DNA from: Gemmatimonadota bacterium
GTDB taxonomy: Bacteria; Gemmatimonadota; Gemmatimonadetes; Gemmatimonadales; GWC2-71-9
Direction: 5' to 3'
DNA: 37,544 bases
Assembly (NCBI GenBank): GCA_027294815.1
Contig: JAPULP010000200.1
Span: 1-37,544, forward strand
The notes under the pieces were generated by a model. It was not told the origin of the DNA. It ran no database searches and saw nothing but the letters and a program-made list of their open reading frames with translations. Both the position numbers and the translations under genes were made by a program. Numbering within the stretch: the stretch's first letter is position 1; the number at the start of each line of letters is the position of its first letter. Positions 1 to 37,544 of the stretch are shown in pieces.

Positions 1-1538
1 TCACCGGCTTTGCGATGGGTGCGTCGTCGATCGCCCTGTTTGCGCGCGTGGGCGGTGGCATCTACACGAAAGCAGCCGACGTGGGAGCCGACCTGGTCGG
101 GAAAGTCGAGGCGGGCATCCCGGAGGACGATCCGCGAAACCCGGCAACCATCGCCGACAACGTCGGTGACAACGTCGGCGATGTGGCGGGGATGGGTGCG
201 GACATCTTCGAGAGTTACGTAGGAGCGTCGATCGCAACGATCGCCATCGCCGCCACCAGCCCGGCCATCACGAACCGGGCGGCCGCCGCCGCCCTGCCAA
301 TCCTGTTCATTCTGGCCGGTCTCGGATCCAGTGTGCTGGCCATTCTATTCTTCCGCCTCCTCGCAAAATCCAGTCCCGCAGCCGCCCTCCGATGGGCCGC
401 ATTCATTGCCGCAGGGATCTTCCTCCCAGCGGCCTACTTCATCTCCGGCGCCGTCGATATCGGGCTCGCGAACCCGCTCGGACCGTTCTGGGCGGTGCTC
501 GCCGGGACGCTCGCGGGGATCTTCATCGGGCTGGCGACCGAGTACTACACCGCGGCGAGCCCGATTCGGGTGATCGCCGAGGCGTCGCTGACCGGCCCGG
601 CCACCAACATCATCGCGGGCCTGGCCATCGGAATGCGGTCTATCGCCATCCCGGTGCTGTTGATCTGCGGCGCGATCTGGGTGGCGTACACAGCCGCGGG
701 TCTGTACGGCATCGGCATCGCCGCCGTCGGCATGCTGGCCACGGTGGGCGTGACCATGTCGGTGGACGCGTACGGCCCCATTGCCGACAACGCGGGCGGC
801 ATCAGCGAGATGAGCGGGCTCGGACCCGAGGTCCGAAAGATCACCGATGAGCTCGACGCCCTTGGCAACACGACGGCGGCCATGGGCAAAGGGTTCGCCA
901 TCGGGTCCGCGGCTCTGACGGCGCTGGCCTTGTTCAGCGCCTACGCGAACGCGGTAACACCGGCGGGAGCGGAGCCCCTTCTGCTGGACATCGTCGACCC
1001 GAAGGTCGTTATCGGACTCTTTCTGGGCGGCATTCTGCCCTTCTTTATCGGCGCGCAGACCATGACGGCCGTGGGCCGCGCAGCCGAGGGCATGGTGCAG
1101 GAGGTCCGACGCCAGTTCAGGGAGATTCCCGGCATCATGGAGGGAACGGCGAAACCGGATAGCGCCCGATGTATCGATATCTCCACCACTGCCGCCCTCC
1201 GGGAGATGATCTTGCCGGGCCTTACCGCGATCATCGCCCCTGTGCTGGTCGGGAAATTCCTCGGCATCCAGACACTGGGCGGCATGCTTGCGGGTGCCAC
1301 GCTCACCGGCGAGACGCTGGCGCTGTTCATGGCAAACGCCGGCGGCGCATGGGACAACGCGAAAAAGTACATCGAGGCGGGAGCCCACGGCGGGAAGGGA
1401 TCCGACCCCCACAAAGCCGCCGTCGTCGGTGACACCGTCGGCGACCCGTTCAAGGACACCAGCGGCCCGTCGCTGAATATTCTCATCAAACTGATGGCGG
1501 TGGTCAGCTTGGTCCTGGCTCCGTGGTTTATTGCGTAA
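1..1538 (+). CDS. hppA: Membrane-integral pyrophosphatase (ion-translocating PPase), 5' end cut by the window edge; K+-dependent-type signature
   Basis: Frame is open from the window start (first full codon at 3) to TAA at 1536-1538. M-PPase motifs: [49 protein letters not shown] (Ala rather than Lys at the position that separates K+-dependent from K+-independent enzymes), [23 protein letters not shown]. Many hydrophobic helices. Confidence 0.95.
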
Positions 1539-1683
1539 GCCGTGACCCGTGAACCGCCAAGAGTTGCCACTACACCCCAGCCAGCTTAGACTTCCCCGCC
1601 CATAGGTGGCACTAGCCACCACCTACATACCGCCTACTCCGCCCCACACCCGGGCGGGGTCGCACAGACCAAGGGGAGGTGTG

Positions 1684-2142
1684 ATGACTCGTCGGTACGA
1701 GATCGTCTACATTTTCGACAGCGCGAACGAAGAACCCCAGATCGAGAAGCATCTGGACCGGTTTCATGCGGTGCTGAAAAGCAAAGAGAATCCGGATCCC
1801 ATTCGCAACGCCAACCACTGGGGAAAGCGCTCGCTCGCCTACCCAATCGCCGGTAACGAGATCGGGTATTACGTGGTGGTGCAGTTTTCCACCGACCCAA
1901 CGTTGTTACCCGAGTTTGAGCGGTTGCTCAAACTCGAGGAGGCGGTCATCCGCCACCAGATCGTCTTGAATGAAGGCGAGGTTCCCGTACCGGCTCCCGT
2001 GCCTGACGCGAGTGATGATCGCAAGGGGTCGGACAAGGAGAAGGGGTCGGACAAGGAGAAGGGATCGGACAAGGAGAAGGGGTCGGGAGAGGACAAGGGA
2101 TCGGACAAGGAGAAGGATTCGGACAAGGAGAAGGAAGAATGA
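1684..2142 (+). CDS. rpsF: 30S ribosomal protein S6 with a repetitive charged C-terminal extension
   Basis: ATG at 1684 follows GGGGAGG (1673-1679). The N-terminus [13 protein letters not shown]...[11 protein letters not shown] is S6-like. Its stop overlaps the rpsR start (ATGA at 2139-2142). The ORF-track start at 1606 is judged a spurious extension. Confidence 0.9.
2023..2130 (+). repeat. Six tandem 18-nt units (AAGGGGTCGGACAAGGAG and variants) encoding (KGSDKE)n inside the 3' end of rpsF
   Basis: Direct reading: units at 2023-2040, 2041-2058, 2059-2076, 2077-2094 (KGSGED variant), 2095-2112 and 2113-2130 (KDSDKE variant), then KEE and the stop. Confidence 0.95.
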
Positions 2143-2357
2143 GACGTGGCAAGAAGACGTGTCCGGTATGTGAGATGGGAGTGCGGGTTGTCGACTACAA
2201 GGACGACCGTACACTCCAACGCTTCATTACGGACCGCGGGAAGATTCTTCCCCGTCGACTTTCCGGTACCTGTGCCAGGCATCAGCGGCAGGTCGGGACG
2301 GCTATCAAGCGTGCCCGTCACATCGCCTTGTTGCCGTTCATTCGCTCCGGCGCTTGA
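2139..2357 (+). CDS. rpsR: 30S ribosomal protein S18
   Basis: Translation ...[49 protein letters not shown] is canonical S18. It overlaps rpsF by ATGA. Confidence 0.95.
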
Positions 2358-3325
2358 TGGCCGTTCGATCCGAGTCCCGAAAGCGAGGGCTCGGGTTGCT
2401 TCTGGTGTTCGGTGCCGTGATGGCGTTTGCACTCTTCGCACGCATCGGGCAGCTGACCTTGCCATTGGCGGGCTTGCTCGTCGCCACTCGCGCCCGGAGA
2501 GGCCACGTGATCGCCGCGTCATTCCTGGTGGGGGTGAGCCTGTGGTGGCTCGCTCAAGTCGGTAATCCTCCCGATCAACTCGTCCGCGCCGCAGCAGTTG
2601 TCGGAAGCACGGTGTTCGTCGCTGCGTTCGTGTCCATGAAATGGTCACACACCCATCGCTCGCTAGTGGCAATGGGACTGGCGGCGGGTGGCGTGACGGT
2701 AATGTTTGCCGCGCTGCGGATCTCCTGGCCCGAAGTGCGGTGGTGGGTGGAATCGCGCATCCAGTTTGCCGCGCAGATGACCCTCACACGTATGTCGGGA
2801 AACCGATTCGGAACGGGCGGTGACCTGACGAGCAACGACCCCATGGTCGGGCAGTTGGAGGGGTGGTTCGAGGCAGGCATTCCGTTATTGGCGGACTATT
2901 TCCCGGCCCTCGTGGCCGTGCAGATGTTCGCCGGATTCGCGCTGGCTATGGTGCTGTTCCGACGTATCGCGCCGGAGCTGGGGGTAACCCTCGCGAGGTT
3001 CAGGGACTTTCGCTTCTCCGAACATCTGGGGTGGATCGCGGTGGTCTCGCTGGCGATCGTACTCATGGTGAGAGCGGCCGCGCTGAAGCTGTTGGCGGCG
3101 AATGTGCTCGTGGTCGCCGGAATGCTCTACGCTTTGCGAGGGTCGGCGGTGGTCGTGTTCGGTCTCGCCTTGACCGGAGGCCCCGGCCTCATCACCACCG
3201 GTATCATCGCTCTTTCGGTGGTATTCATGTTGCCCGTCGTACTCACCGGCACCATTCTTCTTGGGGTGGTGGACACGGGCTTGGACCTGAGACGGCGGTG
3301 GTCGACACCGCAAGAGAGAACGTGA
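2357..3325 (+). CDS. Polytopic membrane protein of unknown function, possibly YybS/DUF2232-like judged only from its position between rpsR and rplI
   Basis: ATG at 2357 overlaps the rpsR stop (TGATG); the ORF track gives TTG at 2354. About 320 aa with multiple hydrophobic helices. It ends 3 nt before the rplI start. Confidence 0.75.
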   Translation: MAVRSESRKRGLGLLLVFGAVMAFALFARIGQLTLPLAGLLVATRARRGHVIAASFLVGVSLWWLAQVGNPPDQLVRAAAVVGSTVFVAAFVSMKWSHTHRSLVAMGLAAGGVTVMFAALRISWPEVRWWVESRIQFAAQMTLTRMSGNRFGTGGDLTSNDPMVGQLEGWFEAGIPLLADYFPALVAVQMFAGFALAMVLFRRIAPELGVTLARFRDFRFSEHLGWIAVVSLAIVLMVRAAALKLLAANVLVVAGMLYALRGSAVVVFGLALTGGPGLITTGIIALSVVFMLPVVLTGTILLGVVDTGLDLRRRWSTPQERT

Positions 3326-3327
3326 CG

Positions 3328-3774
3328 ATGGAAGTCATTCTTCGCGAAGACGTGGACCATTTGGGACGCATCGGAGAAATCGTACGAGTCAAAAACGGGT
3401 ACGCCCGCAACTACCTGATCCCGTACGGCAAGGCTTACCCGGCGACCGAAGGCAACAAGCGGCAGGTCGGTTTCGAGCACGCGCGTCGTGCCGAACGGCT
3501 CGCGTTCGAAAAGGGAGAGGCGGAGGCATTCGCAGCTCGGCTCGCAGACGTCACGCTGGCCTTTACGGCGAAAACCGGAGATGGCGACCGTTTGTTCGGA
3601 TCGATCACTACGGCTGACATCGCCAACAAACTCGCCGAAGCGGGTCACCAAGTGGATAAGCGGCACATCGAGTTGCACGAACCGATCAAAACGCTCGGCG
3701 AACACCACGTCGGTATTCGGTTGCACATGGACGTGAAACCCAAGATCCTCGTAACCGTGACCAAGGAGTCATAG
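3328..3774 (+). CDS. rplI: 50S ribosomal protein L9
   Basis: MEVILREDVDHLGRIGEIVRVKNGYARNYLIPYGKA... is canonical L9. The ATG at 3328 lies inside a longer spurious ORF (2863..3774). Confidence 0.95.
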   Translation: MEVILREDVDHLGRIGEIVRVKNGYARNYLIPYGKAYPATEGNKRQVGFEHARRAERLAFEKGEAEAFAARLADVTLAFTAKTGDGDRLFGSITTADIANKLAEAGHQVDKRHIELHEPIKTLGEHHVGIRLHMDVKPKILVTVTKES

Positions 3775-3785
3775 CGAGTTACTCG

Positions 3786-3962
3786 GTGGGCATCGCTTAC
3801 TTGGACGGTCCCCGTCTTCGCCGATGCTTCATGGCCGCGGCTGACTGGGTAGAAGTCGGCCGGGACGCGGCCCAGACAGGCTCCGATGTGGCCGCCGAGG
3901 ACGAGCGCCGAGAGCCGGCTACCGGCGCCAATCGGAACATTTCCTCCTCGGGCGCGCTATGA
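3786..3962 (+). CDS. Possible unannotated 58-aa ORF between rplI and rsfS (GTG start; below the ORF-track length cutoff)
   Basis: Hand translation: VGIAYLDGPRLRRCFMAAADWVEVGRDAAQTGSDVAAEDERREPATGANRNISSSGAL*. Its TGA (3960-3962) overlaps the rsfS ATG (3959-3961) as ATGA, the coupling pattern used elsewhere in this window. By hand count, roughly three quarters of third codon positions are G/C. No convincing Shine-Dalgarno sequence. Confidence 0.25.
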   Translation: MGIAYLDGPRLRRCFMAAADWVEVGRDAAQTGSDVAAEDERREPATGANRNISSSGAL

Positions 3963-4324
3963 CCACCGACTGGGTGTCAGGGGAGCGGGATGTGCATGCG
4001 GCCGTGAGCGCACTGGAAGCCCATAAGGCGTCCAACATCGTCGTGCTAGACTTGCGCGACCTCAGCGGGGCGACCGATTTTTTCATTGTCGCGTCCGGGA
4101 CGTCTGACACCCATGTTCGCGCACTCGGAGAGCGGGTGCTCGAAGCGCTCTCGACGGACGGCGTCAAACCGCACCATACCGAGGGACTTTCGAAGGGACG
4201 TTGGGTATTGCTCGACTACGTAGATTTCGTGGTCCATGTGTTTCATCCCGCTCTGCGCCAGTTCTACCAGCTGGAACGACTCTGGGGAGAGGCACCGTCA
4301 GCCCTGATCGAGTCGCAGGCATGA
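3959..4324 (+). CDS. rsfS: Ribosomal silencing factor RsfS (iojap family)
   Basis: Typical RsfS features: ...ALEAHKASNIVVLDLRDLSGATDFFIVASGTSDTHVRAL...WVLLDYVDFVVHVFHP..R.FYQLERLW. Confidence 0.9.
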   Translation: MTTDWVSGERDVHAAVSALEAHKASNIVVLDLRDLSGATDFFIVASGTSDTHVRALGERVLEALSTDGVKPHHTEGLSKGRWVLLDYVDFVVHVFHPALRQFYQLERLWGEAPSALIESQA

Positions 4325-7300
4325 GCCGAGGCCGGTCCGCCCTCCTTTCTCTCGTCGTCGTTCTTCTCTTTCCCACATTCGTGCAGGCCCAATACTTCGG
4401 GCAAAACCGCGTCAGATACCGAAGCTTCGACTTCTTGATCGTCGAGACGGCACACTTTGACGTCTACTATTACGACGATTTCCGCGATGCGGCCATGGAT
4501 GCGGCGCGCATGGCCGAGCGGGCATACCAGCGCCTGGCGCGGACGCTGCACCACGAATACCGGGAACGGCAGCCGATCGTCCTGTTTGCATCCCACACGG
4601 AGTTTCAACAGAACAACCTCACCGACATCTCCGAGGGCGTGCAGGGCGTTACCGACGCATTACAGCATCGGGTGATGTTGCCCTTCACCGGGTCTTACGA
4701 AGATTTCGACCACGTCCTCCGGCACGAATTAGTCCACCAATTCCAATTCGACATCTTTGCCCGTGGTCGTATCGGGGCGGCGGTCGAACGCATGATGTTC
4801 GTGCAACCACCGCTGTGGTTTACCGAAGGCATAGCCGAGTACTTGTCGATTGGTCCGGTCAACGCGCTGACGGCGATGTGGTTGCGCGATGCCGCCCTGA
4901 ACGGAACCCTTCCGACGATCGAGCAACTCACCACCGACTCTAGAATCTTTCCGTATCGCTACGGACACGCACTCTTTTCGTATATCGGTGAGCGCTGGGG
5001 CGACGACACCGTAGCGGAAATCATGCACGGTGTGGCCGCGTCGGGCGTTGAAGGTGGTTTCGGCCGCGCGCTACGAATCTCACTCGAGCAATTGTCAAAG
5101 GACTGGCACGACGCGGTACGCAGGGTCCACCTCGCCCAAGAGCCCGAGTCAGAACGTTCTCTCGACGCTGCGACCCCGGTCCTCACGAGGGAGCGGTCCA
5201 CAGGCGGCCTGCACATCTCGCCCGCGCTGTCTCCGGACGGTTCGAAAATCGTGTACTTCTCGGATGCTGGATCGTTGTTCATCGATCTTTATCTTGCGGA
5301 CGTCGCGTCGGGCCGCATCAACCGCCGTCTGGTGCGGAGCGCATTCAGCGCCGAGATGGAGAGCTTGCGATTCTTGAATTCCGCGGCTGCGTGGTCGCCC
5401 GATGGACGGTTCCTGGCGTTCCCCGCCAAGCATGGTGGGCGCGACGACCTGATCATATTCGACACGGTGCACAACCGAATTCACCGTCGCATCGACATCC
5501 CCTTGTCGGGCATTACCAACCCCGCGTGGGCGCCCCACGGCAATCAGCTCGTGTTCACCGGGTTGTCGGGAGGCCATTCGGACCTGTATGTCGTCGATGT
5601 CGACGGAACCGACCTACAACAGCTGACCAACGACCGATACTCGGCGCTGCATCCCGCCTGGTCACCTGATGGGCGGGCCATTGCGTTTGTGACTGACCGT
5701 GGCCCACAGGCGGACCTCGACAACCTACGCACCGGTCCACTCGCCATTGCACTGTTCCACGTGGACACCGACGTCATCGACGTGCTTCCCGGCATGGAGG
5801 GCTCGAACATAAACCCGCAGTGGTCGCCGGATGGAACCGGCCTCGCCTTTGTCTCCGATCGGACCGGAGTCGCCAACCTCTTTATTCACGAAATCAACGA
5901 GGGCGAGACCTATCAGTTGACAGACGTGCACACCGGCATCTCCGGTATCACCGGGAAGTCGCCGGCTATTTCGTGGGCGCCGCAAGCCGACCGTCTTGCA
6001 ATGACGTATTACGAGAACGGCGAGTACAACGTGTACGCCGTGGACAACCCGCGAGCGCTCAAGCGCGAACCGTATGTGTCTCCCAGCGACACAGCGGACC
6101 TGGTCGCCTCGGTGGAAGCGGAGCACAACACGCGTTCTCTTCATTACGCCACCGAATCCATCCCCGCACCACCTCCACTGCGCACGGTCTCGGTGCGCGC
6201 GCTACTCGACAGCGCGCTCCAGCAACTGCCCGATACCGCCACGTTCGGGTTCCGACGTTATCATCCCACACTGCACCTCGATTACGTCGCGCAACCCACT
6301 ATCGGTTACCAACGAGATAATTTTGGAAGTGGAGTGTTTGGGGGAACGGCGATGTCGCTGTCCGATCTCCTCGGTAACCGTCGCCTGGTGGCCGGCGTCC
6401 AGGTCAACGGCCGGATCGAAGAGGCACAGCTACTCGCCGTCTACACCAACTCCGCTCACCGAACAGCATGGGCGGTCGGCTACGAACAGGCCCCGACGTT
6501 CTTCCTCCAAAACGTCGACATCGTGACCAACCCGGTCACCGGCCGACAACTCGTCAACGAACGGATTCAACGTTTCATCGTCCATCGCGCGTTCGTCGAG
6601 GCATATCGTTCGTTTTCCCGTTTCTCACGGCTCGAAGGACGTCTCAGTGCCTCGAACGTCTCGAGTGCACAGCTGAACTTCCAAACGCAGTACGACCCCA
6701 TAGGCGGTCTTGGATTCGAACGGAATCTACAAAAGATCAGCCAGGGGTCATTCAATTACCTCCAACCTTCTCTCGCGCTGGTGTACGACAATTCGGTCTC
6801 GCTGTGGAACGGACCGTACCTCGGCCGCCGGAGCCGCTTTGAGTACGCTCCGGCATTCGGGCAATGGAACTTCCACCAAACACTTGCCGACTATCGCCGC
6901 TACGATCAAATCAAGGGACAGGTCACATTCGCAACGCGGCTACTGTTTTTCGGCAGGTTTGGCCGGGATAGTCGCGAGTTCCCCGTTTTCCTGGGGACAC
7001 CGGAGTTGATCCGGGGCTACACGTCGGGGTCTTTCCGCCGGCGAGAGTGCAGCGCGGACAATGCCGCGGGTTTCGACAGCACGTGCGGCGAGTTGTTCCA
7101 ACTCATCGGCACGCGGCTTGCTGTATTCAACGCCGAGGTACGTTTTCCCATCGCCAATCAACTCGTATTCAAATCGTTGCCGGCTGTCTTCCCGCCAATC
7201 GAAGGAGCGGTGTTCTTCGACGCCGGAGTAACCTGGCAGGACGGGACCTCACTGAAGCTCATCCGCAGGGCCTCCGACGACCTCCATGCGGTGCGTGCCC

Positions 7301-7434
7301 CGTTGGCAAGCTGGGGTGTTTCCATTCGGGGCAATTTCTTCGGCTTCATGATCCTGCGCGGCGATTACGCCAAGCCCATCAGCCGCGAGAACGACGGCGC
7401 CTATTGGACCATCAGCTTTGGGCCGATGTTTTGA
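4321..7434 (+). CDS. 1037-aa secreted fusion protein: N-terminal HExxH metallopeptidase (Peptidase_MA-like), central TolB/PD40-type beta-propeller repeats, C-terminal Omp85/surface-antigen-like beta-barrel
   Basis: ATG at 4321 overlaps the rsfS stop (ATGA). Signal peptide: MSRGRSALLSLVVVLLFPTFVQAQ. HELVH followed by FTEGIAEY. Repeated PD40-like motifs: SPDGSKIVYFSD, WSPDGRFLAF, WAPHGNQLVF, WSPDGRAIAFVTDR, WSPDGTGLAFVSDRTG. The C-terminal part is rich in alternating beta-strand sequence and ends ...YWTISFGPMF (terminal Phe, typical of OM barrels). Confidence 0.85.
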   Translation: MSRGRSALLSLVVVLLFPTFVQAQYFGQNRVRYRSFDFLIVETAHFDVYYYDDFRDAAMDAARMAERAYQRLARTLHHEYRERQPIVLFASHTEFQQNNLTDISEGVQGVTDALQHRVMLPFTGSYEDFDHVLRHELVHQFQFDIFARGRIGAAVERMMFVQPPLWFTEGIAEYLSIGPVNALTAMWLRDAALNGTLPTIEQLTTDSRIFPYRYGHALFSYIGERWGDDTVAEIMHGVAASGVEGGFGRALRISLEQLSKDWHDAVRRVHLAQEPESERSLDAATPVLTRERSTGGLHISPALSPDGSKIVYFSDAGSLFIDLYLADVASGRINRRLVRSAFSAEMESLRFLNSAAAWSPDGRFLAFPAKHGGRDDLIIFDTVHNRIHRRIDIPLSGITNPAWAPHGNQLVFTGLSGGHSDLYVVDVDGTDLQQLTNDRYSALHPAWSPDGRAIAFVTDRGPQADLDNLRTGPLAIALFHVDTDVIDVLPGMEGSNINPQWSPDGTGLAFVSDRTGVANLFIHEINEGETYQLTDVHTGISGITGKSPAISWAPQADRLAMTYYENGEYNVYAVDNPRALKREPYVSPSDTADLVASVEAEHNTRSLHYATESIPAPPPLRTVSVRALLDSALQQLPDTATFGFRRYHPTLHLDYVAQPTIGYQRDNFGSGVFGGTAMSLSDLLGNRRLVAGVQVNGRIEEAQLLAVYTNSAHRTAWAVGYEQAPTFFLQNVDIVTNPVTGRQLVNERIQRFIVHRAFVEAYRSFSRFSRLEGRLSASNVSSAQLNFQTQYDPIGGLGFERNLQKISQGSFNYLQPSLALVYDNSVSLWNGPYLGRRSRFEYAPAFGQWNFHQTLADYRRYDQIKGQVTFATRLLFFGRFGRDSREFPVFLGTPELIRGYTSGSFRRRECSADNAAGFDSTCGELFQLIGTRLAVFNAEVRFPIANQLVFKSLPAVFPPIEGAVFFDAGVTWQDGTSLKLIRRASDDLHAVRAPLASWGVSIRGNFFGFMILRGDYAKPISRENDGAYWTISFGPMF

Positions 7435-7435
7435 C

Positions 7436-7470
7436 GGGAGCAGGGAGCAGGGAGCAGGGAGCGGGGAGCA
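7436..7470 (+). repeat. (GGGAGCA)5 tandem heptamer array (fourth unit is GGGAGCG) starting 2 nt after the stop codon
   Basis: Direct reading: units at 7436-7442, 7443-7449, 7450-7456, 7457-7463 and 7464-7470. Five G3-4 tracts are separated by 3-4 nt loops. Confidence 0.95.
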
Positions 7471-7503
7471 GCAAGCCCAAGGATCGTAGCCGGCTGGCCC
7501 CGG

Positions 7504-8976
7504 TTGGCTAACCCTTCTCAGCACTCAATACGTTATTTTTCCGTCGTGACGTACACACGTAGCGCATCGCTCCTACTCGCCTTGATCCCCTCATTCCATG
7601 CCTGTGAATGGGGGGAGGCTGGCAACCCCATCCGCGTCGCCTTCGCGGCCGAGTCCGCTACCCCGAACGACACCTCGGTCGTCTTCCGATTCCCGACCAG
7701 TGCGGGGCCAGGGGTTCACCTCTACACCTTCCCGCGTCTGACGGAGGCCGATTGGCATTTTGCCACGCCCAGGCTGGCGGTCCGCCGCCTGGTGGGTTTT
7801 GGGGTGTCTGAAGGCCAGGTGTACGTCGAGACGCAAGATTCGTCGCTGGTCGCCCTCGACCTGGAAAGCGGTCTGGCCTCCACGCTCGAAAGCGCGGTCT
7901 TCTCGACAGCCATGGGTCCCACCGGTGTGCCACACATCGTGGGCTTTGACGGCACGCTCGCGGCGGTAATCGATCGACACACCCAGCCATGGGATCCCGT
8001 GCTCGCAGAGTTGCCGACACGGGTATGGGGCACGACGCGGAGACGGCTACTGGCCTTGGTCGAGTCCGATCAAGGTAGGCGGGTCGACCTGTTCGAAAAC
8101 TCTTCCTTCATCGGGAGTCTCGACCTGCCAGCCGGGCTTACCGCGGTCACGAGGTGGGGGGACCTCGCCGTGGTGGCGGTCGATTCCGGACTGGTGTCAG
8201 TCCGCATGGATCCCAGTCGGGACGACACCGAGTTTTTCCCGATTCCTGGCGTCGTGGCCGCCATGGTGTTTTCCGCGGCCAGCCACCACCTCTTCGTGGC
8301 TACAGCCGATCTCCAGATTCGCGTGATCAACCGATTCTCTCTAGACGGCGGCGAAGGTGCAGTTCTCAGACAATACCCGCTCGCGGATCGGATCGAAGCC
8401 ATGCGCGCCGGATCGCAGGGGCGGTTGCTGCTGCTGAAACCGGAAGGTGTCGATTCGGTGTGGATCGCCGATGCCACCGAACTCACCCGCGTGGTAACCG
8501 TTCCAGGATCGTGGGATAGTGACCTCCCGCAAGTAGCAACCGACGGAACGGTTTTGGTACGGCAGGGAGATGACGTCGTCGCCATCGATCCCGAAACCGC
8601 CGCCGAGGTGGGTCGGATCGAAGATGGGGCCAAAGATCGTTGGCTGGTGGCCGCATGGAATCCGCGCCGGCCCACGCTCCAGTTGGCGGAGGAGGTTGAG
8701 ACCGGTCCGGATGAGGCAATCGACGAGGCAGATCGGCGGACGTACTATGCTCAGCTGAGCAGCACCTCAAACCAAGCGTGGGCGCTGGCGCGCCGCGATG
8801 AGTTGCGTGGCGCTCAATTGAACGCACAGGTCATCTATCCTGACGAGTACTACGACCGATACCGGGTCGTGCTTGGACCCTTCGACACATCGGAAGAGGC
8901 CGACAACATCGGTCGCCGGCTCGGACAGCCTTATTGGATCATCACTGTGCAGGATACGACGGCCACAAACCGATGA
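7504..8976 (+). CDS. Probable lipoprotein with a beta-propeller-like body and a C-terminal SPOR (septal peptidoglycan-binding) domain
   Basis: N-terminus ...TRSASLLLALIPSFHAC looks like a lipoprotein signal with a lipobox Cys. The start is uncertain: TTG at 7504 or GTG at 7546. C-terminus YYAQLSSTSNQAWALARRDELRGAQLNAQVIYPDEYYDRYRVVLGPFDTSEEADNIGRRLGQPYWIITV is SPOR-like. Confidence 0.7.
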   Translation: MANPSQHSIRYFSVVTYTRSASLLLALIPSFHACEWGEAGNPIRVAFAAESATPNDTSVVFRFPTSAGPGVHLYTFPRLTEADWHFATPRLAVRRLVGFGVSEGQVYVETQDSSLVALDLESGLASTLESAVFSTAMGPTGVPHIVGFDGTLAAVIDRHTQPWDPVLAELPTRVWGTTRRRLLALVESDQGRRVDLFENSSFIGSLDLPAGLTAVTRWGDLAVVAVDSGLVSVRMDPSRDDTEFFPIPGVVAAMVFSAASHHLFVATADLQIRVINRFSLDGGEGAVLRQYPLADRIEAMRAGSQGRLLLLKPEGVDSVWIADATELTRVVTVPGSWDSDLPQVATDGTVLVRQGDDVVAIDPETAAEVGRIEDGAKDRWLVAAWNPRRPTLQLAEEVETGPDEAIDEADRRTYYAQLSSTSNQAWALARRDELRGAQLNAQVIYPDEYYDRYRVVLGPFDTSEEADNIGRRLGQPYWIITVQDTTATNR

Positions 8977-10289
8977 CCGCCCGCGAGTTCGACCACGCGG
9001 CACTCGCCGACTACACCGTGGTCGCACTCATCTCAGCTACGCAAGACCACGAATGGGCCGCCGCCCAAGCCTGGGCCGTGGCCCGCGAAGCAACCCGTGG
9101 GAAGCCCAGGGTGGCGCTCGTAGACCTCTCCCTTGCCAGACCCGCGCTCGATGCCGGTGCGGCACTCCCGAGCGGAGGCGCCGAGGGGATCGTGGACGCG
9201 CTCCTGTACGACGCCTCCCTCACCGAGGTGGCACAACCACAGGACGAGCCGGGACTCCACTACCTCGGGGTCGGGACACCGACCGGCAACCCCCCGGAGG
9301 TGTGGGCCCACCCACGGTGGACGCGGCTGCACGCCGGGTTCAAGAGTCAGGGCGCGCTGTTGCTGCTATTCCTGCCCCCGGCGGCCATTCCACACCTCGC
9401 CCTCCAACCGGACGGTGTGATCATCCTCGCCCGCACCGGCTGGAGTCAGGAAGAGCAACGGCACCTAGGCGTGTCGAAGTGGCTGGAGCAGGGTATTCCC
9501 CTGCTAGCGGTGCTGTCGGAGCCAAGCACCGCCCCTCCGGCCCCGACCGGCGGACTTCGCGTGGCCCCACGTCGGCGGGGGAAGGGAAACCTGATGCTCG
9601 CGGCCGCTCTTGTTGTCGTCATCGCCGTTACGGCGGTGTGGGGGGTCTCCCGACTGTCGGAATCGCCCGCTGCGCCGCGGGAAACCTCGGTTCCGGTTAC
9701 AGAGCCGCTCGTTGCCACGCCCCCGCCCCCGCCCCCGCCCCCGGTTGAGCCCACCTCGACGGATATCGTGACGCCGCCCTCCGAGCCGCGGCGGCTCGAT
9801 ACGCTGTTCTATGCGATTCAAGTTGCCGCTTTCAACACGTCAGCTCGGGCCCTGGAATACGCTCACTCGCTCGAGGACCGGAGATTGGCCGCGGCCGTGA
9901 CCCCGGTCCGGGTCAGAGGCCGGGTCTGGTACCGCGTGATTCTGGGCGCGCTACCCACCTCGGCGGAGGCTCGCGCAGCCCTCCAGAGGCTCTGGCGTGA
10001 CGGCTTGGTGGCGAGTGGTGAGGGAGCTATCTTGCGCACTCCGCAGGCATTCGATCTGGGAACCCGCCCAAACGCCGACATGGCATGGGAAGAGACACAA
10101 CGGCTCCGCGAACGCGGCATCCCCGCATACACCGTAGAGGCGTCCCAGGGGACAGGGACAGGGGCGGGGGCGGCTCGGATACTCGTCGGCGCATTTGAAA
10201 CTCCCGACCAAACCGCGGTGGTCGAATCGTTGTTGACGGCCGCCGGATTGACGACAACCCTCGTGAATCGTACAGGGAACACACCATGA
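8973..10289 (+). CDS. 438-aa protein: N-terminal MinD/ParA/BY-kinase-like domain without a P-loop, one TM helix, a Pro-rich linker and two C-terminal SPOR domains
   Basis: ATG at 8973 overlaps the upstream stop (ATGA). The layout VVALISATQDHEWAAAQAWAVAREATRGKPRVALVDLSLARP...GLHYLGVGTPTGNPPEVW...LLLLFLPP...DGVIILARTG parallels SIMIBI/BY-kinase ATPases, but the Walker A GKT/S, the DxD and the Walker B Asp are all replaced. TM helix: LMLAAALVVVIAVTAVWGV. Linker contains PPPPPPPPP. SPOR-like segments: FYAIQVAAFNTSARALEYAHSLE...VWYRVILGALPTSAEARAAL and ARILVGAFETPDQTAVVESLL. Confidence 0.75.
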   Translation: MTAREFDHAALADYTVVALISATQDHEWAAAQAWAVAREATRGKPRVALVDLSLARPALDAGAALPSGGAEGIVDALLYDASLTEVAQPQDEPGLHYLGVGTPTGNPPEVWAHPRWTRLHAGFKSQGALLLLFLPPAAIPHLALQPDGVIILARTGWSQEEQRHLGVSKWLEQGIPLLAVLSEPSTAPPAPTGGLRVAPRRRGKGNLMLAAALVVVIAVTAVWGVSRLSESPAAPRETSVPVTEPLVATPPPPPPPPVEPTSTDIVTPPSEPRRLDTLFYAIQVAAFNTSARALEYAHSLEDRRLAAAVTPVRVRGRVWYRVILGALPTSAEARAALQRLWRDGLVASGEGAILRTPQAFDLGTRPNADMAWEETQRLRERGIPAYTVEASQGTGTGAGAARILVGAFETPDQTAVVESLLTAAGLTTTLVNRTGNTP

Positions 10290-13200
10290 AACTGACCCGG
10301 CTGGTGCTGTCGGGCTTCAAATCCTTCGCCGACAAAGTCGAACTGACGTTCGAAGACGGCATCACGTCCATCGTCGGGCCCAATGGGTGCGGAAAATCCA
10401 ACATCTCCGATGCGGTCAGGTGGGTGTTGGGCGAGCAGCGCGCGAAAATCCTCCGTGGCGCGCGGATGGAAGACATCATCTTCCAAGGCACCGCCAAGCG
10501 GAAACCGCTCAACCTTTCGGAAGTCTCACTCCACTTCGATAACAGCGACGAAACGCTACCGATCTCCTACCGTGAGGTCGTCGTAACGCGGCGGCTCACG
10601 CGAGCGGGCCTGAGTGAATACCTCGTCAACCAGCAGCCCGTGCGCTTGCGCGACGTGCAGGACCTCTTACGCGGCACCGGGTTGGGTGGCGAAGGGGGGG
10701 TGGTGATCGAAGCCCAAAGAATCGATCGCCTCTTGTCCGACCGGACCGAGGAGCGGCGCGCGCTGTTCGAGGAGGCAGCCGGCATCGGACTCTACCGAGA
10801 CCGGAAAACGACGACCGAACGGCGACTCGAGAAAACACTCGAAGACCTCAGGCGTTTGGACGATCTGATCTCGGAAATCCAAACGCAGGTGCGCAGCTTG
10901 GCGCGGCAACGTGGAAAAGCCGAACGGCACAAGCAACTCACCGAGGAACGATTTGGGATCGTGATGACGTTGGCACGACGCCGGCTCGCGCAGCTCGACG
11001 TGCAAATGGCAACGTTGAACACCCAAGAACAAGAGATCAGCGAAGCCCTACCTCGCGATCGTGAGTTGCTCAGTAAAGAGGAGCGGGAGCGGGAAGAACG
11101 CGTCCAGGCCCGCGCAACGGCCGAGGCACAACGAAACGAAATCGAGCGGCGTCTCGCCGAACGACGCCTGGAGGTTGGGAAGCTGGAGGGGGACCTCGAA
11201 TTGGCGAGCGAGCGACTGAAGAACGCGGTGGAGCGCAAGGCGCGCGCCCGCGAGGAGCGGATCCACGCCGACGCTCGAGCGGCACACGCCGACCGAGAGA
11301 AGGAGGAGGCGGCCGCGGAACGAGTAGCGGCCACCGAGGCACACCAATCGGTCCAGACCGAACTCGACCTGCGTGCCTCCGACGAGAAAGCGACGCGCGA
11401 CCGTTTGCTCGCACAGCGCGAGCGGGTGCGAGTGATGGGAGATGCGCTGCAGGAGCAAGCCGAAACCGGGGGCTCGCTCGCCGTGGAAATCGAGGCCCTC
11501 GAGCGCGACCTCGGCGACCTCCGCGCACAGGAGGCGGACGCCACAAAACGAAGTGCAGAGACCGTGACGCATAGCGAAGAGGCTCGGTTGAAACTGCAGG
11601 CGGCTTCAACGGAACTGGCCAAGCGGCAGCACACGGACGGTCAGGCATCGACCGAACTCGAGCGGGCGCGCCACGCCCTGGCCGGCGCGAAGGAACACGA
11701 GGCAGCCCTCTTGTTGGAGCGGCGTTCCGCCGAGGACCGTCGGGCACAGCTGAGCGCGCGGCGTGAAGCTATCGATGCGCTGGAGCGAGATCGCGTCGGT
11801 CTTGCACCGGGGGCGCGTAAGCTCCTCGAAAACCAAGATCGCTTCGGGAGCGGCGCGATCTTGGGACCGTTGAGCGATTTCCTCCGGTCTTCCGGCGCCG
11901 GCGCCGAAGTCGCCGAGAACATGCTGGCCGAATGGCTGCACGCGGTCGTGGTCAAAGACGAAGAAACCGTGGACACGGTACGCCGTTGGCACGAGGAAGA
12001 GCAGCCCGGACCGTTGGTGCTCCTTCCCGTAACGCCGGGCCCCACACGCGACGGCGACCCACCAGGCGACATCCAATTGGAGGTGGCAGAACCGGCCGGT
12101 TCGTGGGCCGCCGCCCTGCTCGCGGGCCACGCGCAATTGGACGACACAGGCACGGCCATCCGGCGGTCGAACGGAGCGGTGTTCCTTCCGGGCACCGAAG
12201 ACCGCAGCGGCCCCCTACAGCGGCGCGCCGAGATCGAACGATTGGGCGAAGAGGTCGCGGAGACGGAGTCGCAGGTCGCCCGGTTGGTCCGGGAGGCCAA
12301 GAACGCGGCGAGCGCGTTGTCGGACGCGGAAAGCAAACTCGAGATTGCAGCGCGGTCGTCCGATGAAACGCGACAAGCGTTGCACGAGCTCAAGGCGACT
12401 CACGGCGACGGCGAACGTGAGGTGCAGCGCGCGGAACGCGAGCGGCGGGAAGCCGTTGGGCACGCCACCCGAATCAAGAAGCGAATAGACGGACGAGCCG
12501 CCAGACTGCACAAAGCGCAGTCCGAGTTACAGTCGTTGAAGCGCGGACGCGCCCAGGCAGAAGCCGAACTCGAGACACAGCGGTCGTTACTGCAACATCA
12601 GGAAACAGATCAGGAAACAGCGCGTGAAAACCGCGTGCACTGGCAGGTTGAAGAGGCTCAAGTATCGGTCAGGGAACAGGCGGCTCGGGAGCGCGAAGAG
12701 CGCGCGGAGAAAGCGCTAGGAGAGGCAACCACCGAAATCAAATCGCTCGAGCGGGAGATTGCCGAGATCGGTGAGGCCACCGGAGGCGCGGAAGAACAAC
12801 AAGCACAGTGGACCGACCAGATGGCTGAACGCAAAGCCGAAGTGGCAGAGCTGGCAACGGCAGCGCAGAACGCACAGCGGGCGGTGCAACTCGCCGACGA
12901 AACGTTGCAGATCAGCGATCAGGGTCTCCAATCCACCCGCGAAAGCGTACAACAACTCTCGGAAAGATCTCACCGCGTCGAACTCGAGCGGGCGGAGATC
13001 GAAGGACGCCGCAACGCCATCGTCGAACGGGTGGAGGCTGAGTGGCGTATGCCGTTAGCCGAGCTCTTGGAGACCGCCCCTGCGGTGGAAGGCGACGAGG
13101 AGGACCTGCAACAGGAAGCGGACTTGCTCGCCGACCGTCTGCAGGCGGGGGGTCCGGTGAATCCCCTGGCGGCGCAGGAGCATGACGAGGAGAAGACACG

Positions 13201-13759
13201 CCTCGAATTTCTCGAGACGCAACGCGACGATCTGGTCGAGGCGCGCTCTTCCCTGCTCAAGGCGTTACGCGAAATCGATGACACGGCTCGTGCAATGTTC
13301 AGCGAAACCTTCACCGCGGTGCGCGACAATTTCCAACGAGTCTTCTTGACGTTGTTCGAAGGCGGCGAATGCGACGTACGATTGGTCGATGAATCTGATC
13401 CCCTCGACAGCGAAATCGAAATCCGGGCCGCACCCCGAGGCAAACGGACACAGCGGATTCACTTGCTGTCGTCTGGCGAACGGGCGCTCGTGGCAATATC
13501 TCTACTATTCGCCATTTACCTCACCAAACCGAGTCCGTTCTGTTTGCTCGACGAGGTAGATGCCCCACTCGACGACTCGAACGTGCAGCGGTTCCTCCGG
13601 CTGCTCGACGAATTCAAGACCGACACGCAATTCATCGTCATTACGCACAACCCAAGGACGATGCAGACGGCCGACGCTGTGTACGGTGTCACGATGCAGG
13701 AACCCGGCGTGTCGTCGATCGTCGGCGTCCGGCTGGGCGAGCACGCAGCCATCGCTTGA
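10286..13759 (+). CDS. smc: Chromosome partition protein SMC
   Basis: 1157 aa. N-terminal Walker A GPNGCGKSN, long E/R/A-rich coiled coils, a central hinge, C-terminal LLSSGERALVAISLLFAI and CLLDEVDAPLD. Its ATG overlaps the upstream stop (ATGA at 10286-10289). Confidence 0.95.
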   Translation: MKLTRLVLSGFKSFADKVELTFEDGITSIVGPNGCGKSNISDAVRWVLGEQRAKILRGARMEDIIFQGTAKRKPLNLSEVSLHFDNSDETLPISYREVVVTRRLTRAGLSEYLVNQQPVRLRDVQDLLRGTGLGGEGGVVIEAQRIDRLLSDRTEERRALFEEAAGIGLYRDRKTTTERRLEKTLEDLRRLDDLISEIQTQVRSLARQRGKAERHKQLTEERFGIVMTLARRRLAQLDVQMATLNTQEQEISEALPRDRELLSKEEREREERVQARATAEAQRNEIERRLAERRLEVGKLEGDLELASERLKNAVERKARAREERIHADARAAHADREKEEAAAERVAATEAHQSVQTELDLRASDEKATRDRLLAQRERVRVMGDALQEQAETGGSLAVEIEALERDLGDLRAQEADATKRSAETVTHSEEARLKLQAASTELAKRQHTDGQASTELERARHALAGAKEHEAALLLERRSAEDRRAQLSARREAIDALERDRVGLAPGARKLLENQDRFGSGAILGPLSDFLRSSGAGAEVAENMLAEWLHAVVVKDEETVDTVRRWHEEEQPGPLVLLPVTPGPTRDGDPPGDIQLEVAEPAGSWAAALLAGHAQLDDTGTAIRRSNGAVFLPGTEDRSGPLQRRAEIERLGEEVAETESQVARLVREAKNAASALSDAESKLEIAARSSDETRQALHELKATHGDGEREVQRAERERREAVGHATRIKKRIDGRAARLHKAQSELQSLKRGRAQAEAELETQRSLLQHQETDQETARENRVHWQVEEAQVSVREQAAREREERAEKALGEATTEIKSLEREIAEIGEATGGAEEQQAQWTDQMAERKAEVAELATAAQNAQRAVQLADETLQISDQGLQSTRESVQQLSERSHRVELERAEIEGRRNAIVERVEAEWRMPLAELLETAPAVEGDEEDLQQEADLLADRLQAGGPVNPLAAQEHDEEKTRLEFLETQRDDLVEARSSLLKALREIDDTARAMFSETFTAVRDNFQRVFLTLFEGGECDVRLVDESDPLDSEIEIRAAPRGKRTQRIHLLSSGERALVAISLLFAIYLTKPSPFCLLDEVDAPLDDSNVQRFLRLLDEFKTDTQFIVITHNPRTMQTADAVYGVTMQEPGVSSIVGVRLGEHAAIA

Positions 13760-13819
13760 CGTGCGGGCGGCGACGCTCGGGGTCCTACTCGGAGCCATCC
13801 TTCCCCCAACGATGGAAGC

Positions 13820-14584
13820 ATGGAACTAGTCGTCCTCGGAACCGGTACGGTAGCACCCTCCTCCACGCGGACTGCGGCTGCTCATTGGGTCACCACCGGT
13901 TCGACCCGACTGTTGCTCGACTGCGGAGCGGGAACCATGCACCGCATGGCGACGTGCAACATACCGTGGCCCGACCTCACACACGTGGCGCTCACACATT
14001 TTCACGTCGATCATTGGGGCGAGGTCCCCATGCTGCTTTTTGCTCTTAGATGGGGAACCGAACCAGCACGCAGTCAACCGTTGAACGTGATCGGTCCGAC
14101 AGGCCTCATGGAACGAATGCGACACGCGGCTCGGGCTCTGGGCGACTGGGTCCTCGAGCCCGGATATCCGTTGCACATACACGAACTACAGCCGGGAGCT
14201 ACGTATTCGCTCGAAGACGACGTGGTATTGGAAACGTGCAAGACGCCGCACACCGACGAGAGCATGGCGTACTCCGTCAGGGACAACTCGGGCCGTTTGG
14301 TGTACACAGGAGATACCGGAGCCAGCGACTCCCTCGCGGATTGGGCGCTCGATTGCGATCTCCTCTTGGCCGAGTGTTCCCTACCGGAAGATCGGGGTAT
14401 CGATACGCATCTCACCCCGAAACGGGCCGGAGAACTGGCGCGAAAGGCCAGAGCCGGACGGCTCGTGCTGACACATTTCTATCCGCCGGTGGAGGAAGTG
14501 GATCCCGCGGCGATCGCCGCAGTTGCGTACAGTGGCACGGTCGTTGCCGCAAGAGATGGTGACCGTTTTACGGTGGGAGCTTGA
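13820..14584 (+). CDS. MBL-fold metallo-hydrolase (RNase Z/ElaC-like)
   Basis: N-terminus MELVVLGTGT...LLLDCGAG and the HxHxDH motif (THFHVDHWGE). Confidence 0.8.
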   Translation: MELVVLGTGTVAPSSTRTAAAHWVTTGSTRLLLDCGAGTMHRMATCNIPWPDLTHVALTHFHVDHWGEVPMLLFALRWGTEPARSQPLNVIGPTGLMERMRHAARALGDWVLEPGYPLHIHELQPGATYSLEDDVVLETCKTPHTDESMAYSVRDNSGRLVYTGDTGASDSLADWALDCDLLLAECSLPEDRGIDTHLTPKRAGELARKARAGRLVLTHFYPPVEEVDPAAIAAVAYSGTVVAARDGDRFTVGA

Positions 14585-14597
14585 GAGGGTCTAGACC

Positions 14598-15236
14598 ATG
14601 AAAAAAATCGTTTTCGTGGGACTGGTGCTGGCGGCCCCTCCGGCGGCAGCGCAGACCGCAACCGCAGTGCTCGCAACCGCGCAGGCCACCTATCACCAGA
14701 TCGAGACCTTGCACGCAGAATTTACGCAGATGCTGGTCAATCCGATGATGGGCGATGAAACGACGACGGGGACGTTGTACTTATCTCCGCCGCATCGCTT
14801 CTCCATGCGTTTCTCCGACCCCGAGGGCGACCGTATCGTCGGGGACGGCACATGGCTGTGGCTATATACACCCAGCACGACTCCCAACCAGGTGATTCGA
14901 CAGGTGATTCCCGAGGTGGGACCCGCTACACCAAATCTGTTCGGACAGTTCGTGGACAGACCGCTGGAACGCTACGACGCGACTTACGCGGGTATCGATT
15001 CGGTTGCGGGTTACCGCGTAGAAAACGTACGATTGATACCGCGTGTGGAAGGGATTCCGTTTCGCAGTGTGGTGATTTCGCTGTCGGCTGACGGCATGCT
15101 ACGGAAAGTTGATCTTGTCGAAGACTCGGGTCAGCGACGTACGCTGGTGTTCGACTCAATAACCGTCAACGCGCCAATTCCGGAGGAGGAACTGGTGTTT
15201 CGCGTGCCGCGAGGGACGAGGGTTGTGACGAATTGA
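14598..15236 (+). CDS. lolA: Outer-membrane lipoprotein carrier protein LolA-like
   Basis: Signal peptide MKKIVFVGLVLAAPPAAAQ. LolA-like pattern: Y..IETLHAEFTQ....G.LYL..P.RF...F....GDRIVGDGTWLWLYTP..NQV. Confidence 0.75.
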   Translation: MKKIVFVGLVLAAPPAAAQTATAVLATAQATYHQIETLHAEFTQMLVNPMMGDETTTGTLYLSPPHRFSMRFSDPEGDRIVGDGTWLWLYTPSTTPNQVIRQVIPEVGPATPNLFGQFVDRPLERYDATYAGIDSVAGYRVENVRLIPRVEGIPFRSVVISLSADGMLRKVDLVEDSGQRRTLVFDSITVNAPIPEEELVFRVPRGTRVVTN

Positions 15237-15298
15237 GTCGGACGGTCTGACGGCGGATTTCAGATTGCAGATTTGCAATTTGCAATTTGCAATTTGAA
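15235..15298 (+). repeat. Composite short-repeat tract after lolA: AGTCGGAC/GGTCTGAC octamer pair followed by about five ATTTGCA heptamers
   Basis: Direct reading: AGTCGGACGGTCTGAC starts inside the lolA stop codon. Heptamers at 15271-15277, 15278-15284 and 15285-15291 are ATTTGCA. They are flanked by the variants AGATTGCAG (15262-15270) and ATTTGAA (15292-15298). The TTGCAA cores are self-complementary. Confidence 0.9.
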
Positions 15299-15314
15299 AT
15301 CGCTTCAGCGTCTC

Positions 15315-15342
15315 TGCTCCCTGCTCCCTGCTCCCTGCTCCC
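15315..15342 (-). repeat. (GGGAGCA)4 on the - strand, 9 nt downstream of the S41 protease stop codon
   Basis: Plus strand reads TGCTCCC x4 (15315-15321, 15322-15328, 15329-15335, 15336-15342). Same unit as at 7436-7470, again in the sense orientation of the gene it follows. Confidence 0.95.
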
Positions 15343-15351
15343 AAGTATCTC

Positions 15352-16941
15352 CTACCTACTCTGACCCGCCAGCTCAAACAGCTCCTCCTGACTCCCGACT
15401 CCGGCCAGCATCTCCACCGCCAGCGACACCATCCCGTCGTTAGCCACGTGGTATTGCATTTCGGCGTCGCGTCCAAATACGTACCGCAGAGTTCGTCGGT
15501 GGAGCTCCGCATTGACGATATCGATCGCGCCGTTCCAAATGGCGTTGGGCATCCGAACGTCGCGCGCACGAATTCGCCGCAGCAGATCGCTCCGCATCGC
15601 AGCCGTTACTTCGAACGAATCGGGATCGGACGATTGCAGCTCCTCCCTCAACTCCAAAGCGTAGCTAGAAACAACATCGAAGAAGCCTTGCAGGTTCGAT
15701 CCGAGCTGTGTTTGAAAGCGTCGCTCGGCCGTCGTGACGGTGTCGGCGGCGATGACGATGTCGGGATGAATTCCGCCACCACCCGTGAGTGCTCTACCGG
15801 CATCACTACGGAACTCCGACGCTACCGCCAGCGAGTCGGGCGACGAACCTGGCACCGGCAACTCCGGCGTTCCTTCGTCGCGCTCTCGATGAATCGACCT
15901 GCCGCTCGGCGTGAACCACCGGCTCGTCGTCAGGCGGAGCGCCTCGGAGGGCCCAATCTGAAAAACGGCCTGGACCACCCCTTTTCCGAAACTGGGCCTG
16001 CCGAGCACCAAGGCCCGATCGTGATCCTGCAACGCGCCGGCGACGATCTCTGCGGCGCTCGCCGAGAATTCGTTCACGAGCACCACGAGCGGCATGTCAC
16101 CCCACTCCTGCCGTGCAGTCGCATCGTACGAGCGAGACGTGCCGGCCGCACGCCCGTGCGTCGTCAGCACAACCTCGCCACGGTCGAGGAACAGATCGGA
16201 TACCGCGACGCCCTGATCGAGCAAACCTACCGGATTGAACCGCACGTCGAGGATCAAAGCGCGCGCGCCGTCGTTGCGTAACTTGGTGATTGCCTCGCGG
16301 AGTTCGTCGGCTGAGCGCGCACCCACGGTCTCGAGATGGACATATCCGACACTCGGCGCCACCAAGGCCACGTGACGAACCGACGACACGCGAATCTGCC
16401 CGCGCTCGATGTCAAAACGGAGTGGACGGGGAAGACCGGAGCGCATAACTGTGAGGGACACCGCCGTTCCGGCCTCACCCCGCAAAGAGGCCGTGGCTTT
16501 TTCGGACGACCATCCGAACGTCGAAACACCCTCGACTTCAACGATGCGATCCCCCGGCTCGATTCCCGCCTCCTCGGCCGGCGTGCCGATCAGCGGCGTG
16601 ACCACCGTGAGCCAGCCATCGGTGACCTCGATGCGTACACCGAGTCCGGCGTAGTCTCCGCGGGTGATCAGCGTCAACTCGTCGAGGTCGTCGGCTCGAA
16701 GAAACCCCGTGTACGGATCGCCGAGATTCTTGAGCATGCCGTCGATCGCGAGGTCGTAGAGCTGGCCCTTTTCGAGAGAATCGACGTAGAGATCGGCCAC
16801 CCGTTGGATGACGCTGGAAAACACCTGGGCCCGTTGATACACTTCGGACGAACGAGATGCTCCTCGCCCGAGGAGCCATGCTCCTGAGACGAACGCAACC
16901 AGCGTCACCATGGTGAGAAGGACGATGCTGCGTCGGCTCAC
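15352..16941 (-). CDS. S41-family carboxy-terminal processing protease with a PDZ domain
   Basis: PDZ-like GLGVRIEVTDGWLTVVTPLIGTPAEEAGIEPGDRIVEVEG and the catalytic-region motif LVNEFSASAAEIVAGALQD. I chose the GTG at 16941 because GGAGGG lies 6 nt upstream and it gives a signal-anchor N-terminus (VSRRSIVLLTMVTLVAFVSGAWLLG). The ORF-track start at 17085 would overlap tmk. Confidence 0.85.
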   Translation of the reverse strand: MSRRSIVLLTMVTLVAFVSGAWLLGRGASRSSEVYQRAQVFSSVIQRVADLYVDSLEKGQLYDLAIDGMLKNLGDPYTGFLRADDLDELTLITRGDYAGLGVRIEVTDGWLTVVTPLIGTPAEEAGIEPGDRIVEVEGVSTFGWSSEKATASLRGEAGTAVSLTVMRSGLPRPLRFDIERGQIRVSSVRHVALVAPSVGYVHLETVGARSADELREAITKLRNDGARALILDVRFNPVGLLDQGVAVSDLFLDRGEVVLTTHGRAAGTSRSYDATARQEWGDMPLVVLVNEFSASAAEIVAGALQDHDRALVLGRPSFGKGVVQAVFQIGPSEALRLTTSRWFTPSGRSIHRERDEGTPELPVPGSSPDSLAVASEFRSDAGRALTGGGGIHPDIVIAADTVTTAERRFQTQLGSNLQGFFDVVSSYALELREELQSSDPDSFEVTAAMRSDLLRRIRARDVRMPNAIWNGAIDIVNAELHRRTLRYVFGRDAEMQYHVANDGMVSLAVEMLAGVGSQEELFELAGQSR

Positions 16942-16975
16942 AGGACACCCTCCGACGAATGAGATGTTCTGCCTG

Positions 16976-17614
16976 TCAACTCCGTCCCTCCTCCGATGTT
17001 TCCGCCAGGTGACGCTCCACAACGCCCCAAGCTGCCTGCTCCACCGCGTCCGCCGATTTGGTCGCGTCGACGTGCACCACACCATTCCCCGAGGCCTGGA
17101 GAAACACCTCTGCCACGCGTTGGTGCCACACGCGGCCCTCGCGCTCGATCCGATCCGGCTCCTTGCCGTCGTGGGCCTGGCGTTTCAGACCCAACTCGGC
17201 CGGGAGGTCCAACACGATGGTCAAGTCCGGCCTGAGGCCGTCGGTCGCCAACTCGTTAGCCCCCATGACCCGTTCCCGGGGGAGACCCCGGCCTGCTATC
17301 TGGTACGCCTCCGTAGAAAGGTCGTAGCGGTCACTCAACACCACCCTTCCGCTCTCCAGCGCTGGGCGAATGACCTTGGCCACCTGGTCTGCACGCGCCG
17401 CAAGCATGAGGAATAGCTCCGCAAGCGGGGTGGCGTGCATTTCGGCATCGAGGGCGGCCGCACGCGCCGCCTCAGCGAGCGGCGTCCCACCCGGCTGCCG
17501 CACCTCGAGCACATCATGCCCAGCGGCACGCAGGCGGCTCGCCAAGCGCCCGACCAGGGTTGTTTTCCCCGCCCCCTCGGGGCCGTCTACGACGATGAAT
17601 GTCCCCACCCTCAC
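16976..17614 (-). CDS. tmk: Thymidylate kinase
   Basis: FIVVDGPEGAGKTTLV P-loop, ...VRQPGGTPLAE..., ...VLSDRYDLSTEAYQ... GTG start directly abuts the prmC stop. Confidence 0.9.
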   Translation of the reverse strand: MRVGTFIVVDGPEGAGKTTLVGRLASRLRAAGHDVLEVRQPGGTPLAEAARAAALDAEMHATPLAELFLMLAARADQVAKVIRPALESGRVVLSDRYDLSTEAYQIAGRGLPRERVMGANELATDGLRPDLTIVLDLPAELGLKRQAHDGKEPDRIEREGRVWHQRVAEVFLQASGNGVVHVDATKSADAVEQAAWGVVERHLAETSEEGRS

Positions 17615-18508
17615 CTAGACGTTCCCGCCGTGTGCGGGGTTGCAAAGCAGATATCGCGGCCGATCGAAAACGTCTTTCTCGATTTTCGCCGACCAGCCGT
17701 TACGCCCGGCAATGTCGATCGCCGGGTCCGCCCGCCGGGCGTCTACTTCCAGCACAAGCAAACCACCGGGATTCAGATGATCCATGGCATCTTCGAGTAT
17801 TCGCCGGATGTGCCACATACCGTTTTCGGGACTTACCAACGCATCGCGCGGTTCGTAGAGACGCACACCGTCGTCTAGGTCTTCGAACTCGCCCCCCGTA
17901 ACATACGGCGGATTGGTCACGATCGCGTCGAGGGTCGTTTCGCGAACCGGCTCGAAGAACTCGCCCACACGAAAATCGACCAAGGTATCCGACTTGACGG
18001 CGGCGGCATTGTCCGCTGCAACAGCCATCGCCTTCGCCGAGGTATCGGTCGCGATTACCCGTGAGAACGAGCCTTCCACCGCCAGGCTGAGCGCAATGCA
18101 GCCGCTCCCGGTTCCGATATCTGCGACGATTCCATGACGCCCCTCCGCCTCAGCCCAGTCGAGCACACGTTGTACCAAACCTTCGGTCTCCGGCCGAGGG
18201 ATCAGAACGCGCCGATCCACTCTCAAGTCCAACGTGCGGAACCCTGCGGTACCCATCGCGTAGGCCAGAGGTTCTCCCTCGGCGCGGCGCTCCACAGCAT
18301 CTCGAAAGCGCTCCCACGTATCGTCGCTCATTGGCTTCCGGGCTGCACGCAGCGCGGCAAGCGGGTCGCTCTTCGTGATCGTTCCCCACAGTGCCAAGGA
18401 CTCCGGGCGAGACTCACGAATCCCCACGCTCCCCAATCGCCCGGCAGCCCATCCGAGAGCCTCCCCTTGGGTGGCGGGGACCGGGTTAGTACTCCGCTCG
18501 CTCTTCAA
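17615..18508 (-). CDS. prmC: Release-factor glutamine N5-methyltransferase PrmC (HemK)
   Basis: SAM-binding motif [13 protein letters not shown] and catalytic NPPY (IVTNPPYV). The start is uncertain: TTG at 18508 would overlap the prfA 3' end, and alternative starts are TTG at 18436 or GTG at 18427. The 398-aa ORF-track version runs antisense-free into prfA in another frame and is rejected. Confidence 0.8.
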
Positions 18509-19544
18509 GGTAGGTGGTGCGGAGCGCGTCGATGACCTCATCGAGATCCCCGTCGAGGACGGCTTCGAGCTTGTGGACGGTGAAGTTGATGCGGTGGTCG
18601 GTCTCGCGGTTCTGCGGGAAGTTGTAGGTGCGAATCTTGGCCGACCGGTCACCCGTTCCGACCATCGCGCGGCGCTCGCGCGCCCGTTCCGCCTCCTTCT
18701 CGGCGAGGAACCGATCCAGCATGCGGGCTCGCAGCACCTCCATCGCCTTGATCTTGTTCTGGAGCTGCGATTTCTGGTCCTGGCACTGGACCACAAGTCC
18801 GGTGGGGACATGCGTAATACGCACCGCGCTGTCGGTGGTATTCACGCTCTGGCCGCCCGGGCCGGACGACCTGAACACGTCGATCTTGAGATCGCTCTCG
18901 TCGATCTTGACGTCGACGTCTTCGGCTTCCGGCAGGATGGCAACGGTGGCTGCGGACGTGTGAATCCTGCCCTGGGTCTCCGTCGCGGGTACGCGCTGGA
19001 CGCGGTGCACGCCGGATTCGTACCGGAGCCGCCCGTACGCCGCGTCTCCTTTGACCTTGAACACGGCGTCCTTGACGCCGCCGAGCTTGCCCTCGGAGAG
19101 GGAGACCGTCTCCACGAACCAACCTCGGCGCTCGGCGTACCGCTGGTACATCCTGAGCAGGTCCGCGGCGAACAGGGCAGCCTCGTCTCCCCCCGTCCCG
19201 GCCCGTATCTCGACGATTGTATCGCGGTCGTCGAGGGGATCGGGCGGGACGAGCAACTGCTGGAGCTCTTGCTGCAGGTCCGCAACCTCGGGTTCGAGGT
19301 GCTCGACATCCGCCTCGGCTAATTCGACCAGCTCGGGGTCGGGTTCCCGAGACATCTCCCGGGCCTGATCCAACTCTCCATTGAGCTTGTCGAGGCGGGT
19401 TGCGGTCCGACGGATTTGGTCCAGCCGGGCGTGCTCCCGGCCAAGCGCCTTGAGCTTCTCGTGGTCAGCAGCGACCGCCGGGTCGGCGAGTTGCTGCTCG
19501 ATTTCGGCCGCGCGAGCAAGCGCGGCTTCGAGCCGCGCCTGCAA
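18486..19544 (-). CDS. prfA: Peptide chain release factor 1
   Basis: GGQ motif ([24 protein letters not shown]) and RF1-type PAT-region context. TTG start 2 nt after the rpmE stop, with GAGGG upstream. Confidence 0.9.
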
Positions 19545-19546
19545 GG

Positions 19547-19765
19547 TTAACCCTCTTTCTTGGCAGTCTTGGTCGAGTACCGCTGCCGGAAGCGTTCAAC
19601 GCGACCGGCCGTATCGACGAGACGCTGCTTTCCCGTGAAAAACGGGTGGCAACGCCCGCAGATCTCGACGTGAATCGAGGAAAGGGTCGAGCGGGTCTCG
19701 AAGGTATTGCCGCAAGCGCATAGCGCTGTGACCACGTGATATTCGGGGTGAATTTTCGTCTTCAC
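19547..19765 (-). CDS. rpmE: 50S ribosomal protein L31 (Cys-containing, zinc-type)
   Basis: MKTKIHPEY...[12 protein letters not shown]...[16 protein letters not shown] start with GGAG 6 nt upstream. Confidence 0.9.
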
Positions 19766-19859
19766 CGTTCACTCCAATAGCTGTCCAACGATTGAATTTG
19801 AGCGCGGAAATATAACCGGGACAGTGACTTGAGAGCAACAGCGAGGTCCGTTTTCTTAA

Positions 19860-19888
19860 TTGACACGACCTCCGGCCCTCGCTAATCT
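19860..19888 (+). promoter_or_regulatory. Candidate sigma70-type promoter for the Crp-like gene (TTGACA, 17-nt spacer, TAATCT)
   Basis: TTGACA at 19860-19865 and TAATCT at 19883-19888, about 30 nt upstream of the ATG at 19918. The promoter consensus of this lineage is unknown. Confidence 0.3.
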
Positions 19889-19917
19889 TGACGGGCGTCT
19901 CGCCTGCGAGCATCCAC

Positions 19918-20589
19918 ATGTCGGTGGCTATCACCCTCAAATCCGTACCACTTTTCGCGCACCTGGCTGAACACGAACTCAGGCGGGTGGCTGAATTGAC
20001 CCGTCGGCGCAAATACCCCAAGGGCAGCGTCATCTTGTTCGAGGACGACCCCGGCGATGCCCTGTACGTCGTGGTTGCGGGACATGTCAAGGTCGTTCTC
20101 ATCGGGGAGGACGGCCGGGAAGTCATCCTGGCCACCTTGGCCGACGGCGATTTCTTCGGTGAGATGTCGCTGATCGACGATGAGCCCCGGTCGGCCCACG
20201 TGATAGCCATGGAGAGTTCGGATCTCTTGGTGTTGCGGAGAGACGATTTCCAGCGTTGCCTCGACGAAACCCCACGCATCGCCATCGGTCTCTTGAGAGC
20301 ACTCACCCGACGACTCCGCCTTGCCGACAGCAAGATCGGCGGATTGGTGCTACTGGACGTCACGGGTCGGGTGGCCCGAATCCTTCTGGAGATGGCCGAC
20401 GAAAACGATGGGGTAGTGATCCAAAAAAAGGTGACCCACCACCAAATTGCTCAGATGATCGGGTCGAGCCGCGAAACCGTCTCCCGGACGATGCGGACCC
20501 TCGCGGAGGAAAATCTCATCGAGATGGTCGGAAAGACGATCAAGGTACGGAACCGCGCGGCCATGGAGGCCGCCGCGGGATTACGGTGA
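19918..20589 (+). CDS. Crp/Fnr-family transcriptional regulator (cNMP-binding domain plus C-terminal HTH)
   Basis: Cyclic-nucleotide-binding signature: LFEDDPGDALYVVVAGHVKV...GDFFGEMSLIDDEPRSAHVIA. HTH: THHQIAQMIGSSRETVSRTMRTL. The ATG at 19918 is preferred over the TTG at 19888. Confidence 0.85.
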   Translation: MSVAITLKSVPLFAHLAEHELRRVAELTRRRKYPKGSVILFEDDPGDALYVVVAGHVKVVLIGEDGREVILATLADGDFFGEMSLIDDEPRSAHVIAMESSDLLVLRRDDFQRCLDETPRIAIGLLRALTRRLRLADSKIGGLVLLDVTGRVARILLEMADENDGVVIQKKVTHHQIAQMIGSSRETVSRTMRTLAEENLIEMVGKTIKVRNRAAMEAAAGLR

Positions 20590-20600
20590 GGGATCTCACG
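20585..20600. promoter_or_regulatory. CRP-type palindrome GTGA-N6-TCAC (GGTGAGGGATCTCACG) overlapping the Crp-like stop codon, about 80 nt upstream of the MBL hydrolase gene
   Basis: Direct reading: GTGA at 20586-20589, spacer GGGATC, TCAC at 20596-20599. This matches the core of the TGTGA-N6-TCACA class of Crp-family sites, but it could equally be a 5-bp hairpin. Confidence 0.3.
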
Positions 20601-20675
20601 GAGTGCAGGTGACCCTATGCCTAGCTTGCCGCCGGACGAAACCGCCAGATTACACGCTGTGGAAGGGATGACGGC

Positions 20676-21539
20676 ATGTATCGAGTGACTTTCTGGGGTA
20701 CCCGGGGGTCGATCCCGACTCCGGGAGCCGGGACGTCACGTTACGGCGGCAACACGCCGGCGCTGGAGGTTCGTTACGAGACCTCGAATGGCGCCGAGGT
20801 GCTGATTCTCGACGCGGGAACTGGTGTACGAGCCCTGGGCCAACAGCTTTCCTCGAACGGAAAGCCGGTGAGCGTGGATCTCCTCGTGAGTCACACGCAT
20901 TGGGACCACATACAGGGACTGCCGTTTTTCAGGCCGTTCTTCGAACCGGGAAATGCAATCCGGATTTGGGGAGCCCGACAGGGTGGAATCGACTTGGAGG
21001 AGATCCTTCGGAACCAGATGAGTCCGGTGGTTTTCCCGGTTCCGCTGGACAGCTTGGCGGCCGAGTTGGTGGTCAACCACATCGAACCGGGCGCGTTCGA
21101 GTTGGCGGGTTTCCAGGTTCGAGCGATGCAGGTGCGGCACCCGGGCATGACCTTGGCGTTTCGCCTCACGCCGGTGGGCGGCGGTGCAAGCTTCGCTTAC
21201 GCACCGGACAACGAGTTGGGGTCTGGCGGAGATTACGACGTACCGGCGTCGTGGCGCGAGGATTTCGTCGAGTTTCTGAGCGGAGCCGACGTGCTGATCC
21301 ACGACGCGATGTACACCTCCGACGAGTTGGAACGTTACCGAGGCTGGGGGCACTCCTCGAATCTCGAAGCCATCGAGATCGCGACGGAGGCGGGGGTAAA
21401 GCAGTTGGTGATGTTTCATCACCGCCCGGAACACGACGACGACCAAGTCGACATCATGGTGCAAGAGACACAGGAGGCCGCCGCGGGAAGCGGGGTCGAT
21501 GTGGTTGCGGCCCATGAAGGAATGGAAATTACCCTGTAG
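20676..21539 (+). CDS. MBL-fold metallo-hydrolase; any link to cyclic-nucleotide turnover rests on context only
   Basis: MYRVTFWGTRGSIPTPG...YGGNTPALEV...LILDAGTG...SHTHWDHIQGLPFF (HxHxDH). Confidence 0.8.
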   Translation: MYRVTFWGTRGSIPTPGAGTSRYGGNTPALEVRYETSNGAEVLILDAGTGVRALGQQLSSNGKPVSVDLLVSHTHWDHIQGLPFFRPFFEPGNAIRIWGARQGGIDLEEILRNQMSPVVFPVPLDSLAAELVVNHIEPGAFELAGFQVRAMQVRHPGMTLAFRLTPVGGGASFAYAPDNELGSGGDYDVPASWREDFVEFLSGADVLIHDAMYTSDELERYRGWGHSSNLEAIEIATEAGVKQLVMFHHRPEHDDDQVDIMVQETQEAAAGSGVDVVAAHEGMEITL

Positions 21540-21597
21540 CACTCGGGAGGCCACCGAGCGGTTGCAACAGTTGGGCGGATTGTAATAACATAGGCGC

Positions 21598-22377
21598 GTG
21601 ATCGCGCGTATTTCCGCCCTCGGCAACGTTGGAGTGCGCTGGTTGACCCGTTTTGGGGCACTGGCAAGCTTTCTATTCCTCACCGTCGGCGCGTGGGCCT
21701 CGCTGCCGCGGGCGGGACGTCGGGTTGTCCGTCGGGTGTTCCTCAATCAGGTCTGGTTCACGGCGATTCAAGCGATCCCCCTGATCGCCATGCTCTCGGG
21801 CATTCTGAGCTTTATCGTCATCTCCCAGGCGGTACGCGAACTGGGGCAAATAGGGGCCACCGAGCTGCTCGGGACGTTGATAGTGGTCGCGATCGTCCGC
21901 GAATTGGGGCCGCTGCTGACCGCGTTGACCGTTGCCGGTCGATCGGGTACGGCGATCGCCGCGGAATTGGCAACCAACCGGGTCATGGGAGAAATCGACG
22001 CGCTCGAGGGGATGGGGATAGACCCGGTGCACTACCTCGTCCTCCCTCGCTTTCTCGGCGCTATCTGCTCGGTCTTCGGACTGATCATCCTTTTCGATAT
22101 CGTCGCGGTGCTTGCCGGGCTCGGAGCGGCCGTGGCCAACGGGATGACGGCGGCTCGATATTTCGACATTGTCCTCGCGTCGATCACGTTCCGCGACGTC
22201 TGGTTGTCGGGCGCTAAGGGGATGGTCTTCGGAATAGTGATAGGTACCGTGCCCGCGTTTCACGGTTTGCGCGCGGGTAAGGCGGCAACGCAAGTACCGG
22301 TGGCGGCCGGTCAGGCCGTTGTGGTCAGTATTGTCGGGATTTTCGTACTGGCCGCCGTTTTCGTTGCGCTCAGCTGA
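21598..22377 (+). CDS. mlaE: MlaE-like ABC transporter permease
   Basis: Hallmark segment IVRELGPLLTALTVAGRSGTAIAAELATNRVMGEIDALEGMGIDPVHYLVLPRFLG. GTG start. Confidence 0.85.
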   Translation: MIARISALGNVGVRWLTRFGALASFLFLTVGAWASLPRAGRRVVRRVFLNQVWFTAIQAIPLIAMLSGILSFIVISQAVRELGQIGATELLGTLIVVAIVRELGPLLTALTVAGRSGTAIAAELATNRVMGEIDALEGMGIDPVHYLVLPRFLGAICSVFGLIILFDIVAVLAGLGAAVANGMTAARYFDIVLASITFRDVWLSGAKGMVFGIVIGTVPAFHGLRAGKAATQVPVAAGQAVVVSIVGIFVLAAVFVALS

Positions 22378-23051
22378 TGACCGACGCGCCACTGGTTTTC
22401 CGCGACGTTCCCTTGAACGACGGTGGGGCAGCAACCGTCACCCTCGAGGTACCGGCGCATCGCGCCGTTTCGGTCGTGGGTGGCGAGAACAGCGGCATCG
22501 CCCTCCTCGGCCGAATGGCGTTGGGCTTCATCACGCCAACCAGTGGACACCTGACGGTGCTCGGCACCGAGCTTGCGACACTGTCCAGGCGGGACTTGCT
22601 CGCGTATCGGCGCCGGGTGGGCTACCTTCCCGCAGGGAACGGCTTGCTGCAGAATCTCACGCTGCGACAGAACGTTGCGTTGCCCTTGCGGTTCGGCAGT
22701 GACCTTTCCGAGCGCGAAATCGAAAGCCGGTTGAACATCATGCTCGCTGCGGCCGGACTCGCCGCCGTGGGGCATCTGCGACCCACACAGGCCTCCGAGG
22801 AGCAGCAACGTCGGGCCGCCATGGCCCGCGCGTTGGCCTTTGACCCCAAGCTCGTGATTCTCGAGGAGCCTTTTATTGGACTCACGGATCGGGCGGCGAG
22901 GAACGTCCTCGAAACAGCCCGGGGGGGTGACAGCGGCGAAGGTTCGCACCGCACCGTCTTTGCCGTGGGTTCCAACGTTCCGGCCTTGGTGTCTCGGCGC
23001 TTCGAGCTGCGCTATCGACTGATACGCGGCGTGCTACAGCAGGAGGATTGA
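22377..23051 (+). CDS. MlaF-like ABC ATPase homologue with all catalytic motifs degenerate (probable pseudo-ATPase)
   Basis: The ABC fold can be followed, but each motif is altered. Walker A is GGENSGIAL (expected GxxGxGKT/S). The Q-loop region is YLPAGNG, with no Gln. The signature is ASEEQ (expected LSGGQ). Walker B is VILEEP. The H-loop region is VFAVGSN, with no His. Its ATG overlaps the mlaE stop (TGATG). Confidence 0.8.
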   Translation: MTDAPLVFRDVPLNDGGAATVTLEVPAHRAVSVVGGENSGIALLGRMALGFITPTSGHLTVLGTELATLSRRDLLAYRRRVGYLPAGNGLLQNLTLRQNVALPLRFGSDLSEREIESRLNIMLAAAGLAAVGHLRPTQASEEQQRRAAMARALAFDPKLVILEEPFIGLTDRAARNVLETARGGDSGEGSHRTVFAVGSNVPALVSRRFELRYRLIRGVLQQED

Positions 23052-23058
23052 CTGGGGC

Positions 23059-23979
23059 GTGGAATCGTATCGCGACTTCACGGTTGGCCTTTTTATTCTG
23101 GCAAGCATCGGGATCATCCTGGGATTGCTCGTCATTACGAGCAATGCGCTGGACGACCGTCAGGATTTCTACATGCGCGCCGCGACGGCGGATGGACTGA
23201 CACAAGACACCAGAGTGTCGTTACGGGGACTGCAGATCGGTCGCGTTACCCAGGTCAATCCTCGGGTGGATGATGCGGGCGTGTCGTTCGTCGCCCGACT
23301 CAGTCTCCGACGAACGTACCCGGACGGAACGCTGTTACAGCTTCCCGTCGGCACACGTGCCGTGATCGCCGCGCCGCTCCCGATCTCCATCGCAGCGGCG
23401 GCGGTGGACTTGGAAATCCCAGGTCAAGCGGCGGGGACCGAATTCCTCCAACCTGGCGACACGATTGACTCCGACCGCATTCCAGGGGCCGTGGACCTTC
23501 TCGGCCAAGTTGCCACGGCTCTGAAGAGCGAAGTACTCCAAACGCTGGCGCAGACGCAGGTATTGATCGAACAGAGCACGAGGACGATCGCCGAAACCCA
23601 CGGCATCATCGAATCCACGCAACGCCTCATTGGCACGACCACCCCGAAGGTGGAACAGGCATTGGAACTGTTGGCAGCGAGCCTCGAGCGCACCGACCAA
23701 ATCCTCGCGGAGATCTCGCCCCGTGTTGGTCCGCTGCAGGACAGCCTCATGGCGACGCTTGCACAGGCGAGGCGTATCTTGACGTCGTTCGACACGCTGG
23801 CGACCACAGCGCACGAATTGTTGGCCGAAAATCGCAATGTCATCCAAGAGGCATTGGCCCGTCTCGCGCACACCACCACAGTGCTGGACCATTTCGCCGA
23901 GCAAGTGACACGTCGTCCCCTTCGCTTCCTCACCGGCGTCACCCTACCACCGCCGGACACGACGGAAAAACGGCGATGA
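23059..23979 (+). CDS. MlaD/MCE-domain protein with a long C-terminal helical region
   Basis: N-terminal TM helix (FTVGLFILASIGIILGLLVI), then an MCE-like segment (GLTQDTRVSLRGLQIGRVTQV...), then an extended Q/L/T/A-rich helical tail. GTG start after AGGAGGA. Confidence 0.75.
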   Translation: MESYRDFTVGLFILASIGIILGLLVITSNALDDRQDFYMRAATADGLTQDTRVSLRGLQIGRVTQVNPRVDDAGVSFVARLSLRRTYPDGTLLQLPVGTRAVIAAPLPISIAAAAVDLEIPGQAAGTEFLQPGDTIDSDRIPGAVDLLGQVATALKSEVLQTLAQTQVLIEQSTRTIAETHGIIESTQRLIGTTTPKVEQALELLAASLERTDQILAEISPRVGPLQDSLMATLAQARRILTSFDTLATTAHELLAENRNVIQEALARLAHTTTVLDHFAEQVTRRPLRFLTGVTLPPPDTTEKRR

Positions 23980-25925
23980 AGTACCAGCTCTTTCACGCGA
24001 AGAGTTTCGACCCAACGCCCCTCGCCGGTACGCTCTCGACCGCGGGCATCGAAACGACACCCGTGCACTCGTCGGACGATCTCATTGTCGGGGAACGACC
24101 GACCATCCTGTTGTTGGATCCTGCGGGGCGGCAACTGTTTTCTCTCGCGAACCTGCGGTCTTTCGTAGACGCGGGGGGAGCGATTGTGGCCCTGGCCGGG
24201 GAGGGTGACGGCCCCGCTGCGCCAGCCATTCCGGATCATTTGCTCAGCGGATTGATCGCAACACCATACCAGACTCGTGAGCTTCTGATTTCGCTCAAGA
24301 CGGCGTTTCGCGACGCGGCGACCCGAACCGAAAACAAGCGCCTCCGTGCGAACGCTGAAGCACGGAGCAAGGAACTGGACGAGCTGACCCGTATCGGTGT
24401 CGCACTCAATACCGAGCGGGATTACGACGCTTTGCTGTCCTTGGTCCTCTCGCAAGCGCGACGCGTCACCTCCTCGGACGCAGGCAGCCTGTATCTGGTG
24501 GAATCCGCCGAGGACGGCACACAAATGCTGCGGTTCAAGATCACACAGAATCATTCTCGCCCCGAGATTCCGCTGTACGAGTTCACCATTCCCATCGATC
24601 ACACCAGTATCGCGGGTTATGTGGCCAGTACCGGAGAGGCGCTGGTGATCGACGATGCCTACTTCCTTCCGCCGGACGTCGAGTACTCCATCAACCGGTC
24701 GTTCGACAAAAAGAACCGATACCGCACGAAATCGATGCTGACGATTCCCATGCGGAATCACAAGAGCGAGGTCATCGGCGCACTCCAACTCATCAATCGC
24801 AAGCGAGATCGTGAAGCGGTTCTCGCCGCTCCGGAAGACTTCGACGCACAGGTCACTCCCTACAGTCGTCGTACCGTCGACTTGGTGTCCGGCCTGGCGG
24901 GACAGGCAGCAGTATCCATCGAAAACAGCCAACTCTACGAAAGCATCGAGCGACTCTTCGAGGGCTTCGTCACGGCGGCGGTCACCGCCATCGAACAGCG
25001 CGACCCAACGACATTCGGCCATTCGGGGCGTGTGGCCACGATGACCGTTGACATCGCTCGCGCTACCGACCGGGTCACGGTTGGCCCTTACGAAGACCTC
25101 TCCTTCACGCGCGAGCAATTGCGGGAAATCCGTTACGCCGGCTTGTTACACGATTTCGGCAAGGTAGGCGTACGCGAACAGGTCTTGGTGAAGTCGAAAA
25201 AGCTGTACCCGCCCGACCTTACACTCCTCAAACAGCGCTACGCGTTCATCCGTCGAACGACCGAGCGCAACTTTTATAGGCACCGGACGGAGTATCTCGA
25301 ACAACATGGTAACGAAGGGTACGACGCGTTCCTCGAGCGCATGCGCAGGGAGTACGACGACTCCATCAAGGGATTGGACCGGTTTTTGTCGCTCGTGTTG
25401 GAATCCAACGAGCCGACCGTCCTGCCCGACGGAAGTTTCGACGAGTTACTTCAATACGCCGACCACTACTACCAAGACCTCGACGATGCGCAGCAAGCCT
25501 ATCTCACCAGCGACGAGGTACGATACCTCACGATTCGCAAGGGAAGTTTGGACGAGTCGGAACGTGTGGAAATCGAGAGCCATGTGAACCACACCTACCG
25601 GTTTTTGATGCAGATCCCGTGGACCAGCGAGCTCCAGGACATACCCCGCATCGCATACGGCCACCATGAAAAGCTGAATGGCGGGGGCTACCCGCAAGGC
25701 GTGCGGGGCGACGACATTCCCATCCAGACAAGGATGATGACGATCGCCGACATCTTCGACGCGCTGACCGCCTCCGATCGTCCCTACAAACGGGCCGTCC
25801 CCGCCGAGAGCGCCTTGAATATCTTGTCGAGTGAAGTAAAGGACGGGATGTTGGACGCCGACCTCTTCCAAATCTTTCACGAAGCACGCGTCTACGAAGA
25901 AAAAGACCAGAGCCCTACAATTTGA
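23976..25925 (+). CDS. HD-GYP domain protein (putative c-di-GMP phosphodiesterase) with a degenerate receiver-like N-terminus and a GAF domain
   Basis: HD (LLHDFGKVGV) and HHEKLNGGGYPQG motifs. GAF-like region: DYDALLSLVLSQARRVTSSDAGSLYLV...IGALQLINRK. A long extra segment separates the HD and HHE..GYP motifs compared with the compact canonical domain. Its ATG overlaps the mlaD-like stop (ATGA). Confidence 0.85.
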   Translation: MKYQLFHAKSFDPTPLAGTLSTAGIETTPVHSSDDLIVGERPTILLLDPAGRQLFSLANLRSFVDAGGAIVALAGEGDGPAAPAIPDHLLSGLIATPYQTRELLISLKTAFRDAATRTENKRLRANAEARSKELDELTRIGVALNTERDYDALLSLVLSQARRVTSSDAGSLYLVESAEDGTQMLRFKITQNHSRPEIPLYEFTIPIDHTSIAGYVASTGEALVIDDAYFLPPDVEYSINRSFDKKNRYRTKSMLTIPMRNHKSEVIGALQLINRKRDREAVLAAPEDFDAQVTPYSRRTVDLVSGLAGQAAVSIENSQLYESIERLFEGFVTAAVTAIEQRDPTTFGHSGRVATMTVDIARATDRVTVGPYEDLSFTREQLREIRYAGLLHDFGKVGVREQVLVKSKKLYPPDLTLLKQRYAFIRRTTERNFYRHRTEYLEQHGNEGYDAFLERMRREYDDSIKGLDRFLSLVLESNEPTVLPDGSFDELLQYADHYYQDLDDAQQAYLTSDEVRYLTIRKGSLDESERVEIESHVNHTYRFLMQIPWTSELQDIPRIAYGHHEKLNGGGYPQGVRGDDIPIQTRMMTIADIFDALTASDRPYKRAVPAESALNILSSEVKDGMLDADLFQIFHEARVYEEKDQSPTI

Positions 25926-26928
25926 TCGGCGCCCCCGTCGTCGCAGACCGGTAGATCGCGTCCATCACCCGGTGCACCGTCATTTGCTCGCTAAGGTCGG
26001 AGCGCTCCACCTCGCCTCGAATGAGTGCACCAAAATGCAACCACAGTGAGATCGAGGCGGCCGTGAACGGATTCTTTCGTTCTGACGTTCCCGTCGGCGT
26101 CACGTTCACCGGCGATCCGTGCATCTCCTTGAATACCGCCAATGGGCTCACCGTGCCGGAACCTTCCGACCCCAACAACTCGAACCAGTAGCGCCCCGCA
26201 TCTCCAACGTAGTGCCACGAGACGTCGACCGTGATCGACACGCCGTGCTCGCACGTGATCAACGCAACACCCGAATCTTCTACTTCCGCCCCTGCCTCGT
26301 CTTGGGAGCCGAAGGACGCGGTCACGTGGCACGGCTTCGGCCAATCCAGCATCCACAGCGCCAAATCGACCAGCGGGAGACCCAAATCGAGCATCGCGCC
26401 GCCTCCCGACTGGGCCCGGTGCCGCCTCCACCCCAACCCGCGCCGTGCCGGTTTGAACTTGAACCAACCGGTACGGACCGCCTGTAGCGTCCCCAGCTCA
26501 CCACCATCGAGGAATTGCTTCACCGCCTGCACGTCCGGGCGGAAGCGGTTCTGCATCGCCACCAGAACGACTCGGTCCGCCCGCTTCTGCTCCGCGATGA
26601 CATCTTCAACGCCCGCCAGCGACAACCCCAGCGGACGCTCGCACAGGACATGGGCGCCCGCGGCGAGGGCTGTCTTTAGGTGCACCTCGTGAAGGTGATT
26701 GGGCGTGCAGACCGCCACCGCATCCGGCTTTGAACGTTCGAGGAGATGTTCGATATCGTCGAAGACGTCTGGGATTTCAAAACGCGTGGCGAGAGACCGC
26801 GCCTTCGCCACATCGTTGTCGCAAATCGATACCAGCTCGAACTCGTCCAAGCGAGAAAGCGCCGGCAGATGCGCCACCTGAGCGACGGCACCAGCACCAA
26901 TCACCCCGACTCGCACCGGTCCCGACAT
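25915..26928 (-). CDS. Gfo/Idh/MocA-family NAD(P)-dependent oxidoreductase
   Basis: VRVGVIGAGAVAQVAHLPAL Rossmann N-terminus and ...AVAVCTPNHLHEVHLKTALAAGAHVLCERPL. The 3' end overlaps the convergent HD-GYP gene by 11 nt. Confidence 0.85.
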   Translation of the reverse strand: MSGPVRVGVIGAGAVAQVAHLPALSRLDEFELVSICDNDVAKARSLATRFEIPDVFDDIEHLLERSKPDAVAVCTPNHLHEVHLKTALAAGAHVLCERPLGLSLAGVEDVIAEQKRADRVVLVAMQNRFRPDVQAVKQFLDGGELGTLQAVRTGWFKFKPARRGLGWRRHRAQSGGGAMLDLGLPLVDLALWMLDWPKPCHVTASFGSQDEAGAEVEDSGVALITCEHGVSITVDVSWHYVGDAGRYWFELLGSEGSGTVSPLAVFKEMHGSPVNVTPTGTSERKNPFTAASISLWLHFGALIRGEVERSDLSEQMTVHRVMDAIYRSATTGAPIKL

Positions 26929-27572
26929 TAGTTGCTACCAAGAATCCGATACATGAAACCTGCCCGCACGGAGGCCATGATCAGCTCGCTACTCAAGGTG
27001 CCCCGTATGTCCGTCGTGAAATTAAAGTGGTTGGCCAACGCAACCTCCATCCCCAGCGAGAGGTCCGCGCTCGCCGCGATGGTATCGAGGGCGTCCTCGA
27101 CAAAGGTGTTCTCAATTGCGGTTCCTGAGCCGTTGCGAATGTGAGCGCCAAATCCCAAACCGATATAGCTGAGAAACCGTGGCCCGGATGGGAAGACGTA
27201 CTGCAGGTCGAGGGTGGCTTCCAAGTTGGACCACCTGATCTCCCCGACGTCCACCGTCGCATCACCAGTCGGATCCTGCACGATCTGGAGGAGTTGACGC
27301 TGAAACTCCAGAATTTCTTCTTGATTCAACTGACCCTTGAAGTAGTTGGCGCCGAACATTACGCGCACCCGCGGCGCAATCATGCCGTAATCCACCCGCA
27401 CACCAGCGGACACTTCGGTCGTCAGCCGGTTCGAGCCCACAGGGCCGATGTCGAACCCGATACCTGAAAAGCCGAGGCCCTCATAGCTGAACTGCTCGAG
27501 GAAACTCTGGGCCGTAACCGAGCCGGGTGTGAGGAGCAAGATGGCGGCGATGGTAAGAGCTTTAACGGACAT
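26928..27572 (-). CDS. Small outer-membrane beta-barrel protein (function unknown)
   Basis: Signal peptide MSVKALTIAAILLLTPGSVTAQ. Alternating beta-strand pattern rich in G/Y/F. Its stop overlaps the oxidoreductase start (TAATG). Confidence 0.6.
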   Translation of the reverse strand: MSVKALTIAAILLLTPGSVTAQSFLEQFSYEGLGFSGIGFDIGPVGSNRLTTEVSAGVRVDYGMIAPRVRVMFGANYFKGQLNQEEILEFQRQLLQIVQDPTGDATVDVGEIRWSNLEATLDLQYVFPSGPRFLSYIGLGFGAHIRNGSGTAIENTFVEDALDTIAASADLSLGMEVALANHFNFTTDIRGTLSSELIMASVRAGFMYRILGSN

Positions 27573-27584
27573 AAGTCTGGGTTT

Positions 27585-27656
27585 TAGGGTGTAGGTTGTA
27601 GGGTGTAGTCACCACCCCACCCCAACTCTGTTTCGATCCTGTCCGACTGTCCGACT
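27585..27656. repeat. Short-repeat tract between the SpoIID-like gene and the OM barrel gene: TAGGGTG/TAGGTTG/TAGGGTG heptamers, a C-rich stretch, and (GTCCGACT)2
   Basis: Direct reading: heptamers at 27585-27591, 27592-27598 and 27599-27605; CACCACCCCACCCC; octamers at 27641-27648 and 27649-27656. The octamer is the reverse complement of the AGTCGGAC unit seen at 15235. Confidence 0.9.
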
Positions 27657-27666
27657 GTTCTTTCCG

Positions 27667-28965
27667 TCATTCCATCGTAGTCAGCGTCGTCCCAGGGTAG
27701 TACGTATCCAGTATCGCCCGGCCATCCTGGCCCGCCCGTGCCCGTCCCATCGCACCCCACTGGCACATTCCCACGCCATGCCCCCATCCCGCACCAGCGG
27801 CGGTCAGTCGGGTGAGTCGATCGTTGGCCCGCTCCGCCGTGAGTTGCACGGCGGTGCTGCCGAGGGCACGGCCGCCGGGTTCTTGAAACACGGCGCGTAT
27901 GTCGGGGCCAAACACCGGAATCTCTCCCTGCGCCACCTCGACCCGGATCTCGGTAGCCCGACCGGACGTGCCGGTACTCCGTACCTCGACGTTACGAATA
28001 TTCGACACGAAGTAAGCGTCGATACCCAAAGCTCGAGGCATGGTGGTCTTCAGCATGTCAGTCAGCTCGGCGCCCGACCATTCGACCTTCCAACGAAACT
28101 GGGGCGATCGTTCGCAATAGTATCCGTTCCCAAAGACGTCCGAAACCGACGCCAGATACGGCTGCGAGCGGACGTTTCGAAACGATTCTTCCGCCTCAGC
28201 GGTCGCAAACCCACACGTCGAGTGAAAGAACGCCGTGATGGGACGGCCGCCCAGCATCATCACCAACCCCTCCGTGGCCCGTACCGCTCGACTGCTAATA
28301 TCGGATTCGTTGTATACGCCGCGGTAAGCCTGATCCGACACGCCGGCGCGAAGGTCGAAACCCAGGGCCCCGAAACGCCCCATATTAGCCATTGCATACG
28401 TGCGCGAAGCAATCGCCTGAGCCTCGAGCGCGGCTCGCTCGGACTCCGGTCGACGCCCTAGCTCCGCACCGATGACCCCCGCCACGTACTCCTCGATCCC
28501 GATTTCGTTCACCACGGTCACGGTCCCGTCGCGCTGAGTCACACGCACCGTACCGCGGTAGGAATTCCCGTCTACAGTGACCAAGCCCCCGTCGCCGCGA
28601 AACTCCAACGAATCGAACTGGCCGGAACCACGCCCACCCGCCGCCGACACCCCGTCGCCGGCGGCGGTGACGTTCACCGACTCTCCGGAACCCAAGCGGA
28701 TCGCCACCCTGCCGTTTTCCTCGGCGATGACGGCACCCCGAGACCCGACGCGGACGGTGGCAGCCCCAACGACGATCCCGATACGCACGCGCCTTCCCGA
28801 CAGCCGCGGCCCGGCGAGGGCGAGGGCGGGGGCGGGGGCGGGGGCGGCACCGGCTCGGGGTCCGCCTCCCGAGGCGCAGCTAGTGAGGCCCATGCCCCCT
28901 ACAACCACCGCGGCGAGTTTTTTCAGATGGGTTCGGCGGCTTTCCCGCGGGCCAGACTCCGCCAT
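27667..28965 (-). CDS. SpoIID/LytB-domain protein (peptidoglycan remodelling), probable lipoprotein
   Basis: C-terminal GHGVGMCQWGAMGRA motif. Lipobox in LAAVVVGGMGLTSC. The ATG at 28965 overlaps the rimO stop (TGATG). The ORF-track extension to 29094 is rejected. Confidence 0.85.
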   Translation of the reverse strand: MAESGPRESRRTHLKKLAAVVVGGMGLTSCASGGGPRAGAAPAPAPALALAGPRLSGRRVRIGIVVGAATVRVGSRGAVIAEENGRVAIRLGSGESVNVTAAGDGVSAAGGRGSGQFDSLEFRGDGGLVTVDGNSYRGTVRVTQRDGTVTVVNEIGIEEYVAGVIGAELGRRPESERAALEAQAIASRTYAMANMGRFGALGFDLRAGVSDQAYRGVYNESDISSRAVRATEGLVMMLGGRPITAFFHSTCGFATAEAEESFRNVRSQPYLASVSDVFGNGYYCERSPQFRWKVEWSGAELTDMLKTTMPRALGIDAYFVSNIRNVEVRSTGTSGRATEIRVEVAQGEIPVFGPDIRAVFQEPGGRALGSTAVQLTAERANDRLTRLTAAGAGWGHGVGMCQWGAMGRARAGQDGRAILDTYYPGTTLTTME

Positions 28966-30281
28966 CACGAGATGGCTACGGCTCGGAAATCGTAATCGAT
29001 GCACTCCTCGATTCGGCTGCGAACGAACTCGCCGGGTTTGGCCCAACCTCCTCGTACCACGGTCGTCACGCCGTCCACGTCGTCCGCCTGCCACATGACC
29101 CGCCCAACGTGAGTGGCGCCGCTGTCATCGGGCTCGATCACGCTTTCGATCAGCACGTCGGTTTCCCGGCCTACGTATCGGCCGAGGCGCTCCTCCGAAA
29201 TCATCCGCTGCAGGTCGAGGAGCTGTTCCTGCCGCTCCCGTTTGACGTCCTCGGGAACGTCGTCGGGATCTTGCGACGCTCGAGTCCCTTCCTGCTCCGA
29301 ATAGGTGAAGACCCCGAGTCGTTCGAAGCAGATCTCGTCCGCAAAATCGAGCAGTTCGGCAAAATCTTCCTCCGTTTCCCCCGGAAACCCAACGATAGTC
29401 GTGGTGCGAATGGCAATATCGGGAACGGCGTCGCGAAGCCACACGACTTTTTCGCGGATCGTCTCTTTGCGCTCGGGGCGTCGCATGCGTTTCAGAACAC
29501 GGTTGGATGCATGTTGGATCGGAATGTCGATATACGGAACAATACGTTTCTCCGATGCCATCAGATTCACCAACTCGTCGGTCAAACCCGCGGAATAGAC
29601 GTAGAGGAGCCGGAACCATGGAACGGAGGTTCCCTCGAGCAGTGCGCGCAACAGATCCGTAAGCGTCGGTCCTTCCCTCCCGTAGTCCCGCCCATAATGA
29701 CCGAGGTCTTGAGCCACCACGTTGATCTCCCGGGCGCCTTGGGCTTCGAGTTGCTGAGCCTCGACAACGAGTCGCTCGAGGGGTTCGGAGCGGTGCTTGC
29801 CGCGCATCAAGGGAATGGCACAAAAAGCACAGGTATGATCGCAACCCTCGGAGATCTTCAGATAGCGGACGTGGGTGTCGTCGCCCAAGTAGTGGCGCAC
29901 GCCTGGATGCTCCGCGATGGGATCTTGTATGAGACCCCGGGCGGCAAGCTCTGGAGCCAGCTTGTGCAACTCCCCGAAGTTCAAGAAGAGATCGACCTCG
30001 GGAATTTCGGCCTCGAGTTCCTTCTGATATCGCTGCACCAAACAACCCACGGCGACGACCGCCTTGACCACGCCGTCCTTCTTCAGCTCGCCAGCGGCGA
30101 TCATCGCCTCGATCGATTCACGTTTTGCCGCGTCGATGAAGCCGCACGTGTTCACCAACACGACATCCGCCGTCTCCAACTCGGAAACGACCTCGGCGCC
30201 GTGTCCCACCAGCTCCCCGACGAGACGCTCGGAATCCACGGTGGCCTTGTCGCAACCCATTGAGATGACACCGAGTCTCAC
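28965..30281 (-). CDS. rimO: Ribosomal protein S12 methylthiotransferase RimO (radical SAM, MTTase family)
   Basis: UPF0004 N-terminal domain (GVISMGCDKATVDSE...VLVNTCGFI), radical SAM motif LKISEGCDHTCAFCAIPLMRG, TRAM-like C-terminus. GTG start. Confidence 0.8.
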   Translation of the reverse strand: MRLGVISMGCDKATVDSERLVGELVGHGAEVVSELETADVVLVNTCGFIDAAKRESIEAMIAAGELKKDGVVKAVVAVGCLVQRYQKELEAEIPEVDLFLNFGELHKLAPELAARGLIQDPIAEHPGVRHYLGDDTHVRYLKISEGCDHTCAFCAIPLMRGKHRSEPLERLVVEAQQLEAQGAREINVVAQDLGHYGRDYGREGPTLTDLLRALLEGTSVPWFRLLYVYSAGLTDELVNLMASEKRIVPYIDIPIQHASNRVLKRMRRPERKETIREKVVWLRDAVPDIAIRTTTIVGFPGETEEDFAELLDFADEICFERLGVFTYSEQEGTRASQDPDDVPEDVKRERQEQLLDLQRMISEERLGRYVGRETDVLIESVIEPDDSGATHVGRVMWQADDVDGVTTVVRGGWAKPGEFVRSRIEECIDYDFRAVAIS

Positions 30282-30352
30282 GGGCTGGCCTGCACCGGTG
30301 TGGGCTGGGGAGCTATTTGCATAGCGGGAATATAGAGACTAGGAGATCGAGG

Positions 30353-30432
30353 GGCAGTGGAGGCAGTGGAGGCAGTGGAGGCAGTGAGGGTTACGGTTCA
30401 TCTCCACCTCCCTGCCCACTGCCTACTGCCTA
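30353..30432 (-). repeat. Inverted pair of tandem arrays forming a long hairpin immediately after the sigma factor gene (probable terminator)
   Basis: Read on the - strand: TAG(stop)GCAG TAGGCAG TGGGCAG GGAGGTGGAGA, a roughly 13-nt loop, then (TCCACTGCC)x3-4. On the + strand this is (GGCAGTGGA)x3 plus GGCAGTGAG at 30353-30388 and CTGCCCA/CTGCCTA/CTGCCTA at 30412-30432. The stop codon at 30430-32 is part of the first heptamer. Confidence 0.85.
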
Positions 30433-31287
30433 CGTAAGAAAGCTCTCCAGCGCCCGTGCCCGGCTTACGTGCCGGAGCCGGGCCAGAGCTTTTTCTTTTA
30501 TCTGGCGGACTCGCTCGCGGGTAATCCCGAGCAGCCCTCCAATCTCCTCGAGCGTCATTGCCTCTTGGGAATCGAGGCCGAAGTAGAGCCGCAAGATTTT
30601 CGCTTCACGTTCTTTCAACGTGCCGAGAACCTCTTCGATGGAATTGCTAAGCGCCCGCTCGAACGTCTGATCGTCCGGCCCGGGGCTTGTCTCGTCGGGC
30701 AGATAGTCGAGGAGCTTGTTGTCCTCACCGGGGGTGAGGGGTGCATCGAGCGAAAGGTGACTCCGAGAGATCGCCAGAGTCTTGGCGACCTCGTCTCTCG
30801 GAATGTCCATCCCCTCGGCGATCTCTTCGATCGTCGGCTCGCGTCCCAGCTCTTGCTGCAAAGCCGACGATCGCTTGCCGATCCGATGGAGCGTGCCCGC
30901 CCGGTTCAAGGGAACGCGCACGATTCTGCTCTGCTCTGCCAGGGCCTGAAGAATGGCCTGACGAATCCACCACACGGCATACGAGATGAACTTGATGCCT
31001 TTGGTCTCGTCGAATTTGTGGGCGGCGCGAATGAGGCCGAGGTTCCCCTCGTTGATCAGATCCGACAGGCTGACGCCCTGGTTCTGATATTTTTTGGCCA
31101 CCGAAACCACGAACCGCAGGTTGCTGCGGACGAGTTTGTCGAGCGCCTCCGCGCAGCTCTTGTGGATCTCGACGGCCAGCGAGACCTCATCCTCGCGCTT
31201 CAACAGGGGATACTTGCTGATCTCCCGCAAGTATTGGTCTAAGGAGCCTTCTTCGTTTCCAATTTTCTTGGCAGCACCTACTCGCAT
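30430..31287 (-). CDS. rpoD: RpoD-family primary-like sigma factor (short form without region 1.1)
   Basis: Region 1.2: SLDQYLREISKYPLL. Region 2: DLINEGNLGLIRAAHKFDETKGIKFISYAVWWIRQAI. Region 4: MTLEEIGGLLGITRERVRQIKEKAL. The ATG at 31287 is preferred over the TTG at 31356. Confidence 0.85.
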   Translation of the reverse strand: MRVGAAKKIGNEEGSLDQYLREISKYPLLKREDEVSLAVEIHKSCAEALDKLVRSNLRFVVSVAKKYQNQGVSLSDLINEGNLGLIRAAHKFDETKGIKFISYAVWWIRQAILQALAEQSRIVRVPLNRAGTLHRIGKRSSALQQELGREPTIEEIAEGMDIPRDEVAKTLAISRSHLSLDAPLTPGEDNKLLDYLPDETSPGPDDQTFERALSNSIEEVLGTLKEREAKILRLYFGLDSQEAMTLEEIGGLLGITRERVRQIKEKALARLRHVSRARALESFLT

Positions 31288-31587
31288 AGAACCCGCAATC
31301 CCTCCGCGATGCTCGGAAGAGCCGTGTGCTTCAAGTAACCGGTATCCATCCAGCAATTACTGCCTTCGCGAGTACCGGAGTTGTAACCGTCGCATATGAA
31401 CAAACGCCAGAATCGGTCGCACAAGGGTTCCGACGTCTGGAAGAGAATCGGTTTGACTGTATGGAGTCCCGAGATCCTGACGTTGGAAATCCCAACATCA
31501 TCGAGTGACGGGCGGTACTGCCCGGAAGGTGTCGAACGTTCAGTCGTCGCAAGTCTCCGAAGCTCTAAACTAGGTGGTTACATTATG

Positions 31588-31857
31588 TTAGCGGCTCTTG
31601 GGATAAGGCGCAACTGCCACGGACCAACCCCGAGCGCCCGCCCAGGTCCGCAGTCCGCGCTGGAGTTCGGTGCGCGAGCACTGGTGAGACAACCGTATCG
31701 CGACGCAACACGCCGTGTCGGACGCCTCGAAATCGGCCTCAATGACGCGGCATTCCGGCATATCGCACAGCGCCCGATCATCCAGAACAGCCCCACCCGC
31801 ATTGACAATGACGGCCACGGAAAGGTTGGAGCTCATGACCAACAACATGCTCGTCAC
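31588..31857 (-). CDS. Possible small protein (about 82-89 aa) of unknown function between the NtrC-type regulator and the sigma factor gene
   Basis: This is the only ORF in the 31288-32014 gap with coding-like third-position G/C (about three quarters by hand count). Candidate starts are GTG at 31857, ATG at 31848 and ATG at 31836. None has a good Shine-Dalgarno sequence. No recognisable motif. Confidence 0.3.
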   Translation of the reverse strand: MTSMLLVMSSNLSVAVIVNAGGAVLDDRALCDMPECRVIEADFEASDTACCVAIRLSHQCSRTELQRGLRTWAGARGWSVAVAPYPKSR

Positions 31858-31910
31858 CAGCAGAGAGGGAGTACGCGAGGTTATGCGGATGGTGGCGAAC
31901 TTTTGCGAAG

Positions 31911-32017
31911 TAGGGTGTGGGGTGTAGGGTGTGGGGTGTAGGGATTAAGGTGCCTGATTCGGGGATCGAAGGCTGCCACGAATGACACAAAACCTACACC
32001 CTACACCCTACACCCTA
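31911..32017 (-). repeat. Inverted heptamer arrays flanking a roughly 50-nt loop directly after the NtrC-type gene (probable terminator or REP-like element)
   Basis: On the + strand, TAGGGTG TGGGGTG TAGGGTG TGGGGTG TAGGGAT at 31911-31945 and (CACCCTA)x3 at 31997-32017. On the - strand the gene's TAG stop (32015-32017) is the first triplet of (TAGGGTG)x3. The arms can form a perfect stem of at least 12 bp (GGGUGUAGGGUG with CACCCUACACCC). Confidence 0.9.
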
Positions 32018-33370
32018 TTTTCTCTGCAGCCCATACTTGTCGATCTTCTTGTAGAGATTGCTGCGGGGCATGGCCAGCTTCCGCGCTGTTTCGCTGACGT
32101 TCCAGTCATTCTCGACTAATTTCCCGAGCAAGAACGCCCGCTCGGCTTCGACCTTGAACTCCTCGAAGGTCTCGCACTGCGCCAGGGTACCGACGTCGTC
32201 GTCGACCCCGGCCGCGGCGATCCGCTGCACGTCTGAGACCTTTACCTCGTCACCCACCGACAAGATCATGAGTCGTTCCACCGCGTTCCGCAGTTCGCGC
32301 ACATTTCCTGCCCACTCGCGCTGTTCGAGCGCGGCCACCGCGTCGGCGGAAAACTTCTTGGAGCCGAGGCCACCGTACACGGCGAGGTCGCTCACGAACC
32401 GCTCGATCATCGGCGCAATATCCCCCCTGCGGGCGCGGAGCGGCGGCACCTCAATGGGTACCACATTGAGACGGTAGTAGAGATCCTCGCGGAAACGCCC
32501 GTTCTCGATCTCCTCCTCGACTTTCTTGTTGGTAGCGGCGATCACGCGCACGTCCACCTTGGCCGACTTCGTGGCTCCGATGCGGGTCACGACACCTTCC
32601 TGCAGAGCCCGAAGCACCTTTGCTTGGGCGTCCAGACTCATGTCGCCCACCTCGTCGAGGAACAACGTGCCCCCGTCAGCCTGTTCGAACTTGCCGGTGC
32701 GATCGGCAAACGCCCCGGTGAACGACCCTTTCACGTGTCCGAACAACTCGCTCTCGATCAGCTCGCTGGGGATCGCCGCGCAATTGACTTCCACGAACGG
32801 CTTCGCGGCGCGTGGAGATCCGGTATGAATGGCGCGGGCCACCAGTTCCTTCCCTACCCCGTTCTCGCCGGTGATCAGCACCCGCGCCTGCGTCGGAGCT
32901 ACCTTCTCGATCACATCGAGCACATCGCGGATCGCCTTGCTCGAACCCACCATGTCATATTGATCAGCCACGCTCGCGCGCAGACGTTCGTTCTCCGATT
33001 CGAGCGCGATGCGGTCGAACGCGTTGCGTAACGTGAGGAGAATGCGATCGGTGTCGAGGGGTTTTTCGAGAAAGTCGTACGCGCCGAGTTGGGTGGCTTC
33101 CACGGCAGTCTGAATGGTTCCGTGACCCGAGATCATCACGACTTGGGCGTTGGAATCCACTTCCCGGAGCTTCGCCAAGGTCTCGAGGCCATCCATGCCC
33201 GCCATCTTCACATCGAGCAACACGAGGTGTGGGTGGAATTCGTCGTACGCATCGAGCCCCTCGGACCCCGACTCTGCCGTCCGCACCTCCATGTCCTCAT
33301 ACTCCAAGAGCTGCTTGAGCGCTTCGCGCACTCCCCGCTCGTCGTCCACCACGAGTACCCGTTTCGCCAT
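32015..33370 (-). CDS. Sigma-54-dependent response regulator (NtrC family: REC, AAA+ and Fis-type HTH domains)
   Basis: REC domain: MAKRVLVVDDE...LVLLDVKMAGMDG. AAA+ domain: VLITGENGVGKELVARAIH, GSFTGA, GGTLFLDEVGDM. HTH: NVSETARKLAMPRSNLYKKIDKYGL. The ATG at 33370 overlaps the upstream stop (TGATG). The ORF-track extension to 33649 is rejected. Confidence 0.9.
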   Translation of the reverse strand: MAKRVLVVDDERGVREALKQLLEYEDMEVRTAESGSEGLDAYDEFHPHLVLLDVKMAGMDGLETLAKLREVDSNAQVVMISGHGTIQTAVEATQLGAYDFLEKPLDTDRILLTLRNAFDRIALESENERLRASVADQYDMVGSSKAIRDVLDVIEKVAPTQARVLITGENGVGKELVARAIHTGSPRAAKPFVEVNCAAIPSELIESELFGHVKGSFTGAFADRTGKFEQADGGTLFLDEVGDMSLDAQAKVLRALQEGVVTRIGATKSAKVDVRVIAATNKKVEEEIENGRFREDLYYRLNVVPIEVPPLRARRGDIAPMIERFVSDLAVYGGLGSKKFSADAVAALEQREWAGNVRELRNAVERLMILSVGDEVKVSDVQRIAAAGVDDDVGTLAQCETFEEFKVEAERAFLLGKLVENDWNVSETARKLAMPRSNLYKKIDKYGLQRK

Positions 33371-34032
33371 CACTGCACCCGCCGGAAGAAGGTCACTTTG
33401 TTGGGCTCGATGCGGATCTCGGCGATCGTCGAGGGAACGCCAAAGAGCATCAGGCCATCGTCCCCACCCGTAATCCGATTTACGATGGGTGGGATCAGCG
33501 GTCCGGGAAGCGGGACGTCGCGAACTGAGAACTCCATCGGCTCCCACGCCAGCACGCCGCGGCGCATGACGCGGGCCGGGCCGGCCGCCCGCAATGGCTC
33601 GAGGTCCTGTAACAAACCGCCCAAGAGTCCAAGCTGATCCTTCCCCCACACAGCGGTAACCAGCTGCGCTTCCATTATAAACCGACCCGGCTCAAAAGTG
33701 ACCGTGATGGAATCCAAGGCTCGGCGGCCCATGGGATCGAGCCCGTCGCGGATGAGCGACGCCATCTCCGCGGCCGAAAGCGCGACGAACTCCGGCCCGT
33801 CGATCCGGGCGATGCGTTGATACTTTGCCACGGCCGACTCGCGCGCTTCGGGAGACGCGCTTCCCGGCCCCGCCACGAAAACCTCCTCGGCGACCGTGGT
33901 CTCATCTTCACGAAAAGCCCGATACGCATCCGCCAGCTGGTCACGGTAGATCCAGCCCGCCGCCGCTGCCAGCACGAACAGCGTCGCGCAACCAGCCATC
34001 GCGAACATATTCTTCAGGCATCCAGCGATCAC
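33370..34032 (-). CDS. Membrane-anchored hypothetical protein
   Basis: N-terminal hydrophobic helix (MFAMAGCATLFVLAAAAGWIY) followed by about 190 aa with no motif I recognise. Start is either GTG at 34032, overlapping the thpR stop, or ATG at 34008. Confidence 0.6.
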   Translation of the reverse strand: MIAGCLKNMFAMAGCATLFVLAAAAGWIYRDQLADAYRAFREDETTVAEEVFVAGPGSASPEARESAVAKYQRIARIDGPEFVALSAAEMASLIRDGLDPMGRRALDSITVTFEPGRFIMEAQLVTAVWGKDQLGLLGGLLQDLEPLRAAGPARVMRRGVLAWEPMEFSVRDVPLPGPLIPPIVNRITGGDDGLMLFGVPSTIAEIRIEPNKVTFFRRVQ

Positions 34033-34589
34033 TACGCTAGCTCCACGCTCGCCAACCGTTCGTAATGGGGACCTTTGGGTCCCAAATGACTCCCAATCAG
34101 ATCGACCGATGCGATCGGCGGTTCCTCGAAAAATTCCAAGCGCACCAAGTCCTGCTCGAGGCCCTTCAGCTCGGCCGGCCTAGCCTCTCGCCGCACACGG
34201 CCGATCGTGATGTGGGGCCGAAACGCCCGCCCGTCGGTCTCAAAGCCTAACTGCGACATCTCCCGTTCCACCGCGTCTGCCAGCAGTTCCAACACCGGCG
34301 GCGTCTCACATCCTACCCAGAGGACGCGCGGTCGTTTCGCCGACGGGAAGGCGCCAAACTGCCCTACGGGAAGCCCGAAGGTTTTGGTGTCAGCCACGGC
34401 ACTCCGGAGACCCACCCCGATGGCACCGGCGCGAGCTTCATCCACCTCGCCGAGGAACTTGACGGTCATGTGGATGTTGTCGGCGGCCACCCATTTCACC
34501 GGATAACCGGCGTCGCGCAGCGGTGCTGCTTCACTCCACAGGCGCTTGCGCATGGCGTCGGGGAAGTTGATGGCGATGAAGAGTCGCAC
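34032..34589 (-). CDS. thpR: RNA 2',3'-cyclic phosphodiesterase (2H phosphoesterase, ThpR/LigT-like)
   Basis: Two HxT/Sx motifs (HMTVKF and HITIGR) at the expected spacing. GTG at 34589 with GGAG upstream. The ORF-track extension to 35018 is rejected because it overlaps the upstream membrane-protein gene. Confidence 0.85.
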   Translation of the reverse strand: MRLFIAINFPDAMRKRLWSEAAPLRDAGYPVKWVAADNIHMTVKFLGEVDEARAGAIGVGLRSAVADTKTFGLPVGQFGAFPSAKRPRVLWVGCETPPVLELLADAVEREMSQLGFETDGRAFRPHITIGRVRREARPAELKGLEQDLVRLEFFEEPPIASVDLIGSHLGPKGPHYERLASVELA

Positions 34590-34633
34590 GGGGCTACTCC
34601 AAAGGCCCCTCCGCCCGGAATGGACAGGACAGC

Positions 34634-35119
34634 CTAGGTCGCAGCGAGGCCAACTAGGCCGAGGCCAGTGACGATAAGACTGACGTGAGCAACGATCAAC
34701 ACCAACCTTCCTCGCGAAAACGGGTCTGTCAAACCGGTTGGTACCGGCATCCAGCGAAACCAAAACCAGGCGCCAAGGACCACGCCGAGCAGAACGCCGC
34801 CGGTGACCAACAGCCAACCACTGATTGCAACGTTGTTTTCTGGTAGAGCAGTGACGCATATAGCCAAGAGCGCCCCCGTCACCAATGTTGATGGGACGAC
34901 TAACCCGTAGCGCAACCGCGGCCATCGAAGGCTGAGCCCTAAGATCGTCGGCATCAAGAGCCAGCCTCCCGCGAGGCTCCTCCCAATCGCGGGGCGGGTC
35001 TGCAGCGTGGCCTGGCAAAGGATCCAGATCAATGCCAGGACGAATGCGCTGGTGATCGCGAGTCGCAAGACCCGTCGGGCGAACCTCGGGTCAGTGGTCA
35101 TCTCAATGGGCGGCCGCAT
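34634..35119 (-). CDS. Polytopic membrane protein, unknown function
   Basis: Four to five hydrophobic helices (AITSAFVLALIWIL..., GGWLLMPTILGLSL..., LVTGALLAICVTAL..., WLLVTGGVLLGVVLGAWFWF..., LVLIVAHVSLIVTGLGLVGL). ATG at 35119; the alternative is 35101. Confidence 0.6.
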   Translation of the reverse strand: MRPPIEMTTDPRFARRVLRLAITSAFVLALIWILCQATLQTRPAIGRSLAGGWLLMPTILGLSLRWPRLRYGLVVPSTLVTGALLAICVTALPENNVAISGWLLVTGGVLLGVVLGAWFWFRWMPVPTGLTDPFSRGRLVLIVAHVSLIVTGLGLVGLAAT

Positions 35120-35148
35120 GAGGAGTCGGCGCTCCGACACAATGGCCC

Positions 35149-35562
35149 TTAGCCTTGGGGCACGGGATCTAGCTCGCTGGTCCGGGCGAGCATGAGAAAC
35201 CGGACGAACCCTATGAGAAATAGCACGTCGAAGATTGCGAACCACGCGAAGATCGCGTCCGGCAACTGTCCGATTGCCAGGTAGTACACCGCGACCGACG
35301 AGTAGACGGCTTTGTATATGACCCCGAGCCTCACCAAATCAATGTTGCGGAGCATGTTGCGGTATACGAACCAGTAGCCGATGCCCTGGACGAAAACAAA
35401 CCCGGCCATCAGATGAATGTAGGAGGTACTGTTTGGAAGCGCGATGTCGAGGAAATCATAGACCGGGCCGTACAGAAGAAAAAAAACAGCTCCGAGGATC
35501 AGATCGTACAATGCGGCAACCAGAAAGAACGTCTTGAAGAATTTCACTAGCTTGGTAGCCAC
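35149..35562 (-). CDS. Small four-helix membrane protein, unknown function, in an AT-shifted segment
   Basis: 137 aa: MATKLVKFFKTFFLVAALYDLILGAVFFLLYG...; rich in F/Y/L/I. Located 16 nt downstream of the radical SAM gene. Visibly lower G+C than its surroundings (for example AGAAGAAAAAAAACAG near 35474-35489). Confidence 0.7.
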   Translation of the reverse strand: MATKLVKFFKTFFLVAALYDLILGAVFFLLYGPVYDFLDIALPNSTSYIHLMAGFVFVQGIGYWFVYRNMLRNIDLVRLGVIYKAVYSSVAVYYLAIGQLPDAIFAWFAIFDVLFLIGFVRFLMLARTSELDPVPQG

Positions 35563-35578
35563 TTTCGTAGCCTCCTTT

Positions 35579-36892
35579 CTATCGGGAACGGGCCGCGCGC
35601 CTCAATTGGCGCCGAAATGCTGTCACGCGTCCCGACCTTGATTCTTCCGAATACAACTGTTTTCCCAGCGAAATGAGACCCTGCTCGAGTTCTGACACAG
35701 ACATCTGTTTGGGGGTGAAGTTTACATCGAAGAGCGTGCACTTTCCCCATTCCGTTTCTTCGAGCAGTCGCTCTTCTCTCTTCAGCCGGGCATACAGCGG
35801 CGTCCCTGGAAACGGAGTCATTACGGTTATCTGGACTTGGAAGAGGCCACTCTCCTCCACGAAGCACCGGATGTCATCGAAGACGCCTGACGTGTCGCCG
35901 TCCAAACCGAGGATGAAACATCCGATGACGGCGATGCCGTGCGACTGGATCCGATCGATGGCTGCCTTATACGAGTCGACTTTCTTCTTCTTCCAGTTCC
36001 GGTTCAGCTCGATGCCATCCACCGCCGCTGCATTCGGGCTCTCGAACCCGACGAGAATCTGGGCACAGTGCGCTTCACGCATGAGCGAAAGAAGTTCTGC
36101 GTCTTCGGCAACGGAGACATCGGTCTCGGTGAACCAACGGACGCCTTCGTCTGCCAGCGCCCGCATCAGCATTTTCGAATTCTTCTTGTTGACGAACGTG
36201 TTGTCGTCCGCGAACTCGATGAAGGGCTTGGGCCAGATCTGCTTGATGGCCCTGATCTCGTCGATGACCTTGGCTACGGGCTTTATCTTGTACTTGGGAG
36301 TCAGCATGACCGAGCCGGCACAAAAGTCACATTTCCACGGGCATCCACGCTGGGTCTGTACAGTGAGGCGGTTGTATTCCTCGGGATCCAGCAGATCGAA
36401 GCGGGGAAGCGGCGCCAGCGCGAGGTCGAACTGGCGCCCGTTTGGCTCATAAACTCGTTGTAAGCATCCGCGTTCGAAATCTTCCAATAGTTGCGTCCAG
36501 CTCAGTTCTCCTTCACCGACGACTACGGCATCGCAATGGCGCAATGCCTCATGTGGAAGTGCCGTTGCATGAAGGCCACCGATGACCGTCGTGACTCCAA
36601 CGTCCTTGTATCGCTCGGCGAGCGCATAGGCATCCTTCACTTGGGCGGTATAAGTCGAGATCGCAGCCAAATCGCACGCCGGCAGCACTGGGAAATTCTT
36701 TATGTCGGGCACCTCGTGGTACTCCAGCTCAAAGCGCTCGGGTGTCGCTCCCGCCAACGTCAGAAGGGACAGGCTCGGCAGGGAAGCGATGACCTGAGAG
36801 CGCTCTACGAAGCCGGGAAGGGTCATCCCCAGGCGGGTCAGCTCTTCATTGAATGCCCGCACACCACTCATAGCGATGAGGGCGATCTTCAT
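35579..36892 (-). CDS. B12-binding-domain radical SAM protein (class B rSAM), substrate unknown
   Basis: N-terminal cobalamin-binding-like Rossmann region (MKIALIAMSG...GVTTVIGGLHATALP). CxxxCxxC motif: QRGCPWKCDFCAG. TIM-barrel-like remainder. Confidence 0.85.
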   Translation of the reverse strand: MKIALIAMSGVRAFNEELTRLGMTLPGFVERSQVIASLPSLSLLTLAGATPERFELEYHEVPDIKNFPVLPACDLAAISTYTAQVKDAYALAERYKDVGVTTVIGGLHATALPHEALRHCDAVVVGEGELSWTQLLEDFERGCLQRVYEPNGRQFDLALAPLPRFDLLDPEEYNRLTVQTQRGCPWKCDFCAGSVMLTPKYKIKPVAKVIDEIRAIKQIWPKPFIEFADDNTFVNKKNSKMLMRALADEGVRWFTETDVSVAEDAELLSLMREAHCAQILVGFESPNAAAVDGIELNRNWKKKKVDSYKAAIDRIQSHGIAVIGCFILGLDGDTSGVFDDIRCFVEESGLFQVQITVMTPFPGTPLYARLKREERLLEETEWGKCTLFDVNFTPKQMSVSELEQGLISLGKQLYSEESRSGRVTAFRRQLRRAARSR

Positions 36893-37024
36893 TGCACCTA
36901 GCCAAGCTGGATTTCAGCAAATACCAAAGCACAAGAACCGGAGCGGCGCAAGACGCCGATCGTAGCGACTGCAACCCGCGGGCTCGGCCACTTTACCCAC
37001 AACACTTTGCGCACTGCCGCATCA

Positions 37025-37053
37025 TTGACGCACGTGACGGCGCAGTGTATCGT
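37025..37053 (+). promoter_or_regulatory. Candidate sigma70-type promoter (TTGACG, 17-nt spacer, TATCGT) in the divergent rSAM/argS intergenic region
   Basis: TTGACG at 37025-37030 and TATCGT at 37048-37053. Would drive + strand transcription starting near 37060. Confidence 0.3.
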
Positions 37054-37100
37054 CAAGAGACAGGATGCGAGCCTGCTGCGTAGCCGTTCGCTACGTCGAG

Positions 37101-37131
37101 GAAGCCGGGAGGCCACAGCCTTCCGGCTTTT
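37101..37131 (+). terminator. Strong terminator-like hairpin plus U tract 19 nt upstream of the argS start codon
   Basis: GAAGCCGGGAGGC-CACA-GCCTTCCGGCTTTT: about 13 bp including G-U pairs, a 4-nt loop, then TTTT. There is no upstream + strand gene for it to terminate. Confidence 0.5.
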
Positions 37132-37149
37132 GCCTATCAGTCACCGACT

Positions 37150-37544
37150 ATGTCATCACTAACTAGCCTTCTCACCGACATCGTCTCCAATGCCTTCGCC
37201 GAAAGTGGCTACGACCGCGCCTACGGCGAGGTCCACGTCTCCGACCGTCCCGACCTGGCCCAGTTCCAGTGCAACGGTTCCCTCGCTGCGGCCAAAGCGA
37301 ATAAGGCCAACCCGCGGGAGATCGGGCAAAAGGTCGCGGACGTGCTCACCAACAACGATGCCTTTGGCGAGGTATCGCTTGCAGGCCCGGGATTCATCAA
37401 CCTCAAACTGACCGACAAGTTTCTCACAGCACATACACAAAACACCGCGAACGACGATCGACTCGGCGTCGATAGCGTGTCGACGCCGCAAAAGATTGTC
37501 ATCGACTACGGCGGTCCCAACGTCGCCAAACCCATGCACGTGGG
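37150..37544 (+). CDS. argS: Arginyl-tRNA synthetase, N-terminal part (runs off the window; absent from the ORF track)
   Basis: Hand translation from the ATG at 37150: MSSLTSLLTDIVSNAFAESGYDRAYGEVHVSDRPDLAQFQCNGSLAAAKANKANPREIGQKVADVL...GPGFINLKL...QKIVIDYGGPNVAKPMHVG. This covers the ArgRS N-terminal domain and the start of the HIGH region. Confidence 0.9.
   Translation, partial: MSSLTSLLTDIVSNAFAESGYDRAYGEVHVSDRPDLAQFQCNGSLAAAKANKANPREIGQKVADVLTNNDAFGEVSLAGPGFINLKLTDKFLTAHTQNTANDDRLGVDSVSTPQKIVIDYGGPNVAKPMHV

Follow-up and report, generated by a model that had tools for sequence, protein, structure and literature searches.

Tandem arrays of 7-9-nt units after stop codons in a soil Gemmatimonadales bacterium and their probable nature as hypermutable simple-sequence repeats

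The analyzed stretch of DNA (37,544 nt, in the following called the window) stems from a soil Gemmatimonadales bacterium. Its SMC protein is 86-87% identical to those of Gemmatimonadales MAGs, in agreement with the original prediction that the window is not cyanobacterial. Nine tandem arrays with units of 7-9 nt were found with Tandem Repeats Finder and by direct reading, and they are located in five intergenic tracts (Table 1). The tracts follow a PD40/peptidase-like gene, the convergent genes for LolA and an S41 peptidase, the spoIID gene, which precedes a gene for an outer membrane protein (OMP), a sigma-70 factor gene, and the gene for an NtrC-type sigma-54 activator. All arrays that had been listed before were recovered, and they represent a genuine family that abuts stop codons. 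The window contains four perfect runs of period 7 with 2.5 units or more, whereas 100 dinucleotide shuffles had 0.04 on average, and one perfect run was found at periods 8 and 9, compared to none in the shuffles. It is confirmed that the short tandem repeats after stop codons are real and non-random.

All tracts of the window start 0-10 nt behind a stop codon, and the TAG stop codons of the sigma-70 factor gene and the NtrC-type gene are even part of an array unit. The earlier statement that every array lies within about 40 nt of a stop codon holds for the starts of the tracts, but the individual arrays at 27585 and 31910 are up to about 60-70 nt away. The confidently called genes are free of arrays, all of which lie outside of them; the gene calls are home-made, and the distinction between coding and non-coding is uncertain near gene starts. 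A mechanical ORF that overlaps the array at 31910 is probably not a gene, because neither a Pfam hit nor a homologue in relatives was found for it. The claim that no array lies inside a CDS is valid for the window, but not for its relatives, which contain arrays in frame. As predicted, unit types are shared between separate loci of the window, and both GGGAGCA arrays have the sense orientation of the gene they follow. Downstream of the LolA gene the five ATTTGCA copies were found as described, but the AGTCGGAC-type octamers amount to only about 2.5 degenerate copies.

Table 1. Tandem arrays and array-containing tracts of the window.
Feature	Position	Strand	Relation to genes	MFE (kcal/mol); z	Canonical G4 motif
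Single array, GGGAGCA x5.1	7436-7471	+	2 nt past TGA stop (7432-7434) of PD40/peptidase-like gene	z +2.1	7436-7459
Hairpin tract	15235-15319		Convergent LolA/S41 spacer, directly after LolA stop (15234-15236)	-43.6; -4.7	
Outer stem, GTCGGAC-type degenerate octamers	15237-15258, paired with 15301-15319				
Apex, ATTTGCA/TTGCAAT x5	15265-15300				
Single array, CTGCTCC (GGGAGCA on - strand) x4.1	15314-15342	-	10 nt past TAG stop (15352-15354) of S41 peptidase gene		15319-15342(-)
Two-armed tract	27584-27627		Ends 13 nt before OMP start codon (27572)	-24.2; 0.1	
TAGGGTG-type heptamers, TAGGGTG x3.4	27585-27608				
Opposite CACCCCA-type tract	27609-27627				
Eroded octamer array, CTGTCCGA x2.5 on +, CAGTCGGA on sense strand	27639-27658	-	9 nt past SpoIID stop (27667-27669)		
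Hairpin tract	30348-30434		3' end of sigma-70 factor gene	-46.2; -4.0	
First arm, GGCAGTGGA x3.8	30353-30386				
Second arm, CTGCCTA x3.1	30412-30433		TAG stop (30430-30432) inside last unit		
Hairpin tract	31908-32020		3' end of NtrC-type sigma-54 activator gene	-65.9; -7.9 (+) and -54.7; -6.9 (-)	
First arm, GTAGGGT (GTAGGGT/GTGGGGT) x4.9	31910-31943				31913-31936
Second arm, CCTACAC x3.6	31993-32017		TAG stop (32015-32017) within array		
Mechanical ORF, probably no gene	31396-31941		Overlapped by array 31910-31943		

Three of the five tracts fold far more stably than shuffled sequences, and no other 3' end of the window has an outlying fold stability. At the LolA/S41 and sigma-70 sites none of 200 shuffles was as stable. 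The former has an outer stem of degenerate octamers and an apex that is self-complementary via TTGCAA, while the two arms of the latter have a GGCAG core in common but differ in their periods, 9 versus 7. The other two tracts do not fold significantly: the array behind the PD40 gene is G-rich on the sense strand and has no hairpin partner, and the tract at 27584 pairs only weakly, with the G-rich arm first and the C-rich arm second on the sense (-) strand. Outside of the array tracts, most 3' ends of the window with long spacers do not have a hairpin. Canonical hairpin-plus-T terminators are not in excess in the window (12 found versus 15-17 expected), and all of them are inside genes.

A survey of 1.06 Mb of Gemmatimonadota loci revealed 142 period-7 and 63 period-8 arrays per Mb, compared to 6.6 per Mb for each period in 1.5 Mb of Bacillaceae DNA. 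The density varies between 0.45 and 2.5 arrays per 10 kb among sub-lineages. Because the related loci represent orthologues of just two genomic regions, their counts are not independent and p-values overstate the significance. They contain 219 arrays with 112 distinct units, and the copy number peaks at 4. Arrays are present in 22% of the co-directional spacers, but in only 3% of the divergent spacers (Fisher p = 0.004, which overstates the significance for orthologous loci). The arrays in coding regions are confined to a linker of Lnt, loops of the hydantoinases A and B, and the signal peptide of an OMP, and inverted pairs were found within coding sequences as well as across a start codon and signal peptide.

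Inverted arrays had been mentioned only in passing in the original prediction, but long hairpins with a fixed polarity turned out to be the dominant architecture. A reverse-complement partner within 150 nt exists for 74 of the 219 arrays, a direct-repeat partner for none. The stems comprise 20-51 pairs with energies of -30 to -94 kcal/mol, and 36 of 37 pairs begin with the G-rich arm. The fold energies of the sense and antisense strands do not differ (mean difference -0.5 kcal/mol, p = 0.49, again for non-independent orthologous loci), G.U pairs are about equally frequent on both (65 versus 60), and the stems are not followed by a U-tract. Inverted pairs that lie in frame in the hydantoinase A loop are as perfect as the intergenic ones.

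The comparison of orthologous sites revealed a turnover of units. At the PD40 stop codon, the five GGGAGCA units of the window correspond to GGGAGCN x7.3 in one relative (L007) and GTGGGCA x7.1 in another (L013). The LolA/S41 spacer of L013 contains (GAATCTA)x4.6, while those of three further relatives (L012, L014, L010) comprise only about 20-35 nt without an array. In relatives, the SpoIID-OMP junction contains complete inverted octamer pairs as orthologues of the eroded octamer array of the window, e.g., GGTCGGAC/CTGTCCGC in L215, and the period of 8 is retained while the unit changes. Of 62 related lineages, about 25 have an inverted-array hairpin at the 3' end of the sigma-factor gene, and no fewer than 15 different, unrelated unit sequences are used there. 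These hairpins persist where the flanking proteins are only about 70% identical, and array-free lineages have a small simple hairpin instead. More generally, array-free orthologues often contain a short proto-version at the same place. The positions of arrays are conserved across deep lineages while the units are replaced, and the arms are complementary throughout. The unit families GGGAGCR, GTCGGAC, GGCAGTR and TAGGGTG were seen again at unrelated sites, in the window as well as in relatives.

An assembly artefact, which had been considered as a possible source of the arrays, was ruled out because independent metagenome assemblies reproduce them. Three independent assemblies agree completely in the SpoIID-OMP spacer except for one SNP, and an independent contig reproduces three units of the sigma-factor-gene hairpin before it ends; other short-read contigs also terminate inside arrays. 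An ENA contig spans the LolA-S41 spacer and contains one ATTTGCA unit and two CTGCTCC units fewer. Copy numbers vary in orthologous intergenic regions, even between strains with an identical LolA protein.

We favor the explanation that the tracts are hypermutable simple-sequence repeats in a 7-8-nt register, which would be generated by slippage, have arms that are matched at the DNA level, and persist where they are tolerated. This seems likely to us, with the RNA 3'-end hairpins as a likely side effect. Slipped-strand replication would add or remove whole units, leading to copy-number differences between strains and to uniform arrays; the observed patterns point to slippage as the cause. Copy numbers do differ from strain to strain, and units are replaced between lineages. 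The complementarity of the arms would be maintained by intramolecular template switching (quasi-palindrome correction), which the patterns also suggest. It is most likely upheld at the level of DNA and not of sense RNA, because the arms remain complementary through full unit replacement, and because pairs in frame, for which an RNA hairpin has no obvious use, are equally perfect. Selection would act as a filter that keeps arrays after stop codons (in co-directional and convergent spacers) and in frame in linkers, loops and the signal peptide, and that purges them from divergent promoter regions. The arrays are indeed distributed after stop codons and in tolerant protein parts, and only rarely in divergent spacers. 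The transcript of the upstream gene would end in a very stable hairpin or a G-rich tract, with a probable influence on the formation, processing or stability of the 3' end. We infer that such an effect is secondary and was co-opted at some sites, and that it is not the reason for the existence of the family. However, the persistence of hairpins at the sigma-factor site and the small hairpin in array-free lineages fit structural selection better than pure neutrality. In addition, simple slippage does not predict that the polarity is strictly G-arm-first, that unit numbers are capped near 4-5, and that a few unit families recur at unrelated sites.

It could be argued that the arrays, and the inverted pairs in particular, were selected as RNA structures, i.e., as factor-independent terminators without a U-tract, as insulators of transcription units, or as elements that stabilise 3' ends by blocking exonucleases, and that periodic stems are favored because they tolerate indels. 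The start of each window tract directly behind a stop codon, the outstanding stability of three tracts, the depletion of arrays between divergent genes, and the survival or substitution of the hairpin behind the sigma-factor gene would all be explained, and the lack of an excess of hairpin-plus-T terminators implies that another signal would be needed. Nevertheless, we regard this explanation as rather unlikely. The stems lack a following U-tract and are, with 20-50 bp, far longer than known terminators, neither stability nor G.U pairs have a sense-strand bias, two of the five tracts do not fold, a hairpin is absent from most 3' ends of the window that have a long spacer, and equally perfect inverted pairs exist within coding sequences and across a start codon and signal peptide. 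The terminator or stabiliser role of the original prediction is possible, but several of these features speak against it as a general role: the missing U-tract, the missing sense/antisense asymmetry, the 3' ends without hairpins and the hairpins within CDSs.

A role as G-quadruplex elements, at the level of DNA or RNA, is improbable, although it would explain the preference for about four units by four G-tracts, as has been suggested for Xanthomonas and Nostoc. The motif G3+N1-7 x4 is matched by three arrays of the window, and the sense strand is the G-rich one in most single arrays (40 versus 6 inside CDSs, 28 versus 17 at 3' ends). However, only 95 of the 219 arrays (43%) have a unit with a G3/C3 run, and the median copy number is 3.9 with and 4.0 without a G3 run (p = 0.25, orthologous loci). 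The units ATTTGCA, GAATCTA, GTGAAAA and ATTGCGG as well as octamers cannot form a G-quadruplex, and in inverted pairs a duplex or hairpin would compete with it. It is still less probable that the hairpin arrays represent copies of a small mobile element of the non-autonomous type (MITE or REPIN-like), which would insert behind genes and now and then in frame into them, similar to Rickettsia palindromic elements. Recurring unit families, insertions in protein loops and the varying presence among lineages would fit, but loops and flanks share no sequence, and the two TAGGGTG loci of the window are wholly different outside of the units. The number of distinct units is high, terminal repeats or target-site duplications were not noticed when the spacers were read by eye, the proto-versions indicate growth in situ, and the different periods of the arms at 30353 and 30412 indicate that arms expand independently. 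We give hardly any credence to the idea that the arrays are bound by a sequence-specific protein or RNA regulator, which has been proposed for the TAACTGA repeats of Beggiatoaceae, or that they are phase-variation switches. Tandem arrays near gene boundaries are the classic layout of cooperative sites and contingency loci, and copy numbers vary from strain to strain, but the unit diversity is far beyond one binder and makes the protein-binding arrays envisaged earlier unlikely. Furthermore, the arrays are flanked by housekeeping genes (SMC, LolA, RF1 neighbourhood, MiaB-like, sigma factor), and they are located behind genes instead of in promoters or 5' coding regions, and are depleted in divergent promoter regions.

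Several known systems share features with the arrays. Like intrinsic (Rho-independent) terminators, they form stable GC-rich hairpins directly past stop codons; unlike these, whose stems have 5-14 bp, they are found at a minority of 3' ends and also inside CDSs. REP/REPIN and Rickettsia palindromic elements are hairpin-forming extragenic repeats at gene 3' ends, and the latter also insert in frame into protein-coding genes. They are, however, dispersed copies of a conserved sequence that are mobilised by a transposase (RAYT for REPINs), while the Gemmatimonadota loci share only the architecture, and their stems of tandem units appear to grow in situ. The STRRs of heterocystous cyanobacteria (Calothrix/Nostoc) are heptameric tandem repeats, of which a genome contains several unit types; they are mostly intergenic, dispersed over the chromosome and variable between strains. 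The Gemmatimonadota arrays are similar in these respects, but differ in unit sequences and phylum, STRR arrays can be much longer, and inverted pairing is reported to be rare in Nostoc (Rehm et al., 2015). The STRRs, named as the precedent in the original prediction, are a fair analogy, but heptameric arrays of Xanthomonas and Nostoc are closer (Rehm et al., 2015, PLoS One, PMC4692102), a study in which STRRs are cited for Calothrix PCC 7601, with three tandem heptanucleotides.

These G-rich arrays (GGGAATC and GGGGA(C/T)T, or GGGNATC) prefer four units, lie up to 50 bp past stop codons on the sense strand, have a strong intergenic bias with a depletion between divergent ORFs, and are linked neither to surface genes nor to mobile elements (Rehm et al., 2015). 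The 70-75 convergent inverted pairs can form stem-loops, and position and type (single or pair) are kept between related species while length and sequence vary. The Gemmatimonadota arrays resemble them in period, unit number, intergenic bias, location relative to stop codons, depletion between divergent ORFs, inverted pairs, the missing link to surface genes or mobile elements, and in the conservation of position and type with variable length and sequence. In contrast, they have no single consensus and octamers are common, fewer than half are G4-capable, the four-unit preference is independent of this capacity, and some of them lie in frame within protein loops or a signal peptide. They are of the same kind and typical of a soil Gemmatimonadales clade, so that the novelty is a new host phylum for a known kind of element. 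The TAACTGA direct repeats of Beggiatoaceae, cyanobacteria and Bacteroidetes also form intergenic arrays (2-6 copies) beside housekeeping genes and occasionally inside ORFs, as in Gemmatimonadota (MacGregor, 2015, PMC4679880). However, they consist of one fixed unit, are mostly located a few nt upstream of start codons, are almost never inverted (one indirect repeat in 170 sets), and have been proposed to bind a post-transcriptional regulator, while the Gemmatimonadota units are diverse, follow stop codons, and are often inverted.

Tandem Repeats Finder, together with a direct reading of the sequence, identified nine arrays of 7-9-nt units, grouped in five tracts of the window. In agreement with the original prediction of tandem arrays downstream of stop codons, all of them lie between genes, and no tract begins more than 10 nt past a stop codon (0-10 nt). 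The TAG stops at 30430-30432 and 32015-32017 are even part of array units. Four perfect period-7 runs were observed, versus 0.04 expected from dinucleotide shuffles. The neighboring genes are ordinary chromosomal genes, encoding an H+-PPase, a PD40-repeat protein, SPOR proteins, SMC, LolA, an S41 peptidase, PrmC, RF1, a MiaB-like methylthiotransferase, SpoIID, an OMP, a sigma-70 factor and an NtrC-type regulator. An Rfam scan of the window yielded no family at gathering score, and a scan for tRNAs and tmRNA was also empty.

Tandem arrays of the window, with G4 motifs and predicted folding of array-bearing tracts
Feature	Position	Strand	Copies	G4 motif	MFE (kcal/mol)	z
GGGAGCA	7436-7471		5.1	7436-7459		
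ATTTGCA	15265-15300		5			
GGGAGCA	15314-15342	-	4.1	15319-15342 (-)		
TAGGGTG	27585-27608		3.4			
CTGTCCGA	27639-27658		2.5			
GGCAGTGGA	30353-30386		3.8			
CTGCCTA	30412-30433		3.1			
GTAGGGT	31910-31943		4.9	31913-31936		
CCTACAC	31993-32017		3.6			
Tract, LolA/S41 spacer	15235-15319				-43.6	-4.7
Tract, sigma-factor gene 3' end	30348-30434				-46.2	-4.0
Tract, NtrC-type gene 3' end	31908-32020				-55 to -66	-7 to -8

All other repeats of the window, with periods of 6, 9, 12 or 18, are located in coding sequence. At 2023-2134, 6.2 in-frame copies of an 18-nt unit encode a (KGSDKE)n tail at the C-terminal end of the ORF 1606/1681-2142; this tail is lineage-specific, because the alignment with the related locus L007 covers only residues 26-125 of the protein. 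Hexamer repeats are present in a SPOR-domain gene (CGCCCC x4.3, 9718-9743) and in the spoIID gene (GGCGGG x5.8, 28813-28847); both are unremarkable low-complexity repeats of coding sequence, lie in frame and do not belong to the heptamer family. The NtrC-type and sigma-factor genes are separated by an unusually long non-coding stretch of about 650 nt (31357-32014). A mechanical ORF at 31396-31941 has neither Pfam matches nor homologs in relatives.

The SMC protein shares 86-87% identity with homologs from Gemmatimonadales MAGs, and synteny is kept, so that the host belongs to the Gemmatimonadota and the window is, as had been predicted, not cyanobacterial. When metagenomes were scanned with the MiaB-like protein, 80 further soil loci with the same gene neighborhood were retrieved. 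The data comprise the 37.5 kb of the window itself and, in relatives, two orthologous regions. In 1.06 Mb of Gemmatimonadota loci, period-7 arrays occur at 142/Mb and period-8 arrays at 63/Mb, versus 6.6/Mb for either period in 1.5 Mb of a Bacillaceae control from the same SMC search; since the related loci represent just two orthologous regions, their counts are not independent. Periods other than 7 and 8 are unremarkable in the Gemmatimonadota set. Array density ranges from 0.45 to 2.5 per 10 kb among sub-lineages and is 1.9 per 10 kb in the window. The MAG CBDFJJ01 (L007) is rich in arrays, and the complete chromosome OZ252291.1 (L012) is poor in them. A scan of viral contigs for (GGGAGCA)3 gave 58 matches of mixed origin, which are probably coding.

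The 219 arrays of the related loci have a median length of 29 nt, the copy number histogram for period 7 peaks at four, and very few arrays exceed five units. A partner array with the reverse-complement unit is found within 150 nt for 74 of the 219, a direct partner for none. The inverted pairs form stems of 20-51 bp that fold at -30 to -94 kcal/mol, and the arms of a single hairpin may have unlike periods, e.g., 9 versus 7 at 30353/30412. Of 37 pairs, 36 start with the G-rich arm (5') and end with the C-rich arm (3'); this polarity is strand-symmetric, and thus RNA of either direction starts with the G arm. For most arrays without a partner, the G-rich strand is the sense strand of the preceding or enclosing gene, and the predicted sense orientation of the two window GGGAGCA arrays, which lie on opposite strands, was likewise found. 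Three of the five window tracts fold far more stably than shuffles, and the tracts at 7436 and 27584 fold no better than shuffles. The 219 arrays comprise 112 distinct units. The prediction that unit types recur at separate loci was borne out by a few families, namely GGGAGCR, GTCGGAC, GGCAGTR and TAGGGTG, which were found at unrelated sites.

A comparison of orthologous spacers in relatives, which had been proposed together with the original prediction, revealed that copy number and unit vary at fixed positions. At the PD40 stop codon, the three closest genomes contain GGGAGCA x5, GGGAGCN x7 and GTGGGCA x7. In the window, the LolA/S41 spacer consists of 115 nt of arrays; in the related locus L013 it is about 30 nt long, with (GAATCTA)x4.6, and in three more distant relatives it comprises about 20-35 nt and no array. 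Directly downstream of the sigma-factor gene, an inverted-array hairpin abuts the stop codon in about 25 of 62 lineages. It is built from no fewer than 15 unrelated units, among them GTGAAAA, CGTGAAA, GGGAGAA, GGTGCGC, GGGAGCG, GGGAGTG, GTGCGTG, CGGGGAA and GTGGGGAA. Most other lineages have a 27-nt spacer with a small simple hairpin at this site. The SpoIID-OMP junction carries inverted octamer arrays in most lineages, and the unit drifts at a constant period of 8 (AGGCGGTC, GGGCGGTT, GGTCGGAC, GATGGAAT); the (CAGTCGGA)2.5 of the window is an eroded member of this series. Therefore, position, period and arm complementarity are retained at these sites, while the sequence is replaced.

Gene content also differs around some of these sites. 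In L007, an IS-like element of about 1.3 kb with the terminal inverted repeats TTCTAGCAGGTTGCGGAAAAA (approximately 16090-17425) fills the LolA/S41 spacer, an array site in the window. The gene for the PD40-repeat/peptidase-like protein (4201-7434, 1077 aa) and the array that follows it are restricted to the window, L007 and L013; L012, L014 and L018 contain no homolog at that place, and the spacer itself was read for L012 and L014. In most relatives (L147-L222) a yajQ-like gene (MA..SFDISTGADLQEVDNAVNQ) lies between the sigma-factor and MiaB-like genes. It is absent from the window, L146 and L151, and the window retains a relic, TATATTCCCGCTATG, at 30282-30345 on the minus strand. In nearly all lineages a TATATT/TAGATT box precedes the start codon by 10-19 nt, and this box may be a -10 element of a short-leader transcript.

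The claim that no array lies inside a coding sequence holds for the window, but not for the relatives, in which arrays are found in frame within proteins. The Lnt linker between LNT_N and CN_hydrolase contains, e.g., GGGAGCG x4, which is translated into 'GSGERGAGSGS'. An inverted pair (GGGGACG x4/CCCGTCC x4) in the N-domain loop of hydantoinase A adds about 20 residues that are absent in other lineages, reading GTGDGGRGT...PVPPPSSPVP in frame. Further in-frame arrays are located in hydantoinase B and in the OMP signal peptide, e.g., in L221. The hairpins in coding regions equal the intergenic ones in perfection. The gene calls were made with our own hexamer-score caller, and simple ORFs over-extend through stop-free arrays; because gene starts adjoining arrays are uncertain, the coding cases were confirmed singly by Pfam and protein alignments. 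Arrays also supply proteins with in-frame peptide insertions, and even with signal-peptide sequence.

The Lnt and hydantoinase A arrays lie at 16009-16037 and 17272-17344 of L160, and are also present in L164, L154, L212 and L221. In L221 (13823-13901), and also in L216, L182 and L188, the inverted octamers of the SpoIID-OMP junction overlap with the start codon of the OMP gene, whose predicted signal peptide they encode (MERWKVGMMECLFVLLLSIFPSFHLSA|QG for L221). The stop codon of spoIID is 1-3 nt upstream; this spacing suggests that translation is coupled by way of a very stable hairpin.

Mobile hairpins of the REP/REPIN or MITE type are dispersed copies with a conserved sequence down to loop and ends, with terminal repeats or target duplications and a cognate transposase. 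Such an element is rejected on the evidence of the loci themselves: those sharing a unit have nothing else in common, there are 112 units, and arm periods can be unequal. Phase-variation SSRs, which sit in promoters or 5' coding regions of surface or virulence genes and switch their expression through unit changes, are ruled out, as the genes preceding the arrays are housekeeping genes and few arrays lie in divergent promoter regions: arrays are present in 22% of co-directional, 15% of convergent and 3% of divergent spacers (Fisher p = 0.004, co-directional versus divergent; owing to the non-independent counts, p-values are indicative only). Within co-directional spacers 61 arrays are nearer to the stop and 57 nearer to the next start, and this lack of a stop bias results from arrays filling the spacers. 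A G-quadruplex role, one of the functions originally proposed, does not apply in general. The canonical motif (G3+ N1-7, four times) is absent from six of the nine window arrays, G3 runs are found in three of these nine and in 95 of 219 arrays (43%) of the relatives, and the copy number distribution is the same with and without a G3 run. The many units that are not G-rich show that the favored G-quadruplex explanation is not general for repeats of this kind.

We regard it as probable that the family owes its existence primarily to mutation, with selection acting as a filter. The arrays would originate as slippage-prone SSRs in a 7-8-nt register, and slippage is suggested by unit-sized copy number changes and by the homogeneity within arrays. 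Arm complementarity would be maintained by a DNA-level process, e.g., template switching within quasi-palindromes, a proposal based on quasi-palindrome mutagenesis, which is established in E. coli. Such a process seems most economical because complementarity outlasts full unit turnover, even in coding sequences, where an RNA hairpin is not useful, and because strand asymmetry is absent: a comparison of sense and antisense fold energies, together with counts of G.U versus A.C pairs, detected no signal of RNA-level selection (no difference in energy, p = 0.49; 65 versus 60 pairs). Selection would confine the arrays to sites that tolerate extra DNA, i.e., the gap between a stop codon and the signals of the next gene, and disordered protein segments. 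The upstream genes would then yield transcripts with a very stable hairpin or a G-rich tract at the 3' end, and an effect on termination, processing or stability is plausible. Outlying 3'-end stability in the window is confined to array-bearing ends, and other long spacers contain no hairpin. The deep conservation of the hairpin at the sigma-factor 3' end suggests co-option at some sites. That selection for terminators or stabilizers is the primary reason for the arrays appears rather unlikely to us. A scan for canonical terminators found 12 sites per half-window versus 15-17 expected, none of them at arrays; hairpins are present at three of the five tracts, and a T-run 3' of the stems is absent. 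The arrays are thus not intrinsic terminators, i.e., short GC-rich stem-loops with an immediate U-tract. A promoter scan showed no enrichment.

A further reading, which we consider quite improbable, is that the inverted arrays serve as a structural device under active maintenance, either an 'evolvable' periodic-stem terminator, insulator or RNase III site, or the outcome of an unrecognized process working in 7-8-nt steps. It is based on the observation that one site keeps a 20-50-bp hairpin across lineages with about 70% identical flanking proteins, while the arms co-change through more than 15 unrelated units, G-rich arm first. If true, GC-rich bacteria without U-tract terminators would possess a class of periodic-stem terminators, insulators or RNase III processing sites; alternatively, a replication or repair process common to Gemmatimonadota, Xanthomonas and Nostoc would build and polarize palindromes. 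Any mechanistic model has to account for the G-arm-first polarity, for arm complementarity through full unit turnover, and for the cap at about four units, irrespective of whether it invokes slippage and template switching or selection of transcript-end structure. New insight is most likely to come from the polarity, the G4-independent cap, the small vocabulary of units recurring at unrelated sites and the constancy of the period at each site.

The closest match to the arrays are the heptameric arrays of Xanthomonas and Nostoc, which occupy hundreds of chromosomal sites, have a period of 7 and a preference for four units, are depleted between divergent ORFs, and conform to a G-rich, G-quadruplex-capable consensus, GGGNATC; their positions are conserved between related genomes, while length and sequence are variable (Rehm et al., 2015; PMC4692102). 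Head-to-tail 7-nt units in about four copies, an intergenic position close behind a stop codon, frequent convergent inverted pairs, depletion in divergent spacers, and a fixed position with variable length and sequence are common to both groups. The G-arm-first polarity of the Gemmatimonadota pairs equals that of the Xanthomonas pairs, which were termed 'convergent' (Rehm et al., 2015; PMC4692102). However, no unit of the window matches GGGNATC, and the Gemmatimonadota arrays differ by their many, mostly G4-incapable units, by octamers and by coding insertions. The STRR repeats of heterocystous cyanobacteria are ruled out by the host and by different units, and they and the TAACTGA repeats are looser relatives. 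The arrays thus belong to a known kind, and the host is new. A literature search found no reports of such repeats in Gemmatimonadota, and the phylum is unmentioned by Huang and Mrazek (2014). The host range of heptamer arrays, known from Xanthomonas and cyanobacteria, now includes Gemmatimonadota. This phylum is abundant in soil and poorly studied.

Assembly error, which had been named as a possible source of the arrays, is excluded by independent metagenome assemblies. Exact look-ups retrieved the LolA, OMP and MiaB-like proteins and gave no entry for the S41, SMC and sigma-factor products. LolA is encoded on short contigs from independent samples. One of these contigs crosses the LolA/S41 spacer, where, compared with the window, it lacks one ATTTGCA and two CTGCTCC units; the others terminate within the array. 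Three independent assemblies of the SpoIID-OMP spacer are identical except for one SNP, and a contig with the MiaB-like gene reproduces three GGCAGTGGA units before it ends. Short-read contigs of the source organism (L001-L006, L228-L229) repeatedly stop inside or at the edge of arrays, and therefore arrays fragment assemblies. The practical effect is that short-read metagenome assemblies are broken, and that spurious gene fusions and N-terminal extensions may enter the annotation. As the arrays lack stop codons, adjacent ORFs can fuse, as exemplified by a 909-aa Lnt-hydantoinase 'fusion' in the related locus L161.
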